A stretch of 64,000 nt of DNA. Origin: a virus. Both the position numbers and the translations under genes were made by a program. The stretch covers positions 1 through 64,000 of the IMG/VR virus record IMGVR_UViG_3300035681_000001, one strand, 5' to 3'. The notes beneath the pieces were generated by a model. The model saw only the letters and a list, made by a program, of their open reading frames with translations. It did not search any database and was not told the origin of the DNA. This document shows positions 1-64,000 of the stretch, one piece after another. Positions within the stretch are counted from its first letter, which is position 1, and each line of letters opens with the position of its first letter.

Positions 1-174
1 AGTAACTAACGCAGTTTCTTCAGGGAAAAGATCATTAAGTGTATTAAGGCCTCCCTGCAAAGACTGTACAGTAGACTGTAGTTGTAACAAAAGCCGCTGG
101 GTCTGGTAGTATTCCGCTAGCGTAAGCTTAAGCTGCCTACTAAGCTGTTCTTTTTTCTCTTGAATGCTTTGCAT
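1..174 (-). CDS. hypothetical coiled-coil protein, partial (runs off window start)
   Basis: Not in the ORF track. ATG at 174-172, then open to base 1: MQSIQEKKEQLSRQLKLTLAEYYQTQRLLLQLQSTVQSLQGGLNTLNDLFPEETALVT... Confidence 0.6.
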   Translation of the reverse strand, partial: MQSIQEKKEQLSRQLKLTLAEYYQTQRLLLQLQSTVQSLQGGLNTLNDLFPEETALVT

Positions 175-195
175 AATTAATATAGAGGCTAGTTA

Positions 196-204
196 ATAGT
201 AACA
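196..204 (-). promoter_or_regulatory. candidate extended -10 element (TGTTACTAT)
   Basis: TGnTAnnnT match about 20 nt upstream of the ATG at 174. Confidence 0.3.
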
Positions 205-260
205 CCTGTCTAAAGCCTAAAAAACTTAGGGCTAAAAACAAATTAACCTTTTTAAATTAA

Positions 261-291
261 AAGCCCCAACCTGGACTTCAGGTTGAGGCTT
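261..291 (-). terminator. candidate intrinsic terminator of the minus-strand tail operon
   Basis: AAGCCCCAACCTG-gactt-CAGGTTGAGGCTT, a 13-bp stem with one imperfect pair. It is followed on the minus strand by a T-rich tract and lies downstream of the 357-4902 gene block. Confidence 0.5.
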
Positions 292-356
292 GTTTAACTT
301 AGTACGTTGAGACTAGCATTACGTTTTTTAGCCACTAACGTAGTGACGTTGACGTA

Positions 357-635
357 TCAACCTTCAATTGGTTCAGGTTCTGGTTGGGGTTCTGGTTGGG
401 GTTCTGGTTGAGGTTCACTGTAAAAAGCCTCAGGCTCAGCACGGGAAGCAAGTAGCGCAGCAACCCTAGCATCATGGCTAGTAGTAGTACCAAACTCGCT
501 GGTGTAGATTTCACCAATTCCACTAGCGATCAGGCCATCAGCCTGGTCATCGTTATCGAAGACAACCAACTGAGTGGCCGCGTATTCAATTTCGTCAATA
601 GAACCACCAACAAGAATTTTCAGAGTTTTGGTCAT
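357..635 (-). CDS. small acidic virion-module protein with a PEPQ-repeat tail
   Basis: 92-aa ORF, last gene of the tail operon, ending EPQPEPQPEPQPEPEPIEG. Confidence 0.7.
   Translation of the reverse strand: MTKTLKILVGGSIDEIEYAATQLVVFDNDDQADGLIASGIGEIYTSEFGTTTSHDARVAALLASRAEPEAFYSEPQPEPQPEPQPEPEPIEG
370..416. repeat. 12-nt coding tandem repeat (GGTTCTGGTTGG-like, about 4 units)
   Basis: Visible directly in the sequence. It encodes the PEPQ repeats of ORF 357-635. Confidence 0.85.
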
Positions 636-642
636 GGGTTCA

Positions 643-3033
643 TCAAGTAAACAAAACCATACCTACTATAGCACCATCAGCTGCAGCTGTGTTGCTGGAG
701 TCAGCGGCGCCTGTTACGGTGGTCAACGTAAGACCAGTAGCAAAACCCGTTAGTCCCCCTTCACTAAAATGACGATTGGTCCCATTAGGAGGGATTGCAA
801 TTGGGATAGCAACCCCTGCGGTACCGGCTGTGGCCGTTGTTGAATTATACAACTTGGCATATACCCATGAAGTCGTAGTATTTGTCAAGTTCCAGCCAAG
901 TGGTCGCGTAACTCCACTTTTTATTACTGAAACGGGACTTGCTACTGCCGATATTACCTTGGCAGCCGTGGCACCACCTATGACGCTAGCGCGGTATTGA
1001 ACACCAATGTCATTAGATAGCGTGGTACCAGCTAATACCGAAACAGCACCTGTCATTGCTACTGGGGATCCAACCCCCGACTGCTTCATACCCGCTAGGT
1101 ATAAAGGGATGTTGGCATTCTCTTCCAGCGATAAAGATAATATAGTCCACGTTGTTGCAGAAGCTGGTGCTGTAGAGCCATTGTAAGCCCACAGATACAA
1201 AAATAAATCCCTGCTTTCATCTGGTACAATATCTGATCTTGATGCCGATAAAGTAAGTGCATCCCCTATTGTTCGACATGCTGCAGCGGTTCTGCCGTCT
1301 AGCTGAATAGATGCAGAATGAATAGCTGCGTAGGTACTGGTGGTCATCGTTACAGAACCAGTATTCCAACCCCTACGCTGGGCGTCAAGCGTAGCGTTTG
1401 CAGTACCAGAGTAAAGTTGTTGCACGTAACTGTGCCCAAACAGGTCAAGCGTACCGCTACCACTAGCTGGCCACGCAGTTACTGTAAAAGTAATAGTATT
1501 TGCACCAACACTGGCGATAGCGTATCGCCCAGGAATGCCAGCCGCACCAGTAATAGCTCCTAGCATCATAGACTGGCCAACGTTGGCTGACGTGTATGAA
1601 TGATCAGGAAACGTTACAACTACGTTTGTAGTTGTGCATGTGTAAGCAAGGTTTTCACCAATTCTGTCAGCAAGCAAAACCATTAGGTTACTGTTTGCTA
1701 TCCTTTGTGACGGTAGCAAGCGCCACCTTAAAGCCACCATTCCCCTAAATGAAGCAGCAGACCTGCAGAGGAATTCAGCATTTGTCGCAGTACCTGTGTT
1801 GACAAGCAAGTTACCGCTAGCTTGTGATACTACTAATGAAGACGATGATCGTAACACCAACTCTGGTGCCAGTAAACCAGACCCAATGCTAGAAAAATCT
1901 GCTTTCCACTGAGAGCAAGGTGCATGTCGAACCACTGAACCACGATCGGATGATGTGGCTAACGTAGTTCGCACATCTGGCTGACTACTGGCTATCGCAG
2001 CCAGCGATATTACTGCCGGGCTGTCACTAGCTAGTGTCACTCGCTGAGTGTTGCCATCTGCGTTACCAACACCAAGGGTAACGTTTGGAGCAACCGGTAG
2101 GACGGTTCCACTGGAAGCCCCTTGCACCGTCAACACATTCAAACTAGGCGCACCGGCAGTACCAAACGCCGGCAGCTTCAGCAGGATCGAGCTGAGATGT
2201 TGCGCGACCCGCTGCATCCGCCCATTTAGGCCAGCGCTGGCGGTGTCGCTACCTGGAGCGGTTTCATCAGTAGTGCCCAGGCAATTGTTAGTGGTTTGCT
2301 GATTTGTGGCAGTGGCGGCATTAACGGCCAGAGACGGCGCCACCTGCAGCCGGCCGCCGCTCAGTGTCGCTGGCAGCCTATCCAGCAGCGCCTGATAAAA
2401 CACTTGCACCAACCCTGCCAAACCGCTGGCGCCACTAGGCAAAGTAGGAGCACCGGTGCCGGTGGTGCCCAGTCTAGATTGAGTAGACCCTGTGTAGCTG
2501 CTAACAAACGGCAAATAAGAATTAGATTCTGTTAGTAGCTGATTGGCTGCCTGTTGATTATTGGCAGTGGCTGGATCTTGAGGAAGCAAACTCGCCAAAT
2601 AACGCAACCAGCCACGAATGCCAGTTGAAGACCCCGGTAGCGTCGGCGGGCTAGTGCCATCTGAGCCTAATGCTGTTGCGATTGAGTCATCTGTTGCCAG
2701 CGTAAATCGTTGTGTTTTGGCAGTAATTGCACCACTGCCCGAGTCCACATCCGGCGCGACAGGTTGAGGTGTTAATACATCATAAATAATTACTAGATTG
2801 TCACTACTTTGTTGACCGGTAGTATTAGCAGCCAACGTAAGCGTGGTGCCTGAAACTTGGGTGTAGCCTAGAGAAGCTACGCCGGTTGCAAAAATCGTTG
2901 CTTCTCGGGTTTGGTTAATAATCGCAGCTAGTCGTCTTACATCAAACGATGAGATACCAGACAAATTAACTGTACCTACACCTGAAGCACCAGGCGTAAA
3001 AGTGTAAGTAGGTGTGATAAAGTCTCTAGACAT
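643..3033 (-). CDS. tail fibre / minor tail protein (796 aa)
   Basis: G/S/T/A-rich. The N-terminal YTFTPGASGVGTV...LAAIINQT motif is typical of phage tail proteins. It has internal repeats and sits in a structural operon. Confidence 0.7.
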   Translation of the reverse strand: MSRDFITPTYTFTPGASGVGTVNLSGISSFDVRRLAAIINQTREATIFATGVASLGYTQVSGTTLTLAANTTGQQSSDNLVIIYDVLTPQPVAPDVDSGSGAITAKTQRFTLATDDSIATALGSDGTSPPTLPGSSTGIRGWLRYLASLLPQDPATANNQQAANQLLTESNSYLPFVSSYTGSTQSRLGTTGTGAPTLPSGASGLAGLVQVFYQALLDRLPATLSGGRLQVAPSLAVNAATATNQQTTNNCLGTTDETAPGSDTASAGLNGRMQRVAQHLSSILLKLPAFGTAGAPSLNVLTVQGASSGTVLPVAPNVTLGVGNADGNTQRVTLASDSPAVISLAAIASSQPDVRTTLATSSDRGSVVRHAPCSQWKADFSSIGSGLLAPELVLRSSSSLVVSQASGNLLVNTGTATNAEFLCRSAASFRGMVALRWRLLPSQRIANSNLMVLLADRIGENLAYTCTTTNVVVTFPDHSYTSANVGQSMMLGAITGAAGIPGRYAIASVGANTITFTVTAWPASGSGTLDLFGHSYVQQLYSGTANATLDAQRRGWNTGSVTMTTSTYAAIHSASIQLDGRTAAACRTIGDALTLSASRSDIVPDESRDLFLYLWAYNGSTAPASATTWTILSLSLEENANIPLYLAGMKQSGVGSPVAMTGAVSVLAGTTLSNDIGVQYRASVIGGATAAKVISAVASPVSVIKSGVTRPLGWNLTNTTTSWVYAKLYNSTTATAGTAGVAIPIAIPPNGTNRHFSEGGLTGFATGLTLTTVTGAADSSNTAAADGAIVGMVLFT

Positions 3034-3036
3034 TGC

Positions 3037-3378
3037 TCAACCAAAGATAAGGGCGTTGACTATAGAAGTTGTATTAATAGCTGATTGTAGACCAGAAACT
3101 TGTGTAGTACTAATGCCTATAAGCTGACCGGTACCACCATTATAGACCCACAAATTAGGTGGAGAACCTGAAGTATCCAGCCACAAATATTGAGTTATAC
3201 CACCTAACTGGCCTGCAGTAGGAGCAGTAGGTTGTATAAAAGTAGGTAAATAAGGCGGACCTGAAACTGGTGTGTTGTTGGGACCACCAGACAACACAGG
3301 CCGCCCAGCTGCAGGAGTAGTACCTGCTAGGCTAAGTTCACCTACTAAATTTAAGCCATTAAGTATGTCGTGGGCCAT
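3037..3378 (-). CDS. minor tail protein
   Basis: 113 aa with an FIQPTAPT...LWLDTSG...LWVYNG fibre-type motif. Coupled to its neighbours. Confidence 0.65.
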   Translation of the reverse strand: MAHDILNGLNLVGELSLAGTTPAAGRPVLSGGPNNTPVSGPPYLPTFIQPTAPTAGQLGGITQYLWLDTSGSPPNLWVYNGGTGQLIGISTTQVSGLQSAINTTSIVNALIFG

Positions 3379-4169
3379 TATCCAGTCACCACCACTCGAT
3401 AGGAATTAGAAGCCGGGGCTGCTGAAAAACCAACTGTCACAGCATTAACCGAGTTCCTGCCTACATCAGTCGTCACCTTACCCCCAGTAGCCAAAGCATA
3501 AACTTCTGTAGTTACGTCGTAAGTATTAAGGTTGTGCGTAACCACAAAAGAATTAGCCGACCCGTTACCAATAGTACCTGAAACTTTCCTATTAAATCCA
3601 GTGTAAGCTGCCAGCTTTTGAGGGGTAACAATAGTGGTATTATCAGTACCTGTGTTTACTTGAATCTGCGTAGCTATTGCAGCAATACCTGCGGTTGACT
3701 CACTAGCTGTTGGAGCAACAGTACCAAAAGCAGTCCAAACTACCGAGCCAGTATCCAATACAAACCCTACTTGGGTTTGCCTCCAACTAGTATTAGCCGA
3801 AGTAGAACCTTGCTGTACACTAACTACTGCTTGAGTAAGTTCTAGAACAGTATTGGCATCCAGTGCTCTACTAGCTGGTGTAGCAGACCCATTCCAAACG
3901 TAAATACCATTTTGTGAACTATTAGTTTGACCCCTTAGTAAAAACCGATTACCTGACGACATCGTAACGCCGTCCACGGTACTACCAGGTGCCGAAATAT
4001 TAACGTCAGCTTCAGTAGAAGCTACTACGTCAGCTTTCCACTTCAGGCCTTCAATTAATGTATTAACTTGCTCAAACGTTACTGGGTGACCAGCAGCCGT
4101 ACCTTGGGGTAAGTTAAGGACCCTAGAAACTGACCCAAAGTCAAAATCAGAAAGTATGGGAGTAGGCAT
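3378..4169 (-). CDS. tail fibre-related protein
   Basis: 263 aa. Contains AGIAAIATQIQVNTGTDNTTIVTPQKL (T4 gp34-type fibre repeat) and RFLLRGQTNSSQNGIYVW. Confidence 0.75.
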   Translation of the reverse strand: MPTPILSDFDFGSVSRVLNLPQGTAAGHPVTFEQVNTLIEGLKWKADVVASTEADVNISAPGSTVDGVTMSSGNRFLLRGQTNSSQNGIYVWNGSATPASRALDANTVLELTQAVVSVQQGSTSANTSWRQTQVGFVLDTGSVVWTAFGTVAPTASESTAGIAAIATQIQVNTGTDNTTIVTPQKLAAYTGFNRKVSGTIGNGSANSFVVTHNLNTYDVTTEVYALATGGKVTTDVGRNSVNAVTVGFSAAPASNSYRVVVTG

Positions 4170-4564
4170 TAGATTACTTTAGCAAAGCCTGCTGTAGCTA
4201 TCGTAAAGGATATTCGGGTTTGATTGATAGTCGGTTGTGTTACCTCAGGCCACACGCGTTGTGAACCTGAATTGTAGACATCTACTGAAGTCGGGTAATA
4301 ACCAAAGTTGTGGTTGATAATCCAAAGTGTACTAGGCGTGCTTTGTGTAAAAGTAAAACCAGTAGCACTAAGTTCGATACGGTTCAGCGAATCGTTATAA
4401 ACAGGCGTAATACCTTTATGACCACCTACAGTAAATAAAGCAGCAGCCGCATCTTGAACTGCTTCTACATCAGTACCTGCAGCACCTTGAGGGCCTGCAG
4501 TAGTAATTTCAACCACTACTTGGGCAGAGTCTACCGTTTCAAGTACTTCTACAGTAGCCATCAA
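4169..4564 (-). CDS. minor tail protein
   Basis: 131 aa with the FTQSTPSTLWIINHNFGYYPTSVDV motif common in phage tail genes. Confidence 0.65.
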   Translation of the reverse strand: MMATVEVLETVDSAQVVVEITTAGPQGAAGTDVEAVQDAAAALFTVGGHKGITPVYNDSLNRIELSATGFTFTQSTPSTLWIINHNFGYYPTSVDVYNSGSQRVWPEVTQPTINQTRISFTIATAGFAKVI

Positions 4565-4902
4565 TCGTCTGTCAGTCCTTCTTTGATAGTGTAGCGCCCT
4601 TTAAGGTAGTAGTACTCTTTACCTGAAGGTTCCACTAACTTTAAGTCATACTTACCACCAGAATACAACGCTGCAGTTTGAGCAGAACTCAAGTACAACG
4701 TAATCTCCCCTATCTCAGCTGAGTCTGTATCTACTTGAAAAGAATCTACCGCATAAGTACCTGCTGCATCCCACAACTGAGCCAATATGTTGTAGCCACC
4801 TAGATTCATAGGCACTTTCAAAGGTCCTGACTTAAAACGCAGCAATAAATCAAAAGAAGACTTTCGGTATATAACCAGGTTGTAAGTACCAGGGTAGATC
4901 AT
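4561..4902 (-). CDS. baseplate/tail beta-sandwich protein
   Basis: 113 aa with GEITLYLSSAQTAAL...KYDLKLVEPSG..YYYLKG. First gene of the minus-strand operon. Confidence 0.65.
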   Translation of the reverse strand: MIYPGTYNLVIYRKSSFDLLLRFKSGPLKVPMNLGGYNILAQLWDAAGTYAVDSFQVDTDSAEIGEITLYLSSAQTAALYSGGKYDLKLVEPSGKEYYYLKGRYTIKEGLTDD

Positions 4903-5005
4903 TCTAACGCTAGCTTTAGTCAGCTCCCTACAGTCTACTGTTTAATCCAACCCTAATTAAACCAAAAAAAAGAAAAGCGCATAGGCCCTGCACACAGCAG
5001 GCTAC

Positions 5006-5596
5006 ATGCTTAAAATGTCACTGACTGTAACTATCCAAGGCGACGTAAACATTATTTCGGGCGTCTCCCGGACTAAAAACACTGTCGCAAAACCTTACAA
5101 CAGTCCAGTTAAGACTAAGAAAACTAAAACAGCTATTGATACACCACCTGTTCAACTAAGTTGGTATCAAAACGCTGTACGTCTTAACCGAGCCGCACGT
5201 AAGAAAACCACACCAGTAACACTACAACGGGCTGTACCTTATACAATCTCAAAACTAGCCCCCACCGGAATTGCTACCACTAAAGAACTATCGGACTCTC
5301 AGGGTAACGTTTTTCCTAGTGTTCAGGCAGCTGCTAACTTTTACGGTTACACACGCCATAAAATCTATAAAGCCCTAGCTTGTAGGGGTGGTAGGTTGTC
5401 ACCTAGTGTAGTAGTTCAGTACACAGGTAACCACATCCCACGTTGGTATTATTACTCCCGCCGGACCCAACGCACTTACGCAAACATCTACTTGGCATCA
5501 GTAGGGGAAAACGTGCCCCAAGATAAAATCCGAGCTGGTATCCGACTGCCTGAAGACCAGCTAAACTGGGAAGTACTAGTACCAACTGTACGATGA
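5006..5596 (+). CDS. putative DNA-binding protein with NUMOD1-like HTH motif(s)
   Basis: SQGNVFPSVQAAANFYG resembles NUMOD1. A second degenerate copy may be present (RTYANIYLAS). Confidence 0.5.
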   Translation: MLKMSLTVTIQGDVNIISGVSRTKNTVAKPYNSPVKTKKTKTAIDTPPVQLSWYQNAVRLNRAARKKTTPVTLQRAVPYTISKLAPTGIATTKELSDSQGNVFPSVQAAANFYGYTRHKIYKALACRGGRLSPSVVVQYTGNHIPRWYYYSRRTQRTYANIYLASVGENVPQDKIRAGIRLPEDQLNWEVLVPTVR

Positions 5597-6081
5597 TTGA
5601 AGTGTACGCTTTTTCTCAACTCAAAAAAATAAAGGAAAAAGCGTGCACCGAGCATGACTTTACCACCCACGTTTTTGACACACATAACGTTTGTCATGCT
5701 GAGTGGATAAAACCATGCCAACCTAATCAGCACTACCGAGCTATGATTGGTTACGAATTCATAGTCGGTAGTGACCATCAGTTTGAAGTATGGAGATCAC
5801 AACTTTGTAAAATAGTCCACGGTTGTGAGCTTAGAGAATATCTAAGCATTTGTGCGCCTAACAATTATTTCTACGCACTGCTTACATGTTCTCCTGCAGA
5901 AACTTTTCTGGGATCTACTATTTGTAGGTCGCTGTACGAAGACTTCGTAAAGTTCTGGCCTAAGTTAGTTAATCTCCATCAAACAGACATCCAACTAACT
6001 GAGCACTTTATAACTCGTTACGTGCAGTGGCAACACCTTACCTGGATAGCTTCCCAAAGGGGCTGCTTAGAATTTGGTTAA
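5593..6081 (+). CDS. hypothetical protein
   Basis: 162-aa ORF with an ATGA overlap to the upstream gene. Confidence 0.7.
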   Translation: MIEVYAFSQLKKIKEKACTEHDFTTHVFDTHNVCHAEWIKPCQPNQHYRAMIGYEFIVGSDHQFEVWRSQLCKIVHGCELREYLSICAPNNYFYALLTCSPAETFLGSTICRSLYEDFVKFWPKLVNLHQTDIQLTEHFITRYVQWQHLTWIASQRGCLEFG

Positions 6082-6083
6082 TG

Positions 6084-6092
6084 TGTTATCCT
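6084..6092 (+). promoter_or_regulatory. candidate extended -10 element (TGTTATCCT)
   Basis: TGnTAnnnT match in the intergenic gap upstream of the rlpA-like gene. Confidence 0.3.
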
Positions 6093-6161
6093 TTAAGGGT
6101 AGCTACACCTGCTTCTAGTGAAGGGCCCGTCCCGAATTAGAAGAGTTGAATTCTGTATTTA

Positions 6162-6497
6162 TTGATGCTCAAAAAACTAATCATTGGTTTAGCGTTGTCT
6201 TTGAGTGTTGCGCAACCAGCTAAAGCCTCAACAGCTGAAGCTAGTGTTTACGACGAATGGTATGATGGCCGACCTACTGCTTCAGGTGAAGCCTTTCGTT
6301 ACCACGGTTTATCAGCAGCACACCCTTGGTTGCGATTCGGTCGATATCGAGTTAGTTACCGAAACCGCTCAGTAACAGTACGGCTTAACGATCGACTCAA
6401 CCTGCCTAGGCTAGACCTGTCTTGTGGAGCAGCCTATCATTTATTTAAGTCTTGCTACACATTAAAAACAGTTACTTATCAGTGGATTGGTCCGTAG
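6162..6497 (+). CDS. rlpA: RlpA-family (DPBB) lytic transglycosylase with signal peptide
   Basis: ASVY..WYDGRPTASGE.F....LSAAHPWL.FG...RV....RSVTVRLNDR...LDLS..AA is the RlpA signature. The N-terminus is a hydrophobic signal-like sequence ending AKA. Confidence 0.85.
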   Translation: MMLKKLIIGLALSLSVAQPAKASTAEASVYDEWYDGRPTASGEAFRYHGLSAAHPWLRFGRYRVSYRNRSVTVRLNDRLNLPRLDLSCGAAYHLFKSCYTLKTVTYQWIGP

Positions 6498-6699
6498 GTA
6501 AGCGAGGGTCTGGCCTTTTTAAAGCAGTGTACACTGCACCCCCACCAGCAACCGCACCTAGTATCCCTGATACTAGGTTTTCTACTATACGGCCGTACTG
6601 GGGTCTGAACTCCTTGTTTTGTTGGGCTATTACAGTAGCTCCTGAAATCCCTATCACTAAAGCTGCAGCCAAACCAGTCTGCAAAATATTAGACCCCAT
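6472..6699 (-). CDS. small membrane protein (holin-like candidate)
   Basis: 75 aa with two hydrophobic segments. Convergent with rlpA and overlapping its 3' end. Confidence 0.55.
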   Translation of the reverse strand: MGSNILQTGLAAALVIGISGATVIAQQNKEFRPQYGRIVENLVSGILGAVAGGGAVYTALKRPDPRLPTDQSTDK

Positions 6700-6803
6700 T
6701 TTACGGTCGCAACTAAAATCAGTTTAGCTGCCTTACAGTAAACTAAAAATCCGTACAAAACAAAGTAAAGCGTTCGGCAAAGCAGCACCTCCAGTGTTAG
6801 ACT

Positions 6804-7289
6804 TTGTCTATTCTCTACTCCAGATTTATGTCTGACGCCTACGTTCCTGAAGAAGAAATGGTATCTCCACAAGTAGCGAAGCTAACTCGGTTCGCAGCAC
6901 AACTCCTACAAGCTAGTTACGAAAAAGTAGTCATTGGATTTAAAGGTAGCTCTGGTGAAGCTCAATTTGATGAACCACTGTTTTACCGAGTTGGTATTCC
7001 CGAAACGCAACCTTCTAAAGTAGATGAAGTTGCAGAGCTGATCGAATTTAGTGCTGAAGAAATTAGCAGTATCCTTAGTGATACTGCACAACGAGTACTA
7101 AACAACAGATTCTCGTACTGGTCTGACATGAATGGTGCTTACGGTATTGTTAGTTTCCACCCTGCAGATATGGGAGTCTATGTTAAAATTTATCGTTTGG
7201 TCCCTAAAGGTGATGAAGCAAATGTGACCCGCACCAGCCTCGAAGCTTTGTATCCTAAAGCTCGTCGGGTAGCTACTGCTCAAGACTGA
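6804..7289 (+). CDS. DUF6878-like protein
   Basis: VVIGFKGSSGEAQF... and YWSDMNGAYGIVSF resemble my recollection of DUF6878 (xFxGSGDSG...WENNDGAYG). Immediately upstream of the Ubl gene. Confidence 0.5.
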   Translation: MSILYSRFMSDAYVPEEEMVSPQVAKLTRFAAQLLQASYEKVVIGFKGSSGEAQFDEPLFYRVGIPETQPSKVDEVAELIEFSAEEISSILSDTAQRVLNNRFSYWSDMNGAYGIVSFHPADMGVYVKIYRLVPKGDEANVTRTSLEALYPKARRVATAQD

Positions 7290-7310
7290 ACCCTACCAAT
7301 TAACCTTATA

Positions 7311-7329
7311 GGGGGGTAACCCCCTTTTT
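7311..7329 (+). terminator. intrinsic terminator-like hairpin
   Basis: GGGGG-GTAA-CCCCC-TTTTT, ending 3 nt before the Ubl ATG. Confidence 0.6.
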
Positions 7330-7332
7330 CCT

Positions 7333-7668
7333 ATGCCAAATATCTTTGAGACTCGAAATAACAGAATCGACGAAGAAGATTTCACCGACGAACCGGTACA
7401 GTCTACCTTTGATGGTGAACGACAAGTCACCTTGCAATATGGAACGGAAAAAGTTGCAGTAGACGTTACTAGCCCTAGTTACATGGGTAAAAACCTAGGT
7501 CAGATTGCTGCTATGCGAGCTGACGAACTAGGCTTTAGTCGTGAGGCTACGCGTTTGAACTATCGTCTGGCAGGCAGCTACGTAGAATCTACATTTATCC
7601 CTAAACCAGGCCAAGTCTTTGTGCTCAGTACCAGCGCTGACACTAAAGGCGACCCTAAAGCTCAGTAA
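7333..7668 (+). CDS. prokaryotic ubiquitin-like protein (beta-grasp) with C-terminal TKG and a 5-aa propeptide
   Basis: An acidic N-terminal arm is followed by a Ubl-like pattern (VTLQYG...LGQIAAMRADELG...NYRLAG...PKPGQVFVL). It ends STSADTKG-DPKAQ, and xTKG is the typical terminus of Prok-Ub/PRTRC-C Ubls. Confidence 0.7.
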   Translation: MPNIFETRNNRIDEEDFTDEPVQSTFDGERQVTLQYGTEKVAVDVTSPSYMGKNLGQIAAMRADELGFSREATRLNYRLAGSYVESTFIPKPGQVFVLSTSADTKGDPKAQ

Positions 7669-7684
7669 AAACTAAGGGCATACG

Positions 7685-7710
7685 TAGCACTTTACGTGAG
7701 TAAAGTGCTA
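7685..7710 (+). promoter_or_regulatory. perfect 11-bp hairpin with GNRA loop, overlapping a candidate extended -10 (TGCTATTGT, 7706-7714)
   Basis: TAGCACTTTAC-GTGA-GTAAAGTGCTA lies between the Ubl and sigma genes. Confidence 0.5.
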
Positions 7711-7734
7711 TTGTATGTCTATTCGTTTAGTGTT

Positions 7735-9618
7735 ATGTCAGGATTCAGCCGGGACAGTTTTGGAGCCTACCTCAAAGAAATAGGTAGATTTGACCTTTTA
7801 AACAAAAAAGACGAACAAGAACTAGGCGCGTTAGTGCAACAGGGTGAAGTCCTTTTAAAGCTAAAAAAGGAAAACCCTAACCACAGCCTAGAACAGTGGG
7901 CGGTCCAAGCCGGCATGACAGTAAAAGAACTACAGCGTGTCTTAACGCGTGCTAAAAGAGCTAAGGATAAACTCATCAAACACAACCTACGCCTAGTGGT
8001 TTCTATAGCCAAAAGATACACTAATCGTGGGCTGTCTATGGTTGACTTAGTACAAGAAGGTACTATCGGACTCAACCGAGCAGCTGAAAAGTTTGATCCT
8101 ACTAAAGGATTTAAGTTTTCTACTTACTCTTGCGTACCCTTAACCACTGAGATCTTCACCCAACGCGGCTGGTTAAAGTACCACGAACTTGAACCCGGAG
8201 ACCAAACCATTGGATACGACCAAGGTGTCAGTAAGTGGACCCCTATTTTAGGTAGCAAAGTTTACGACACAGCTCCACTAGTAAGTTTTGGAGACTCTAG
8301 GTGGTCTGTTCAATGCACTGACCAACACAAATGGTTAGTCAACGACCAAGGTACTACTAAACTCATACCTTTAAAAGAAATTGATCTTAATAAAAAAGCT
8401 CGTTTAGTAACTTCTGCTCCTTTTGTAGGAGGTAACAGCCCTTTAACTGAAACTGAAGCCGCCGCACTAGCTTGGATTCTTTACGGTATCGTTGACTACG
8501 AAGAACTCAAGTCTGAAAGAATTCAAATCCGATGCCCAGTAGAGTTCACCGAAGAGGTACTAAACCTATTCCAACAGTATTCTTCAGTAGTTTCTGCGCA
8601 GCCAGGTAGTGTTGTAATAAATAACAAAGCACTAGCAAAAATTTGGGAAAAATCAGGCCTAGTAAAACAGGACCTATTAGCTTTAGTAGTAGGCCTAAAA
8701 CCTGAGGCACGCAAAGCGTGGTTTGAAGTTTTTGCTAAAACCCAAACAGTAGCACTTAGATCCAAAGAAAAAGTAGCTGCGCTAGCACTTTGTGCTTTCT
8801 TGGAGGGTTACAGCGAGGTTCAGGTAGAGGGAAGATGGGTCCAATACAAGATTAAAGACTACAACGTCCAAAAAACCTACGCTGAAATCTTTAATCTTCC
8901 ATTTACAGTAGAACCCGCTGGTACTGCTGCAGTTTGGTGCCCTAATACTGAATTAGGTACTTGGACTGCTCGCACTGCTGAAGGTCAAGTGTTCTTGACA
9001 GGTAATACTTGGTGGATACGTCAGGGCATTACACGTGCAGTAGCAGTTCACTCACGAACCATTAGGTTACCAGTACACATATTTGAACGACTAAATAAGA
9101 TCAAAAAGGCTACTAGAGAGCTCTACCAGCAAACAGGCAAACAACCCAGCATATTTCAGATCGCCACTCAATTAAAAGAAAAACCCAAAAAGATTTTACA
9201 ACTAATGGAGTATGCAAAAACAACAAAGTCAATTGACACGTTGTTGAGTGACACCAATGGTACCAGTTGCTTGGCTGATTTCTTAGTAGACGATGTAACC
9301 CTCAGCCCAGAACAGCAAGTAGAAAAAGAACTAAATGCAGCTTACACACAAAAGCTACTGAAAGGTCTCACCGAACAAGAAACTAAGATTATCAAAGACC
9401 GTTATGGTATTGGACTAGAAGAACCTATTCCCCTAAAAGATATTGGTGTAGCGTTGGGCATCACTACTGAAAGAGTAAGACAAATAGAACGTCGAGCTTT
9501 GGAAAAACTAAGAGAAACTCATCTATTCCATGAAAAGCACCGCCCGAAACTCAAAAGCTCTAAGCAAATTAAAACGCAAAGTAAACCACTAGAACCTAAA
9601 GCTGAACTAGACTCGTAA
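7735..9618 (+). CDS. rpoD: RpoD-like sigma-70 factor, intein-containing precursor
   Basis: Contains region 1.2 (DSFGAYLKEIGR), region 2 (NLRLVVSIAKRY...DLVQEGTIGLNRAAEKFDPTKGFKFSTY/TWWIRQGITRA) and region 4 (TTERVRQIERRALEKLR). ATG 7735 is preferred over GTG 7696. Confidence 0.92.
   Translation: MSGFSRDSFGAYLKEIGRFDLLNKKDEQELGALVQQGEVLLKLKKENPNHSLEQWAVQAGMTVKELQRVLTRAKRAKDKLIKHNLRLVVSIAKRYTNRGLSMVDLVQEGTIGLNRAAEKFDPTKGFKFSTYSCVPLTTEIFTQRGWLKYHELEPGDQTIGYDQGVSKWTPILGSKVYDTAPLVSFGDSRWSVQCTDQHKWLVNDQGTTKLIPLKEIDLNKKARLVTSAPFVGGNSPLTETEAAALAWILYGIVDYEELKSERIQIRCPVEFTEEVLNLFQQYSSVVSAQPGSVVINNKALAKIWEKSGLVKQDLLALVVGLKPEARKAWFEVFAKTQTVALRSKEKVAALALCAFLEGYSEVQVEGRWVQYKIKDYNVQKTYAEIFNLPFTVEPAGTAAVWCPNTELGTWTARTAEGQVFLTGNTWWIRQGITRAVAVHSRTIRLPVHIFERLNKIKKATRELYQQTGKQPSIFQIATQLKEKPKKILQLMEYAKTTKSIDTLLSDTNGTSCLADFLVDDVTLSPEQQVEKELNAAYTQKLLKGLTEQETKIIKDRYGIGLEEPIPLKDIGVALGITTERVRQIERRALEKLRETHLFHEKHRPKLKSSKQIKTQSKPLEPKAELDS
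8131..9006 (+). mobile_element. intein (292 aa) with a degenerate LAGLIDADG-like core
   Basis: Starts CVPLTTEIFTQRGW and ends GQVFLTGN, with Thr at +1. Removal restores KFSTYS-TWWIRQ of sigma regions 2.3/2.4. Confidence 0.93.
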
Positions 9619-9631
9619 GTAGTGAGGTTGT

Positions 9632-9952
9632 ATGTACGATCATCCACTAGCTACTTACGAGTCTGAAGAAGACGGTATCACTGAGTGTAATGCTTGGGGG
9701 TATGTATCCGGGCTAACTCACTCTTATTTTGAGAACCAGGATTCTGCTGCTGGTGGGGTTATTAAAGAATATTTAAGTTTATGTGGCGCACCAGCACCAT
9801 ATTGCCGAGCTCTGATTCGCTCGTACAAAAAGTTTAAAAACACTGCAATACTAAGAGAAATACAATGTTTAGCAGCTACAGCCTTAGAACAAGAAGACGA
9901 AAATCTTGAAGACTTAGAAGTAGGTCCGCAAAATCCATACAACCCGCAATAA
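9632..9952 (+). CDS. hypothetical protein
   Basis: 106-aa acidic ORF in the plus-strand array. Confidence 0.65.
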   Translation: MYDHPLATYESEEDGITECNAWGYVSGLTHSYFENQDSAAGGVIKEYLSLCGAPAPYCRALIRSYKKFKNTAILREIQCLAATALEQEDENLEDLEVGPQNPYNPQ

Positions 9953-10011
9953 GTGTTAAAGGCTACCTTAATACAGATAGACTGGTGAGGTAGACCACCT
10001 GCGGTAATAAA

Positions 10012-10266
10012 ATGACTGTAGATCCTCAAGATATACCCACCCCTGGAGGGTGGAAATACCTTGTTTATGGCATTGGAATTATCGTGGGGTCCACCGCACT
10101 AATGGGACTATTTTCGTTTGCTTGGCAGGTTTCTTTGCAACTTAACTCCTCATCCCAAACACTCAGTGAACTCAAAAAAGACTATGAGGCTAATAAAATA
10201 GAGACTAACACCCGTCTTCGAGATTTAGAAACCAATCGGTACTCAACTAAAGAGGGTACAAATTAA
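10012..10266 (+). CDS. single-TM plus coiled-coil membrane protein (holin-like candidate)
   Basis: A hydrophobic segment (LVYGIGIIVGSTALMGLFSFAW) is followed by a heptad pattern. Confidence 0.65.
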   Translation: MTVDPQDIPTPGGWKYLVYGIGIIVGSTALMGLFSFAWQVSLQLNSSSQTLSELKKDYEANKIETNTRLRDLETNRYSTKEGTN

Positions 10267-10271
10267 ATAGC

Positions 10272-10299
10272 AAGTCATGCTACGTAAGTAGCATGACTT
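10272..10299. terminator. perfect 12-bp hairpin between convergent genes
   Basis: AAGTCATGCTAC-GTAA-GTAGCATGACTT lies between the stop codons of convergent ORFs. Confidence 0.6.
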
Positions 10300-10314
10300 A
10301 AGCCCTCAGTAATT

Positions 10315-10764
10315 TTAACTTTCTTCTAAATCAGGCAGCTGATAGGTGTCCGCCAGGCCATTAGCTGCCAGCAACCCCCCGATCTCGGCCCAGTGGGCTG
10401 CGGTTAGGTTGGTGGCTGCAACGGCTACGTCTGTCAGCGACTGCTGCAGGGCGGCGACATTAGCAAAGCCCAGCTTTGCATCGGTTAGGTTGGCAATTAG
10501 CTCCAGGTTGGCCGTCATCAGCTGCGGCGAGGCTGCTGTTTGAGTTTTAATTGTTTGATAGGCGGCAGTTGTTATCAATCCGTTGTAGAACGCTCGATAG
10601 CGAGCGCCGGAATCTGTGATGCGCGGGCCGGTAGTCCACGCCTGGCGCATCATCCCATCTTCGCCGCGAACGGGGTTGAGGGGGATGAGGACTTCCGTTT
10701 CGGGGTCGTACTCGGGGGGAGTGGTGCGGAAGATGTGAATAGCGGGCGCAGGGAAGGTGTTCAT
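10315..10764 (-). CDS. tail fibre-associated (chaperone-like) protein
   Basis: PPEYDPETEVL...P...DG...QAW motif typical of genes downstream of tail fibres. GC-rich. Confidence 0.65.
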   Translation of the reverse strand: MNTFPAPAIHIFRTTPPEYDPETEVLIPLNPVRGEDGMMRQAWTTGPRITDSGARYRAFYNGLITTAAYQTIKTQTAASPQLMTANLELIANLTDAKLGFANVAALQQSLTDVAVAATNLTAAHWAEIGGLLAANGLADTYQLPDLEES

Positions 10765-13700
10765 TAGGTGAAGTAGCGATTGGTGGTCATTGATCCAGTC
10801 ACTGTAGTTGCTGTTGTCACATCGACACCCCTATAGAACGCTTGAACTACCAGGTTAAGGGGGTTGTCCGAAGAGTTGGTGTAAGAAACTTGGGACTGGC
10901 CCGCTGCGTAGGTGAGGGTTGCGTTGCTAGTCAACTCTGTCCCGCTGGTGGCCATTTGCCATACGCTGTCAGTGTAGGAAGCATCGCGCATGTATTTAGT
11001 GCCTGTAAAATACAATACTCCAATGGGGCCGGATGTGGTTGCGTCTACGTTTCCAAAGGTGCCCGCCATTCCGTAGTGTTTGTTGGTATTAGTATAACCA
11101 AAATGCCAACTAGAATAGCCTCCAGTGCGTACACTAGAACCTTGATTAAGTAGCGCAACAAGGTTGTTAAGTGATGCGCCACGGCTGCCGTCAGTCGCGG
11201 CACGATTTGACATAAGGCCATAGTTACCGTTGTCGTCAAGAATATGGATACAGTTAGTGTCAAAATTGCGATCAATAGATCCGTTTGAGCTCATGTTAGC
11301 ACCGGCATAGGCGGTAAAGAACACGCCTACATCCAAACCCCTACCTTGGCCGTAGCTTCCAACGTAGGTCTGCGTATTTTTGGTGCCGTAATTACTATCT
11401 GCAATTATCGAAACACCTTTTGCTACTGCCTTTGGCAAGTTTGTAAGCCTTGAATTGCCGAGGAAATATATGCCGCCAGAGTAAATATCTACATGACCAT
11501 TTACCGAAATAACGGCTCCAGGGCCACCACCGCCGCCCAGACTTCCCGCGCCGGTGCCTTTTGCCCCCAGTATTATATCGCGTAAGTAAAAAGACCCTTC
11601 GCTTACAAAGATATTTGAACCGCTGTAAAATCCATACAGTGTCAAACCTGTTGGCACAACGGCGTCGATGTAGTCATCCAGTATACTTTGAATTGTAGCC
11701 GAGTCAGATCTATACGGGGCTAGGTCGCCGAAAAGGAATGATGGATAATTAGCCGTGTCCCTAATGGTAGAAAGCAGCGATGCCCAACCGACTCCTTGCG
11801 TAATTCCGCCATACAAGAATGTAAGCGGGACAGGGTTTGCGTTAAAAATTACATAAGGATTACTTTGGAGCTGAGATAGTCCAGTGGCAAAAAGGGGTAT
11901 TACAAAAGGACCGCGAGCATCGTGTAGTGCTTTGACATCAGTAGTGGGTTTTGTGGCGGCTGTTGTATAGCTAGCCACAACATTAGTGGCGGGAAATCTA
12001 GCTGTTGCTCCGACGACCTCGGCGATGTGGCGGAATGCGGGAGGCCCTGCCCAATACGGCCCATTGGCGAGCTGGTATCTGACAGTCTCAAACTGGGTGA
12101 AAACTTCGTTTGCATAGGCGACGGCAGCCCTAAATGTAACTGCAGTCGCTCCCGTCAGAGGTGGAGCATCGAATACTTCTGTGGTTGACCTAGCTGGGTT
12201 GAGCGTCAGCGTAGCCGAAGTCCCGTCAAAGTTAAAAGTCTGTCCTGCTGCTGTTGCGCTATCAGGCACAACATAGAGAGTGGTAATTCCGGTTTTGCGG
12301 GTAAGCACTCCTGCGTTTCGCGCCCAGTAGTTCAAGCCTTTAAGACTTACAATTTCAGGCGAGTTGTCCAAACTTGAGTTTAGCTCTGCGTCATTTGCGC
12401 CGCTCAGAGTATTGCTAGAACGCAGTGCAGCAGCATTGGCTAGCCTAACCGTCCCTAGGCTTGTAGTCTTGCCGGCACTGGAGCTTGGGAATAGCAAGCT
12501 AGCTAAAGAGCTTAGGTTCCATACTCCAGAGCCAGTTAATCCATTAATTGAGATATTGGAAAAACTCTCTTGCTGGGTATTTTCCGTTCCAGCCTGGTCG
12601 CCAGCCAACACTGTTTCGCCTGTTTCAGTATCAGTAAGGCCTCTATTTGTTACAACTTGCCCGTTTTCGTTGACACCATTTACTATTACTCGCCCGCCAC
12701 CGCCATTGGTAAAATACAGCGAAAATAGGTTGGACGCTGACATTGGCTTCTGCGCTGCCGGCAAAGCAGTGGAGTAATTGCCATGGCCAGCTCCTTGGTC
12801 GTAGGTGAAGTTTGAAAGCGTGATCGTGGTCGGCCGACGGAACTCCACTGCCCAACGAGCGAGGCCAGACGCGGCGCCACCAGATGGCGCTGAGGGAAAA
12901 TCCGCTGTGCTAGATGGATTGAGTCTACGAGTAGCTGCGGTGCGTGGTATAAGTGCTGTCCAAACAGCAGCATCCGAAAAACCAAGGGCCCGCAGCAGTG
13001 CGTACAGACCTAGTAAGTCGGTACCAGTGCGATATTGATCCCGGACAGGACCAGCATTATTAAAAATTGTAGACCAGTTTATGCCGCAGCTTGTGGTTAT
13101 GTCGTTTGGGTCGGTATCGGTATCAAAAACAATTTGAGGCGCTTCATTGGTATTAGGCTCTTCCGGATTATAAGCTTCTGGCATATGCACGTAAGCTTCG
13201 TCCCAATCGGCTGATGGAGGAGTTGATGCGATGGCATAATTGTTCCTAGTAGCCTTAAAGTGTTTGTTAAGAGCCTTAACTACTACACCCTTTCGATAGA
13301 ACGTGCCAACTGTGTACGTGGTACTGGGGCAGCTGCGCCGTAGCGTTACTCGTGCACCAAAGTCTGTTTTACTAGTGCTGGTAACAGCTAGTACTTCTTC
13401 CCCATCTGGGATCAAATTTCGCGTAATACCTCCACCCAATACGTTTAGCGATGTTTGTAAAATTGCTGATCTACTTGGCGTGCGACTACCAATTGATGTT
13501 GTCAATTCCAGAGATGCTGAACGTTCTGCCAAAGTGCGGCTATCTACTACACGGCGAATGTAAACAGATTTCCCGATAGCGTTGCTAATACCGAAGCTGC
13601 TGGGCACAGCTGCATTGGTTCCGCTTTGGCTCAATGCCGCTGTGATGTTGATTCGAGCAGGGGTGCCAGGCGTCCAGGCTGTAGTAGTAAGCAAAGCCCG

Positions 13701-15902
13701 CCAATCGTCGCCTTCAGGGTTTTCAACCCATACGTAAGTACCGCCCGGCAAAGAATAACCGTCTGCGGCCACTAACTGAGGGATTGTACCTGTGCTATCA
13801 GCGGCCAAAGCCTGCAACAGGGTGATGTTAGATGCGCTATGGCTTGCCACCACCCCCAACGTGATTCGCCTGATTGCAGGTGTTTTTTCGGATGGGTGAA
13901 GTGGGACTCTAATGCCATCTATCAACCAGCCTTTGTCCAGCGGAACAGCGGTTCGGCCGTAGCCTGTGGCAAGCGCAGCGCAACTGCCAAATGTAAAATT
14001 TCCGTTCGATGAGACAATTTCCCCCCCCAGGTCTGCTCGCGCCCTTGCAGTGTGACCAACACCAAAAACAGAAACCTCGCTACAGAAAGCATCTCTGATT
14101 ACCAGTAGATGGCAGTGAGCACGTTGGGGCTTGATCCGTCTATTATCAGGGATTGTATCTATATAAGCCTGAAGGCTGGTAGGGGTAATCCAGCTACCAC
14201 CAAAATAAATTTGCAGGCTATTTACGTCTTTTTGGAGGGAAATTCCAGTAAACTGGGCTGTAATTGTAGATTTTAGACCACCTAAGTTGTCTCCATTGAT
14301 GAACAGACCACCCATACCCCACTCACTACGCACGCTGATGCGTTCGGGGTAGGCAGATGCGCCCTGTACTGTATCCCAAGCAGAACTTGGGGTGCCAGTA
14401 AATGCGCCAACTACTTGGTACTCACTTCCTCGTGCTACGCTCAACGCAGCAGAAAGATTAGCTCCAGAGCCCAGTGCGGTATAAGCCTTGGTGTAAAACG
14501 AATTTAGATGTGACTGAGATGGGTAACCTAATGCGTAGAGCAAGTGTAATGATTGATTTTGACCGATAGGATCACGAAAGGTAAAATCAAGCGCATGTAC
14601 GTCGGGTGTCTGATATAAAACACAACGAATATTGCTGTAATCGCTAGCGATATCTGCAGGGGCTGGTGCCCACATTGGTATCAATACGGTCTTACGTAAG
14701 TCTTCACCGTCAAAAGCAGCACCTCGTGGTAAAAGCACCCCTCCAAGGGTATTGTCGTTAAATGCAATTAGCTCCTGCCAAGTAGGAACCTTACCATTAG
14801 TCCAAGTGCTGATAGGAACAGCGCTTGAATGAGATCCTGGGTGGTTGTAAATAAACTGCGGACCTGATGCCATGTGAATAATCACACAGTCACGGTGAGC
14901 CCGAGGATCAGTAAATGTGTACCAGCTTAAGGATGTAATTATGTAAGCTTCTAGTACTGCTCTGTTAAGAGTTTTGAAAGGGGTAATTCTTGTATAACCA
15001 CACTCCAAACGTTGGTTGCGAATACGCTTGAGTTTTTGGGCAATTTTCTCTTCGTCGGTGCCGCTTGACTCAAAGCTATTAAAATCTCCAGTTACAAATG
15101 TGTCTCGGCCAAGAATATCATCAACGTAAAGATGAAACGGAGCCGTAAGCGGATCACTAGGTTCTGCTGAGCCGCCAGCAACATTAACATTGCCTACCAG
15201 TTGACGCAGGGTAGAAGCCATCACTGAGGATTGGACAGCAGTGTTACTAATTTCACCAGCTGCAACAATTACCCACGTAGCGTTAGATGTAGCTCGATAA
15301 TGTACGAAGCCTCTTGTTTTATTAGGAAAAGTATAATTAGCACCGCTTAAAATGTCTACTACAGACAGAGTAAATGCTCCACCAGCTTGCCTTATAATTT
15401 GAAATTCAGTGCCATCTTTTATGCCTGAAGTAGGCAGAGTAATGGTTCTATTTGCAGTCAGCGTTGTATTAAATACCTGTACAAGGTAATCGTTACTGAT
15501 TAGAGTAACATTTACATCACCACGGTTTTGTGTCTGATTAACAGGAATTACTGACTCCCACCCTGTAGGAGTACCATCTGTATTTATCAAGAAAGTTTTA
15601 GTATCAGGTTGCCACCAAAGCTCACCTGTATAGTCTAGTGACTGTCCATTAACTTGGAATTGGTCAGGTCTTACACCTGAATTACCTACATATGCATTGC
15701 CGATACGTATGACTTTATCTGTAGATGAAGTAGTAGCAGTCCTACCTATTCGTAAAAAGAATCCTAATGAAGTACGAATCAAACTGGTGCTAGTAGTACC
15801 TGCTGAACGATGGTTAACTACAGGTTCAGCCCGAGCAAACTCATTTAACTTTGGTACTCGATTAAGAGTACTAGTTTCTTTAACAACAACAATGTCGGAC
15901 AT
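10764..15902 (-). CDS. giant tail fibre-like virion protein (1712 aa)
   Basis: Contains LYVD..LG.D...PFKTLNRA, PRG...G.DLRKT and LKS.ITAQFTGISLQKD motifs typical of cyanophage virion fibre proteins. Paralogue of 16929-23714. Confidence 0.8.
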   Translation of the reverse strand: MSDIVVVKETSTLNRVPKLNEFARAEPVVNHRSAGTTSTSLIRTSLGFFLRIGRTATTSSTDKVIRIGNAYVGNSGVRPDQFQVNGQSLDYTGELWWQPDTKTFLINTDGTPTGWESVIPVNQTQNRGDVNVTLISNDYLVQVFNTTLTANRTITLPTSGIKDGTEFQIIRQAGGAFTLSVVDILSGANYTFPNKTRGFVHYRATSNATWVIVAAGEISNTAVQSSVMASTLRQLVGNVNVAGGSAEPSDPLTAPFHLYVDDILGRDTFVTGDFNSFESSGTDEEKIAQKLKRIRNQRLECGYTRITPFKTLNRAVLEAYIITSLSWYTFTDPRAHRDCVIIHMASGPQFIYNHPGSHSSAVPISTWTNGKVPTWQELIAFNDNTLGGVLLPRGAAFDGEDLRKTVLIPMWAPAPADIASDYSNIRCVLYQTPDVHALDFTFRDPIGQNQSLHLLYALGYPSQSHLNSFYTKAYTALGSGANLSAALSVARGSEYQVVGAFTGTPSSAWDTVQGASAYPERISVRSEWGMGGLFINGDNLGGLKSTITAQFTGISLQKDVNSLQIYFGGSWITPTSLQAYIDTIPDNRRIKPQRAHCHLLVIRDAFCSEVSVFGVGHTARARADLGGEIVSSNGNFTFGSCAALATGYGRTAVPLDKGWLIDGIRVPLHPSEKTPAIRRITLGVVASHSASNITLLQALAADSTGTIPQLVAADGYSLPGGTYVWVENPEGDDWRALLTTTAWTPGTPARINITAALSQSGTNAAVPSSFGISNAIGKSVYIRRVVDSRTLAERSASLELTTSIGSRTPSRSAILQTSLNVLGGGITRNLIPDGEEVLAVTSTSKTDFGARVTLRRSCPSTTYTVGTFYRKGVVVKALNKHFKATRNNYAIASTPPSADWDEAYVHMPEAYNPEEPNTNEAPQIVFDTDTDPNDITTSCGINWSTIFNNAGPVRDQYRTGTDLLGLYALLRALGFSDAAVWTALIPRTAATRRLNPSSTADFPSAPSGGAASGLARWAVEFRRPTTITLSNFTYDQGAGHGNYSTALPAAQKPMSASNLFSLYFTNGGGGRVIVNGVNENGQVVTNRGLTDTETGETVLAGDQAGTENTQQESFSNISINGLTGSGVWNLSSLASLLFPSSSAGKTTSLGTVRLANAAALRSSNTLSGANDAELNSSLDNSPEIVSLKGLNYWARNAGVLTRKTGITTLYVVPDSATAAGQTFNFDGTSATLTLNPARSTTEVFDAPPLTGATAVTFRAAVAYANEVFTQFETVRYQLANGPYWAGPPAFRHIAEVVGATARFPATNVVASYTTAATKPTTDVKALHDARGPFVIPLFATGLSQLQSNPYVIFNANPVPLTFLYGGITQGVGWASLLSTIRDTANYPSFLFGDLAPYRSDSATIQSILDDYIDAVVPTGLTLYGFYSGSNIFVSEGSFYLRDIILGAKGTGAGSLGGGGGPGAVISVNGHVDIYSGGIYFLGNSRLTNLPKAVAKGVSIIADSNYGTKNTQTYVGSYGQGRGLDVGVFFTAYAGANMSSNGSIDRNFDTNCIHILDDNGNYGLMSNRAATDGSRGASLNNLVALLNQGSSVRTGGYSSWHFGYTNTNKHYGMAGTFGNVDATTSGPIGVLYFTGTKYMRDASYTDSVWQMATSGTELTSNATLTYAAGQSQVSYTNSSDNPLNLVVQAFYRGVDVTTATTVTGSMTTNRYFT

Positions 15903-15922
15903 ACAACCTCAAAGTTAATGAA

Positions 15923-16603
15923 TTAAAAATCAGGGGCCGAAGGCCAGTTTAAATATTCAGGACTGTTTACATAAGTCTTTAAACTGGCTAGATTGGTCTT
16001 TGTGGACACTTCGGTCCGTTTGTTGCTAGCTTCTGTGCGAACAGACTCTCTCCAATTACTCCAATCAGTAGGTATGTCTACGTTAATTTCTGATTTTCTA
16101 GTAACCATCCAGTCAGAAGGCTCTAGTAAATTATAAGCCTTAGAACTCACCGCTGCAATCAAATACTTTTTTGCTGCACTCAAAGTCGTAGGTAAGGGAA
16201 AAGCAGACCAAACCCAATTCTCATTAAACCAGTACATTTTAGTGCCTAAAATTACCTGAGCCGGAGGTGCTAATTCAGTAGTATCTGCAGGCTGGGACCA
16301 ACCTAAAGTGTTAACTACTACTGCTTGACCTAAATGCAAGGTTTCAGTGGGTGTAGTAACATAATAAACTTTAGGGTTTTCATAAGCATAGATTATTTCC
16401 TGAGCTTGGTCTAGTTCTGTTTGCCAAGCATCTAAGCTACTAATAGATTCAGGCTGGGCGTTAACATAGTGTACTAGCCCCCTACCTAAAGTATCTGAGA
16501 ACTCTACTAGATCTATAGCAGGATTCATACCACTAAGGTCAACACCTCTAGCTGTGCCTTGTGGTAAGACTATTAGGTTTTCTCTAGGTCTGATTTCAGT
16601 CAC
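15923..16603 (-). CDS. tail fibre assembly chaperone-like protein
   Basis: LLEPSDWMVTRKSE....IPTDWSNWRESVR motif, located downstream of a fibre gene. Confidence 0.65.
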   Translation of the reverse strand: MTEIRPRENLIVLPQGTARGVDLSGMNPAIDLVEFSDTLGRGLVHYVNAQPESISSLDAWQTELDQAQEIIYAYENPKVYYVTTPTETLHLGQAVVVNTLGWSQPADTTELAPPAQVILGTKMYWFNENWVWSAFPLPTTLSAAKKYLIAAVSSKAYNLLEPSDWMVTRKSEINVDIPTDWSNWRESVRTEASNKRTEVSTKTNLASLKTYVNSPEYLNWPSAPDF

Positions 16604-16929
16604 TGCAAGTTACCTGGTGCAATTGCTTGTATTTCTACACCTTCTATTGTAGGTTCTTTACCTAAAGCAGTGTTGAATAAAATATGATTGGTCACGTCAG
16701 CCCGTTTTACTGATTCGTTGCGATGACTTTCAACTGCTGCTGCAGTGTGGCGCTGTTGGTTGGAATTTTCTATTAGTAAAGCAGGTAGCCACTTAAAAGA
16801 ACAATCCCATTCATCCACTTGTTTACCAGTATTAGAATCCCAACCTGTAACATGAGTAAAGAAAACACACTTAGTACCTACGCAGTCTTCGCGGATCAGA
16901 GGGCACCAAGTACCTGTCTGTAGTTGCAT
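16600..16929 (-). CDS. small Cys-rich tail fibre-associated protein
   Basis: CPL...C....C.FF...WDC...LP.LLIENS.QQR.T.AAVES.RNE, a conserved phage family found next to fibre genes. Confidence 0.7.
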   Translation of the reverse strand: MQLQTGTWCPLIREDCVGTKCVFFTHVTGWDSNTGKQVDEWDCSFKWLPALLIENSNQQRHTAAAVESHRNESVKRADVTNHILFNTALGKEPTIEGVEIQAIAPGNLQ

Positions 16930-19900
16930 TAAGTTTTAGTGCAAAGGATCATGTCTATGTATCTTACCGCAAAGTTCATAGTGTTGCCAGTTGTTTGGCT
17001 TACACTAGCAGAATTAACAGTAACGCCCGTTCCAGACCCAGTAACACTATAAGGGCCACCTGGCACTTGGTTACCACCTCCGCTAAAAGCAGTAGGTCCA
17101 AAATCCATACCATCTTGGACAGTTGATCCCCCTGAACTTACACCCTCATCGTTCCTTAACGAATAAAATGAGTGTGAGTGTGACGGGTCAGTAATACCAT
17201 GGTTGTGGTCTACTAGAGGTACTGTTCTATTAGTAAAAGCTGCGGTAAAAGCAACTGAGCCACCAGCCCCACCACCGGCTCCGCTAACAACTCTCAAAGC
17301 GTAGTCGTCAACGTTAGTTTCTTGTACCCACCCTAAAGGAGCAGTTGCATTATGAAAAACAAGCCTAACACCCGGCTCAAAAACTCCCAAACCTACAAAT
17401 TTATTAGCAAACACCACACCTAGTACTTCTAGGTGTCTAAATTTACCTGAATCAGCTTCGACTACTTCGGCTTGTAAAGTACCTAATACACGAGCTGTTT
17501 TGAGTAAAACCTCCGAGGCCTGGGTAAGATCTACTAAGCCTCCAGCAACTACTAAGTTAGCAGTAATTAAGTGACCGGTAGCTACTAGGTTTTCTAAACG
17601 GAATGCATTTAATAGCTCAGGACGTTGCTTAGGTGTGTTAAACACACGTGAGTTTGAATCAGACCAATCAATCAACCGGCCCTCAGCAGAAAACATCAAC
17701 CGAGGAGCGGCTAACGTAATTTCAGTGGTACTGCCCACTACGTATACGTTGCCACCTATGTGGTAGTTACCTGTAGTATCTAATCCAGTAACTCTTACTA
17801 CACCTCCATTTTGTTCAGTAGCTCTAGAGTTATACAGTTGTTGTGCACTAAGTACGTTGGCAACCGTTTCATTAATAGCAACTGAGTAATTACCAGAAGC
17901 GTAACCTGTACGATCCCAAAAATGAGCCGTTAAACAAACTTTAGAAGGCTGACGGAATTCTACTGGAGCAGCACTAACATAAACCTTACGTTGGCTAGGA
18001 GGTAGGTCTTTACCATAACGATTAAAAAGCTGAGCCAGAGCTGAGTCATTAGTATCAGCTGCATCACTAGGAAAATAAGGCGTCCCTAAGTTAGGAGCTA
18101 CTGACTGCCCACTATACAACAGCCCAAAAGCTGATACAAAACGCTCTACAGCCTCACGAGTAGTTGAATATTGACTGATACGATCATAAGTACTAGCAGC
18201 ACACTCACACCCAGGAAAAATTGAGGGTGTAATACTACTAGAACTAGGTGTTACCACCCCAGCTATAGAATCATAAATAGACAGCGAAGCATCAGGGTTC
18301 CAATTAGGGCTGTCTAGGTCTAACTCCGGGAATAAGTAATTCAGGTTTTGTTTGTAGCCTGTTGTACCCCCACTAGGTGGCAATACCCCACCTAGCAACA
18401 CGGTTAGGTAGTAAACACCATCTTGGTTTCCAGGTTGGTATTCGGTAAGAGTCTCAACGTCATATACCCAAAAAGTTTCTAACGTATCGCTATTACTAAT
18501 AGGAGTCTGTATTACTGAAAAGCGTTCCGGAGGTTCAGCTTGAGCTACAGTTTTGGGTATAGTAAGTTCTAGTCGCCACAACAAGTCATTAGCATCTACC
18601 GTTTGGCCTGTCGCTAGAGTACTTCCGGGTCGAAAGTCTACCTTACGTTGTACATAAACAGCGCCAAACAAATCTGGTACTAGAGCAGAACTATCCCAGT
18701 CTCTCATGGTACGCTCTAAAAACTCAAAGCTACCACTTTGAGCTTTAACAAAAAGCCGATATAACAAATTACGCCCGTTCGCTACATCATTCCAATCGTT
18801 GGTGCCTTCTGTAGCAGCTTTAGCAACCCTTAGATAAATCAAACCTAAAGGTTGACCTGTAGTTGGGTCAGTAGTACCAGTAGGTTCCCAAACGTAATAT
18901 TGTCGTTTAGGATTGTTACCTGAGGTGTCATCACTTAAAGGTTCCCTTAATAAAACATAAAAGGGTACTGCTAGGTAGTTAGCTTTAGGTGAAGGGTACG
19001 TGTAAACGCAGCTCCATACTCTCTCAGCAGCTCCACCTGCTTTACCTAGCAAATACAAACCGTCTAGAACCAACCACCTTTTTTCGTAACCAGTACCTGG
19101 AGACTCTATATATTCCGGTACTGCAGATTCAATAATAGGTGCACCTAAGTACAATCTCCTAAAATTAGCAGTTTGGTTAGCAGCAGTTTGAGCACCACCT
19201 AAGGTCCCACTTACCGTACCTAAGGTCTTAGCTAAGTTAATACGGTTGAACGAAATATTGACTACTTGATCGGTAGCAAAACCCGTTAGAGGAGCATCAT
19301 AAGCAGTTATTACAGAAGGATCGTTTCCAGTAAAATTCTCACCATAAGGTATAGCAGTACTACCTTGATTAGTAATACCGGGAGTAGTAGTAAAGTCAAC
19401 CCTTTTAGCTAAACCACGAAGCACTCCTTTAGGTGGTACTAAAGCAGTGACTTTACCTTTGGTTTGCAGCAACTTAGCTGTAGCAGCATAACCAGTAGCC
19501 TTTAAGCTAATAGCCCCGTATTGACTACGATTACCTGCACCAGTAATTACACCCCCACCACTAGACCAAAACTCATCTGCAAAACCTTCTACTAGGTTGT
19601 CGTGAGCTCTAATTTCAGCGCCGTTAGTAGCGTGCAAAAAGTAGTGCCGGTAGTCAGCTTTGTACTGAGCACTAACGCTAGAACCAGTACCACTACTAAA
19701 AGCAATATCCAAAATCTGAGTGGACTGTGCATGACAATTACGGACGATTACTGAAGCTTCACCTTCCATCAATAAGCCGTCAGCTAAAATACCACACAGC
19801 CCAGTTTCAGACCTTAAACGACAATCTCTAAACTCAGTAGGTAATTTAGGTGTAGGATCAGTACTGCTCAACACACCTGGTGTTTGGTAACCATATTTAG

Positions 19901-22900
19901 CACCGTTAGCCCAATAAGCTGCGTTGTTAGTAAATACAGGTCTAGTTGCAGCGGGAAATTCAGACCAATCTTGAATGCTTACTAAATTAGTAAAAACTTT
20001 CAGTAACTTGGCGGAATACAAAGCTAGTTCAGCGGTACTTAAAGGTGCAGCTGCTAAAACAGCATGGTGACTAGAACTACTAGTAGTACCAAAACAAACA
20101 CGCTCTACTAAAGTCTCAGCCGAATATCTTAAAATACTACTTTTGAAAGCTTGACTAGTAGGTACGTACAACGGGCTAAAAACAGTAGCTGCAGGGTCCT
20201 TTACGTAAATGTGAACTTGAGGGCCCAATACCACACCACCGTAGACACCACTGCCTACACCAGTAGGATTGAATAAATCATAAGAACCAGCGGCTGCCTC
20301 AAACTCTAAGTTCTTAGCACTTACAGCTAAAGTATTAACTGCTCCAGCACTAGTAGCACCAGCTTGGTTCTTTACGTTATAGGTACCAGGCTCTACGTAA
20401 ATGGTTACGGGCCCTAGCAACGAACTAATCAAGTTAGCCTGTAGCGCCGCTCGCTCTAAAGTCTTAAAGGGGCTAGTACTAGAAGTACCTTTGTTGCTTA
20501 CTAGATCACTAGCATCAGGGTGCCTAGCATTCAAATAAACACTAGTAGCACTAACCACACTAGACTGAGCTGCTAACAGCCCTTTAGCTGTGTAAGGGCT
20601 AAGAGCTACTTTGGTATCCAAACCAGCAATAGCTTGAGCTACTGTAGCTAGCTGTATAAAACCCGCTCGCTCAGTAGTGGAATACAACTTCCACTCACTA
20701 GAAGCGAGAATAGGAGTCTCAAAGTCAGTAAGAGAGTTAAACGCTAAACGAGCAGACCGGAGGTCCAAAGTAGCGTTGGGGAAAAGCAGCAAGCTTTCAG
20801 TGATCGTTAGACGCTTGAAGACCTTAGTATCAGAAGTAGTATTACTGGTTAAGTCAGTTTGTTTACCTGTCTTTAAGTCAATGACTTGCTGACCAATAAT
20901 GAAGTTACCATCTTGGTCCATTCCAGTATTGTAGACCCGACCACCAAAAGACTCTTTTTTGATCCGGGCTATAGATTGCTGAAAAGTAAAGACCTTGTCT
21001 TGGAACAACGGTAACGCAGAAGAATAATTCAAGTAACCCTGCCATTCCCAAGTGTGCCCAGCACACCTGATAGTAGAAGGGCGGTGTAGGTTGGTACGTA
21101 TAGTAGTAGGTACGTTTACTGTTCTGGTACTAGCTTGTAGTAAAGCTACCCTATCAGACAACGGCAACCCGAGTTCAGACAACAGCGTGTCTACGGCTTT
21201 ATAGGTAGCCGAAGTAGTAGGGTTAGCTACAGGGTTGTTAATATCAATTTCTGGATAAAGTGTAGACAATGACTCGTTAGTGGCTCCAGCCAACATCAAA
21301 GCTACGTAATAAGTACCTGTAGGCAAGTCAGCCCCGTTGAAGTCAGTAGTCTTTACATCTGCTACAAATAACGGTGTAGTAAGCTGCAATCCCATCAATT
21401 GCTGGTTAAGCCTTAATACAAAGTTTTCTACAGGTCGCCGCTTGCTGGAATCACCTAGACCTTCAAGCTTAAGCCACAGAATACGGTCGTCTGATTGTCT
21501 TTGATCAGGGTTGCGTTTAATCAGTATAGGAAACCCCTCAACCAAAGTACGGTTGTTGTAGATACCGTTGTTGGTCGTTGAAGTATTAAAAAACCACCCG
21601 TTGGAATCCTGAGAATAAAAAGGAGCTGTGTCTACCAAACGAGCTGTATATTCAGTACCGTCTACACCAGTAACGTAAAGTAGTTCCCCAGGTTGGTAAG
21701 TAAAAGGAGCTACACGATCTTCACTAGGTTGGGCATCTACGTAAAGCTTTGCAGGAGTATTGATGTCTGCGTTGGCAGGTGTCTTTAGTTTGTAGCTAAG
21801 AATCGGAATATTGAAAACAGTCGGGTCTATAGGTTTAGGTAAGATAATCGTATTGATAAAAGAGCCCGAGTCTTGCGGCAGAGCCGTAGCCGCAAAACCC
21901 TTAGCTACTAAGGATAGGTCGCCAAAGTTAGAGCAGCTGTTAGTAATAGAAAGCTCACCGCCGTCTTCTGCTTCGTAATGAACAGCAGAACAAATCACAA
22001 AACAACTAACGATCTGGATGTAACCACCGTTAACTGCTCGGAAAGCCCGGTGTCTCCATTCTGGTTTGTACCTTTTGTTTCCTGGCAGTGTGGTGTCTGT
22101 AACAAAAGCACGTGGATCAGCTTGCAAGCTTACGTTAGTAAACTGAGCAGTAACCATAGACTTAAGGCCACTGACCTTAGCGCCGTCTACCAACAAGCCA
22201 TTAAGGCCAAACCGGGAACGAACCGAACAATTAAAAACATAAGGTGATGCTGAAACAGTAGTATCAACAGCTAAGAAACCAGTAGCATCTAAAGCCTGAT
22301 TACTGGTAACCGGCGCTACTATCTCAGTTTCTGGTATCGAAGCTTGAAAGTCTGCTAGTACCACGTTAGGGTTACGCCGCAGCCCTAACACTTGGTATAC
22401 CTTAGAGTAATAACTAGAATCCGAACCGGTTAACTCATCAGCGGTAGCAAATTCAGCACACCCACAAAGGTGGTGACTACTGTAGTTAAACGCGTTGTCA
22501 GTAAAAGTAAAACCATAAAGGTACGAACCACCAGTAAGCTTAAAAATACTGGTACGACCGGTACCAAAACATTCTGGGTCGGCCAACCAATCATTAAAGT
22601 TCCCTACGTACCTAGGGCGAAGCTTGGTCTTCCTAAGATCTAAAGCTACTATCGAAACACCCCTAGGTGCAACCACCCCACCTTTAATGGGATTAAAGAC
22701 AGAATAGTTAGGGTAACTAACAGTATCTCCTACAGCCCAAACGCCTTTCATTCGACGAACTGTAATACGTGCGTTGTCAACCGCAACAACTATTGCTGAA
22801 CCACCAGAAGAACTAAAAACTTGTTGGCGTGGGTACAAACCTTCAGCCCAAGCGTTGGTAACACTCAACACACCAGTAGTTAAGTTGATAGCTGTAACTA

Positions 22901-23714
22901 ACCCACTTAGGAGCTGTGGGTTAATAGGGCCAGTATCAGTAGCCGTTAGTCGAGGTAAAGCTGAATAAGATACTACCCCTGGACGGTTATCTAAATGATA
23001 ATCTCCTGAGTGAATGTAAATAGTATCCTGGTCATACAAGTCATTGTTAGCTCCAGCTTGATAAGACCTTAAAGCAGAAGCTATTAACGCTCGTTCTGGG
23101 GTAAGAAAAGGTCTACTAGGATCTAGACCGTCATTTTCAACCGAATCATCACCTATAGTTTGGTCTACATGAATCTCATTTGACTCAGTACGACGCGTAA
23201 TAAAACCAGACTCTTCTGCCCAATTAGCCAACCCAGCCGGGTTAATGGCAGTAGTTTCTGAAACACCATCTTGAATTTCTTGTAAAGTTGCTAACCTCAC
23301 CAAACCAGCTTGGGTCTGAGTAGCATCTACTGGACTAACCCTAAACCAAGAGTCACCATTATTAACAAAAAAAGCACCGTCTGTTTTACGTAACCACAGC
23401 TGCCCTATTTGATTTAGCTTGGCAGCGTTATTACTAAAAGTAATTCCTGGAGCAGTAGTTTCTGCTGCATCCGTAGTAACATATGCTGGACCTACACGTA
23501 CTACTTGATCAGCTACACTCTCATTAGACTCAGTACCAACTCGTAAGAACAAGCCTACCGAGCTAGCAATCAAATTAGCATTTGTAGAACCGTAATTAAC
23601 TGATACTTCACCTAAGTAAAGATCTTCAGGTGTATTAGTACTAGGTACCCGATGAGGTACACCACTAGATCGAGATACGTGACGCAGAATATCAAAATCC
23701 CGAGGGGTGCTCAT
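16929..23714 (-). CDS. giant tail fibre-like virion protein (2261 aa)
   Basis: Contains gp34-like repeats (AGLVRLATLQE, AGFIQLATVAQ) and two copies of the PF.TLERA module. The C-terminus is tail-collar-like (ATAPLGWVQ...DDYALRVVSG...AVRYIDMILCTK). Confidence 0.85.
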   Translation of the reverse strand: MSTPRDFDILRHVSRSSGVPHRVPSTNTPEDLYLGEVSVNYGSTNANLIASSVGLFLRVGTESNESVADQVVRVGPAYVTTDAAETTAPGITFSNNAAKLNQIGQLWLRKTDGAFFVNNGDSWFRVSPVDATQTQAGLVRLATLQEIQDGVSETTAINPAGLANWAEESGFITRRTESNEIHVDQTIGDDSVENDGLDPSRPFLTPERALIASALRSYQAGANNDLYDQDTIYIHSGDYHLDNRPGVVSYSALPRLTATDTGPINPQLLSGLVTAINLTTGVLSVTNAWAEGLYPRQQVFSSSGGSAIVVAVDNARITVRRMKGVWAVGDTVSYPNYSVFNPIKGGVVAPRGVSIVALDLRKTKLRPRYVGNFNDWLADPECFGTGRTSIFKLTGGSYLYGFTFTDNAFNYSSHHLCGCAEFATADELTGSDSSYYSKVYQVLGLRRNPNVVLADFQASIPETEIVAPVTSNQALDATGFLAVDTTVSASPYVFNCSVRSRFGLNGLLVDGAKVSGLKSMVTAQFTNVSLQADPRAFVTDTTLPGNKRYKPEWRHRAFRAVNGGYIQIVSCFVICSAVHYEAEDGGELSITNSCSNFGDLSLVAKGFAATALPQDSGSFINTIILPKPIDPTVFNIPILSYKLKTPANADINTPAKLYVDAQPSEDRVAPFTYQPGELLYVTGVDGTEYTARLVDTAPFYSQDSNGWFFNTSTTNNGIYNNRTLVEGFPILIKRNPDQRQSDDRILWLKLEGLGDSSKRRPVENFVLRLNQQLMGLQLTTPLFVADVKTTDFNGADLPTGTYYVALMLAGATNESLSTLYPEIDINNPVANPTTSATYKAVDTLLSELGLPLSDRVALLQASTRTVNVPTTIRTNLHRPSTIRCAGHTWEWQGYLNYSSALPLFQDKVFTFQQSIARIKKESFGGRVYNTGMDQDGNFIIGQQVIDLKTGKQTDLTSNTTSDTKVFKRLTITESLLLFPNATLDLRSARLAFNSLTDFETPILASSEWKLYSTTERAGFIQLATVAQAIAGLDTKVALSPYTAKGLLAAQSSVVSATSVYLNARHPDASDLVSNKGTSSTSPFKTLERAALQANLISSLLGPVTIYVEPGTYNVKNQAGATSAGAVNTLAVSAKNLEFEAAAGSYDLFNPTGVGSGVYGGVVLGPQVHIYVKDPAATVFSPLYVPTSQAFKSSILRYSAETLVERVCFGTTSSSSHHAVLAAAPLSTAELALYSAKLLKVFTNLVSIQDWSEFPAATRPVFTNNAAYWANGAKYGYQTPGVLSSTDPTPKLPTEFRDCRLRSETGLCGILADGLLMEGEASVIVRNCHAQSTQILDIAFSSGTGSSVSAQYKADYRHYFLHATNGAEIRAHDNLVEGFADEFWSSGGGVITGAGNRSQYGAISLKATGYAATAKLLQTKGKVTALVPPKGVLRGLAKRVDFTTTPGITNQGSTAIPYGENFTGNDPSVITAYDAPLTGFATDQVVNISFNRINLAKTLGTVSGTLGGAQTAANQTANFRRLYLGAPIIESAVPEYIESPGTGYEKRWLVLDGLYLLGKAGGAAERVWSCVYTYPSPKANYLAVPFYVLLREPLSDDTSGNNPKRQYYVWEPTGTTDPTTGQPLGLIYLRVAKAATEGTNDWNDVANGRNLLYRLFVKAQSGSFEFLERTMRDWDSSALVPDLFGAVYVQRKVDFRPGSTLATGQTVDANDLLWRLELTIPKTVAQAEPPERFSVIQTPISNSDTLETFWVYDVETLTEYQPGNQDGVYYLTVLLGGVLPPSGGTTGYKQNLNYLFPELDLDSPNWNPDASLSIYDSIAGVVTPSSSSITPSIFPGCECAASTYDRISQYSTTREAVERFVSAFGLLYSGQSVAPNLGTPYFPSDAADTNDSALAQLFNRYGKDLPPSQRKVYVSAAPVEFRQPSKVCLTAHFWDRTGYASGNYSVAINETVANVLSAQQLYNSRATEQNGGVVRVTGLDTTGNYHIGGNVYVVGSTTEITLAAPRLMFSAEGRLIDWSDSNSRVFNTPKQRPELLNAFRLENLVATGHLITANLVVAGGLVDLTQASEVLLKTARVLGTLQAEVVEADSGKFRHLEVLGVVFANKFVGLGVFEPGVRLVFHNATAPLGWVQETNVDDYALRVVSGAGGGAGGSVAFTAAFTNRTVPLVDHNHGITDPSHSHSFYSLRNDEGVSSGGSTVQDGMDFGPTAFSGGGNQVPGGPYSVTGSGTGVTVNSASVSQTTGNTMNFAVRYIDMILCTKT

Positions 23715-23806
23715 CTAACCTTAAGTGTCTTAACAGAGACTAGCAGGCCAAGTAAGTCACTGACAAGTACTATATGAGCTAGCCTAGTGGTATACGTCAA
23801 CCACGT

Positions 23807-24193
23807 ATGGACGGTGCAGAATGCCTAACTCTTTCAGACTACGTCAACAAGAAAAAGGTCAGGCAACTACATCGACAAGCTATTTTCAGAGCTTTTGACC
23901 ATAAGTGCGCTTATTGTGGCAGTCCAGCTCAAAGCTTAGATCACGTTAAACCACGTCACAAAGGAGGTCAAAACCTTAGTTCTAACTTAGTACCTGCTTG
24001 TTTAGAGTGTAATCAAACCAAAGGTAGCTCTGACTTATGGGACTTCTACCACAAAGGTCAGGCTTTTTATTCAGCTAGTAGAGCTGAATTTTTAAAACAG
24101 TGGGTTTCAGGTGAAATCTTAGCGTTAAGGGCACTAAGTGTTGAAGAACTCGGCAAAGACAACGTGCACATATTCTTAGTAGGTTTCAACTAA
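23807..24193 (+). CDS. HNH endonuclease
   Basis: CAYCG....LDHVKPR.KGG.N..SNLVPAC..CN..KG. Confidence 0.9.
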   Translation: MDGAECLTLSDYVNKKKVRQLHRQAIFRAFDHKCAYCGSPAQSLDHVKPRHKGGQNLSSNLVPACLECNQTKGSSDLWDFYHKGQAFYSASRAEFLKQWVSGEILALRALSVEELGKDNVHIFLVGFN

Positions 24194-24230
24194 AAACAAA
24201 GTACAGCGTACGGTGTAATAACACTTAAGT

Positions 24231-26977
24231 ATGTCTGAAGGTGCTGAAGCGCCAACCTTAGAACCTTTTGTAAGAGGTAAAAAGGGCTGCCTTAAACTCG
24301 TTACTTCTCCATATTGGGGTAGTTGGTATAAACAAGTAGACGATCCTAAAGGTAAAGACGTAGACGCAAAAGAACTGCTAGAGCAATTTTGGATTAAAGA
24401 GTCGTTTGATAAAGTACCACTACAGCAGCTACGTAGGGTGGTTACCTTTTATAGACGTTATGTGTCTAACGTAGCAGCCAACTCGACAGTAGATACTAAT
24501 GAAGTACAAGTTTTGCTGCTGCGATCAGAAACTGATATTACAGCATGGAAAATCCTAGTTCCTAAACAAATCATTACACCCGGAACAGTCGAAGCAGTAA
24601 CTCATCCGTCTTGTGATTTAGAAACTGGTGAAGATCACTTGGTGTTTCCGCCTGAAGGGTGGGCTCATGCTGGTAGTAGCCACTCCCATAACACTATGGG
24701 TAAAAGATCCTGAAGTCTGAGTAGAATAAGGCTAATTTGTAGTCTTACTTTGCTTACTTACGCAAATCCCCGCGACGTACACGTGCGCCAAAAAGTGGTT
24801 GAACTTTTTAATAAAGGGTTTACACCACAAGAGATTCAACAAGAACTAGGTCTCCGCTACTGGCAACCTGTTTATAACGTGCTTAAAAAAGCTGGAATCT
24901 ACGAAAAGAGATCTACTAGGTACCATCGTAAGTATTTTTTTAACGAAAACTACTTCGATAATATCAATACAGAAGACAAAGCTTATTTCTTTGGTTTTCT
25001 TGCAGCAGATGGATGTATTGATTCTGATGCACAAAGGGTAAAAATAGCCCTTCAAGAAAAGGACTCAGATATCTTGTATAAGATGGTTTCTTACTTAAAC
25101 GCAAACTTTGAGCCAAAGTTTGTAAAACACCATTCTTATAATCAAGTTCATCTGTGTTTAAACTCAAAGGTTTTTAGGCACGCTCTTATACAAAAAGGTA
25201 TGAAACCCAGAAAATCTTTAACCATGAGTGCAGAGTTAACCGACTCAATCCCTGAACACCTAATAAGGCACTTTCTTAGAGGGTACTGTGATGGAGACGG
25301 TAATATATTCCTAGGAAAAAGATATAAGTCTGGGGTTAAATTCTCTGTATCAGTCATAGGGACTAAAGAATTTCTTAAATCGTCTTTTCTTAAGCACTGT
25401 TCTAGTAACTCTCCTCTCTCAAAGTATAACTCTTGTGAGATGTGGTGCTGGAAAACAGCCAAGATAGATCACGTATTTGAGTTCCTTAAATACATCTATC
25501 AAGATGCAACAGTCTACTTAGATCGTAAGTACAAATACGTAGGGGATTACGTAACTTCAGAATGTGCCCATATAAAATCAGGTGAATTGCTGGAAATCTT
25601 CCTGCCTAAGGCAAAAGACAATCAGCAGCCAAGTCTACTTGCTCAAAGTAAGTAGAAAGGTTCAGAGACTATCCCGAAAGGGAGTACGCTCAAGCGAGCG
25701 GAAGCGCCTGAATACCTATAGTTTAACTATAGGTATAAGATATAGTCCCATCCCGCATGACCGCGTTAGAGTCATAATACCGAAAGGGCGGATGTCTGTG
25801 TAGCGAACAGACACGTAAGTAATTGGCATTCTTTTCAGGTAAAGACGACCGAGGCGAACTAACCGTACCGGGCTTGCACTTTGTAATTGGTAGGATTACT
25901 ACTTCTAGCTTTGAGATTAAAGCTTCAATCGTAATGAACCGTATGCGATTTCTAGTACCTCCTGATTGGGTACTAGAAATCGGAGAAATTCCTTATAAAG
26001 TACAAGATTCAATGGTAGGAGTCTTTACTGACTCTATAGCCGTACCCTACGCTGAAAAAGTAGAAACTTACGTTAAGCGAGCTAACGAAGCTGTACCTAA
26101 ACGTACCCCTTTACCTGGTAGTTATGGACCTAGGTGGACTCGTAATAATACAAACCATGCTTATAGCTGGACACCTAAAGGTAAAAGTCCAAACGCACTG
26201 GGAGACTTTTCAGACCTACTAGGAGACGTAAACGAAATTGGTTTGTACTCTAATAAAACCGTACAAATAAACGCGCGGTCTAAACCACTAAGTATGGTTG
26301 TCAAACAGCTTAATTTGCTGTTGGACGGACTTAAGTATCAACACTCTGCAGTAGTCTTTGAAGCTCTGGTAAATAAAGGATTCATCAGTGAGCAAGCTGC
26401 ACTGATAGCTGCAGGTGAAGCTACAGAAGTCGCACAGCAAGCTGAAGTGTGGAGTTTTAAAAAGCCTAGCGGACTAGCAGACCTAGTTGATAACTTCAAT
26501 GAATCAGAAACTGAACCCCCACAAGATCAGTTAGACGCTACCTTTAGTCTTTTAGCTTCGTTGCTAGGTGACTTATACGATGGTTACAACGAATCAGACG
26601 CAGTGTACGGTTTACTCTACACACTAACTCTTATTGATAAGAAAACAGTACAGCTGTATACAATTGAGTATAAAAAAGCACTTAACTGGGGAGTTTGTCT
26701 AGCTAAGCGCCTACCCAGTACGTTTGACGGTGATTGGACAAGCGTAGAAAAACTAGCTGTGGTGCTGAAATCTTTAATAAAAGATGACCACTACCGTAAA
26801 ATAGTTTACGGAATTCTGTTGAACGTAGGGTACCTAGAAGCCGAAAACCTACCAGTTGACAGCACCACGGCTGAACTTTGGCGGCGTAGCGCTGCTGAAT
26901 TTACCGATACCAATACTGATACTGACTTAGGTTTGGCAGCCACTCACTACGAACCTGATTGGACTGATCGTATTTAA
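24231..26977 (+). CDS. JAB/MPN+ metalloprotease (Prok-JAB, PRTRC-A-like) with a long C-terminal extension; join(24231..24701,25826..26977), 540 aa
   Basis: Splicing gives GSSHSHNTMG|AFFSGKDD, a complete HxH...S..D JAB motif, followed by PGLHFVIGRI typical of Prok-JAB. Confidence 0.88.
24702..25825 (+). mobile_element. group I intron (1124 nt) in the JAB gene
   Basis: The 5' exon ends in U (GGT) and the intron ends in G. Core elements: P AATTGCTGGAAA 25585-25596, Q GACAATCAGCAGCCAAG 25617-25633, R GGTTCAGAGACTAT 25659-25672, S AAGATATAGTCC 25737-25748. Confidence 0.92.
24750..25655 (+). CDS. intron-encoded LAGLIDADG homing endonuclease with N-terminal HTH
   Basis: YFFGFLAADGCI and HFLRGYCDGDGNI motifs. 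The 3' end overlaps the ribozyme core. Confidence 0.9.
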   Translation: MLTYANPRDVHVRQKVVELFNKGFTPQEIQQELGLRYWQPVYNVLKKAGIYEKRSTRYHRKYFFNENYFDNINTEDKAYFFGFLAADGCIDSDAQRVKIALQEKDSDILYKMVSYLNANFEPKFVKHHSYNQVHLCLNSKVFRHALIQKGMKPRKSLTMSAELTDSIPEHLIRHFLRGYCDGDGNIFLGKRYKSGVKFSVSVIGTKEFLKSSFLKHCSSNSPLSKYNSCEMWCWKTAKIDHVFEFLKYIYQDATVYLDRKYKYVGDYVTSECAHIKSGELLEIFLPKAKDNQQPSLLAQSK

Positions 26978-28066
26978 ATGAGCACTTTCACTCTAGCTAC
27001 AGAGCAACCTACACCTACCAGAAAGACTATTGCCAGAGGTCGCCATAAATTTATTGCTTTCCCTGGCGAAACCCAAAAGGCACTGTTTTCATACACACTT
27101 GGTGGTTCATCACACCAATGCTTAGACGTTAATGGTAGTACTAGAAGAATACCACAAAATTATCATTCTGTAAGAATTTTCACTATCACAGCACCTAGAA
27201 CTGCTCTGGTACCTTTACCAGAATCTGGAGATCAAAAGAAATGGTTAAATATTTTTACTGAAAGAACTTGCAAAAACTGCTCGCACTTAGCGCAACCAGC
27301 TCTAGCTGTACAGTCTGCTTTTCTAGCAGACCGCAACATAATAAACCTTAAAATAGACGCACTAGAACGAGTAGTAGCTAGGTATCAAACTGGAACTTGT
27401 AAAGGTGTACAAGCACATCAAACAGGTATTTGTCCTGCCTCACACAACATAGCTGAGGGCTTGTCCTCATTGGACACTGCAGTTATGCAAGTTCCTGCTT
27501 TGTGTCTAATGTCTACTTATACTAGTCAAACAGACCTACTAGCCTTTAGCGAAAGGGAGTACAACCTTTTTGCTTATCGAGAAACTGATCAAAAAGTAGG
27601 CCCTTACTGCCCAGCTAATGTGCACTCATCAGGAAAAATCTGTTGGGGTAGAGAAATGCAAAACAGCAACGTTAAACCTCGCACACCTAAAGAAGCGTTG
27701 TCTATGTACTGGGGGTCTGGTTTTAACCAAGACTTAGCGTCTCAACGGGGCTCAAGTCTAAAAACTACTTTAGAAAACTATCGACAAACTGAAACTAGTT
27801 ACGGAAAACTACAAAATTATTTGCACGAGCATAAATACGGTACCAGCCAACCGTGTGTCGGCATCTATTTAAGCTCTTACAGAAACTTGTTGCAAAAAGT
27901 TCCTGCTGAGCACCACATAAAATTAGGAGAAGAGACAATGGTACTAGCTTGGGTCTTATACGCTGAACCAGAAAGGTACGTACTAGATTGCAACGGCTTT
28001 CTGGTAGAAATGAGTAAATTAAATGGCTCCTCCACAGTAAACATCCATAACCTTACTGAATCCTGA
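26978..28066 (+). CDS. prokaryotic E2 family D-like (PRTRC-B-like) Ubl-conjugating enzyme
   Basis: PANVHSSGKICWG...YWGSGFNQDL matches the Prok-E2_D consensus (PNVxxxGxICWG...FxxSxFNxDL). The putative catalytic Cys is residue 222 (27641-27643). Confidence 0.82.
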   Translation: MSTFTLATEQPTPTRKTIARGRHKFIAFPGETQKALFSYTLGGSSHQCLDVNGSTRRIPQNYHSVRIFTITAPRTALVPLPESGDQKKWLNIFTERTCKNCSHLAQPALAVQSAFLADRNIINLKIDALERVVARYQTGTCKGVQAHQTGICPASHNIAEGLSSLDTAVMQVPALCLMSTYTSQTDLLAFSEREYNLFAYRETDQKVGPYCPANVHSSGKICWGREMQNSNVKPRTPKEALSMYWGSGFNQDLASQRGSSLKTTLENYRQTETSYGKLQNYLHEHKYGTSQPCVGIYLSSYRNLLQKVPAEHHIKLGEETMVLAWVLYAEPERYVLDCNGFLVEMSKLNGSSTVNIHNLTES

Positions 28067-28854
28067 TGAAATTCGACCAAGTTCACCTAGTAGGTCTGGG
28101 TGGTACCGGTTCGTACTTAGCTAAACCTCTTACTAGGTTGCTTAAATACCACAACCAAGGTACGACTAACTTACACTTCTGGGATAAAGACCTAGTAGAA
28201 CCACACAACCTGATCCGCCAAGACTTTGGTGCTGAAGCTGTAGACCAAAATAAAGCTGAAATCATGGCCTCAGAACTAAAGTCTATCAACCCTTACATCC
28301 GAGTACACACTGGTTGGTTTGTACCTGATACCCTAAACGAATGGTTGACTCAACAGCCAGCTAACAATTTGTTAATAGTACTGGCTGTTGATAACGACGC
28401 CACGCGTAATGCAATCATCGTAGAACTAGATGCAATGCCCAACCAAGACTTTGTGCTAGTACTGCCAGGTAATGGCTATGACACCGGCAATACTTATTGG
28501 TACGGTAGGCAAGGTAGCGAAACAGCTCCTGTACACCCGTTCGACGTAGCGGATAACTGGGCTTTTCCGCAAGACGGTTTGCCTGGAGATTGTGCAGAAG
28601 AAGCTAAGTCTACACCTCAACTTATAACCAGTAACTTTTCCCAAGCACTATGTTCGTTGGAGATCGTACTAGGGCTATTGAACGACACACCTATGCCATT
28701 CAAAATGGATTACTCGGGTCCTAATTTCAGTATTCGAGCAGAAGGTAAACCTACGTACTTTCCTAGCTTGATTAAACCTGAACCCGTGGTAGTGGCGGCT
28801 CCTGCAGCCCCAGTAGTAGAGCCCGAACTCCCAGTAGTTGACTTGTTCTGTTAA
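28066..28854 (+). CDS. ThiF/E1-like Ubl-activating enzyme (PRTRC ThiF-like)
   Basis: VGLGGTGS, D.D.VE..NL.RQ, NKAE, AVDN..TR and CAEE....PQLITSN motifs. Confidence 0.9.
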   Translation: MKFDQVHLVGLGGTGSYLAKPLTRLLKYHNQGTTNLHFWDKDLVEPHNLIRQDFGAEAVDQNKAEIMASELKSINPYIRVHTGWFVPDTLNEWLTQQPANNLLIVLAVDNDATRNAIIVELDAMPNQDFVLVLPGNGYDTGNTYWYGRQGSETAPVHPFDVADNWAFPQDGLPGDCAEEAKSTPQLITSNFSQALCSLEIVLGLLNDTPMPFKMDYSGPNFSIRAEGKPTYFPSLIKPEPVVVAAPAAPVVEPELPVVDLFC

Positions 28855-28855
28855 G

Positions 28856-29338
28856 TCAGTAACTACCTCCATAGGTCCTGCCTACTATAAGCCCTCTAGC
28901 AGCCATACTTAACACATCAGACTGCAAAGAAGAGGTAACGTGTAGAGCAGGATCTATCAAACCCATATTGTAGTTAAACTTCTGACCAAAAGTAACTAAG
29001 TCATCAGCGGTAGGGTCTTCTTCAAAGGCCCCTAGTTCAGCTCTCAATAAACCGTAAACTACTGGAGCACTAGAAACAACAGTACCGCTACCAGCAAACA
29101 ACGCAATTATGAAACAACCTAACCCACTAGTAGGAGCAGCAGTAAAAGTTATTGAATCACCTGAAACACTAAAGTTTGCTGCTGGAGACTGCGGTACACC
29201 ACCGATAACTACGTTTAACTGAGCTGCGTTTACTGGAACAAAAGCACCACCGGACAACCTTAGAGGAAAAGTGGTACGAGAACCATTAAAGAAGGTAGAA
29301 ATGTCATCTAATACTACGTTGCTCGCTGCATTAGACAT
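28856..29338 (-). CDS. virion structural (baseplate/fibre-type) protein
   Basis: LDDIS..FNG..T.F.L...QL.V.IGGV.Q.P...FSVSG..ITFT.AP, a repeat typical of cyanophage structural proteins. Confidence 0.7.
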   Translation of the reverse strand: MSNAASNVVLDDISTFFNGSRTTFPLRLSGGAFVPVNAAQLNVVIGGVPQSPAANFSVSGDSITFTAAPTSGLGCFIIALFAGSGTVVSSAPVVYGLLRAELGAFEEDPTADDLVTFGQKFNYNMGLIDPALHVTSSLQSDVLSMAARGLIVGRTYGGSY

Positions 29339-29754
29339 CAGTAACTACCTCCATCCCAGCTAGTACCCGTTAAACCTACAGTACCATCCATAGCTTCTAA
29401 AGAACCACCATAAACCAAACCTGTACTCTGTTTTCCATCTAACACCGTAATAGAATCAACTACTAGCTTATCTAAAGTGATTACACCAGCAGCGTTAATA
29501 TAAGGTATTTTGAGATTCTCAGCTGTAGCAGTAAGGTTGTCTGAACTGAGCAGTTGATCTAAGTTAAAATTATAAGCTTCAATATGAGTACGCAAAGTAT
29601 CAGCAGTCTCATCATTATCTGATAAGCCAGTAGAAGTCCGACGCAAACCGTTGTACGTAATACGGTAAGGTCCAGCTGGAGGCGCTAAAGTGTCGTTATA
29701 AGCAGGATGTGCTAAAACATCCCCGAGGTCCGTTCCTTGAGTAAAGTTAGGCAT
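29338..29754 (-). CDS. putative virion structural protein
   Basis: 138 aa ending in DGGSY, coupled to the gene at 28856. Confidence 0.6.
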   Translation of the reverse strand: MPNFTQGTDLGDVLAHPAYNDTLAPPAGPYRITYNGLRRTSTGLSDNDETADTLRTHIEAYNFNLDQLLSSDNLTATAENLKIPYINAAGVITLDKLVVDSITVLDGKQSTGLVYGGSLEAMDGTVGLTGTSWDGGSY

Positions 29755-29778
29755 TAAAGAGAAACACTTCCTAGTAGA

Positions 29779-30138
29779 ATGATAACTGACCTGTATACAC
29801 CAGCAATGACTCTTTTCTCAACCGCTTGCACCCTGCAAGAACTACACGAACAACTAGCAGCAGTAGAGCTGCGCATAGTCAACAATCAAAAGCTAAAAGC
29901 TCAATACGAATTACGCAAACTAGAAATTGAAGGGGAATTCCAATACGCCGTTGCTTTTGACAGTACTCTCAAAAACGATACCCAACGATCAGCTGTTTTA
30001 ATAAAAGAAAAACTAAGCTCTAAGGAATGGATTCAGCTCATGAAAGTGGATCTTCCTAACGTAGAAGCAGAACTAACTGCTGACCACTTTAAGGAAAAAA
30101 CACTCAGAGAAATCGTGAGCTGGCTAATTAAATCGTAA
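29779..30138 (+). CDS. coiled-coil hypothetical protein
   Basis: 119 aa with a heptad pattern. Confidence 0.7.
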   Translation: MITDLYTPAMTLFSTACTLQELHEQLAAVELRIVNNQKLKAQYELRKLEIEGEFQYAVAFDSTLKNDTQRSAVLIKEKLSSKEWIQLMKVDLPNVEAELTADHFKEKTLREIVSWLIKS

Positions 30139-30174
30139 GTAAACAGTACAACGTTTGGTCTGTAGTACTATTGT

Positions 30175-30795
30175 GTGCGTTTTGTGGCTTCATCAGGTCT
30201 AATTAAACCCAGATATATTAACTATTCTTCGTTACACTTAAGAGACTGGTTAGCATCAAAAGTAAGGTTGCTACTGAAACAACAACCAGTTAACCAGACA
30301 CCTAATAATCCTTTAGAGTCGTACGTATATTACCTAGAACGTTTTAGGTTTACTCACTTGATGCTTAGTGAACTAAAAACCTATTACCCTAAACAAGCTG
30401 CTGTACAAGACGGCAGTGTATATCACCCGGTGCTATTTGACATAACGTCAATTGATACTGCTCGACTTCGTCTAGAAGCAGCGTGCTGTGCATGGCTAAG
30501 TTGGGATGGTAAAACCCTAAAAGACGTAGGGGTACCTGTAGACCAGATACCTGACGGGTTGTCTTATGGTTTAGTGTTACGGTACCCTGAGCCAATAATG
30601 AGAGCTGCCTGCTATTTAGCAGAAGAAACTAAAGAAGAAGAACTGCTATATCGAATCACCCCAGAAAAACACTACCAAGCAGAACAATTCGCGCTGCAAG
30701 AACTAAGACGTAGTTTTGACTTAACTGAAACTCAAATAGATAACATCCTTTCGGGACACCGGCAGCATTCTTTAGCTGTTAGGCCCTTACCTTAA
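30175..30795 (+). CDS. hypothetical protein, possible C-terminal sigma-region-4-like HTH
   Basis: 206 aa. The weak HTH-like C-terminus reads RAACYL...EQFALQELRR. Confidence 0.55.
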   Translation: MRFVASSGLIKPRYINYSSLHLRDWLASKVRLLLKQQPVNQTPNNPLESYVYYLERFRFTHLMLSELKTYYPKQAAVQDGSVYHPVLFDITSIDTARLRLEAACCAWLSWDGKTLKDVGVPVDQIPDGLSYGLVLRYPEPIMRAACYLAEETKEEELLYRITPEKHYQAEQFALQELRRSFDLTETQIDNILSGHRQHSLAVRPLP

Positions 30796-31248
30796 TTACG
30801 AATCACCAGCAGCTACAAATAGTTCAACCAAAGCAGCCGGATAACCTTCAGGCGGTTGCCCAGCAGGCAGCGACAAAGGTTGAGCCGGAACTTGCACTCT
30901 TATTGAAGTAACTACATCCAATGGAGTTTCGCTGGTATCCACTACGTGCATAGTAAAAGTACTCAACAGACTAGTGTAACTAGTACTAGCAGTAGTAAAG
31001 GTTACTCGTACCGGTCTAGTGGACTTTACCAGCAAAACTCTAGGGGCTGTAAAACCTTGAGCTGCTAAGTTAAAGTCTTCATAAGACGCAGCTGGAATCC
31101 TACTAGTGATGTTGTAAGCGTAGATAGGAGCTTGCCGAGTGCCAAAAGATGCCTCGGGTAACTTCAAGAAATGCTTGACGTTATTAAGCGAGCTGCTGAC
31201 AGACACACTAGCTGTAGCAATTACGTTATAAGCCATCAAAAAAACCAA
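30796..31248 (-). CDS. putative virion structural protein
   Basis: Isolated minus-strand 150-aa beta-rich ORF exactly filling the gap between plus-strand genes. Confidence 0.6.
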   Translation of the reverse strand: MVFLMAYNVIATASVSVSSSLNNVKHFLKLPEASFGTRQAPIYAYNITSRIPAASYEDFNLAAQGFTAPRVLLVKSTRPVRVTFTTASTSYTSLLSTFTMHVVDTSETPLDVVTSIRVQVPAQPLSLPAGQPPEGYPAALVELFVAAGDS

Positions 31249-31258
31249 TACTAACTCT

Positions 31259-31771
31259 ATGTTACGAAACTGTCCATTAGAGTACTACAACAATTGTGCT
31301 GGAGCAGGAAAAGATTGTCGGGTCTGTAGTGCAGGTTCAGGTCTTAAAAACAAGTGCTTATACCAACCACTAGTACCGCCTGAACACCACTGTTACTACC
31401 ACCCGTTACAACAACCTGATAATCCCTTAGTAATAGAAAAAGAAAAGCGAAAAAAAATACTTAAAAGAGCGCAAGCTACAGAACGTACCGTAGAGCAAGA
31501 AATCATAAAAGGTACTTTGAGGTCGGGAGCAGCTTTAGGGGATGGTGACCACTTGCTGTTAGATAGTATCCGCCAAGAAGTCAAAGACCGAGGCGCCCGA
31601 AGTTCATGGAACCTGAGTTGGAGCGAGTATACTAAAGGCTGCCGGCAGGGCATCCAAGTTTACGCTGTTTCCATACAGCCTCCGAGCGGCCCTCGTAAAA
31701 CAATGTATATGATGGAAGAACACGTATTCACCGCCTTGCTAGCTAGTATTCAAGCATCTCAACATGAGTGA
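31259..31771 (+). CDS. PD-(D/E)xK nuclease (resolvase-like) with a Cys-rich N-terminus
   Basis: ERTV...SGA..GDGD......QEVK catalytic pattern. Confidence 0.6.
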   Translation: MLRNCPLEYYNNCAGAGKDCRVCSAGSGLKNKCLYQPLVPPEHHCYYHPLQQPDNPLVIEKEKRKKILKRAQATERTVEQEIIKGTLRSGAALGDGDHLLLDSIRQEVKDRGARSSWNLSWSEYTKGCRQGIQVYAVSIQPPSGPRKTMYMMEEHVFTALLASIQASQHE

Positions 31772-32780
31772 CTTAAGTGATTATCTAAAGAAGAAATATA
31801 AAGACACCGTCAAAGTCGGAGATGACTTTCCTCCTATTAAGAGAATTTCTACCGGCATTTTAGGACTAGACATCATCTTAGGAGGTGGGCTACCGTTAGG
31901 TCGAATAGGTGAAATATTCGGTATTGAGTCAGGGGGTAAAACAGCTACCTCGTTGGCTTTGATCAAAGCAGCTCAACTACAAGGTATCGAGCCTGTTTTT
32001 ATAGATATGGAAAGAACCTTAGACCCAGACCAAGTAAACAGAACGGGTATTGATAACGAGTTGTTCCACCGAGCTTTTCCTAACTACGGAGAAGAAGCTA
32101 TTGATCTAGGTCTAGAAGCAGCTACTGCAGGCTCTAAGTTAATCATTATTGATTCTGTACCAGGCTTAACCCCTAAGTCCACAGAAGAAAAAGTCGAAAA
32201 AGACTCGGAAGCTAGGTCTATGGGAGCCGTAGCCGGGCTGCTTACTAGACTAATGGGAAAAATCATCAAAGGTGTTGAAACCTCAGAATGCTCTTGGATA
32301 TTCCTAAACCAAGTTAGAGACAAAATGAACTCTCCTTATGGAGGGGTCCACACACCAGGTGGTCACGCTAAAGATCATATGTGTTCTTGGCGTTTACAAA
32401 TCACACACGCTATTCAAGAAAAAGATAAAGAAGGCGTAATTACCTCGTACATCAAAGGCCTAAAAAACAAGACTGCCCCAGCAGGTCTTACTGGGGAACT
32501 AGTAATAGAAAAAGGTATCGTAAACGCAGCGGCTTCCTTAGTAGATGGTGCTATTCGAGCTGGGCTCTTAGAAAAGGCGGGCAGTTGGATCAAGTTCTCT
32601 AATGAAGTAGTAGAAGAATTCAGCCTACCCAAAGCCAACCTAGCTCAAGGTAGTGTAAAGGCCGGCGCTGAACTGCTAGCTAACCCTGAGTTGTACAAGA
32701 TCCTATACAACCGCTCTTTGATAGCTAGCGGTGTACTGCCTGACCGAATTCCTAATTATTGGAAACTGACTAATGAGTGA
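31764..32780 (+). CDS. recA: RecA recombinase
   Basis: ISTG...LDIILGGGLP.GRI.EIFG.ESGGKT, FIDME..LDP, IIIDSV, FLNQVR and PGG.A motifs. Confidence 0.95.
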   Translation: MSDLSDYLKKKYKDTVKVGDDFPPIKRISTGILGLDIILGGGLPLGRIGEIFGIESGGKTATSLALIKAAQLQGIEPVFIDMERTLDPDQVNRTGIDNELFHRAFPNYGEEAIDLGLEAATAGSKLIIIDSVPGLTPKSTEEKVEKDSEARSMGAVAGLLTRLMGKIIKGVETSECSWIFLNQVRDKMNSPYGGVHTPGGHAKDHMCSWRLQITHAIQEKDKEGVITSYIKGLKNKTAPAGLTGELVIEKGIVNAAASLVDGAIRAGLLEKAGSWIKFSNEVVEEFSLPKANLAQGSVKAGAELLANPELYKILYNRSLIASGVLPDRIPNYWKLTNE

Positions 32781-33027
32781 CTATAGCTCGCTAGAAACAC
32801 CAAAACTAGAACCAGCCGACCAGCAGTTTTTCACTTACGCAGCCCGAGAAGCTGACCTAGCCACAGCTGAATGTCGACAAGCTAAAGCGCTATTTGAGGA
32901 AGCAGCTGAAAAGCAAAGAACCAAAGTAAACGCTATACAAGAATTTTCTACTTACTTAACTAAAAAATACCAACTAACAGACGATCAAGACATCGACCTA
33001 GACGGCAACATCATTAATCGAACTTAA
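32773..33027 (+). CDS. hypothetical protein
   Basis: 84 aa, coupled to recA and polA. Confidence 0.7.
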   Translation: MSDYSSLETPKLEPADQQFFTYAAREADLATAECRQAKALFEEAAEKQRTKVNAIQEFSTYLTKKYQLTDDQDIDLDGNIINRT

Positions 33028-34380
33028 GTGGACTTTCTGTATTGTAACGACCTCGGTACTTATCGTACTGGGGTTTTATCTTTGGGGTGTGAGCCTTTAG
33101 CGTTAGACACAGAAACTATGGTCCGACCTGAATATGAAGGTCGAGGCGGCAGTGCTCTGGACCCTCATACCGGTAGGATATCTCTAGTTATAGTCCAGCA
33201 CTTAAATCAAATACCGATCATCTTTGATCTGGTTTGTTTAGAAGCTCTAGGTTATGACCCAGAACCGCTAGTTAAAGCTTTAGACACAGCCGAGTACTTA
33301 CTAGGAGCCAACATCAAGTTTGATGCCAAACAACTCCGAGGAACTTTAGGTTACACACCTAAGAAACTTAGAGATGTGATGCTGCTAGGTAAACTAATCA
33401 GCAACGCTACTGGATCTAAAGCTGGTAAAGCAGTAGGGCACTCGCTAGGAGACCTAACGCGTGAATACCTAAACGTCCACTTGGCAGGTAAAGGCACTTT
33501 ACAAAAGTCTACCTGGGCTACCGGAGTAGAATCTCGTACGTTAACTAACGAGTGGTGGTTAGAAAAACTAACTTACGCAGCCAACGACGTAGCTTACCTA
33601 TTTCCCTTACAAGCTGTAATGCTACCGATACTACAAACACCACTACCCGATTCTCCACTTACTCAAACAGGTAACACTGGAGCATGGGGGTTTGGTATGA
33701 CCATAGCAGTACAACGAGAGTTTAGGTTGTTACCAGTAACAGCCGAGATGGAATACAACGGGCTGCCTGTTTCTAAAGACTTTATGACTGCTTTTCAAGA
33801 AGCAGTCAAAGACTCTCTGGATTCTTTAGGGGTATATCTGTCCATAGAACTAAAACTAGACACTCCTCAAAAAGACTGGTCCGGGCGGTTAGTGCCTTCT
33901 TTAAAAGCCTTAAAAGTACTGCGCTCAGCTAGTGGGTTACTAGACCTCATACGTAAAGCTCTAGACTTCCAGAAAATAGACAACGTTCAAGCAGCCGTGC
34001 TGCAACGTATGCTGTCCATCCTAGACGCACTGGCTGCCGCTAGCACTGCAGACGATAGCACACCCACTACAGGTGAGCTGTTTATTAACGAAGACGAAGA
34101 AACCTTATACTCAGAATTAACCGAACTAGAACACTGTAAGTTAATAGCAGCCTCTCCTATAGTCCAGGCTATTTTGGACTTTAAACGGCTGACTAAACAA
34201 GATGGAATGGATTTGCGTAAATACATAAACCCAGCTACTGGTAGGATCCATCCTAGTTACAGTCAAATAGGTGCTGCTACCGGACGGTTTGCTAGTTCCG
34301 GGCCTAATGCCCAACAAATCTCCAACAAAACCAAGGTATTACTAGATGGGTTCCAAACCCTTGGATTGGCCTCTACGTAA
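33028..34380 (+). CDS. polA: family A DNA polymerase, N-terminal part (3'-5' exonuclease plus thumb)
   Basis: LALDTET (ExoI), GANIKFD (ExoII), YAANDV (ExoIII), IHPSY.Q.GAATGRF.SSGPN. Stop codon at 34378-34380. Confidence 0.9.
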   Translation: MDFLYCNDLGTYRTGVLSLGCEPLALDTETMVRPEYEGRGGSALDPHTGRISLVIVQHLNQIPIIFDLVCLEALGYDPEPLVKALDTAEYLLGANIKFDAKQLRGTLGYTPKKLRDVMLLGKLISNATGSKAGKAVGHSLGDLTREYLNVHLAGKGTLQKSTWATGVESRTLTNEWWLEKLTYAANDVAYLFPLQAVMLPILQTPLPDSPLTQTGNTGAWGFGMTIAVQREFRLLPVTAEMEYNGLPVSKDFMTAFQEAVKDSLDSLGVYLSIELKLDTPQKDWSGRLVPSLKALKVLRSASGLLDLIRKALDFQKIDNVQAAVLQRMLSILDALAAASTADDSTPTTGELFINEDEETLYSELTELEHCKLIAASPIVQAILDFKRLTKQDGMDLRKYINPATGRIHPSYSQIGAATGRFASSGPNAQQISNKTKVLLDGFQTLGLAST

Positions 34381-34702
34381 AAGGTCAATAGGCTTTGAAA
34401 ACAACCTCATATTAAAAGAGCTGCTACTGCTAGGGGCCTTTAAAGAAAAAAACGCTATAGCTTGGCCCTCAGACACTGGCTTGACAGAATCAGAAACTAA
34501 AACACTACTAGAGTCCTTACGTAAGAAGAACCTTATTCGCGGCCGAGCACCTTATAAGCTAACCACTAAAGGAAAGAAAATAGTAGCCGATCACTACCAC
34601 CGTTTGTTAGCTGAGTATGAATCTAGTAGAACCCAACTACCAGTTTCTGGCAACACCCAGACAATCATTCGTAACGAAGGGGAAAGTTTGGATTTCAGTT
34701 GA
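34346..34702 (+). CDS. winged-helix-like protein inserted between the polA parts
   Basis: ETKTLLESLRKKNLIR...YKLTTKGK is a MarR/wHTH-like wing motif. It overlaps both pol ORFs in the third frame. Confidence 0.55.
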   Translation: MGSKPLDWPLRKRSIGFENNLILKELLLLGAFKEKNAIAWPSDTGLTESETKTLLESLRKKNLIRGRAPYKLTTKGKKIVADHYHRLLAEYESSRTQLPVSGNTQTIIRNEGESLDFS

Positions 34703-36476
34703 CTTTTCAGGTCAAGAGCTAATGGTAGCTACAGCCTGGTCAAAAGATCCGGCTATGGAGCGAGCTTTTACAGAACCTGAAGTCTTAACCTTACCTGATG
34801 GTACTACTTACAAAAACCCATACGCTGACCTGCACACACTAACGGCAGTTAAGTGCTGTGCCCCAGCATTATTCCAGGGAGTCCCAGAACACGAGTGGGT
34901 AAGTAACGCTAAAGAAAACGGATCTAGACACAACGGTAAAACTACAAACTTTGGGATTATCTTTGATCAAACAGCAGAATCTCTATCACTACTCAACCAC
35001 GTTAAACTGACTGAAACTGAGCAATGGGTAAAAGGCCACAAGCAAACCTACGCAGGTTATCACCACTGGGCTGAAGAATACGGAGCTATAGCTGCCGCTC
35101 GCGGCTTTGCTGTTAGCCCGGTGTCTAAAGCTATTCGCTGGGTAGATGAAGAAAACTCCAAAGGTGGTGGGGAATCGCCAGCTAGAGCTGCGGTTAATTA
35201 TGCCATCCAAGGGGAATCTAGTATGATAACCAAGGAATGTTTGATCAGGTTATATGAAACTTTGCCACCAGAAATAAGAATACTAAATACAGTCCACGAT
35301 AGATTTTGTCGTGGTTAAATAACTTTAATTGCTGGAAACTCCTTAGAGCTTAACTCACCACAACGTAGTCGGCAACGACAAGCGTGACGGTTCAAAAAGA
35401 GTTATGATTGGGTCTAGTACTTTGTCTGACTAGCAGTGTAAGACTGAAAGCTCCACTTGTATTGGTAACAGCTAATGGGACAGGGACCAATCCACTCAAG
35501 AAAAGCAGGAATGCTCTTTTTAGAGAGGAATATTTTACCTTTACCGTCAGTTCGTGAGCGAAAACCCAACGACTTGAGTTGAATCACAAGTCGTTGTCGT
35601 TCAGCCAATGTAAAAGAATGGGCTGCAAATGCAATTTGTCTTAGGTATCCGTTGCAGGAGTCAAAGCCTCCATCACCGATGTACCACATAGATGCAGCTA
35701 AAGGGGTTAGTTGTAAATCCCGAGGAAGAATCTTTTTCTTCTCCGGATACCAGCGATGCCAAAAAGGTATGAGAAAATCCGATCTCAATGAGTCTACTTG
35801 GTAGGTTACACCTGTTGAGTAACCATTAGGTTTAGACTGGAGGTTAGGAGAAAAAGGAACGGATTTGCCTAGCTGGGCTCTAACCCAAATAGAAAAGTCC
35901 TTTTCTTTACAGTTATAACCAAATCTCGGGCGCCCTAAAGGTGTTTTCGAGTAGTTGGTTAAATAACCATCTCCTAACAGCAGACCATCCAGTAAGCTTC
36001 TCATTAAGCTAGCAACATTTGCTTAAGTTTAGCACTATCGGTTATACAGAAGAAAAATCCTGATGGACAATCAGCAGCCAAGGGTCTAGGCTGTAACCAG
36101 CTTAGATCAAGGTTCATCGGCTATCGCGGAAGCGAGTAGGACTCAAGAGAGTTCGAAACGGGTTACTAGTGAAAACTAGAAGATATAGTCAGAACTTTTG
36201 CGAAAGCAAAAGAAGCCTTACGGAATCGGTAAGGCTGCAACACTAACGGAGATCAATTTTGAGGCGCCAGGCCGATGTTGGCTAGACTTAGATCGCTCTA
36301 AATTTGATAATAACTTACTAATAAACCCTGTGTTTGCTTACGATGAACAAGCTCTAGCTACAGCAGAACGCATTACGCAATTAATGGTAAACACTGAAAC
36401 CGAGTTCTTTCAGGCTGCCGGCTCACCTATTCAAGGTCGAGCCGAATACGCTATAGCCCCTTATTGGAAACACTAG
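34617..36476 (+). CDS. polA: family A DNA polymerase, C-terminal part; join(34617..35300,36249..36476)
   Basis: Motif A VDFSGQEL, motif B R...KTTNFGII, A.NYAIQG, and motif C restored by splicing as TVHD|EINFE. Confidence 0.88.
35414..36004 (-). CDS. LAGLIDADG homing endonuclease, antisense within the polA intron
   Basis: LLDGLLLGDGYL and LTPLAASMWYIGDGG motifs (LAGLIDADG_2-like). Confidence 0.88.
   Translation of the reverse strand: MRSLLDGLLLGDGYLTNYSKTPLGRPRFGYNCKEKDFSIWVRAQLGKSVPFSPNLQSKPNGYSTGVTYQVDSLRSDFLIPFWHRWYPEKKKILPRDLQLTPLAASMWYIGDGGFDSCNGYLRQIAFAAHSFTLAERQRLVIQLKSLGFRSRTDGKGKIFLSKKSIPAFLEWIGPCPISCYQYKWSFQSYTASQTKY
36026..36034 (-). promoter_or_regulatory. candidate extended -10 (TGCTAAACT) for the antisense endonuclease gene
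   Basis: TGnTAnnnT match about 21 nt upstream of ATG 36004. Confidence 0.3.
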
Positions 36477-36494
36477 TACTCACGCACCTAAGCA

Positions 36495-36830
36495 ATGGTA
36501 GAAATCCAATTCAAAGCTCTAACCACCGTAACAGTGGCCATTACGGAACCTGTTTACTCTAAAATAAGCAGTGTACGCTCTAAATATAACAAACTAGAAT
36601 CGTTCCGTAGGTGGGATGGTGAGCAGTTTTTAATAATAGAAAAGAAAACCACTTCTAAAGGAGTGGTGTCTGTAACCCTTACAAAAGAGATTTATAAAGC
36701 CTCACTAATAAAAAGCGAAGAAGCCTCAGAGCAAATTCTAGGTAAAGGTAAGTACGCACTCACTAAAGAAGAATTCTATACAGAACTAAAGGCAGCCATC
36801 GGACCTTTCTTAGCTACTATGGAAGGCTAA
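36495..36830 (+). CDS. hypothetical protein
   Basis: 111-aa ORF in the replication array. Confidence 0.7.
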   Translation: MVEIQFKALTTVTVAITEPVYSKISSVRSKYNKLESFRRWDGEQFLIIEKKTTSKGVVSVTLTKEIYKASLIKSEEASEQILGKGKYALTKEEFYTELKAAIGPFLATMEG

Positions 36831-37030
36831 TGCCGCTACACCTGGTAACCTATGAACTTACCGATACTACAATAAGTTATTATCCGAAGACTAAATTAGT
36901 GTTAGTTGATTGTGCTGACGAAGAAGAAGCGCTGGCCTTACTAGAAACCAAACACCCTATTACTTATTGTGGCGTTGAAATTCTAGAGTTCGAGCCAGTA
37001 TTAAGTAACCAAAACACAAAGAAAACCTAA
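36830..37030 (+). CDS. hypothetical protein
   Basis: 66 aa with a TAATG overlap. Confidence 0.6.
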   Translation: MPLHLVTYELTDTTISYYPKTKLVLVDCADEEEALALLETKHPITYCGVEILEFEPVLSNQNTKKT

Positions 37031-37066
37031 AAATATATAAAACCAAAATCCAAAAAACCAAAACCA

Positions 37067-38401
37067 ATGAGTGCCTCACGAATTGATTTAGCTCAAGTTA
37101 CAGACTTAACTGAAGCTACTAGGTGGGTGTATGACCCCGACAAAGAACTATCTGTAGGTGCTGCTTTAAGGCATGTACACCTAGAGCAAGTTAGTAATGA
37201 AAAAGTAGCCCTGACGGCTTACGCTACAGGTCAAGCTTGGTTGCGCCGGCTAGCACCAGCTAGTGGTGTAATAGGTACCCAGTACCTCTATGATGGAGAA
37301 GACTTGATCTCCCGAGTAGCAAACCAACAGATCTGGCGTAAGTCTTCTTTACGTATAAGTCAGAACCGTAACGGATCACTAAAACTAGAATGCGTACAAC
37401 GTATTGAAGCTGACGGAACTGTAGTTTCTGCAGGAAATATCAACCTCAATACGTACTCAGGTGACTTAGATGATTTCTCAATACCCGACGCCAGTGATTA
37501 CGTATTAGTAGCTCACACTGATTTAGGGTACGACTTTAAGAGTCTAGCTAGGGTAGCTGGAGAATATTCCGCTCTAAGGGGAGATTCAGCTAACCGAGCA
37601 GTATGGTTGTGCCTAGAACAAAACCTACGTCTAAGCGTAACCGAGCGGGCTTCTGACCGAGGTATTGGGCTGTTAACTCACACCTTACCTACTACTGTCG
37701 TACACCCTATACGTCTAGGCTTTCAAGGCCGGCACCTTAATAAAATAGCAGACGTAGTAGAAGAAAGCCCAGTACTTACTATCCACGTTGATTCTTTAGA
37801 CAACCCTACACGAGTAAGGTTTAGTGGTTTTGGTGGGTGGGTAGACCTACCGGTAGTAGCCGAATACCACTGTAGAGCTCTTTCTAGGGGAGCTATGGGT
37901 GTGTTTCTAGGTGAAAACTACACACGTACTGAATCTGAATCCGTAATTTTCAACGTAGAAGACCTACAAGACGGCATAGCTATCCAAGCTCCTAAGAAAG
38001 GAGCCACTCGCAATGACGTAGTATTAGAACTACAAGACCAAAAACTGTTGGTATCAAAGCGTTCTGACATACGTAGGTCTGAGCTTTCTACCATCCCGTT
38101 ACATGAAGCTAGCACCGTAGAGTGGACAGACGTAGTAGTAGATCACACTTACTTAACAGATGGTGTAACTGCTTTAGATTCTTTCTTAAAAGCAGCTGAC
38201 AAAAGAGCACGGTTACCTGAACTAACTGACGAACCTACTACACCTATAAACGTAAGGTTGGTCTCAGTAACACAATCAGTGTCTAGTAGTAACGTGCATT
38301 TGTTGCTAATCCGACCCGCTATCGACCAAGACTACGAGTGTCAAGTAGCACTTATAGTAAACACCAAAGCCCAAACTAATGACTACAACGAAGCGGACTA
38401 A
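37067..38401 (+). CDS. putative sliding-clamp (DnaN/beta-like) protein
   Basis: 444 aa, beta-rich, with weak clamp-like patterns (LRHVHLEQ...VALTAYATG; RLGFQGRHLNKIADVV..SPVL.I). It lies near polA and the dnaX-like gene. The function call is low confidence. Confidence 0.35.
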   Translation: MSASRIDLAQVTDLTEATRWVYDPDKELSVGAALRHVHLEQVSNEKVALTAYATGQAWLRRLAPASGVIGTQYLYDGEDLISRVANQQIWRKSSLRISQNRNGSLKLECVQRIEADGTVVSAGNINLNTYSGDLDDFSIPDASDYVLVAHTDLGYDFKSLARVAGEYSALRGDSANRAVWLCLEQNLRLSVTERASDRGIGLLTHTLPTTVVHPIRLGFQGRHLNKIADVVEESPVLTIHVDSLDNPTRVRFSGFGGWVDLPVVAEYHCRALSRGAMGVFLGENYTRTESESVIFNVEDLQDGIAIQAPKKGATRNDVVLELQDQKLLVSKRSDIRRSELSTIPLHEASTVEWTDVVVDHTYLTDGVTALDSFLKAADKRARLPELTDEPTTPINVRLVSVTQSVSSSNVHLLLIRPAIDQDYECQVALIVNTKAQTNDYNEAD

Positions 38402-38756
38402 AGAGCGTACTGCATATCAATGCCAGTACCCATCAGTACTACCTTGGTCCAAAAGGCTGTGGGTACTGCAACCCGGAGATCTAGTACAACGAGAAAACGT
38501 AGTTTACCGAGTGTCTCAAGTTATTCGCTCTCAAATACCAGGAGCAAAACCACGAATAGTCTTAGTACCCAATGAAGACCCCCTACGGGACACAAACGAC
38601 TCTGATAAATCAAGACTACAACTGCCAGCTTTGCGCACTGGGCAAAGCACGAGCACACGCAAACACTCAACTGAAAGCGGGACAACCACTCAAACAGTGC
38701 ATACCTGGGGCGGGACCTCGGGACCTCAAGACCTTAAAACTGATAGTGATTTCTGA
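38379..38756 (+). CDS. hypothetical protein
   Basis: 125 aa. The C-terminal half overlaps the UDG gene out of frame. Confidence 0.45.
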   Translation: MTTTKRTKERTAYQCQYPSVLPWSKRLWVLQPGDLVQRENVVYRVSQVIRSQIPGAKPRIVLVPNEDPLRDTNDSDKSRLQLPALRTGQSTSTRKHSTESGTTTQTVHTWGGTSGPQDLKTDSDF

Positions 38757-39360
38757 TTACCCAGGACACTATGAAGAACTCTACGGGTGGCCACAAGTTG
38801 ACATCAATTCCATAAAAGGAGAGCGTAAAAACGGGGTGCTGCTACCTAGAAACTCAGGAGCGTTCTTACGAATGGTCATAAGTGGATTGTTAGGGTTGGA
38901 CTCCTACAAAGACGTTTGGATGACTAACGCAGTAAAATGCAACCCTACAAAAACTAAAGTCATAGAATCTGCACACCTTAAACCTTGTGTGCGGCAGTGG
39001 TTAGGACCTGAGTTACTAATACTAGATCAAGAGTGCCCTAAAGTACCTTTACTGGTGGCTGGTTTACAAGCATTCCGAGCAGTTAAAATGCTGTACCGGC
39101 AGCACACTACTCAACTAGAAACTTTAGGGTTCAATGGGTGTCGGCGTCGGAATGACCTTACGCTAAACGGCAGGCCGGTAGTGTTTGCACCTAACCCAGC
39201 CAGATCAGCTAGGTCTGAACCCCGCATAGAATCAACCGTGCTATTTAATGGTGGGAAGTGGGTAGTAGGTGAAAACGAGTGGTTATATCCACCACCACTA
39301 GGCTCACCAGTACGCAGTTTTATTGAAGACCTAAAGTTCTTGGCTCCGCTTTTAAGATGA
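38572..39360 (+). CDS. uracil-DNA glycosylase family 4-like protein
   Basis: C..C.L, VISDYPG..EE, WMTNAVKC.P and C...WL..EL motifs (Fe-S UDG pattern). Confidence 0.78.
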   Translation: MKTPYGTQTTLINQDYNCQLCALGKARAHANTQLKAGQPLKQCIPGAGPRDLKTLKLIVISDYPGHYEELYGWPQVDINSIKGERKNGVLLPRNSGAFLRMVISGLLGLDSYKDVWMTNAVKCNPTKTKVIESAHLKPCVRQWLGPELLILDQECPKVPLLVAGLQAFRAVKMLYRQHTTQLETLGFNGCRRRNDLTLNGRPVVFAPNPARSARSEPRIESTVLFNGGKWVVGENEWLYPPPLGSPVRSFIEDLKFLAPLLR

Positions 39361-41054
39361 CTGAAACCCTAGTCTTTGAATCCTATGAATCCTTAGAGCC
39401 CTTCAGTCCAGTAGAACCTAAACTACTTTCTGAGAAAATCAGCGGGTACCCTCAAGCACTAGCTAAGGCCCAAAAAGCCTACCGCAGCTACCGCAGCAGT
39501 TTTACAGGAGCTGACAACCGACCTTACCAAGCTGAATATGCAGCTTTGATGGCCCTGCGGCGATACAACATAATGGGGTACTCAATGGGTGTGGGTAAAA
39601 CCAGTATTACTCTGCTCACTATCCAGACCCTATACGAGCGGCTGAGTAAAGAAGCAACACCTTACCGAGCAGGTCTAGTACACATCTGTGTACCTTCGTT
39701 GTTAGCTGTAGCTAGGTGGGTAGAAGAACTAGAACGTATGCCGGCACTAAGGCATAAATATCGTGTGATTACTAAAGAAAAAGACCTACTAACTGCACCA
39801 CCTCAAGGTAAAAGCAGTGAAATCTTGTTGTATACACACGACTTTCCTAAAGGGAAAAGCAAAAGACTAACTCGTGGTACCAAAAACAGCCTGGCTCATT
39901 ACTTAAGTAAGTACTACCGACCTGCTTTCTTAATCATTGATGAAGTACACGGTCTACGAGGTGGCACGCAGCGTACTGGAGCCTTAAGTTACTTACGTGG
40001 CAGAGCGCGTAGGGTATTGGTGTTGTCTGGTACTCTTTCAGACGGCAACCTAGCTCAGATACATTCGTTGTGTAAATTCGTTTACCGTGAGCACTGGCCT
40101 TACCGCTCACCTCAGGCTTTTTCTGCACTGTTCGGGCAAAAACAACGCCTGGACACTAACTACCTCTACGGATCAGCTAGGCACACTGAAGTCCCAGAAA
40201 AGTACTTACAAAAACTAGATCCTAGTAAACTAGGGACCTACTACGCATTAATGCGTCACTTTATACATCGAGTAAAAATAGATGAACCTCAAGTAGCTCC
40301 TTATCTAACGCTGCCTGCTCAAACAGTAGAACTACATGAAATAGAACCTACTACAGAACAAAAAGCTGCCACTGCAACCTTCATTACTACACACCGGTCC
40401 GCTTTAGCTGCAGCGGCTCAAGCAGTCACCGTTACACAAAAAGCCGCAGTGCTGCGGCTCATACACCCTTTAATTGAACTAGCTAACTTTCCTACAATTC
40501 CCAGTAATAAACCTAGCCGCTTACTAGAAATAGTCCAAGCAGCCACAGGTAAAGTAGTAGTGTTTTGCAGCTACGTAGGGTCAGCTCGTTACGTGCACGA
40601 GTTTTTGATAAACCAACTGGGTACGGGCACTGCAGTTAGACTTTACGCTAATGACCCTGAACTAACACCTAGTACTTTAACCACTAAAGCTAGACAAGAA
40701 GTGCTCGACTCTTTTCGTTACAACGATCAAGTTCGAGTAGCAGTGCTGTCTATCAACCTAGCGTCTGAGGCCATTGAATTCCCTACAGCATCAGACACTG
40801 TTTTTTATTGTATGCCTTGGTCCAGCTACAAATTAGAACAATCAGTGCACCGAGTTGTTAGACCGGGAAACCGTCATACACAGGTCGGTACCCACTACTT
40901 ATACCAAAAAGGCATGATAGATGAGCATCAGGTAGCTTTAGCTATAGAGAAGATTAAAGCTAGTCGACTCTTACTAGACTATGAGCTAGACGCTAATGTG
41001 GAAGAAGTAGACCTAAGTCCTGCTGAAGCCCTCAGGCAACTACTAGCTGGTTAA
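39357..41054 (+). CDS. SNF2-like SF2 helicase
   Basis: MGVGKT, IIDEVH, LSGT and EQSVHRVVRPG motifs. Confidence 0.85.
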   Translation: MTETLVFESYESLEPFSPVEPKLLSEKISGYPQALAKAQKAYRSYRSSFTGADNRPYQAEYAALMALRRYNIMGYSMGVGKTSITLLTIQTLYERLSKEATPYRAGLVHICVPSLLAVARWVEELERMPALRHKYRVITKEKDLLTAPPQGKSSEILLYTHDFPKGKSKRLTRGTKNSLAHYLSKYYRPAFLIIDEVHGLRGGTQRTGALSYLRGRARRVLVLSGTLSDGNLAQIHSLCKFVYREHWPYRSPQAFSALFGQKQRLDTNYLYGSARHTEVPEKYLQKLDPSKLGTYYALMRHFIHRVKIDEPQVAPYLTLPAQTVELHEIEPTTEQKAATATFITTHRSALAAAAQAVTVTQKAAVLRLIHPLIELANFPTIPSNKPSRLLEIVQAATGKVVVFCSYVGSARYVHEFLINQLGTGTAVRLYANDPELTPSTLTTKARQEVLDSFRYNDQVRVAVLSINLASEAIEFPTASDTVFYCMPWSSYKLEQSVHRVVRPGNRHTQVGTHYLYQKGMIDEHQVALAIEKIKASRLLLDYELDANVEEVDLSPAEALRQLLAG

Positions 41055-41070
41055 CCTCGCACTTACCTTA

Positions 41071-41352
41071 ATGTTTAACGTTAGTCCTGAAATTGCCAAG
41101 TTTATTAAGGAACGTCGTCCTTACGGTTCGTTATACAACGACGTAGGTCTCAAACTGGAGACCATAACCACCTACCAAAAAAACGCACTTAGTCTGCTGT
41201 GTTCAGCAGAAGACTGTTCTGACCTTAGGGGTGTAGTGGAACAACTCCAAAGAGCTCGTGACAAGTCCACCGTAATGATTCAAGCCATCTTAGAAAAAAT
41301 CAATCAAGAAGAGAACAAAGAAAACCACGAGGACGAGCTGCACCAATTTTAG
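41071..41352 (+). CDS. hypothetical protein
   Basis: 93-aa ORF. Confidence 0.65.
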   Translation: MFNVSPEIAKFIKERRPYGSLYNDVGLKLETITTYQKNALSLLCSAEDCSDLRGVVEQLQRARDKSTVMIQAILEKINQEENKENHEDELHQF

Positions 41353-42450
41353 ATGCATAATTTTGCATACGCTTCAGCTCCTAAAGTGTGGGGTGACTAC
41401 TTTGGGCATGTAGAAGCTACTGCCCTTTGTAAAAAATACGTGTTGAACGGGGCTAGGTCACTACCCCGTTCTCTTTTTGTTTCTGGGCCATCAGGAGTCG
41501 GCAAGACAGCTTTAATTAGGCTGCTAATTCGTTCTTTTAGGTGTCAAGGTCGATTACCTACCGACCCAGATCCTTGCGGGCAATGTCCAGCTTGTTTAGA
41601 TCAAGATGAACGTCTAGGAGACAAAACCTTCACGGACGTATATTGGAACCAACCTGGTGGCGGCGAAGACGAAACGTTGTACGCCCAAGTAAAAGCTTCT
41701 TTGCAGTCAGCAGCTCGGGGTCAACTACGTACTAACCGTCCGGAACTAGACGTAAAGTGGGTAGTATTTGATGAATGGCAAGCTTTTCCTAGTAACATTC
41801 AATCCGAAGTGCTACTACGCACAGAACTTGAAGTACCAGGAAACAACGTTTGCTATGTCTTTTTGACTATGCAGGAAGACCGTTTATCAGAGCAAAACAA
41901 AATTGCTCTGATGCGCCGGGGTTCTTTTTTCAGGCTACTGCCTTTTAGTAACGTAGAAATCCAAAGGTTTATAGCTGAACGGTGGCCTGAAGTCTCACCT
42001 GAAGTAGGAGCCATGATAGCCAATAAGTCCCGTGGTTCAACCGGACTAGCTGTGGCTTACTACGATAACATTCGTCAACTAGACCTTAATCTAGGTCTGG
42101 AAGTAGCTGCTTACACTCTAGGTCAAGCTCGCAACGACCATCGGTGGGCATTGTGGCAAATCTTGGCTAATCGAGAGCGAATCACCAAACTACAAGAAGG
42201 TCTGGAGTTCTTGCAAAAAAGGGTAGAGCCTTTAGAGCTCTCTAGGCAACTACATCAAGACCTACTAAGAGCTATGGTCGTACCTACTGAACAGCAACTG
42301 TACGCTTCCAGTATGCTGCTGCAGTACCAAGCTCACTACCACAACACTTCGTTGTTAACCTATTTGGTAGCTTTGATGGGTATGGAACTAGTAAACGAAG
42401 CTGCGGTCTTTGCTACCTCAGGGGGTTCACTTGGATATACCTCTATCTAA
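41353..42450 (+). CDS. DnaX (gamma/tau)-like clamp-loader AAA+ ATPase
   Basis: GPSGVGKT Walker A, C......PCGQCPAC zinc module, VVFDE Walker B. Confidence 0.8.
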   Translation: MHNFAYASAPKVWGDYFGHVEATALCKKYVLNGARSLPRSLFVSGPSGVGKTALIRLLIRSFRCQGRLPTDPDPCGQCPACLDQDERLGDKTFTDVYWNQPGGGEDETLYAQVKASLQSAARGQLRTNRPELDVKWVVFDEWQAFPSNIQSEVLLRTELEVPGNNVCYVFLTMQEDRLSEQNKIALMRRGSFFRLLPFSNVEIQRFIAERWPEVSPEVGAMIANKSRGSTGLAVAYYDNIRQLDLNLGLEVAAYTLGQARNDHRWALWQILANRERITKLQEGLEFLQKRVEPLELSRQLHQDLLRAMVVPTEQQLYASSMLLQYQAHYHNTSLLTYLVALMGMELVNEAAVFATSGGSLGYTSI

Positions 42451-43393
42451 AGTTTACCTAACTCTAGGAAACGTTGAGCAGCTCTACTACACACTACAAA
42501 AACCCATCCGGTGTAAATACCACCCTACAACCTTAGAACTAGCTAAAGAAATAGAAACCCCAGTGTTGTTTGAAGACCCAGATGTTTTAATCTGGCCTTT
42601 GAGCCAAACTGGTAGCGGTCTGATAAAAACTAAAGCTAGTAGCACACCTAAAGGTGCTATTCCTAGCGACCAATTTGTAAAAGTAGCTAAAGGTAAAAGG
42701 GTCTTTATTATGTTCTGTGGGGTAGACGGTATAGTCAGCAAAAGTGACGTTACAGCAGCCAAAAAACTAGCTGGCGGTTGTTTTGAAATACTAGACCTGC
42801 GAGGGCAGTCTTTTAAGACTCACCAACCAGAACTAGATTCCGTACTAAGTAACTACCCCCTAACAGCTAAACACGCTGCCGCACAATTAACTAAACTGCA
42901 GGCACCACTGCAGTACCTAGTAGGTGAACTCTACCCTAAAGTAGAACACTCACTAATACAAGACCTAGCAACTCCTGAGGGGTTAGTTAGATGGGGTTCT
43001 TTTAACAGCACTGAGATCTATAAGTACTTTTTGCTACCTAACTACAAGCTGCCTCCTATTTTAGCTACAGCTAGGGCATGGGGGTTAGAACCTTACCTGA
43101 CACCTTTTGTAACACTAGTAAAACAGGACTTAACCGTAGCCTCACCAGGAGCACATTTAGCCAACTTTGCAGCTTGGGTTTACTACGCTACAAATTATTG
43201 GGCCACCGCTAACGCCACTGGTTTAAGCTACTACGAACCACCTAAAGGCTTAGGGTATTTTAGGTTCACGCCTTCATTGACAGCTAAGCGGTATTGGCAC
43301 GCTATAATAAAAGGGGATCTTACCTGCCCCAAACAAAGTACAACGTCAGGTAATACAGTAAACACTTCACTATTACCACTCAAAAATGTCTGA
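42410..43393 (+). CDS. hypothetical protein (possible clamp-loader delta-like subunit)
   Basis: 327 aa, adjacent to the DnaX-like gene. The function is inferred from context only. Confidence 0.5.
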   Translation: MLPQGVHLDIPLSKVYLTLGNVEQLYYTLQKPIRCKYHPTTLELAKEIETPVLFEDPDVLIWPLSQTGSGLIKTKASSTPKGAIPSDQFVKVAKGKRVFIMFCGVDGIVSKSDVTAAKKLAGGCFEILDLRGQSFKTHQPELDSVLSNYPLTAKHAAAQLTKLQAPLQYLVGELYPKVEHSLIQDLATPEGLVRWGSFNSTEIYKYFLLPNYKLPPILATARAWGLEPYLTPFVTLVKQDLTVASPGAHLANFAAWVYYATNYWATANATGLSYYEPPKGLGYFRFTPSLTAKRYWHAIIKGDLTCPKQSTTSGNTVNTSLLPLKNV

Positions 43394-44768
43394 CTTGACC
43401 GTAACTACCGAACCACAATTCCAAGGTCTGTACGACCTCAACTTACAAAATACAGAAGACCTATTCGTAGACAACACACCTGGATATATCCCACTTGCAC
43501 AGCAAGCAGTACCTAAGGCTTACGATCAAACTTGGAAAGCTCACCGTATCGTAAAATTCAACTCCGAAAAACTTGAATGGCGTCTGCCCGTTAGTGCAGC
43601 AGAACGAGCTGAAGGAAAAAAAGCACCTCAAGAAATTCTCCCTACTCCTGATCACCAATTTGTAGCAGTGCGTGGTATCCCGTTGGGGTTCCATTATGGA
43701 TTTAGTCTGACTGAAGGTAGCGGCACTGACTTTAAAGTACATTGCACTACTACACGAGTTGATGAACTCTTGGGACAAAATTCTCGTACCATTGAAGATC
43801 GCCACCCTCTGGAATTCCCTTTGGGTCGAGTAAACCAAAAAAGAACAGAGCCGCACACACCTAATAGGTGGTTTGCTAATAACCCTCACGTAAAACTTTA
43901 CGGTTCTAGGGGACCGGTAGGTCAACCTGCAGATGCACCTTTTGCGCTGCCTAGGTTGTGTGAAGATTGCGTAAAAGCTGGAGAGCACTACATTGGTAGT
44001 GAAGAAGCGTTCAAAGATCCTAAACAACAAATCCCCAGCTGCCGCATGTCTGGGTACTTGTTGTTTGCCGTATTCGAACTGGGTATCCAAGATCCTACAG
44101 ATCTTATGGAAGATCCAATCAACGGAACGGTCAAGGTCAAGTGGCGTAGTGTGGCCGAAGCTAAACTTCATACTGAAGTCAACGGTCAACGTGTACCTCT
44201 AGATCGACCGTTCATCTTGAAAATTGAAGGTCTAGGTAGCTCCCAGCAGTCTTCTATTGGTAAGGGGGAGTACGACTGGAAGGTCGAAACCCAAGCTGAT
44301 AGCAATACTTCTATCCTGCCTGCAGGTAAAAAACTGCTGTCAGCTGGAGATTTCTTTAACTACATCAATGACCGCAACTTTACTGGAATTCGTAACCGAA
44401 AACTAAAAGGCGGGAATATCGCCTATCCAGTAGTAACTGAGGTCTACACTGGTAAGCTGGCTGTAGCTAAAATGAACTCCACTTACATTCCGGTGTTCCT
44501 CCCAGTAACTGATCCAGAAGTAATTGCAGCTAACGAAGACTGGAAGCCACAAGATTGGCTGCTGGCTGCTCTAGCAGCTTTGCAATACGAGCGTTCGCTG
44601 GTATCTCCTAATGGAGCTGTGGCCGCACCTGCTCTCCCAACACCAGTCGCAACAGCAGCTTTGCCTGCTAAAACCACTCCAGCCAAAGCAACCAAAGCCA
44701 AAACCCCTGAAAGCTATCTAGCAGAACAAGGTTTTGAAGTATTTGGTATACCAACCACCGCAAACTAA
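43386..44768 (+). CDS. hypothetical replication-region protein
   Basis: 460 aa with CxxC and an Ala/Pro-rich tail. Confidence 0.75.
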   Translation: MSDLTVTTEPQFQGLYDLNLQNTEDLFVDNTPGYIPLAQQAVPKAYDQTWKAHRIVKFNSEKLEWRLPVSAAERAEGKKAPQEILPTPDHQFVAVRGIPLGFHYGFSLTEGSGTDFKVHCTTTRVDELLGQNSRTIEDRHPLEFPLGRVNQKRTEPHTPNRWFANNPHVKLYGSRGPVGQPADAPFALPRLCEDCVKAGEHYIGSEEAFKDPKQQIPSCRMSGYLLFAVFELGIQDPTDLMEDPINGTVKVKWRSVAEAKLHTEVNGQRVPLDRPFILKIEGLGSSQQSSIGKGEYDWKVETQADSNTSILPAGKKLLSAGDFFNYINDRNFTGIRNRKLKGGNIAYPVVTEVYTGKLAVAKMNSTYIPVFLPVTDPEVIAANEDWKPQDWLLAALAALQYERSLVSPNGAVAAPALPTPVATAALPAKTTPAKATKAKTPESYLAEQGFEVFGIPTTAN

Positions 44769-44774
44769 TCTCTA

Positions 44775-44796
44775 GGGGGCTTCGGCCCCCTTTTTT
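44775..44796 (+). terminator. intrinsic terminator
   Basis: GGGGGC-TTCG-GCCCCC-TTTTTT, ending 1 nt before the next ATG. Confidence 0.75.
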
Positions 44797-44797
44797 A

Positions 44798-46270
44798 ATG
44801 AAACCCACCGTTACTTTTGATGGAGCCACAGCTACACTAACTGACGTGCCCACGTGGGTACACCAAAACCTCTATGAATTACTGTCTTGGCAAGACAGTA
44901 GTATAAGTCACCAAAACTACAGAAATAGAAACTCCAGGTGGTTTGAACCTCAAGACGCTACGCGCAGTGTCTATGACCTGAGGACTTACCGATTTCCTAC
45001 TGGACTAGTCCCTAGGGTTGTTGCTCGTTTACGAACACTTAAAATAGAACCTGAACAAATAAGGGACTACAAACCCACTACGGTAACCGAACCTGAAATC
45101 CCAGATTGGGCTTTTGATCACCAACGTGAAGCTGTAGCCACCGCACTAACTACTAAAAGGTGCTTAATACAAGCACCAGCAGGTTCTGGTAAAACTTACA
45201 CTTTAGCTTTTCTAGCTTCAGCTTTTCCTCAGGCACAAATCTTAGTAACGATTCACTCTTCTAGTATCTTCAAAGGGCTCTATCAAACTTTTAGTGAATA
45301 CTTTCAAGAGCCCATAGGTCGAATAGGCGGGAGTAAAAAAGAGTGGCAGCGCATCACTATAGGAATGCAAAAGTCACTGGCGTTGTATGCACACACTGAC
45401 TTTAAGGAAAGGCTGCAAAACATAAACGTACTGCTTACTGACGAGTGTCATCATTTCGGTTGTAGTGAGGGGTTGAAGATCTCACTAGCCTGCCCTAAAA
45501 CTTCTTATCGAGTGGGAGTAAGTGCTACTGTCAAGAGAACTGACGGGGCTGATTTTTTAGTAGAAGGAGCTTTTGGTCCTTTAGCGTTAGTAATACCAGA
45601 AAGCAAGATGGTGGCTTTAGGGGTCATACACGCACCTAAAGCATGTTTTGTACACGTAGCTGCTTTAGACCTAAAAACAACAGCTGATATAGAAAAAGTC
45701 TGGGGTTCTAATCCTAGGGAAGGATTCTACCAAGAAGGTATCGTACGTAACCTGCAGCGCAACCAACTAGTAATCGAGTTGTTGTTAGCTTTTTTAAGCT
45801 CCCCTACACGAGGTGGAAACGCTTTAGTACTAGTAGAAAGGATAGAACACGGCCAAGAACTTCAAAGGTTATTAGCTGCACGTGGGAAAAAAGTGGAGTT
45901 TATTGAAGGCACTAACACTAAGGACGCCGTACGCGATAAGTGGTTGGAAGCGCTTAAACGCCAAGAAATAGATGCTTTGATCTCCAGTGCTATCTTAGAT
46001 GAAGGAGTTGACATCCCTGGCTTAGAGATAATATTTAACGCTGCAGGTGGTAGCTGCGAGCGGGCTGTAGTACAACGAGCAGGTAGACCTGGAAGAATAG
46101 ATCGAGTAGGTAGTAAAACGCGGTGTTTGTATGTAGACTTTGATGACCAAGAACCTGCCTTCCTGAACAAAAACTCTAGGTTTAGGCAACTGCATATCAA
46201 TGCCCGTTTTCCAGATTGTGTACAAAAAGTTAGTGCGACTACCCTAAAGAAAATATTCAATGAACCCTGA
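44798..46270 (+). CDS. UvsW-like SF2 (DEAD/H) helicase
   Basis: APAGSGKT, LTDECHH, SAT, LDEGVDIP and QRAGR motifs. Confidence 0.88.
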   Translation: MKPTVTFDGATATLTDVPTWVHQNLYELLSWQDSSISHQNYRNRNSRWFEPQDATRSVYDLRTYRFPTGLVPRVVARLRTLKIEPEQIRDYKPTTVTEPEIPDWAFDHQREAVATALTTKRCLIQAPAGSGKTYTLAFLASAFPQAQILVTIHSSSIFKGLYQTFSEYFQEPIGRIGGSKKEWQRITIGMQKSLALYAHTDFKERLQNINVLLTDECHHFGCSEGLKISLACPKTSYRVGVSATVKRTDGADFLVEGAFGPLALVIPESKMVALGVIHAPKACFVHVAALDLKTTADIEKVWGSNPREGFYQEGIVRNLQRNQLVIELLLAFLSSPTRGGNALVLVERIEHGQELQRLLAARGKKVEFIEGTNTKDAVRDKWLEALKRQEIDALISSAILDEGVDIPGLEIIFNAAGGSCERAVVQRAGRPGRIDRVGSKTRCLYVDFDDQEPAFLNKNSRFRQLHINARFPDCVQKVSATTLKKIFNEP

Positions 46271-46415
46271 TAAATTCCCAGGAGCTCTAGACACTCAAGC
46301 TGAAGTCCTAGCACTAGTAGGTAAACACGCTGTATCAGTAGGGTTACTAGATAACCCTACTGACTTAGAAACAGTACCTGCACCAGACTTAGTCTTACCT
46401 AAAGACATTCGGTAA
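46260..46415 (+). CDS. small hypothetical protein (51 aa)
   Basis: Not in the ORF track. MNPDKFPGALDTQAEVLALVGKHAVSVGLLDNPTDLETVPAPDLVLPKDIR, overlapping the helicase stop codon. Confidence 0.5.
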   Translation: MNPDKFPGALDTQAEVLALVGKHAVSVGLLDNPTDLETVPAPDLVLPKDIR

Positions 46416-46480
46416 CTAGGTCCCTAACTAACAACAACCTAAAAACAGTTAGTATTAGGTAGTATTTCTCCGTTAGTACT

Positions 46481-46735
46481 ATGTGGTTACCTAAGAAGCC
46501 TTATAACGGCAAAGACCCACAACAAGTAGCAGCTACTGCAGCTTCTGTTTGTGCCGGTCAAGTGCTACTAGCTTCATTGGTGCCACCCTTTCCACTACTA
46601 GTAATACCTACTAGTTTGTTGTTGGTTTTATGGTTAACTTATATGCCAGCTAAGAAAAAGAGTTTATCTACCACTTTAGTGGAACCTACGCCAACTATAA
46701 GATACGTTAATTCCTCCAGTAAGTTTCTTTTTTGA
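46481..46735 (+). CDS. small membrane protein
   Basis: 84 aa with a long hydrophobic stretch. Confidence 0.55.
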   Translation: MWLPKKPYNGKDPQQVAATAASVCAGQVLLASLVPPFPLLVIPTSLLLVLWLTYMPAKKKSLSTTLVEPTPTIRYVNSSSKFLF

Positions 46736-46789
46736 TTTAACTACTGTAGTACCACACCCACCAGTTAATTTTCAATTCCTTACGATCCA

Positions 46790-47410
46790 ATGCTTACTTA
46801 TTCAGGTTTAATTGACAAAGCTACTTTTGTAGCAGGAATGGAAGCTCACCGAGCAGCTAATCGTTTAGTTCAAGGGCAATATTGGGGGCCCGATCAACGA
46901 GGGTGTGCGGTTGGTTGTGGTCTACAAACTATCAATGAGAAGCTAGGTCGTAACGAATGGCGCGGTAACGAAAGAGTTTTAAGTACATACTTAGGGTGGC
47001 CAGTATGGTCCGTATACCTACAAGAAGAAATCTTTGAAACACTACCTAAAAGTGCTGCACTCGATTGGCCAGTTAAGTTAGCTGCAGCCATACCTACCGG
47101 AGTAGAGCTACAACCTGCAGCACGTAGAATTACATTGCGTGTGCTAGTAGAAATCTTAAAGACTAAAAACTGCCAAACAGGTTGGAGTTATGTAAAGTCT
47201 GCCCACGACGTTATTCACTGTTTTATTGACGCAATGATCGACCGGCACTTCTGGCGATCTAGTGATTATGCGTGGTATCCATTGATACACAACATGGTAG
47301 AAGTATTACACAAACCAAAACTAAAAGAAGAAGATTGGAATAAACTAAAACAAGAAGTTTGGGCTAAAATTGCCGAGATCACCCTTCAAGAAGTTTCCAA
47401 ATGTCGCTGA
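46790..47410 (+). CDS. conserved phage hypothetical protein
   Basis: H.A...LVQG.YW....GCAVGC motif, seen in a phage family of unknown function. Confidence 0.7.
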   Translation: MLTYSGLIDKATFVAGMEAHRAANRLVQGQYWGPDQRGCAVGCGLQTINEKLGRNEWRGNERVLSTYLGWPVWSVYLQEEIFETLPKSAALDWPVKLAAAIPTGVELQPAARRITLRVLVEILKTKNCQTGWSYVKSAHDVIHCFIDAMIDRHFWRSSDYAWYPLIHNMVEVLHKPKLKEEDWNKLKQEVWAKIAEITLQEVSKCR

Positions 47411-48141
47411 CCACAGACCCCTTGTTTAGAGTTGAGCTGCTTACGTGTACGCCCAACCCACAAACTGCCTTCTACCAAGCACTGCATCAAGATTACAGTT
47501 CCAGTTTTGTTGCGGATGCAACCCCACCTTCAGAGTCTGAAGCGGGGGAAATTTGTGTAAAAAGGTTACTAAATGGTAAGCGTAATCATTGGGGGCCTCT
47601 AGAACATGCTATGATTACACTTAATGCAGGCTGGTTCCCGCATAGCGTAATGGTTCAAGCCCGTACTCATCGCATCGGGACCTCTATGGATTGTCAGTCG
47701 ATGAGATATACATCTGGTTCCATTATTAAGGCAGCAAATGCAGAATCACCCTACTTAGAAGTAGAACAAGCCTTTTACTTAAGGCAACCTGGAGATTATA
47801 CAGATCGTCAAGGAGCTAGGTATACTTATACTGCAGAACAACGAGCTGAAGACCTGCAGTATTGTTGGTTAGCAGCAAAACGTTATGCTTCTAAGATCAA
47901 CCAAGGTTGGGCAGAAGAACACGCTCGTGGGCTGTTACCTTCAGACTACCGTCAGCACTTTGTATTCAGTTTTAGCTTGCGAGCCATATTACACTTCTTT
48001 GATATGCGCTCAAAACTAGATGCACAATCAGAGATTAGGCAGCTGTGTGATTTAATGTGGCCTCACGTTGAATTATGGGTACCAGAGATTGCAGCTTTCT
48101 ACAGAAAAAACAATTGGGGCAAAGCCTTGTTGTCTCCTTAA
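47401..48141 (+). CDS. thyX: flavin-dependent thymidylate synthase
   Basis: HWGPLEH, QARTHRIG.S.D.QS.RY, EHARGLLP and DAQSEIR motifs. Confidence 0.92.
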   Translation: MSLTTDPLFRVELLTCTPNPQTAFYQALHQDYSSSFVADATPPSESEAGEICVKRLLNGKRNHWGPLEHAMITLNAGWFPHSVMVQARTHRIGTSMDCQSMRYTSGSIIKAANAESPYLEVEQAFYLRQPGDYTDRQGARYTYTAEQRAEDLQYCWLAAKRYASKINQGWAEEHARGLLPSDYRQHFVFSFSLRAILHFFDMRSKLDAQSEIRQLCDLMWPHVELWVPEIAAFYRKNNWGKALLSP

Positions 48142-48282
48142 GCCACAAATCCTACGCACTTGCATGTTAGGTTTAAACATTGCGCTTACTAGCCAAGTTT
48201 ACGACCTTGCGATACAAGAGGACAGGGCGTAAATTACTTAAAGCCTGACCAATCCAACCCCTGTTCTTTTCCGCTCATTCAA

Positions 48283-48591
48283 ATGGAGTCTGACGACTTC
48301 CTCAAGCAGTACCAGCAGGAATGCCGGCCAACCGAGCAGGAGTTCAAAGCCGTTGAACTGGCCGAACGCTACGACCGCAAAACAGAAGCCTATGACCGCA
48401 CGATATGCACGGGCCCGATTCGTTACGGCTCGGTGATGCCGAGTTGCCTACACGAAATGGCGATGTCGAACCGCAACGCCATCGAGGTGCGCAGGTAGAT
48501 CATGAGAAAGGCGGCGCAGCACGGCATTAGCCAGCAGGACATGACGCACGCCATCAAACGCCAGGATTTAGCTAATGGCGCAGCAAGTTAA
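48283..48591 (+). pseudogene. GC-rich ORF interrupted by an in-frame TAG at 48496-48498
   Basis: The frame continues after the TAG as IMRKAAQHGISQQDMTHAIKRQDLANGAAS with the same GC-rich codon style. Confidence 0.45.
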
Positions 48592-49054
48592 AACGCCACC
48601 AATTGCCGCCTGTGCAAGGTGTGGTGCAAAAGCAATGTGTATTGACTGGGATTTTGACGGTAAGCATCGAGTTTGGTGTGACAATAATCATGTATCAACC
48701 AAGGAATGCGGTTCACGGCATCGCGCAATATGTCTCTGGAATAACGCTCAGATAAAGCTTCAACCCTCCACTTCTGCTCACTCAAAAATGACCGACCCCA
48801 CCCCCAACGACCTCCCAGTGTCTACGCCGCTATCACCCGATGCTCAGTTCGTGCTAGATGCCGTCTTTGACCAATGGCCAGGTGGGCACAACCACCCCGG
48901 AAAGCCGCGATGCGTTGCCGCCGCCCTTCGTGCTGCCTCTGCTCGAATGATGCGCTTAGGTTACGACAGTGTTAATTCAAAGTACCTAGAAGGTATTGAA
49001 GCATCTTCAGATTTACTAGATCAAATCGCCACCGAACTGGAGAACCAACCATGA
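48575..49054 (+). CDS. hypothetical protein (Zn-ribbon-like N-terminus, possibly a fusion of two small genes)
   Basis: CARCG...C...H..T..C...AI..WN (Lar-like pattern), followed by an internal MTDPTPND...LSPDAQ.VLDA segment. Confidence 0.55.
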   Translation: MAQQVKTPPIAACARCGAKAMCIDWDFDGKHRVWCDNNHVSTKECGSRHRAICLWNNAQIKLQPSTSAHSKMTDPTPNDLPVSTPLSPDAQFVLDAVFDQWPGGHNHPGKPRCVAAALRAASARMMRLGYDSVNSKYLEGIEASSDLLDQIATELENQP

Positions 49055-49278
49055 CCCCCACCTTCCGCGAATTGTGCGCTGTTGTGGGCTGCACCGAAGA
49101 GCTTCGCGCCGCCCTGGCTCAGCCCGAGCCGGTGGCACCTACGGATCAGGAGATCATTGCCTTTTGGTCTGAGCACTGTGCAGGCGATGGAGACGCAGGC
49201 ATCCTGCGCCTTGCCCGTAGGGCACACCCGCCAACAATACTACAGGAACACACTAATGACCAAACAAGACATCATTGA
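49051..49278 (+). CDS. small cyanophage-type hypothetical protein
   Basis: MT..FR.LCA....L..ALAQPEP.APTD.E family motif. GC-rich. Confidence 0.6.
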   Translation: MTPTFRELCAVVGCTEELRAALAQPEPVAPTDQEIIAFWSEHCAGDGDAGILRLARRAHPPTILQEHTNDQTRHH

Positions 49279-49483
49279 AAAGCTGCAGAACGGTTGGGAC
49301 TTGGCTAATCGTGGCCGTGGCTGGTGGATCAGCGCTCCTCATATTGCTTACAAACACACAGAAACCTACGAGATCGAAGAGTCCATAGTGAAAGCCATGA
49401 AAAATGAAGGGATCATTGAGCTTGAATTGCCCTACACAACTTTGTGGGCACGACTTGTAAACCCCACTAGAGAGGAGAGCTAA
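49256..49483 (+). CDS. hypothetical protein (75 aa)
   Basis: ATG 49256 within track ORF 49082-49483: MTKQDIIEKLQNGWDL... Confidence 0.6.
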   Translation: MTKQDIIEKLQNGWDLANRGRGWWISAPHIAYKHTETYEIEESIVKAMKNEGIIELELPYTTLWARLVNPTREES

Positions 49484-49486
49484 TTA

Positions 49487-49852
49487 ATGGCTGATTTATC
49501 TTTCGCCGCTCAGAAAGAGCGGCGAGCAGCTAATGACCTAAAAATGACTAAATCAACAACAGATAACCTACTTGGATCAGACGGCCCTTATGAAGAAGGA
49601 AGTATGTTTTTTGCATACCATCATTACGCAAGTCAAAAAACTAAAATGACCACAGATGCCCTAGGTAACACTCTAAGTGTTGGAGATACTGTAGTTCTGG
49701 TAGAACCCAAAGTCTACGGTAAGTACCACGGCCTCACTACAGGAATAATCAAAAAGATTACCAGCTGCTATTTTTTCGTAGAAATCACAGCCGATCACCC
49801 TCATAAAGGTCGCGTAGTACCTAAAAAGGGTGATCAGCTTGCTACATACTGA
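49487..49852 (+). CDS. hypothetical protein
   Basis: 121 aa. The C-terminal DALGN.LSVGDTVV motif is SH3-like. Confidence 0.6.
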   Translation: MADLSFAAQKERRAANDLKMTKSTTDNLLGSDGPYEEGSMFFAYHHYASQKTKMTTDALGNTLSVGDTVVLVEPKVYGKYHGLTTGIIKKITSCYFFVEITADHPHKGRVVPKKGDQLATY

Positions 49853-50318
49853 AAGCTTTAGCACACTCAAATCAGACAAAATTACTTCCAACAGTACTAT
49901 GACATCCGACAGATACAACTCAATAACTCGTGCATCACAAGCAACTTATAAAACTCAACTAACAAAAGTCAAGATCAAAGCTGGACCTGATCCAGTTTAC
50001 CTAGTAGCCATAGTGGTAAACGACAATGACTACTACTTTACTTTCTATAACCTACTAGAAACTGTTGTTCGAGTTCTTAAGTGGAGACCTAAGGCCTCAA
50101 AGGAACACATAGAATACCTAATAAAACAAGGTATCAAATATCACTACCTAGCTTTTCAAGCTACTGAAGAATCCAATCTTGAAGCGCAGGAGAGTTACTT
50201 ACTGAAAAAAGTTCAAATACTTTTTAATGAAGAAGCTCAAAAAGATATTGAAACAAAAGATCATGACCACGGGGCATGGTACTTAGTGACACATTCAAGT
50301 CTAATCAACAGCTATTAA
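49830..50318 (+). CDS. hypothetical protein
   Basis: 162-aa ORF with an uncertain start. Confidence 0.6.
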   Translation: MISLLHTESFSTLKSDKITSNSTMTSDRYNSITRASQATYKTQLTKVKIKAGPDPVYLVAIVVNDNDYYFTFYNLLETVVRVLKWRPKASKEHIEYLIKQGIKYHYLAFQATEESNLEAQESYLLKKVQILFNEEAQKDIETKDHDHGAWYLVTHSSLINSY

Positions 50319-50347
50319 CTCACACTTTTAGCTCCTTACAACCATAA

Positions 50348-50818
50348 ATGACAAACCCTCACACAACTCAACCTAAATCCTCACTAAAAAATACCAGAGG
50401 TTACGCAGCTGTAGGACTGTATAAACCTAAGACTCCTGAAAATGTAGGAGCTGCTATACGTGCAGCTTATTGTTATGGAGCTGTATTTGTAGCTCAAAGT
50501 GGTGTCCGTTATGAAGGTAGTGCTCTAGATACTGCCAAAGGTCACAGACACCTACCCCTACTTACAGTAGACAGTCTAATTAACACCATACCTCATGATT
50601 GTGTGGGGGTGGCCGTAGACCTACTGCCTAACGCTCGGAGCCTAGTAGACTACACACACCCAGAACGAGCTCTTTACGTGTTCGGTCCTGAAGACGGAAC
50701 GCTACCTGCAGAGCTCGTAGAACACTGCAAAGACGTAGTATACGTACCTACTAGGTACTGTATGAACCTGGCAGCTACGGTAAATGTTGTTTTGTACGAT
50801 CGTTTAGCCAAAACATGA
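50348..50818 (+). CDS. SpoU/TrmH-family RNA methyltransferase
   Basis: PKTPENVGAAIRAA, YVFGPEDG and PT..CMNLAATV (SPOUT motifs). Confidence 0.88.
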   Translation: MTNPHTTQPKSSLKNTRGYAAVGLYKPKTPENVGAAIRAAYCYGAVFVAQSGVRYEGSALDTAKGHRHLPLLTVDSLINTIPHDCVGVAVDLLPNARSLVDYTHPERALYVFGPEDGTLPAELVEHCKDVVYVPTRYCMNLAATVNVVLYDRLAKT

Positions 50819-51276
50819 TTCAGTTGCAAAAACTGTTTAAAAGAACTCGTAAAACTACACTTGACCTGCAGCACCCAACACCAAACCTACAACACGTCGG
50901 TTTAGCCACTGAAGAAGAACTTAAAAAGTTTGCTCTAAAACACGGTGGGGGCTACTACAACTGTGATTGTCAAGAAGAAGCTGATGCATTAACTAGAACA
51001 CACGTGGATTTTGCTAAAAAACTACTAGAGCAGTACGGTAGCTGCGTGGAAAATAATGAAGTGTCAGTGGAACGTGAGGTTTACCCTTTTATCATCAGCT
51101 TTGGTGAAAGTTACACTATCACCCTTCCTAACGGAGGTCAATATAACTTTAGTGTTGACAACCAAGGAACAATACGTGTTGCTTGTGTAGAAGGTGATTC
51201 ACATGCACTTTTCTACATACCTAAAAACTGCGTACAGTACTTCATAGACGGACTGCTGAAACTCAAACAAGATTGA
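50815..51276 (+). CDS. hypothetical protein
   Basis: 153 aa with an ATGA overlap. Confidence 0.65.
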   Translation: MIQLQKLFKRTRKTTLDLQHPTPNLQHVGLATEEELKKFALKHGGGYYNCDCQEEADALTRTHVDFAKKLLEQYGSCVENNEVSVEREVYPFIISFGESYTITLPNGGQYNFSVDNQGTIRVACVEGDSHALFYIPKNCVQYFIDGLLKLKQD

Positions 51277-51298
51277 AGCAACTGACTTGACCAATTCA

Positions 51299-51473
51299 AT
51301 GAAAAAACTAAAAGGTCTAGTGACCAGTAGCCGCAGTTCTAATTTTGTCAGGCTGGGGTACAGGAATTATCTTAGCCGGCGGATTCTGGAATACAGTAGG
51401 AGCTACTGTATTCTTTCCTTATGGAGTTGCAGTAGCAACTCGTGTAGTACTCAAGCACTTTAACGTATTATGA
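51299..51473 (+). pseudogene. small membrane-protein gene with an apparent 1-nt insertion at about 51323
   Basis: Removing one base joins MKKLKGLV to PVAAVLILSGWGTGIILAGGFWNTVGATVFFPYGVAVATRVVLKHFNVL, whose TGA overlaps the next ATG (ATGA). Confidence 0.45.
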
Positions 51474-51679
51474 CTGCCGAGCCTTTGATAACAGCTCAAA
51501 AAATGACTGCCAAGGACGGTACCACCTTAGGCTGGTACTTTTGTCATCCAGAATTTTACTGTGACTTTGAGCTAGAAAACGGAGTTTGGAGCGTGTACTT
51601 CAGAGATAGAACAAATCAGGCTAAAAACAGCGAGGTTTATGCTGAGACAACAAGCAACAGAAAGGCTGCTCCTCCTTAA
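51470..51679 (+). CDS. hypothetical protein
   Basis: 69-aa ORF. Confidence 0.6.
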   Translation: MTAEPLITAQKMTAKDGTTLGWYFCHPEFYCDFELENGVWSVYFRDRTNQAKNSEVYAETTSNRKAAPP

Positions 51680-51914
51680 GGCAGTACTACCTATGAAGGT
51701 AAACTTACGTTTACACGACGGTGTAACTAACCAAGAAATAAAACTCTTCCCAACCCCAAGTAGGATTACGTTCCAATGTTTAGCTGAAGCCGAGCCTGCT
51801 AAGATACGTGAACGTTATTTAAAATGGCTGGCCACTAAACTACCTGCAGAAATAGTAAGCCCACACGTATCAGAAGTGCTAGCTGTTAAAAAACCTAAGT
51901 TCTCAAAAGACTAA
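51639..51914 (+). CDS. hypothetical protein
   Basis: 91-aa ORF. The true start may be the internal MKVNLRL. Confidence 0.55.
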   Translation: MLRQQATERLLLLKAVLPMKVNLRLHDGVTNQEIKLFPTPSRITFQCLAEAEPAKIRERYLKWLATKLPAEIVSPHVSEVLAVKKPKFSKD

Positions 51915-51938
51915 AAAAAGTAAAGCGTAAGAAAACCA

Positions 51939-52763
51939 ATGCTAACTACACACAGCCTAATTCTACAAAAACTAGAAACAGTAGCTACAGAACAAGCAAT
52001 AAGCATTATATATGCTACAGAATCTGGTTCTAGAGCTTGGGGATTTGAGTCTCCAGATTCAGACTGGGACGTAAGGTTTTTCTACTTGCGTCCTACTGAT
52101 TACTATTTACTTAACTTTGAGTCTGCAAAAAGAGACTGTATTGATGCAGTAGAGTATCCTGTTCAGTCAGACAACATAGACCTTTCAGGATGGGACTTAC
52201 ATAAAACGTGCAGGTTACTACTAAAATCAAATCCAGCGGCTTTAGAGTGGTTGAATTCTCCACTAGTCTACGTTAACCAGTGTCAACTACAGCAACAATT
52301 AAAAGCCCTAATACCTTTAGTGTACAACCGCCGGTCGGCAATGTACCACTACCAACACATGGCTCAAGTAAATTGGAGAAAGTACATATCAAAGAAGAAT
52401 CCGCTGTTACTCAAAAAGTACCTATACGTACTGAGACCTATATTTGCAATGCAGTGGATAGAAGCCTACGAGAGTCCAGTACCTATGCTGTTCGATGAAT
52501 TAGTAAGTGCTGTAAATTTACCCACAGCAGTAAAAACAGAACTGGACGATCTGCTAGCACTTAAACGAGCAAGCTCAGAAAAAGAATATGGTGCACCTCT
52601 GCCAGCTATACATTCTTACATAGCTGATCACATAGACTCACCCTCACGTATAGTGGCCACTCGTACGCCGCAAGCTACTGAAGCTGCTAAAGCAGCAATA
52701 AGACAAGTTTTCTTTGAAACCTTAAGACTAATAAATGGTAGGTACCTGCCACTACCTAACTAA
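51939..52763 (+). CDS. RlaP/YcgL-like Pol-beta-family nucleotidyltransferase
   Basis: YATESGSRAWGFESPDSDWDVRF, DLSGWDL.K...LL.KSNP...EWL.SP and KKYLYVLRP motifs. Confidence 0.88.
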   Translation: MLTTHSLILQKLETVATEQAISIIYATESGSRAWGFESPDSDWDVRFFYLRPTDYYLLNFESAKRDCIDAVEYPVQSDNIDLSGWDLHKTCRLLLKSNPAALEWLNSPLVYVNQCQLQQQLKALIPLVYNRRSAMYHYQHMAQVNWRKYISKKNPLLLKKYLYVLRPIFAMQWIEAYESPVPMLFDELVSAVNLPTAVKTELDDLLALKRASSEKEYGAPLPAIHSYIADHIDSPSRIVATRTPQATEAAKAAIRQVFFETLRLINGRYLPLPN

Positions 52764-52777
52764 CTAAAATAAACCCA

Positions 52778-52846
52778 GGGTCGTTAGCTCAGTAGATTAG
52801 AGCTGCCCTAAAACATTAGCCATTGGTTCGAATCCAATACGACCCG
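52778..52846 (+). pseudogene. tRNA-like element with a truncated anticodon arm
   Basis: Acceptor GGGTCGT/ACGACCC, D-stem GCTC/GAGC and T-arm ATTGG-TTCGAAT-CCAAT are perfect. Only 18 nt separate the D and T arms (about 23 expected), and there is no canonical anticodon stem. Confidence 0.7.
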
Positions 52847-52880
52847 TTAACCCAAGTTAAACCACCTAGTCTCAGTCCTA

Positions 52881-54071
52881 ATGAATGCCGCTGCACTTCA
52901 AGAAATTCTGACTCTGAGTCAAGTAGCTAAAAGTTACGGTATCGAACTAGGTGGTAATGAGTCTCAGACCTGCCCTTTTTGTGGCGGTGCTCGACAACTA
53001 CGTACTACCCGAAACCGTTGGTATAAGTGCTACAAATGCAACCGTAAAGGAGACATATACCAACTGCTACAAGACCTAAAAGTTACTAATAGCTTTAAAG
53101 AATCTTTCAACATACTAAAACGTCAAGCTGTTAATTCCCCTGAATACAAAGCTTATCGCTTTAGAGTTGACGTACTAACCAGAGCTTTTGAAGCTTACCG
53201 ACAGCGAGTTGTAGTAAAACCAGATGCCCCGCTAGGGTATTATGCTGGCCGGGGTTGGACTTTTAGGCACGGAGAAATAGGTTACGCAGATTCACACCAT
53301 ACCTTACGTAACGCAGGGTTCAGCGTGGAAGAACTAACTGCGGTAAGCTTAATAGCCTACGGTACTGAAGTATACTCAAACCACTTAATATTCCCCATAC
53401 ACAACTACGAAGGTGAAGTGGTTCACTTTTCAGCTCGTGCTCTAGACCCTACTGATGAGCTTAGATGGAAACATACTTCTGGTACACCACGTATTAACAA
53501 CTTTTTGTACGCAGCTAACAACTTAAAAGAGTCCAGCTACGCTGTAATATGCGAGGGTATTTCAGACACTCGCTCGCTAATAGAACTCGGTGAGCCTGCT
53601 GTAGGTGTACTCGGTGTCACTATACCCCTAGTACAACATGCTAACTTGTTTCGACATTGCAAGTGCCTAGTGGCTTTCTTTGATCGAGACCGTTACGCCA
53701 AAGGAACTGAAAAAGAAGGTCAATACAAATCCTGGTCTCAGGTCACACCACACCTAATAGATCTAGCTGTAGAACTCAAGATCCCAGTGTTGTGTTTGAT
53801 GACACCAGATTGGTCTGGCGTCAAAGATGCTAACGAATACCTCAGTGCTATAGACTATGACCTAAGCACTTATCAAAAGTGGGCATCCAAGTCTTACCAG
53901 CACTTACACGTACTAGCTGCAGAAATACACACTAACGACTTAAGTCAGCACCCTAATTTGTGGAGACTGCACGCTGCAGTACCTAACGCACCAGCCTTAG
54001 AACAATTACAAAACACGATACTACAACAGCACACCAGTTGGGCAGACTACCTTTTAGCACTACATGCCTAA
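52881..54071 (+). CDS. DnaG-like DNA primase (zinc finger plus TOPRIM)
   Basis: CPFCG...YKCYKC, LIFPI, FSARAL, VICEG..D and FDRD motifs. Confidence 0.88.
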   Translation: MNAAALQEILTLSQVAKSYGIELGGNESQTCPFCGGARQLRTTRNRWYKCYKCNRKGDIYQLLQDLKVTNSFKESFNILKRQAVNSPEYKAYRFRVDVLTRAFEAYRQRVVVKPDAPLGYYAGRGWTFRHGEIGYADSHHTLRNAGFSVEELTAVSLIAYGTEVYSNHLIFPIHNYEGEVVHFSARALDPTDELRWKHTSGTPRINNFLYAANNLKESSYAVICEGISDTRSLIELGEPAVGVLGVTIPLVQHANLFRHCKCLVAFFDRDRYAKGTEKEGQYKSWSQVTPHLIDLAVELKIPVLCLMTPDWSGVKDANEYLSAIDYDLSTYQKWASKSYQHLHVLAAEIHTNDLSQHPNLWRLHAAVPNAPALEQLQNTILQQHTSWADYLLALHA

Positions 54072-54864
54072 ATACTATTTGTATGTAGAGCCACAAACTC
54101 GCATACTAGCCGGCCCGGTGTCAGTATGCGGGTTGTACGCACCTGAGCTACTACCTACCACTCACCCTAAAAAGTGGGTAGACGAGGCTTTGGCTGATCA
54201 TAAGCTCTACTTTGTTCATTATTACGTATGGCCCGACGAGTTAAACTTTGATACCTTACAACGCAGAACAGAAGCTGTGTGCGCTCGGTTGTTCTTTCAG
54301 TCTCAAACCAGAGCCACATATCACCGTTTAGTTAAAGACGTACCATACTCCTACAACTACGCTATTTATTACGAGCACTGCCCGGCACACTACCGTGTAG
54401 CCGCTTATTTATGCCACCGGTACCGGGTAAACTTAGTCACCACACACTACGCACTAGTTTACCCAGAGTACTCTCTAACCAAACACTGGGGCTATCGCAG
54501 TAGCCTGCACCTAGAAGAAATACTGGTCCACGGACCTCGAACAGACTTTCACCACTTAGGGTTAAAAGAAACCCTAACTGAATATTGGTTAGGTCAAATA
54601 CTAAGCGGTAATCCTAAGTATTTAGCAAAACCATACCCACCTAAGTGGTGGGGATCCGAACCCTTTGGGGATACTGTAAGTCACTTAATGCAGCTTAGCG
54701 GTACTCCAGAACATCAAGCTTGGGTAAGGGACGAGACCACCCTACTTAAAAACAACAAAGCAAAGCTTAACGAAAAGAAAATCCGTCGTAGGTTGTTACT
54801 GCACCAATGGCAAAGTATTCAGAAAAACTTAATAGTTTGTGGGCCGCCCAACCTGCCTCACTAA
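54064..54864 (+). CDS. hypothetical protein
   Basis: 266 aa, Tyr/His-rich. Confidence 0.7.
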   Translation: MPKYYLYVEPQTRILAGPVSVCGLYAPELLPTTHPKKWVDEALADHKLYFVHYYVWPDELNFDTLQRRTEAVCARLFFQSQTRATYHRLVKDVPYSYNYAIYYEHCPAHYRVAAYLCHRYRVNLVTTHYALVYPEYSLTKHWGYRSSLHLEEILVHGPRTDFHHLGLKETLTEYWLGQILSGNPKYLAKPYPPKWWGSEPFGDTVSHLMQLSGTPEHQAWVRDETTLLKNNKAKLNEKKIRRRLLLHQWQSIQKNLIVCGPPNLPH

Positions 54865-55253
54865 ACACCCTACAAAAACTATTAAGGATAGACCGATTAG
54901 CCTGTCTAGAACTAGAAGACGACGTAGCGTTTAATCACAACTTTAACGCTAACTGGTTTTTCGTCTTAATGATCCACTTGCTAGACACCTACTTAACACT
55001 AGGTTTAGATCCTACTGAACCACTAGTTAAAGAAATAACCACACACCACGTTTACCGTTTCCAGCGTGCGACAATCTTAAACACAGATCCTGAAGGTAAG
55101 TACCAACGTCTACTACACTATACTGTTCTCAGAGCAAAGCTTAGAGGACTAGTTGACAATTTACTTGGGTCTGGATCAGTCTCTAAACAACACCGGAATA
55201 GCAGTGAGCAACGGGAAGCAGACTGTAGTAACCCTGCAGAAATCTCCTGTTAA
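54807..55253 (+). CDS. hypothetical protein
   Basis: 148 aa, overlapping both neighbours. Confidence 0.6.
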   Translation: MAKYSEKLNSLWAAQPASLNTLQKLLRIDRLACLELEDDVAFNHNFNANWFFVLMIHLLDTYLTLGLDPTEPLVKEITTHHVYRFQRATILNTDPEGKYQRLLHYTVLRAKLRGLVDNLLGSGSVSKQHRNSSEQREADCSNPAEISC

Positions 55254-55716
55254 ATTGACTGAACTGGAAAAGCTATATGAACTAGAGCTCCTACTGCAGA
55301 ACTTGATCCAAGTACTAAAGCCTAAAAGGATCTACTTAGAACAAGTCTATTACGTGCGCTTCAGGATCAAGTCAGCACTTTCTTTGCTACGGGTAGAGAC
55401 TACCTTGAAACTAGTGTGCTTACGAGAAAACGTGGAATGCACCAGTCTGTCAGCCAACCCCAAAGAAGCTGACTCATGGCCCAAGCTCATAGGAGCTACT
55501 AGCACTAAAGAAGCCACCGCAAAACTGTTCCTACCTAAGCTGAACGACGATTCCACCACAGACCACGAAACTGATGCTTTAGGTATCCTTTATGCAGGCA
55601 TAATAAAAGACACTACACGCACTAAAACTGGTATGATGAGGGCGCCAATCATAAGGATCAATGCCCGAGACTTTAGAAAAGACCCCGGATCAGTCACAAA
55701 CTGTTTCCTACAGTAG
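55153..55716 (+). CDS. RuvC-like Holliday junction resolvase
   Basis: YLGLDQSLNNTG, IYLE and DHETDALGI (RNase H fold catalytic residues). Confidence 0.8.
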   Translation: MTIYLGLDQSLNNTGIAVSNGKQTVVTLQKSPVKLTELEKLYELELLLQNLIQVLKPKRIYLEQVYYVRFRIKSALSLLRVETTLKLVCLRENVECTSLSANPKEADSWPKLIGATSTKEATAKLFLPKLNDDSTTDHETDALGILYAGIIKDTTRTKTGMMRAPIIRINARDFRKDPGSVTNCFLQ

Positions 55717-56818
55717 ATTGTCTGCTTACCTAGAATGCCCTCAAAAATACCGTAACAAATACGTTGATCGACTGCCCGTCACACAACCTCTAGAAGACTA
55801 CTTTCTTAAGGGCACCTTAAGTCACCGGATCCTAGAAGAGTACCTACAAGGCGCCACTATCGAAGACGCTACTAATCTAATCCTCCCTGATTGGGTGGTA
55901 AATAACTGCCTGATCCCTTTGGGTGCAACTAACGATACTGAAGACCTATATGAGCTAGCTGACTCCAGCGGGTTAGATTTTGACTTACTGGAACGTTACG
56001 TACATCCCACAGCTGAACTGTTGTACAGGTGCTCAGCTAACTACTCAGGTGATGAGCCCATTCGGAAAAATGATGGTTCAGTACCAGCAGACCCACTAGC
56101 GTATCCACCTTCACAATTCAAAAGAGAGTACGAACGACAGCACCTACACTTACTAAAAGCAGAACTAGACACCCAAGCAGCTCAAGCTTCTGTTGCTTTC
56201 AGGCGCTTTTCACTGGCAGATACTGCAGCTATTGCACTGTCTTACGTAGTAGGCTTCAAAGTGCCTGAATACGTAGATCATACCGTAGCAGTAGAATTTG
56301 ATCTGTCAAAAGCCAAAACCGTTTGGGATGTAGACGAATACTGGAACGGGGCTATTGACTGGGTGTTTAAGATGAAAAACGGAGCTACGGTGATTTGTGA
56401 TCACAAATCAGAAAAAAGAAAACCGTTAGGAATCGAAGTACTATTCCACTCACAACTTAATCTTTACGCTCACCTTTACTACGAACAAACAGGAATACTA
56501 GCCGATTACCTAGCAATCAATCATCTGCCGTCAGGAGAACTCGTACTAGCCAAAGTAGACATAGACGTAGTTCAGCAGAACTATTTGTATTGGCTGTCAG
56601 TACGAGACAAAATCAAAAGCGACCGTAATAGCAACCAATGGACAAAGCAACTGCCTACCAAATACAACTCCCCATGTGTACGTAGACACTGGAAAAGCAA
56701 CGCCTTAACACAAGTTTGTCCTCACCTTACTAGCTGCTGGCCTCAGTATGCAGAATACCTAGGGGTAGAACTGGAGCCTTTCTTAAACGAACAATCCTTG
56801 CAAAATGCCGGTATCTAG
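55661..56818 (+). CDS. RecB/Cas4-like PD-(D/E)xK exonuclease
   Basis: SYSRL..Y.ECP..Y, GT..H..LE, G.ID, D.KS and QL.LYA motifs, plus C-terminal cysteines. Confidence 0.85.
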   Translation: MPETLEKTPDQSQTVSYSRLSAYLECPQKYRNKYVDRLPVTQPLEDYFLKGTLSHRILEEYLQGATIEDATNLILPDWVVNNCLIPLGATNDTEDLYELADSSGLDFDLLERYVHPTAELLYRCSANYSGDEPIRKNDGSVPADPLAYPPSQFKREYERQHLHLLKAELDTQAAQASVAFRRFSLADTAAIALSYVVGFKVPEYVDHTVAVEFDLSKAKTVWDVDEYWNGAIDWVFKMKNGATVICDHKSEKRKPLGIEVLFHSQLNLYAHLYYEQTGILADYLAINHLPSGELVLAKVDIDVVQQNYLYWLSVRDKIKSDRNSNQWTKQLPTKYNSPCVRRHWKSNALTQVCPHLTSCWPQYAEYLGVELEPFLNEQSLQNAGI

Positions 56819-57635
56819 AGGCGAGTTATATCAATACTTATCAAAGCGAGTGGGCATATCCAAAGCCACAGCTAAAGACTGCCTAACCGCTTTGAGTGAG
56901 TACACTGCTATCCAACTAGGTGAAGGCTTAAAAGTCACGTTACCTGGTATCGGTGTACTCAGCCGAACAAAAGTAAACCAGCGAGCCCGATTAAAAATAA
57001 CCACGGGCTCAGTGTTGTCTAAATACCTAAGCCTAGCTCGTCCGTTAAAACGAGAATACTTCTTAAAACACGGGTTAAAGCCACCTACCAGACTTACTCA
57101 ATTTGATCGCTGGATAAACCAAGCAGGTACTGCTTACTTAGCTCAGGTTTCTAAAAACCCCTTAAGTACGAAGTGGTTTAATACCGTCCACTTTAGTCTG
57201 TTGGCTTACTTGCAGTCCTCATTTATTTGGGGGCACGTTTGGGTGCACCCTATAAGCCATGAAACGTTTAGTGCGGACTTAATAAAAACCAAACTAGTAG
57301 CCTACCAACACATCGACTTAGACTCCTACCAAAAACTGTTCCTAGTATGGATTAACTTAAACGATCGGCACCGCACAGCTGAGTCTTTCGGCTGGTCTGA
57401 GCAGGTGTTGTACGAAGGGTGGAAAAAAGCTCTTAACGGCCTGTTACTACTGTTACTGTTCCCAGAGCTAGATCCTATACTTGGAGAAATCCTAATTCAA
57501 GATGTACGACCTAGACCAAGAGAAAGTGGCCCTGGAACGCGCTCAAAGCGCCATGGCCTTTATCGAACAACTGGAATTTATAACTCATTCTTTAGAAGCA
57601 ATCAAGAACAGCGCTCCACTGACACTACATGCTGA
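56805..57635 (+). CDS. HU/IHF-like domain fused to an unknown C-terminal domain
   Basis: ELYQYLSKRVGISKATAKDCL......L.EG..V.LPGIG.L is an HU N-terminal pattern. Confidence 0.6.
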   Translation: MPVSRGELYQYLSKRVGISKATAKDCLTALSEYTAIQLGEGLKVTLPGIGVLSRTKVNQRARLKITTGSVLSKYLSLARPLKREYFLKHGLKPPTRLTQFDRWINQAGTAYLAQVSKNPLSTKWFNTVHFSLLAYLQSSFIWGHVWVHPISHETFSADLIKTKLVAYQHIDLDSYQKLFLVWINLNDRHRTAESFGWSEQVLYEGWKKALNGLLLLLLFPELDPILGEILIQDVRPRPRESGPGTRSKRHGLYRTTGIYNSFFRSNQEQRSTDTTC

Positions 57636-58221
57636 GCTAGAAGCAGTAATAACTAGAAGCCGAGCGGTTTACGCTATGGTAAACGATTCAGAAGTAGAGT
57701 TCGATATAGTGGCTGAGCGTCGGAATTTATCAACTCAGTCTTTATCCAAGATAGAACGGCTCGGTCTAGGTAAAGAGATCGTACGTTTAAGACTGGAAAA
57801 CCGACTGAACATAAAAGAAATAGCCGAGAAGTTCAGCTTATCTACAGCTACCATCAGTCAGTTCCTGAAGGTCTACGATCAAGCTAAACCTGACGAACAA
57901 GCTAAAATGCGCCGTACTAGTATCTTTGATACAGGCGAGCAATACGAGCGGCTGGGTGTTAAGTTGGACCTTTTGTTCGCACAAGTCCAAAGCTCAGATC
58001 AGCAAGTTAGCGTACAAGTATTAGGAGAGATGCGTAAAACCATCGAGTCAGCCGAACGGTTCATGACTAAATACTCAGAAAGGGAAAAAATGGAGCGTGT
58101 GCTGTTGATTATTCAAGAAATACTACAAACAGAACTCCCAGAACGTAGGGTAGAAGTCATGAAAAGGTTCGCAGCTTTAGGTCTGAAAGGAGCCACACCA
58201 GCTTCTTCTTTAGCCGTTTAA
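57502..58221 (+). CDS. HTH-containing helical protein
   Basis: LNIKEIAEKFSLSTATISQFL HTH. Confidence 0.7.
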   Translation: MYDLDQEKVALERAQSAMAFIEQLEFITHSLEAIKNSAPLTLHAELEAVITRSRAVYAMVNDSEVEFDIVAERRNLSTQSLSKIERLGLGKEIVRLRLENRLNIKEIAEKFSLSTATISQFLKVYDQAKPDEQAKMRRTSIFDTGEQYERLGVKLDLLFAQVQSSDQQVSVQVLGEMRKTIESAERFMTKYSEREKMERVLLIIQEILQTELPERRVEVMKRFAALGLKGATPASSLAV

Positions 58222-58290
58222 AACGATAAATACAAGATTTTTGTTGCTGTGCAAAGCACGGTAGTCTATTCTTACGTCAAGGTTCAGCAG

Positions 58291-59922
58291 ATGCCCAGCA
58301 AGTTGATTGCAATGACAGGTCGTGTTTCTTCTTGGTTAGAAGACCCACGTTTTACTCTACCTGTTAGCTGCACAGTATTTAAAGTAGAAGACAAAATGGC
58401 GGGTCGAGACGGCATTCGAGATTCGTGGGACTTTGCTTCTTACGCAATCGGTAACGCCGCTGGAGCAGCAATACACCTGAGTAGTATTAGGGAAAAAGGC
58501 AACGTAAATGCAGCTGGGTTAGTAGCCTCCGGCCCTATGTCTTTTGGAGAGATTTTCTCTACTATCAATAAAATCATTCGTAGGGGTGGTATCTACAAAA
58601 ACGGTGCTATCGTACTGCACCTAGACCTAACACACCCAGATCACCTACATTTCATTAAAGGTTACGATGAAACAGATGAAACCTTAAAGCAACTATCTAA
58701 GTCTCGTAAAGAATGTGATGAAATAAGCGCCATCCTTGAAAGCGTTCAAGGAGAAGAAGTAGAAATTGAGGGAGAAGTCTATACTCTAGAAGAAGCTCAA
58801 GAAGCATTTAAACTTCTTAAGGAAAATCTCAAACAACTAGAAAACCAAGCTCTGTCTGAATCACGCCGTACTTACGCTTGGGTTAAACGCTGTTTGAACG
58901 TAGAGCCTAATTGGTTGGAAACCACACCACCTGACACTATTACAGAAATCCTTAAAGCTATCGCTCGTGGTGACTTATGGCTTAATAAGATTCGTTATGA
59001 CGAATCAGGTGAGCGTCTTTACGCTAATGTTTGCCTAGAAGTGTACCTGAAGCACCGAGGTACTTGTTTGCTGATGCACGGTAACTTAGGTCAAGCTGAA
59101 GTAGGTGCACCTGATTCTCAAGGTAAGTTTGATCATAACCTAGTAGCTATGTATCGTGAAGGAGCCACGTTGCTGTGCGACTTGCACGCTAAAACTGGAG
59201 TGGGTAATTCTGGTTATTACCTGCCTGCTGAGACAGATCGTCAAGTAGGCTTCGGGCTCATTGGTTTGGCTAATTTTCTGAGCTATCATGAAGTCAGCTA
59301 TAAGGATTTCGGCCGGGCTCTCAAGAGAGTCAATGACGGCGAAACCGTGGACGTAGACTCAACAGCTAACAGACTTGCACTAGCCCTTAAGCAAGGTGTG
59401 GAAGCAGGTGCTGAAATCTTCCGAGCCAACCGTATGGAGCGTGGCTTTGCTATTGCTCCTACTGCTACTTGTTCTTACCGTTACCGAGACCTCAAAGGGT
59501 TTACTACTACACCTGAAATTGCTCCTCCAATCAACCGTCTAGTTGATCGAGATTCAGGTACTTTTGGTGTGGAAACTTATGATTACGGTAGCGTTGAAAC
59601 TGCGGCAGAAGTAGGCTGGGAAGATTATTTTGCTGTTGCTAATGAAGTAGTACGCTTACACCAAGCTACTGGACTATTCCACGGATACTCTTTCAACAGC
59701 TGGTCAGACGTAGTTACGTATGACCTGGATTTCTTAAAAGCCTGGAACGACTCACCACAAACGAGTTTGTACTATGCCCTACAAGTAAGCCCAGACACCT
59801 TACGTAAAGACGACGCCTTGGTCTCATTAGACGAAGACTTCCGGTCTCTGTTTGGCTTTGATGAAGAACCCGCCGCCTGCAGCCTAACTCCTGGTAGTAT
59901 TTGTAGTTCCTGCGGAGAATGA
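58291..59922 (+). CDS. nrdA: ribonucleotide reductase large subunit, cyanophage type
   Basis: RTGRV-like start, PVSCTVF.VED, RRGG.YKNGA, N(V)CLE, AIAPTATCSY and TSLYY motifs. Start at ATG 58291. Confidence 0.9.
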   Translation: MPSKLIAMTGRVSSWLEDPRFTLPVSCTVFKVEDKMAGRDGIRDSWDFASYAIGNAAGAAIHLSSIREKGNVNAAGLVASGPMSFGEIFSTINKIIRRGGIYKNGAIVLHLDLTHPDHLHFIKGYDETDETLKQLSKSRKECDEISAILESVQGEEVEIEGEVYTLEEAQEAFKLLKENLKQLENQALSESRRTYAWVKRCLNVEPNWLETTPPDTITEILKAIARGDLWLNKIRYDESGERLYANVCLEVYLKHRGTCLLMHGNLGQAEVGAPDSQGKFDHNLVAMYREGATLLCDLHAKTGVGNSGYYLPAETDRQVGFGLIGLANFLSYHEVSYKDFGRALKRVNDGETVDVDSTANRLALALKQGVEAGAEIFRANRMERGFAIAPTATCSYRYRDLKGFTTTPEIAPPINRLVDRDSGTFGVETYDYGSVETAAEVGWEDYFAVANEVVRLHQATGLFHGYSFNSWSDVVTYDLDFLKAWNDSPQTSLYYALQVSPDTLRKDDALVSLDEDFRSLFGFDEEPAACSLTPGSICSSCGE

Positions 59923-60653
59923 TGTCTAACTCTAAGTCGCCTTATTTCCAAGTTCTGTCCCGCAAAAGGTCGTGGGCCCCCGTGGCTATCCAACGACAAG
60001 CACTCAAACCAGGTGCTGAAGAATCTATCTACCGAGCTCTGGCGCTAAGGTGCCTGGAGCTGCCGGTAAAAGAATTCTTAGCCCAAGGTCTTAAAGGTGA
60101 ATTGCCCAAAACACCAGGAGTAATAGAAATCCTAGAGTCCAATCAAGCCGATGAAGATCGGCACGACTTGGCTTTTGAGTACGCTATCCAAGCACATGGC
60201 ACAGACTTTAAGTCTGAAAAAGAAGCACAACACATCCTTAAGACTATGCTTGAGGATCCTTCACACCCAATCCTTAAGGCAGCTATTTTAGAGCGTTCAG
60301 TGTTCTTTGTGTTGCTGCCCTTTTACCGCTATAACGGTGACAAAGGATTACGCACTATTGCTAATGACATTTCTAGGGACGAACAAACACACGTAACCTC
60401 ACACCACATGATCTGTAAAGAACTAGGTGTGAAGCCATCCGCGTCTCTAAACCGTCTACGCCGTGCAATCGTAGCGTGGGTTATGGAACCTCTAGAATCC
60501 ACTGACAACAAGTGGCAGTCTAAAGACTTCTGGCTTAAGCAATCAGATGAGCTTTATTCTAAAGGTGTAGCTTCTGGCCTAGCAGCTACTAACGCCTCTG
60601 CAATGCCGGCGTTCTTTGAATCGTCAAATACTAATCTACCAAGCTACGCTTGA
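59919..60653 (+). CDS. nrdB: ferritin-like RNR small subunit
   Basis: DEDRHD...LER.VFF...DISRDE..HV dimetal pattern, with an ATGA overlap to the large subunit. Confidence 0.8.
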   Translation: MMSNSKSPYFQVLSRKRSWAPVAIQRQALKPGAEESIYRALALRCLELPVKEFLAQGLKGELPKTPGVIEILESNQADEDRHDLAFEYAIQAHGTDFKSEKEAQHILKTMLEDPSHPILKAAILERSVFFVLLPFYRYNGDKGLRTIANDISRDEQTHVTSHHMICKELGVKPSASLNRLRRAIVAWVMEPLESTDNKWQSKDFWLKQSDELYSKGVASGLAATNASAMPAFFESSNTNLPSYA

Positions 60654-60659
60654 CAACAC

Positions 60660-60685
60660 CCCCTGGGTAGCCCCAGGGGTTTTTT
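60660..60685 (+). terminator. intrinsic terminator
   Basis: CCCCTGGG-TAGC-CCCAGGGG-TTTTTT after nrdB. Confidence 0.8.
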
Positions 60686-60697
60686 AATGCTCGAACC

Positions 60698-61225
60698 ATG
60701 CAAGTCAAAGTCTTAAACGACGCCCAACTGGCTACACAAGTCTTTACCGAAGACTCACTAGTAATTTGTATAGTAGATCCAGAAGAAGCAATCCCTGATG
60801 CTATAGGGTCAGACGACTCTACTGCAACTAACGTACTGTTTTTAGACTTTAAAGATCAAAATCCAGAAACCCAAGAACAGTTTGATGACTACGAGTCACA
60901 CTTTAATTTAGAAGAAGTTACTGAAGTCCTACAAAGTCTAGAGGACCCTTCAATAGATGTAACTTACGTCTATTCCACGCAAACTACAGCTAGGGCTCTA
61001 GCAGTAGCTGCCGGGTTACTAAGTGCTACAGAAAAAGACTGTAAAGAAGTAATGTACCAGATCGTCAGTCAAGATCCTACTACTCATCCTAACTACTGGG
61101 TAGTAGCAATGTTTGACTACATGCTAGGGTTATCCGGTAAACTCACCACCGCTGCTGATGACTACCTAGCTACTGGACAAGTAATCAGTAAAACTGGACA
61201 AGTCATTAGTGGTGTAAGTCAGTAG
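60698..61225 (+). CDS. acidic protein-tyrosine-phosphatase-like protein with Cys-to-Ser at the P-loop
   Basis: ICIVDP...LFLDF.D...VYSTQTTARALAVA...PN..VV..FD..LG follows the predicted-PTP pattern, with Sx5R in place of Cx5R. Confidence 0.55.
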   Translation: MQVKVLNDAQLATQVFTEDSLVICIVDPEEAIPDAIGSDDSTATNVLFLDFKDQNPETQEQFDDYESHFNLEEVTEVLQSLEDPSIDVTYVYSTQTTARALAVAAGLLSATEKDCKEVMYQIVSQDPTTHPNYWVVAMFDYMLGLSGKLTTAADDYLATGQVISKTGQVISGVSQ

Positions 61226-61401
61226 TGTACTCACTAAATCGGTACGCTTACACGTGCCACCACTGGTTAGCTCACCAACTAGGTACCAACCAAGGTGAAG
61301 TAGTTACTTGGTGGGTCAACGACCATTTAATGGTAGGGTTTAAGTGTGAATGCGGTAAAGTATTGGGTACCCACGAATGCACTTCAGTCCCTAAACCTTA
61401 A
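61225..61401 (+). CDS. small hypothetical protein (58 aa, CxC and His motifs)
   Basis: Not in the ORF track. MYSLNRYAYTCHHWLAHQLGTNQGEVVTWWVNDHLMVGFKCECGKVLGTHECTSVPKP. Confidence 0.55.
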   Translation: MYSLNRYAYTCHHWLAHQLGTNQGEVVTWWVNDHLMVGFKCECGKVLGTHECTSVPKP

Positions 61402-61562
61402 TGAGATTCCGTACCCCCACCAAACTAGAACTTTTCATTGATGGGTTTCATTACATTTGTTCAGCTCTAGAGCATCGTAACCAAACCAACAACTGGAGCC
61501 GTAACGTGGCTTTTTGGCAAGACTTAAATGTCGGGTGGTACGATATGTATATTTTAGATTAA
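61401..61562 (+). CDS. small hypothetical protein (53 aa)
   Basis: Not in the ORF track. TAATG overlap with the preceding ORF. Confidence 0.5.
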   Translation: MRFRTPTKLELFIDGFHYICSALEHRNQTNNWSRNVAFWQDLNVGWYDMYILD

Positions 61563-61595
61563 CGGACACACTACGTAGTAACCTTTGGGATTTGT

Positions 61596-62075
61596 ATGAC
61601 TAACAGCTCAGTTGATGGCCAGTATTCAGACCCTCTTTTTTCAGTTCCTTTTGTTACTCTAGGACTAGTACAAGACGTAAGTGAATTGCGAGTTATTGTA
61701 CATAGTAAGACTGGGTTCAAATATACCTACACAGCTGAATATAACTTCAAAGTAGGAAGAGAGCTGGTTATAGCTAGTGTGAATCTAAGGTCTAAAAGTC
61801 CATTTACCGGATCGCAACAGTTTTTGGCAGAGCGGCGCATTAGTGAGTCTCGTGCGAACCTACTAAACGCAGTAAAAGCATACCAAAACCCTAAAGTAAC
61901 ACCTCAAGATAGCTTTGATGAGATGGTAAGTAGGCTTGCAGTGAAAACTCAACTTAGTAGGACCGAAGTTCTCCAGAGTGCTGTAAATTTGTACTCCTCA
62001 TGGAGCACTAAAAGGTGGGATCAATGGTGTGCAGAAAATCCAGGTGCTCAAGAATGTAAAATGTATGACGTATGA
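61596..62075 (+). CDS. protein with a CP12-like C-terminal motif
   Basis: Ends WCAENPGAQECKMYDV (C-x8-C-xx-YD), preceded by an RHH-like segment. Confidence 0.65.
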   Translation: MTNSSVDGQYSDPLFSVPFVTLGLVQDVSELRVIVHSKTGFKYTYTAEYNFKVGRELVIASVNLRSKSPFTGSQQFLAERRISESRANLLNAVKAYQNPKVTPQDSFDEMVSRLAVKTQLSRTEVLQSAVNLYSSWSTKRWDQWCAENPGAQECKMYDV

Positions 62076-62268
62076 TACTGGTTACCTAAAAGAACGTATA
62101 GGCGGTGGAAATCCTTACTGCCGCTGTGCATACTGTAAAGTATCAGATCCACAAATTAACGGAGAACTAGAAAACCATGCTGATTGGTGTGAATATAAAC
62201 AACGAAAGCTACTTGAGCAAAAAGTAGAACTCCTAAAACTTGATTACCAAGTAGAAAGAAAAAAGTAG
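62029..62268 (+). CDS. small Zn-finger-like protein
   Basis: C.CAYC...H..WC.Y pattern. Confidence 0.55.
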   Translation: MQKIQVLKNVKCMTYDTGYLKERIGGGNPYCRCAYCKVSDPQINGELENHADWCEYKQRKLLEQKVELLKLDYQVERKK

Positions 62269-62325
62269 TAAAGAATAATATAAAGTACACATAGTAGAAA
62301 AACTAGTTACCCAAACCCAAACCTC

Positions 62326-62724
62326 ATGCATCTAGATGGTATTGCCTCAGTTCCTAAAACCCCTACAAACCTTGATTTAACAGCTAATAACAGATTTACT
62401 GTTCCTGTAACAGTAGTACTGTCGGCTGTTGACGAGCTGAAATTACACAAGTTCTTAAACCTACACTACTTAGGTGATGAAGAAGCAAATGAGCTGATAA
62501 CCTGCGATAACCAACCATATGGTTTGTACCCTAAATACCCTGAAAAAGAGACAGACGACTTTAAAGCCGCCGTTAACCGTATTTGCCAGGAGCACACAGT
62601 TAACCTAGTAGTAACGTATGACGTACTAGGAAAGGCCACTTTTGAACTTGAAAACCCTAACCTAAAGGAGTATCACACGAAATGCTCACTAAAAGAAATC
62701 AAACCCGCTACAAAAAAAGTGTAA
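62326..62724 (+). CDS. hypothetical protein
   Basis: 132-aa ORF. Confidence 0.65.
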   Translation: MHLDGIASVPKTPTNLDLTANNRFTVPVTVVLSAVDELKLHKFLNLHYLGDEEANELITCDNQPYGLYPKYPEKETDDFKAAVNRICQEHTVNLVVTYDVLGKATFELENPNLKEYHTKCSLKEIKPATKKV

Positions 62725-62750
62725 ACTACCACTAGTTTGTACTTACCTCT

Positions 62751-62945
62751 ATGACCTCAGAGTTCCCCGGCGTCTACGAGTTGCTAATCCGCGAGCCTAA
62801 AGGTTCCGCACCTAAAACACTAGTAATAACCTACGTCAATAACTCCAATCCTGGTTCAGTAATTACCTACAAAGGAATAGATTACACAGTAATAAACCGT
62901 TCTGGTTTGCCGCCTACTGGTCAGCTGCTGTTGCGCCGGATTTAA
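62751..62945 (+). CDS. hypothetical protein
   Basis: 64-aa ORF. Confidence 0.55.
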   Translation: MTSEFPGVYELLIREPKGSAPKTLVITYVNNSNPGSVITYKGIDYTVINRSGLPPTGQLLLRRI

Positions 62946-62986
62946 TCCGTAGGTTACCTTAGACAACCTAACTATTTACCACCCTA

Positions 62987-63232
62987 ATGTTAAACTACTG
63001 TCTAAGCTACTTAGTGCTTACGTGGGCTGTAGCTTATGGTTTTTGGATCGCTATAGGCCGCACTAGTTTAGTATATGCAAACGACAGAAAAGCACTACGG
63101 GCATTAATATGCTTGGTTGGAAGTTTAATGTGGCCACTAGGTGCTTTGTGGGCTACAACATACGGAACAACTAAAGTCTTAAGCTGCGGATGTGATAAAT
63201 TATTTGAGTTAACAGTCAAACTCTTAGACTAA
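62987..63232 (+). CDS. small membrane protein
   Basis: 81 aa with two hydrophobic segments and a WP motif. Confidence 0.6.
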   Translation: MLNYCLSYLVLTWAVAYGFWIAIGRTSLVYANDRKALRALICLVGSLMWPLGALWATTYGTTKVLSCGCDKLFELTVKLLD

Positions 63233-63237
63233 AGCTA

Positions 63238-63309
63238 AGCCCCCTACGAGGAATCGAACCCGCAACGGTATCTTACAAGGATACTGTTTTACCTTTAAAC
63301 TAAGAGGGC
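63238..63309 (-). tRNA. trnT: tRNA-Thr(UGU), no encoded CCA
   Basis: Acceptor GCCCTCT/AGGGGGC and anticodon arm GTATC-CTTGTAA-GATAC. The T-loop is TTCGATT with a slightly bulged T-stem. Confidence 0.85.
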
Positions 63310-63317
63310 AGCTTTAT

Positions 63318-63326
63318 ATTATACCA
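63318..63326 (-). promoter_or_regulatory. extended -10 (TGGTATAAT) for the tRNA
   Basis: Consensus TGnTATAAT, 8 nt upstream of the tRNA 5' end. Confidence 0.6.
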
Positions 63327-63327
63327 G

Positions 63328-64000
63328 CTACCCTAGTTGATTGCCCATACGCGGGCCAGTAGGCGTCCAATGCCCTGAGCCCCGATGACCTAAAGGCATA
63401 GGTTCGTGTGCAGCTGCTGCAGATTGTCGGTGGCTACCAGCAGGGTCATGCCCTATGCTTTCCACTAGAGTAGTGTATTTCTGAACCAAGCTGATACGTG
63501 CCACTTCTCCCTTTACTTCAGTTTCTTTAGTAGCTACTAGCTGCTTATCATCCCGAACTACCTTAAGCATGGGCTCTGCGTGTTGACTTGCTTTAGGATT
63601 TTGGTTTTCTACCACCACTTGGTGGTTTACTGGTGCTTTAGGTGTAGTTACTAAAGCTGCTGCACCTGCAGCCACTAAAGCTAATACCGCTGCCTGGCGT
63701 TCAGGAGCTACAGCTGAAGCTATCTCAACCTGAGTTTGTCTGATACTAGACTCGTAACTAACTTCAGGTAAGACAACACGTTGTACTGGATGTCTGGTCT
63801 TAACAGGATTTATGGGTATAACTACAGCAGGTTTAGGTACTAAACCACCACCTTTAGCACCTACACCTCGAAGTGCATTTTGAGGCGTAGGTAATACTGG
63901 AGCTTTAGGTAAGGTAGTGTTAATTACATCTCTAGCATGTACTACAGAAACACCGGATTGAGTTTCAAAATAACCAGACAAGCCTGTCCCACCCTGCTTA
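63328..64000 (-). CDS. C-terminal part of a minus-strand gene (runs off window end)
   Basis: The frame is open upstream of the TTG at 63981 (KQGGTGLSGY...). Pro/Ala/Val-rich low-complexity sequence. Confidence 0.7.
   Translation of the reverse strand, partial: KQGGTGLSGYFETQSGVSVVHARDVINTTLPKAPVLPTPQNALRGVGAKGGGLVPKPAVVIPINPVKTRHPVQRVVLPEVSYESSIRQTQVEIASAVAPERQAAVLALVAAGAAALVTTPKAPVNHQVVVENQNPKASQHAEPMLKVVRDDKQLVATKETEVKGEVARISLVQKYTTLVESIGHDPAGSHRQSAAAAHEPMPLGHRGSGHWTPTGPRMGNQLG

Follow-up and report, generated by a model that had tools for sequence, protein, structure and literature searches.

A predicted four-part ubiquitin-like conjugation system in a large freshwater phage

Described conjugation systems and the phage locus

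The conjugation of ubiquitin-like (Ubl) proteins in bacteria was shown to work only recently, in the Type II CBASS, Bil and Bub systems. To our knowledge, all of the bacterial cases studied are either a weapon of the host against phages or a plasmid system of unknown role. We know of no experimentally established function for the PRTRC cassettes of plasmids and ICEs, and a literature search returned no paper describing such a complete system in a phage.

The genes described here come from a freshwater phage with a genome of 189.8 kb. The stretch analysed, called the window, comprises 64,000 nt (IMG/VR record IMGVR_UViG_3300035681_000001, positions 1 to 64,000). Three abutting plus-strand genes (JAB, E2-like and E1) and an unlinked Ubl gene (ORF 7333) had been reported in it by the initial annotation, and all of them were recovered at the positions assigned there. 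The features are as follows:

7333..7668, plus strand: Ubl precursor gene, 111 aa (translation, AF2 model, family alignment)
10764..23714, minus strand: context block of two giant fibre genes and two small genes, between the Ubl/sigma-70 block and the enzyme operon
10764-15902 and 16929-23714, minus strand: the two giant tail-fibre genes (PHROG matches including phrog_529, E = 3e-43 and 7e-187)
23807..24193, plus strand: HNH endonuclease gene (Pfam HNH, E = 2.4e-11; PHROG HNH families)
24231..24701, plus strand: JAB/JAMM exon 1, residues 1-157, ending in HSHNTMG, with Glu91 and His151-x-His153
24702..25825, plus strand: group I intron, 1,124 nt (Rfam RF00028)
24750-25655, plus strand: LAGLIDADG homing-endonuclease ORF in the intron (LAGLIDADG_3, E = 1.5e-8)
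25826..26977, plus strand: JAB/JAMM exon 2, residues 158-540, starting with AFFSGKDD, with Ser161 and Asp164 of HxHx7Sx2D
26978..28066, plus strand: E2-like protein, 362 aa (Prok-E2_D matches, invariant residues, ESM Atlas)
28066..28854, plus strand: minimal ThiF-type E1, 262 aa, one adenylation domain (ThiF match)

The Ubl, E2 and E1 genes each occur once in the 189.8-kb genome. We consider it likely, with a probability of roughly 0.7, that the four parts make up a working Ubl conjugation pathway of the phage.

The closest named relative is the plasmid PRTRC cassette, yet all scores fall far below its cut-offs. PRTRC proteins are covered by NCBIfam TIGR03734-03742, where TIGR03735 (PRTRC_A) is the JAB, TIGR03737 (PRTRC_B) is Prok-E2_D and TIGR03736 is PRTRC_ThiF. 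The two sets share the same four kinds of protein as separate genes, including a short, single-domain ThiF E1, and the best named-family matches run in parallel (JAB to PRTRC_A, the E2 of the relative L011 to PRTRC_B and E1 to PRTRC_ThiF). However, the scores are 18–21 bits for the JAB orthologues against a cut-off of 101.8 for PRTRC_A, 17 against 131 for PRTRC_B and 40 against 145 for PRTRC_ThiF, and the phage Ubl matches neither PRTRC_C nor Prok_Ub. A ParB-type Pfam family, which is a feature of the PRTRC cassette, was absent from the called genes of the window region, L002–L007 and L011. The carrier is also different, being a large phage with JAB and E2 proteins two to three times longer, and in the window’s clade, the Ubl gene is detached from those of the enzymes.

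The ISG15-like anti-phage system Bil (BilABCD) resembles the phage set: its Ubl is a free protein with Gly at the C-terminus, the E2 is a protein of its own that has a catalytic Cys, and a JAB and an E1 are present while an E3 is lacking. BilD, its E1, consists of an inactive and an active adenylation domain in tandem and a mobile Cys domain (PMC11601596). The phage E1, in contrast, is a single domain of 262 aa, which places the phage set outside the definition of Bil (PMC11601596). In addition, the phage E2, JAB and Ubl match no PADLOC model, and the system is encoded by a virus rather than by its host. The likeness to Type II CBASS is found in E1, as the PADLOC models of the CBASS E1-E2 match the nucleotide-binding half of the window E1 with E-values down to 6e-11; within the phage set, the PADLOC CBASS matches are confined to this E1 half. 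The phage JAB would trim and reverse as Cap3 does. However, Cap2 is an E2-E1 fusion, while E2 and E1 are separate genes in the phage, as they are in every lineage found. The proposed substrate in the phage is a dedicated beta-grasp protein and not a CD-NTase, which is missing from the conserved set.

Two further comparisons concern phages themselves. The lambda/T1 pair TAPI (Ubl) and TAPK (JAB plus NlpC/P60) combines a beta-grasp protein ending in a C-terminal Gly with a JAB peptidase (PMC1779556), and the window phage encodes both kinds of protein. TAPI and TAPK, however, have no E1 or E2 beside them, lie within a tail-assembly operon and are not thought to conjugate. Vibrio phage D69 (OZ195729) carries Prok-E2_D, Prok-JAB and ThiF-like genes side by side, and in Bacillus phage vB_BceM_WH1 (LC597490), Prok-JAB and ThiF are adjacent. 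These genes are annotated as hypothetical, and the literature search found no study of them. The modules are only distant relatives, with E1 identities of 25–32%, and the window’s Ubl family was undetectable in both genomes. A small ORF upstream of the D69 E2 was considered as a Ubl and rejected, since it is helical-looking and has no terminal Gly.

The enzyme operon

The enzyme operon reads HNH, JAB/JAMM protease, E2-like protein and ThiF-type E1 on the plus strand. In every relative of the window’s clade (L002, L005, L006 and L007), the HNH gene lies directly 5' of JAB; its dN/dS is 0.07 (vs. L006). A scan of the operon for promoters and terminators gave fewer promoter-like sites than were found in shuffled sequence and was therefore uninformative. 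The four genes of the kit are under purifying selection (dN/dS 0.11–0.19), with values of 0.15 for Ubl (vs. L005) and of 0.18, 0.19 and 0.11 for JAB, E2 and E1 (all vs. L006).

It was found that the intron, which scores 83.1 bits against RF00028 (cut-off 50), interrupts the JAB gene exactly inside HxHx7Sx2D. Its catalytic core spans 25496-25769; U is the last nucleotide of the 5' exon and G that of the intron. It had been proposed that the gene reads HSHNTMG directly followed by AFFSGKDD after intron removal, and this proved right: both exons were located, and the junction was seen in intronless DNA. A contig in the lake metagenome run X8 passes from position 24700 through one C straight to 25826, as predicted for the junction apart from a GGT-to-GGC change. 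The predicted spliced product of 540 aa is colinear with intronless orthologues of 538–540 aa. As far as DNA can tell, the splice junction is confirmed by these orthologues and by the X8 allele. As the group I intron is genuine and its boundaries are exact, the split JAB gene can be expressed.

The predicted splicing restores the metal-binding JAMM motif E...HxHx7Sx2D, of which E91, H151, H153, S161 and D164 are invariant in the alignment. The JAB domain extends to about residue 215 and is followed by a variable extension of about 320 aa. The orthologues score 13.7–19 bits against Prok-JAB (PF14464; cut-off 25), and comparison of the JAB profile with PDB sequences gave nothing relevant. The nearest neighbours of JAB in the ESM Atlas are clusters of PRTRC protein A and Prok-JAB (0.95). 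Because all of the profile matches are below their cut-offs, the assignment as a JAB rests on the motif.

Among the four proteins, JAB is the most conserved across the lineages (41–49% identity vs. about 25–30% for E2). It is also retained in L007, whose tag needs no trimming, and the codons of its active site are a target of mobile elements, as important conserved sites are. Such features would suit a counter-defence deconjugase that strips Bil- or CBASS-type marks made by the host, with the other genes being auxiliary. However, a lone enzyme would not need a tag, an E1 and an E2 that are co-inherited under purifying selection, and none of the phages in the set has JAB alone. This explanation is considered improbable.

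The E2-like gene contains ANVHSSGKICWG, with Cys222, and SGFNQDL. Four Cys in the N-terminal region of its product (C98, C101, C141 and C152) are invariant. The core holds Asn214, likewise invariant, and Cys222 as the candidate catalytic residue (PANVHSSGKICWG), with YWGSGFNxDL after it, and a beta-rich domain lies C-terminal to this core. Asn214 and Cys222 are invariant in 8/8 E2 sequences, distant paralogues included, with the Cys a few residues after the HPN-like Asn; the HPN-like motif NV[HY]xxGxxCWG is invariant across all E2 paralogues. Against Prok-E2_D (PF14460; cut-off 25), the window E2 scores 19.5 bits, the orthologues P0007 and L010 reach 26.0 bits, and six others score 15–23; all of these matches cover one part of the profile, its catalytic region. 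The protein is placed beside viral Prok-E2_D clusters in the ESM Atlas (0.94), and hhalign aligns the E2 proteins of the window and L011 with a probability of 96%. Profile searches of PDB sequences with the whole E2 and with its catalytic core found no E2. An AF2 model built from eight sequences has a pLDDT of 42.5 and is unusable, although its four strands, Cys loop and helix are compatible with UBC; Foldseek of this model returned only noise. The putative UBC fold of the E2 rests on consistent weak Prok-E2_D matches and the invariant NV[HY]xxGxxCWG motif.

The E1 has an invariant nucleotide loop (G10-x-G-G-x-G15) and the invariant residues Arg51 (Arg finger), Lys63, Asp109 (Mg-binding) and Cys176 (in PGDC), and the last of these is the candidate thioester Cys. 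Its Pro/Val-rich tail ends in DLF, and neither a separate Cys domain nor a ubiquitin-fold domain is present. Profile matches in the PDB include UBA5, ThiF, UBA6, SAE2 and MoeB, whereas the NCBIfam matches (ThiF, Cap2 and PRTRC_ThiF) are all below their cut-offs. The profile searches proposed at the outset had a mixed outcome: the expected ThiF domain (PF00899) was found in E1 (53.2 bits; cut-off 28.1), Prok-JAB remained below its threshold, and Prok_Ub gave no match.

E1 is nearest to ThiF/MoeB-type enzymes in size and sequence, and sulfur pathways are known in which a JAB is paired with ThiS/MoaD and no E2 is present (PMC1779556). Together with the resemblance of the Ubl model to TtuB, MoaD and SAMP1 (see below), this would fit a sulfur carrier of the ThiS/MoaD/TtuB type, in which E1 makes a thiocarboxylate at Gly106 for thiolation and not for tagging. 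Against this, every lineage co-inherits an E2-like protein whose Cys is invariant, L023 even in two copies, and the Pfam-annotated neighbours include no rhodanese, cysteine desulfurase or TtuA-like sulfurtransferase. A sulfur carrier is therefore thought to be very unlikely.

The Ubl protein and its link to the enzymes

In the 111-aa product of ORF 7333, the N-terminal extension (residues 1-30) is acidic, residues from about 31 to 100 form the predicted beta-grasp core, and the flexible tail ends in D103-T-K-G106, after which comes the propeptide DPKAQ (nt 7651-7665). In the AF2 model, the core has a pLDDT of 80–88 and the topology bb-a-bbb. The top Foldseek matches are almost all of the ubiquitin fold (prob 1.0, target TM about 0.6), and 50/50 of the top matches of VIA-align belong to the ubiquitin superfold, with Z up to 9.3. 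The matches include ubiquitin, NEDD8, SUMO and ISG15, the bacterial Bil Ubl (8tyx_A and 8tyz_B, the latter with Z 7.5), and TtuB, MoaD and SAMP1. ORF 7333 is therefore predicted to adopt a beta-grasp fold, and the structure check suggested initially turned out in favour of the fold, the model matching ubiquitin-fold PDB entries.

Profile searches on the same family were negative. ORF 7333 has no match in Pfam, PHROG or NCBIfam; none of the 14/14 family members matched Pfam, Prok_Ub included; three members searched against NCBIfam gave no match, PRTRC_C included; and Prok_Ub (PF14454) matched nothing in the phage’s own genome at E <= 10. The C-terminal Gly is conserved: 13/14 aligned members end in D[TS/R]KG plus 0–5 residues. 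The member P0010 stops exactly at the Gly, and an orthologue in L024, outside the 14-member alignment, has a tail of 11 residues.

All four families were found together in five diverged phage lineages, a pattern that is not due to chance. A survey of co-occurrence in related phages had been recommended, and it gave the four families on every contig that was sufficiently long (the window, L005, L007, G001, G002 and L023). In L011/L012, the genes are contiguous in the order Ubl-E2-JAB-E1, and in L023, they are contiguous as Ubl-E2-JAB-E2-E1, with E2 in duplicate. Compared with the window, these linked cassettes show 41% identity in JAB (E = 4e-67) and 39% in E1 (E = 1e-52). The claim of a complete phage-encoded set of Ubl, JAB, E2 and E1 therefore stands, with the four families recurring together and Ubl contiguous with the enzymes in L011 and L023.

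Other searches for relatives returned little. Word-based scans of viral contigs found few, and the Ubl alignment is too variable for such a scan. No match to E2 or Ubl was obtained by tblastn in 50,697 records of cultured phages, and a pattern-limited JAB scan of genome contigs found no bacterial copy. Ma-LMM01 has none of the four genes, but it is a distant relative only (a piece of PolA is 34% identical to that of the window phage, and there is no tail-fibre match), so this absence says little.

In the window, the Ubl gene lies 16.5 kb upstream of the enzyme operon; in relatives, the gap is 5–7 kb because there is a single fibre gene. As the gene stands this far off beside a sigma factor, its co-regulation with the enzymes is not evident. 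It is found directly upstream of sigma-70, and away from the enzymes, in the window’s clade, L007 and L013, and sets of CBASS E1-E2 and JAB can work without a Ubl. The enzymes might, on this account, act on another C-terminus, as in type II CBASS, while the beta-grasp protein serves the sigma-factor gene. However, Ubl and enzyme genes are contiguous in L011/L012 and L023, no sigma-70 was found in the available sequence of the L011 phage (97.6 kb, 66% complete), and the conserved terminal Gly with its variable propeptides would be left unexplained; such a division of roles is highly improbable. ORF 7333 as the cognate tag of the enzyme set, which the initial annotation had proposed in spite of the distance, is supported by the predicted beta-grasp, the conserved terminal Gly with variable tails, the contiguity in L011 and L023 and the co-occurrence of the four genes.

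The surroundings of the cassette differ between lineages. The placement of the operon between tail-gene blocks, as reported at first, holds for the window’s clade, and in the window, the operon is flanked by minus-strand tail-fibre genes. It fails in the other two lineages, and the cassette of L011 is next to rIIA and nucleotide-metabolism genes. The suggested link to tail fibres is weakened by this. BLAST comparison of the giant L023 protein, and of the proteins encoded upstream of the cassettes in L011 and L023, with the window genome and with one another gave no similarity, and the cassette is common to at least three unrelated phage backbones.

The presence on three backbones suggests horizontal movement, as is seen with accessory genes, and the same chemistry might then serve another biology, namely a Bil-like defence or exclusion module that tags structural proteins of rival phages when these infect the same cell. 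The lack of the module in the distant relative Ma-LMM01 and the rIIA gene adjoining the L011 cassette agree with this idea. In the window’s clade, however, the synteny of the genes with the surrounding core genes is kept even where E2 identity is as low as 30%, and the genes lie outside any variable island. The lack of PADLOC defence matches for Ubl, E2 and JAB and the lack of the BilD tandem architecture in E1 also speak against it. Exclusion of this kind is a possibility that we rate as unlikely.

Proposed pathway and possible role

Every step of the conjugation pathway proposed here is drawn from homology. The ORF 7333 product would be made as a precursor, from which the JAMM metalloprotease, expressed after self-splicing of the group I intron, would remove DPKAQ and expose Gly106. 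The minimal E1, which like ThiF and MoeB is probably homodimeric, would adenylate Gly106 and load the tag onto Cys176, from where it would move to Cys222 of the E2-like protein. No E3 is encoded, and the extra domains of E2, a four-Cys N-terminal module that is probably zinc-binding and a C-terminal beta domain, would pick the target so that the tag is transferred to a lysine. The JAB protease may also reverse the mark; one relative keeps the protease though its tag already ends in Gly.

The orientation of the genes with replication and early-type genes, and the rIIA neighbourhood elsewhere, suggest an action before or during assembly and not that of a structural assembly factor. We think that proteins of the host or of the phage are its targets inside the infected cell. 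A broader proposal, to which we give even odds, is that large lytic-type phages tag proteins in infection by means of a Ubl family not described before and an E2 that acts independently of an E3 and has target-recognition domains of its own. This would be the first complete E1-E2-Ubl-DUB cascade of prokaryotic viruses, modifying host proteins (e.g., defence or transcription factors) or the phage’s own.

If true, the pathway would be a viral counterpart of the Bil and CBASS conjugation systems of the host, and a whole kit in a phage would bring Ubl chemistry into the conflict on the side of the virus. Being small and separable (a 106-residue tag and a 262-residue E1), it could inform on minimal E1-E2 transfer without an E3 and on what a virus gains by tagging. 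Bench tests of its parts may be possible with the related modules of cultured Vibrio and Bacillus phages.

A minor observation concerns the mobile elements of this region. The neighbouring sigma factor carries an intein, and this intein and the intron in the JAMM motif mark conserved, functionally important sites.

The operon and its split protease gene

The virus record, of which the window forms the first 64 kb, is 189,763 bp long and estimated to be 96% complete. The runs that carry window DNA are lake-water metagenomes of 2020-2025. Ma-LMM01 is only distantly related to this phage, a PolA fragment being 34% identical. The initial annotation proposed a complete phage-encoded ubiquitin-like conjugation system, with a split JAB protease, an E2-like protein and a ThiF-type E1 as three abutting plus-strand genes and ORF 7333, further upstream, as the ubiquitin-like tag (Ubl). 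The three enzyme genes were confirmed at that place and strand, where they form an operon of four together with an HNH endonuclease gene.

Features of the operon and its flanks in the window
10764-15902, -, giant tail-fibre gene (PHROG phrog_529, E 3e-43)
16929-23714, -, giant tail-fibre gene (PHROG phrog_529, E 7e-187)
23807-24193, +, HNH endonuclease gene, first of the four operon genes
exon 1 ends at 24701 and exon 2 starts at 25826, +, split JAB gene, second operon gene
26978-28066, +, E2-like gene, third operon gene
28066-28854, +, ThiF-type E1 gene, fourth operon gene
28856-29338, -, small virion-protein gene, flanking the operon

Exon 1 of the JAB gene ends in HSHNTMG and exon 2 starts with AFFSGKDD; the JAMM signature HxHx7Sx2D is restored when the two are joined, as had been proposed. 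The intervening 1,124 nt (24702-25825) score 83.1 bits against the Rfam model for group I introns (cut-off 50; core 25496-25769) and contain a LAGLIDADG ORF, and the borders have U as the last base of the 5' exon and G as the last base of the intron. The splice junction is fixed by two independent checks. Three related loci (L002, L005, L006) encode intronless orthologues, 538-540 aa long, with which the spliced 540-aa product is colinear, and an intronless allele was found on a DNA contig of lake run X8, where 24700 is joined to 25826 via one C, changing GGT to GGC. The intron is polymorphic in nature, absent from this one contig and present in other runs. Residues E91, H151, H153, S161 and D164 are invariant in five diverged sequences. 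Profile matches to Prok-JAB (14-19 bits) and to PRTRC_A, the JAB of the PRTRC system (18-21 bits), are consistent with the assignment, all of them below the cut-offs, and the domain adjoins PRTRC-A and Prok-JAB clusters in ESM features (0.95).

The tag and its activating and conjugating enzymes

ORF 7333 has no match in Pfam, PHROG or NCBIfam. An exhaustive HMMER search against 1.84 billion representatives gave 18 matches. Of these, 11 are small proteins, about 93-153 aa long; the remaining matches are weak, to MBG_3 and InlB-type repeats, which are beta-grasp repeats. Common to the small proteins are an acidic N-terminal stretch and a core. In all aligned members except one, the C-terminus reads D[TS/R]KG with 0-5 residues after it; one aligned member stops exactly at the Gly, and an orthologue at a further locus (L024), which is not part of the alignment, has an 11-residue tail. 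The proposed beta-grasp fold is supported by an AlphaFold model with the order bb-a-bb-b, a core pLDDT of 80-88 and a floppy tail. Its best PDB matches in Foldseek (probability 1.0, target TM about 0.6) are NEDD8, ubiquitin, SUMO, ISG15, TtuB and the bacterial Bil Ubl 8tyx_A, and the best 50 matches in VIA-align are all ubiquitin-superfold domains, with Z up to 9.3 (8tyz_B, Z 7.5). The beta-grasp is preceded by a conserved acidic extension of about 30 residues (7333-7425; MxxxF ... EEDFxDE). The tag gene lies directly 5' of the sigma-70 gene in the window's clade and at the loci L007 and L013.

The E1 passes the ThiF cut-off with 53.2 bits, and among PDB entries its profile matches UBA5, ThiF, UBA6, SAE2 and MoeB. 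Invariant positions include the nucleotide loop, Arg51, Lys63, Asp109 and Cys176. The last 35 or so codons encode a Pro/Val-rich linker and then a short (D/E)LF motif that is kept in the window's clade; this motif may be a docking peptide replacing the ubiquitin-fold domain that is found in larger E1s but absent here.

The E2-like protein scores 19.5 bits against Prok-E2_D and its orthologues 15-26 bits, always with the catalytic part of the profile; two orthologues exceed the cut-off, whereas the window protein stays below it. Among the HMM searches proposed initially, ThiF was recovered, while Prok-JAB and the window's Prok-E2_D fell short and the Ubl matched no Pfam family. The motif PY..NV[HY]xxGxxCWG ... 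FNxDL is invariant in eight of eight sequences, distant paralogues included, as is a CxxC...C...C set N-terminal to this motif, and in the ESM Atlas the protein lies next to viral Prok-E2_D clusters (0.94). The family-D likeness stands on consistent but weak profile matches and the invariant Asn/Cys motif; the UBC fold was not confirmed: the predicted model was poor, and searches with it returned noise. At L023, on a phage-like 104-kb contig, two E2-like paralogues (8350-9981 and 11148-12095) lie one on each side of the JAB gene, both with the Asn/Cys motif. Since L023 has both types, L011 the first only and the window the second only, the ancestral cassette may have had two E2s.

Spread of the gene set and its proposed function

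Members of the window's clade (L002-L006, G001) share one gene order with the more distant L007 (E2 30% identical): first Ubl and sigma-70, next the tail fibre(s) on the opposite strand, and last HNH-JAB-E2-E1. An IMG/VR virus (L011/L012) has the genes side by side as Ubl-E2-JAB-E1, close to rIIA, dNMP kinase and ThyX, and L023 has them side by side as Ubl-E2-JAB-E2-E1. These loci are clearly homologous to the window (JAB 41% identity, E 4e-67; E1 39% identity, E 1e-52; E2 hhalign 96%; Ubl also homologous). All four families occur on every sufficiently long contig, and Ubl, E2 and E1 are each single copy in the phage's own genome. This contiguity and co-occurrence, together with the conserved C-terminal Gly and the predicted beta-grasp fold, support ORF 7333 as the tag of the enzyme set. 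Because the L011 and L023 backbones have no detectable similarity to the window genome, the four-gene set moves as a module. The dN/dS values are 0.18 for JAB, 0.19 for E2 and 0.11 for E1 against L006, and 0.15 for Ubl against L005.

PRTRC is the nearest named system; however, every score of the window system is far below the PRTRC cut-offs, and no ParB gene as in PRTRC was seen with it. Bil follows the same logic, and structurally its Ubl agrees with the window Ubl model, but its E1 has a different architecture (PMC11601596). CBASS Cap2 is a fusion that acts on a CD-NTase. Earlier work described E1/E2/JAB operons on ICEs and plasmids, and in phages only the lambda TAPI/TAPK pair (Iyer et al. 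2006, PMC1779556). A full-text search, in which subscription literature is thinly covered, turned up no publication that describes a Ubl/E1/E2/JAB system encoded by a phage. Two cultured large phages carry distantly related modules: adjacent Prok-E2_D, Prok-JAB and ThiF-like genes in Vibrio phage D69 (L027, OZ195729, about 173.5-176.3 kb), and adjacent Prok-JAB and ThiF genes in Bacillus phage vB_BceM_WH1 (L026, gp215-gp216). Of these genes, WH1 gp216 alone carries a name (ThiF family), and the rest are annotated as hypothetical; no member of the window Ubl family was detectable in either phage, and no tag gene was identified. The Ubl, E2 and JAB proteins are undescribed families on phages, distantly PRTRC-like.

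The initial interpretation is supported in its core. By homology, JAB would trim the propeptide to expose Gly106, E1 would adenylate Gly106 and form a thioester on Cys176, and the tag would be passed to Cys222 of E2 and then to a target lysine; the extra domains of E2 would choose the target, as no E3 is present. This four-step pathway is the most economical reading of the gene set. JAB would also reverse the mark, since L007 retains JAB though its tag requires no trimming. The placement of the operon between tail genes holds for the window, where fibre and virion genes flank it, but fibre adjacency is restricted to one clade. The cassette also has the orientation of the replication genes, and that of L011 adjoins rIIA and nucleotide-metabolism genes. 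For these reasons, action in the infected cell is favoured over one that is purely structural. Rivals to this reading are a Bil-like action on competing phages, counter-defence by JAB, and a function as sulfur carrier.

Homing elements and neighbouring genes

The HNH gene lies directly 5' of the JAB gene in every relative of the clade (L002, L005, L006, L007), with a dN/dS of 0.07. Such strong purifying selection is uncommon for a free-standing homing endonuclease, so the product may be a functional partner of the system or a packaging HNH.

The phage sigma-70 gene (7696-9618) has a 292-aa insertion (residues 146-437; nt 8131-9006) between FSTYS and TWWIRQ, which interrupts the most conserved stretch of the gene. 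It starts with CVPLTTEI and ends with FLTGN, with Thr next. The window and L002 have it; the sigma genes of L005, L007 and L013 lack it and are colinear elsewhere. The insertion, which Pfam did not flag, resembles an intein that retains a LAGLIDADG-like remnant. A LAGLIDADG-type gene (faint Pfam match) is located just 3' of the split DNA polymerase genes of L002 and L003 (18373-19203), a further sign that this phage and its relatives are heavily colonised by homing elements.

Rfam places tRNAs at 52778-52846 (+) and 63238-63309 (-). ARAGORN agrees on the second (tRNA-Thr, anticodon TGT) but does not call the first, which may be unusual or degenerate.

Follow-up and report, generated by a model that had tools for sequence, protein, structure and literature searches.

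A family A DNA polymerase divided within its catalytic domain and accompanied by a predicted winged-helix gene in a clade of uncultured phages

The window analysed in this study comprises the first 64 kb of a 189,763-bp IMG/VR virus record, derived from a large, cyanophage-like virus of roughly 190 kb. Three coding regions on the plus strand, which together account for a family A DNA polymerase (PolA) and one small additional protein, were found to follow one another in three different forward frames, with a step of +1 each time. The first (part 1, 33028 to 34380) was delimited by the ORF listing, Pfam matches, an alignment with Taq polymerase and substitution ratios against the 83%-identical locus L002. 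It ends at a TAA stop after an 18-residue tail 3' of the PNAQQIS motif. The second, a winged-helix gene of 118 codons (34346 to 34702), was assigned from the ORF listing, its homologues, substitution ratios, an AlphaFold2 model and structure alignment. The frame of the third (part 2) is open from 34611, and its ATG at 34617, taken from the ORF listing, is kept in the L002 alignment. In the raw sequence the winged-helix gene overlaps the end of part 1 by 35 nt (34346 to 34380), and AAGG stands approximately 10 nt 5' of its ATG. By the ORF listing and the L002 alignment, the tail of the winged-helix gene overlaps the start of part 2 by 86 nt (34617 to 34702). This layout agrees in all details with a prior sequence-only reading, which had described the stop at 34380 shortly after PNAQQIS, the opening of the second polymerase part at 34611 with PRQSF and DFSGQE, and a 118-aa ORF overlapping both parts in a third frame. 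Promoter and terminator signals were sought between the cistrons and none stood out.

Part 1 consists of a 3'-5' exonuclease domain followed by the N-terminal part of the polymerase domain, including TGR and PNAQQIS (motif 2). Pfam assigned DNA_pol_A_exo1 to it at an E-value of 5.7e-11 (43 bits, cut-off 23.6) and positions 69-136 of the DNA_pol_A profile at 1.3e-12 (47.9 bits, cut-off 34.3). Part 2 continued the same profile from position 142 to 336 (1.4e-23, 83.9 bits). The two matches leave a gap of only about 5 profile positions, i.e., almost no polymerase has been lost at the break. The end of part 1 aligned to Taq residues 522-588, with PNAQQISNKT corresponding to 579-588, and the break itself maps to Taq 588-593. 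The first exon of part 2 (34617 to 35300, plus strand), supported by Pfam, by tblastn against uninterrupted relatives and by the alignment with Klenow and Taq, carries a 13-residue head, PRQSF, motif A (DFSGQE), motif B (KTTNFG) and motif C as far as VHD. In the structure-sequence alignment part 2 covered motifs B and C of both Klenow and Taq polymerase. With the exonuclease and polymerase domains above the Pfam gathering scores and motifs A, B and C all intact, membership in family A was clear.

Part 2 contains a group I intron (35301 to 36248, plus strand), which lies outside the split itself, yet within the same gene, and which splits motif C. Its ends were placed by tblastn of the exons, Rfam family RF00028 matched 35895-36212 at 28 bits (E 2.4e-4), and blastn matched the 5' part of the element to phage introns. 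The VHD|E of motif C spans the intron, and joining position 35300 to 36249 restores HDE. The last exon (36249 to 36476, plus strand) was found by tblastn; it runs from EINFE to the C-terminal YWKH and is 45% identical to residues 231-305 of part 2 of the relative L022. An ORF for a LAGLIDADG homing endonuclease is encoded on the antisense strand of this intron (35414 to 36004, minus strand; Pfam LAGLIDADG_2, 4.1e-17). Further downstream, an ORF of 444 aa (37067-38401) showed neither a Pfam match nor BLASTP similarity to gp176 of the Microcystis phage Ma-LMM01.

Assembly or sequencing indels might have broken one continuous gene, as the sequence-only reading had considered, or the polymerase might be a decaying pseudogene. 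The frame changes themselves are all that speaks for either, and we regard both as practically negligible. L002 shows the same three-frame layout and differs from the window by substitutions and 3-nt indels only. The identical winged-helix protein was present on 7 contigs, with relatives of 87% and 69-72% identity in independent assemblies, and the layout is shared by nine genomes. A pseudogene is contradicted by the intact catalytic motifs and by pN/pS ratios against L002 of 0.17 for part 1 and 0.27 for the first exon of part 2.

The middle ORF is a real gene, and its product is predicted to adopt a winged-helix fold. In the core outside both overlaps (34381-34616), comparison with L002 gave a pN of 0.125 and a pS of 0.835, a ratio of 0.15, while another frame of the same DNA, used as a control, gave a ratio near 0.95. 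Purifying selection consequently acts on this protein as strongly as on the polymerase. Its tail within 34617-34702 was relaxed (pN/pS 0.78, dN/dS 0.70). Conservation was concentrated in a core of approximately residues 15-93 of 118, with N- and C-terminal extensions found only in the closest relatives; across the whole family about 65 residues are conserved, ending in a basic wing of the APYKLTKKG type. AlphaFold2, run with an alignment of 40 sequences, modelled the core with a pLDDT of 87-92. In the model, the topology H1-strand-H-H-wing corresponds to that of solved winged-helix domains. Structure alignment with VIA-align matched it to the MarR-like winged-helix protein 3oop with a Z score of 12.3 and an rmsd of 1.8 A over 81 residues, in line with the winged-helix character proposed from sequence inspection. 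A total of 111 representative chains reached a Z score of at least 8, those listed at the top being nearly all winged-helix proteins. Foldseek likewise gave MarR-type proteins as best matches, and the closest folds overall were transcription regulators of the MarR, PadR, HxlR and F93 types.

A search of 1.84 billion proteins with a profile built from eight members retrieved 39 cluster representatives at E < 1e-3. With few exceptions, family members are proteins of 62-108 aa that stand alone; the family is basic (median pI of 9.4), and an all-length HMMER scan for fusions with a polymerase found none. Not one of the 40 members reached a curated Pfam threshold. Below threshold, HTH_45 was matched by 21 of the 40 (best E 6e-5) and MarR by one (1.7e-4); the protein of the window scored 15.7 bits against HTH_45, for which the cut-off is 25.5, and had no match in PHROGs. 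An origin from a homing endonuclease was rejected: profile comparison with the LAGLIDADG proteins nearby detected no similarity, and no nuclease family (HNH, GIY-YIG, LAGLIDADG) was among the 25 Pfam families matched by most of the 40 members, which matched 31 families in all. No cultured phage has a detectable homologue. Searching 50,697 phage records by tblastn with two family members returned nothing, or one match at E 0.9. A metagenome scan with the family alignment gave 22 pattern matches, of which 0 were confirmed, the ESM Atlas returned generic winged-helix neighbours only, and in the literature no description of the family or of its phage clade was found.

Comparison with relatives, which the sequence-only reading had proposed as a check, revealed the same split in eight other genomes, and the layout is therefore not due to chance. 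In all nine distinct uncultured phage genomes (the window, L002, G002 with contigs L003/L013, L004, L018, L021, L022/L023, L028 and L031) the polymerase is cut in the same loop, after PNxQQ and before motif A. Their part 1 proteins are about 35-85% identical, and in the PolA tree the split polymerases form one clade with a support of 99/98. The arrangement around the cut varied considerably. Part 2 lies directly 3' of the winged-helix gene in the window, L002, L022, L028 and L031. In L018 and L021 three genes on the same strand precede part 2, and in L004 two minus-strand genes are located between the halves. In G002 the halves are approximately 46 kb apart, with the winged-helix gene directly upstream of part 2 and overlapping it by ATGA. 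With halves separated by 46 kb, or flanking other or minus-strand genes, cis-splicing and frameshifting are impossible in these genomes, so that the polymerase must function in the form of separate polypeptides.

Two programmed +1 ribosomal frameshifts, also suggested in the sequence-only reading, would yield a single chain whose loop between motif 2 and motif A contains an additional winged-helix domain. A step of +1 from part 1 to the winged-helix gene is indeed seen in the window, L002, L022 and L004, the overlaps at this junction being 35, 35, 23 and 38 nt, and part 2 is at +1 relative to the winged-helix gene in the window, L002 and L022. Moreover, the DNA is unusually conserved here: 34346-34380 is the most conserved stretch of the region, and only 4 differences from L002 occur in 34317-34380. 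We attribute this conservation to dual coding. However, spacing and frame are not constant among relatives. L018 has a stop followed by a 12-nt gap in the same frame, L021 a 1-nt overlap at +2, and the ATGA overlap of G002 corresponds to a -1 relation. One of the junctions is absent altogether in L004, L018, L021 and G002, where other genes intervene; in the first three it is the junction of the winged-helix gene with part 2. Each cistron has kept its own ATG, and a search of 34346-34380 for a known +1 slippery pattern revealed none. Taken together, double frameshifting is highly improbable.

The same low credence was given to the idea that 34335-34650 is a degenerate group I intron, or one of a kind not covered by Rfam, which carries the winged-helix ORF and restores one gene upon splicing. 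A genuine group I intron is located 650 nt downstream in the same gene, and in another lineage (L041, L044) an insert resembling an intron occurs five codons upstream of the break, in one form with a LAGLIDADG ORF and in another without it. Nevertheless, an Rfam scan of 33000-37200 at E <= 1 found nothing in 34321-34702 though it detected the downstream intron, which bears out the earlier remark that no intron core is visible there. The RNA folded no better than shuffled sequences (MFE z = +0.2), the substitutions are protein-like and unlike those of paired RNA, and splicing in cis is excluded by the separated halves of the relatives. Inverted repeats at 34335-34353 and 34621-34639, around the starts of the winged-helix gene and of part 2, were considered as ends of an element or as long-range RNA pairing, but they are not kept in L002, and pairs as short as these are expected by chance. 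A split intein was also rejected: the 18-residue tail of part 1 has no Cys, the 13-residue head of part 2 lacks HN-C/S/T, and both are too short.

The winged-helix gene is exclusively linked to the split polymerases of this clade. It adjoins one PolA half in all nine long contigs, in most cases overlapping or abutting part 1; after separation of the halves it is found with part 1 in L004, L018 and L021 and with part 2 in G002. An IMG/VR scan returned 70 PolA loci, and the gene was present at the three loci belonging to the split clade; none of 65 unsplit loci had it within 9 kb. It was not found in the genomes of Ma-LMM01, the Microcoleus phage My-WqHQDG or the phage MEP401. Three distant members on short contigs of 1.2-2.2 kb (L019, L020, L024) had no PolA half in the few hundred bases of flank. 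We are aware of the fact that all cases of linkage come from a single clade and thus represent essentially one evolutionary event.

The position of the cut can be described in structural terms. Every member of the clade, as well as the unsplit polymerase of My-WqHQDG, has an alternating hydrophobic segment after motif 2, and a second such segment precedes the PRxGF strand. In My-WqHQDG a KDG turn joins both segments (GKVVTLKDGRKTSL) in the pattern of a beta-hairpin, and the fission lies at the site of this turn. Judged from these patterns, one beta-hairpin strand would be supplied by the KVLLDG... tail of part 1 and the other by the ...YQFLAT head of part 2. From the known structures of Taq and Klenow polymerase we place the break loop where thumb and palm meet, next to the minor groove of the primer-template duplex. 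A basic winged-helix domain held at this loop could touch the DNA.

The closest cultured relatives are the Microcystis phages of the Ma-LMM01/MaMV group (Fukuivirus), at 26-27% identity. In Ma-LMM01 the corresponding genes are gp180 (annotated as '3'-5' exonuclease'), gp179 and gp178 ('DNA polymerase'). As in the window, its PolA is cut after ...NAQQIS and before the strand preceding VDFSSQE, and a small ORF overlaps both halves in +1/+1 frames. In contrast to the window, this ORF (gp179, 51 aa) is unrelated to the winged-helix family; with an hhalign probability of 0.1%, gp179 was rejected as a diverged member. A survey of replicases which treats Ma-LMM01 does not discuss its split (PMC3201878). 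The PolA tree joins Ma-LMM01 to the unsplit My-WqHQDG (support 100/99), both being sister to the winged-helix clade, and its split is therefore probably a separate event. Either two independent fissions or one fission with a later re-fusion took place, and the different inserted ORFs favour two. The break loop is probably a recurrent fission site. As Ma-LMM01 is cut there in the absence of the winged-helix gene, a polymerase split at this loop can evidently exist without it. The surroundings are also a hot spot for mobile elements: in addition to the intron-like inserts of L041 and L044, in-frame inteins were observed in L003 and L028 approximately 10 residues upstream of the break.

Further divided polymerases have been reported. 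In the OM43 phages MEP401 and MEP402 (Zobellviridae) PolA is encoded by ORF13 and ORF15 with a small ORF14 of unknown function in between, a case which the authors left unexplained, the possibility of an intron included (PMC10580990). MEP401 resembles the window in that the split falls within the polymerase domain (exonuclease plus N-terminal polymerase part versus C-terminal polymerase part), with an ORF14 of about 77 aa. It differs by a cut approximately 10 residues downstream, which follows the IKTLF strand and directly precedes motif A, by an ORF14 outside the winged-helix family, by its different polymerase lineage and by a phage genome of 43 kb. The T7-like cyanophages S-SBP1 and S-TIP37 have a PolA split into exonuclease and polymerase, with two interacting products, which was called the first such case in PolAs (Czernecki et al., 2023; PMC10201439). 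There the division follows the boundary between the two domains and no conserved inserted gene is present, whereas in the window the cut goes through the palm and part 1 keeps DNA_pol_A positions 69-136. Going by annotation, phage LUZ24 has separate genes for an exonuclease subunit, a 'DNA polymerase part II' and a further 'DNA polymerase' piece.

Outside PolA, nrdA of the Aeromonas phage Aeh1 is split by mobE, and the products NrdA-a and NrdA-b reassemble, with their tails being essential (PMC3045599). Gene 43 of the T4-like phages 25 and 44RR is split into 43A and 43B, and gp43A and gp43B of phage 25 co-purify with polymerase activity (PMC2988022). Like the polymerase of the window, these are essential enzymes cut into two cistrons at a conserved site by an inserted sequence; their pieces reassemble without splicing of RNA or protein, and tails newly formed at their ends mediate the interaction. 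They belong to other enzyme families (class I RNR and PolB, respectively), and the inserted sequence is either a homing endonuclease (mobE, seg-like) or a spacer that is not translated, in contrast to a nuclease-free winged-helix gene conserved in a deep clade. The sequence-only reading had compared the locus with Aeh1 nrdA as a two-subunit polymerase with an inserted gene. This proposal was supported by the conserved split, the parted halves and the purifying selection; the parallel to mobE held only in part, since the nuclease domain is absent.

The polymerase has undergone a genuine, ancient fission within its catalytic domain. For the locus as a whole we consider it likely that a true fission in the polymerase domain has left three separately translated cistrons, with the overlaps acting in translational coupling. 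Part 1 would supply the exonuclease, the thumb and the beginning of the palm, the middle cistron a small, basic protein of the winged-helix type, and part 2 motifs A, B and C once its group I intron has been removed. The cut would lie in the short loop leading from motif 2 (PNxQQ, Taq 579-585) to the strand that runs toward the catalytic Asp of motif A. The overlaps would represent ordinary coupling of adjacent cistrons and not sites of recoding. Both halves are expected, from their sequences, to reassemble non-covalently into one enzyme. The winged-helix gene may have come with the fission or caused it, and may have been kept since then for working with the polymerase, as a DNA-binding accessory subunit at the primer-template duplex or in controlling expression of the halves.

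What the winged-helix protein does can be stated only with less confidence. We tentatively favour the idea that it is an accessory subunit. A role which is purely regulatory or unrelated to the enzyme is somewhat doubtful, though it deserves serious consideration, since with folds of the MarR, PadR and F93 types an ordinary regulator fits the data as well as a polymerase subunit does. In one form, to which we accord a similar, limited plausibility, the split is real while the winged-helix protein has no connection with the enzyme, being a small phage regulator or the domesticated remnant of a mobile element that stays nearby by inherited synteny. The best-matching regulators even include the helix after the wing, used there to dimerise; Ma-LMM01 manages the same cut without the gene; the three distant family members do not adjoin PolA on their short contigs; and the inteins and intron-like inserts mark the region as a place where mobile elements land. 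Against this, strong purifying selection acts on the protein across polymerases which are merely 35% identical, the gene always adjoins a half even once the halves have parted, and its starts and stops are coupled to them. A mobile-element remnant is additionally disfavoured by the missing nuclease domain and the lack of similarity to the neighbouring homing endonucleases. Rather unlikely, finally, is an obligatory third subunit of a three-piece replicase, inserted at the hairpin turn beside the minor-groove track of the primer-template, which would join the halves and grip the duplex. In this reading the loop would be a permissive point at which PolA is cut repeatedly, with independent events in the winged-helix clade and in Ma-LMM01 and another close by in MEP401. 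If this were true, the protein would be an integral factor for processivity or assembly, of a kind undescribed for PolA.

In textbooks, family A polymerases consist of a single chain. The general theme of genes in pieces was already known; new here is a PolA cut through the catalytic palm and accompanied by a nuclease-free winged-helix gene. Annotation pipelines name the halves 'exonuclease' and 'DNA polymerase' and thereby miss their relationship. That a palm cut has persisted throughout a deep clade of phages shows at which place the fold can be divided, information of use in engineering split polymerases, and the clade offers a natural system for studying how fragmented essential enzymes reassemble. 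Its companion winged-helix family is uncharacterised and clade-specific and, if its members are subunits, would represent a new type of PolA accessory factor.

The closest cultured relative, Microcystis phage Ma-LMM01 (L016, NC_008562), carries a divided family A DNA polymerase (PolA) at 1538-3903 as well. Its gp180 is annotated as '3'-5' exonuclease', and beyond the part covered by this label the protein holds the first portion of the polymerase domain. Taken together, gp180 and gp178 represent a PolA cut at the same loop as the PolA of the window, and the small gp179 (51 aa) overlaps both of them. A RecA gene (31764-32780, Pfam 2e-39) was found two genes upstream of part 1 in the window, and RecA lies upstream of part 1 in the uncultured phage relatives L018, L021 and L022, too. 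Therefore, RecA and PolA form a replication/recombination module that is conserved in this clade. A longer member of the wHTH family, P0029 (239 aa), is encoded on the short contig L019 (1150-1869) and consists of the wHTH core followed by approximately 150 residues of unknown type. No PolA was visible around P0029 on this 2.2-kb contig.

An interrupted PolA was also observed in another lineage, unrelated to the split clade. There, an insert is located at SSNP|NLQQIP in the two loci L041 (4418-5448) and L044 (4450-4931), with an ORF for a 258-aa LAGLIDADG protein in one contig and without an ORF in the other. This presence versus absence of the ORF is the pattern of a mobile intron, although Rfam at gathering score did not detect the PolA insert of L041 and L044.

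In the window, part 2 contains a group I intron (35301-36248), which interrupts motif C (VHD|E) and carries an ORF for a LAGLIDADG endonuclease on its antisense strand (35414-36004, minus strand). The first 90 nt at the 5' end of this intron are similar to introns found in phages of Staphylococcus, Bacillus, Pseudomonas and Serratia. Part 2 of the 83%-identical relative L002 has an additional insert in the motif B region (6938-7661, after ...KITNFG) with an HNH-like, Cys-rich ORF of 151 aa (7085-7540); the window lacks this insert. In the relative G002, part 2 is broken right behind motif A (DYSSQ|) by an insert with an ORF of the HTH-LAGLIDADG type (261 aa; L013 510-1295, minus strand). Part 1 is affected by inteins. 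Directly behind the TGR motif, an in-frame mini-intein of about 125 aa was found in G002 (L003, about 6290-6680) and a large in-frame intein of about 330 aa in L028 (within ORF 6956-9373); both sites precede the fission point by approximately 10 residues. Mobile elements are unusually abundant in the PolA of the split clade.
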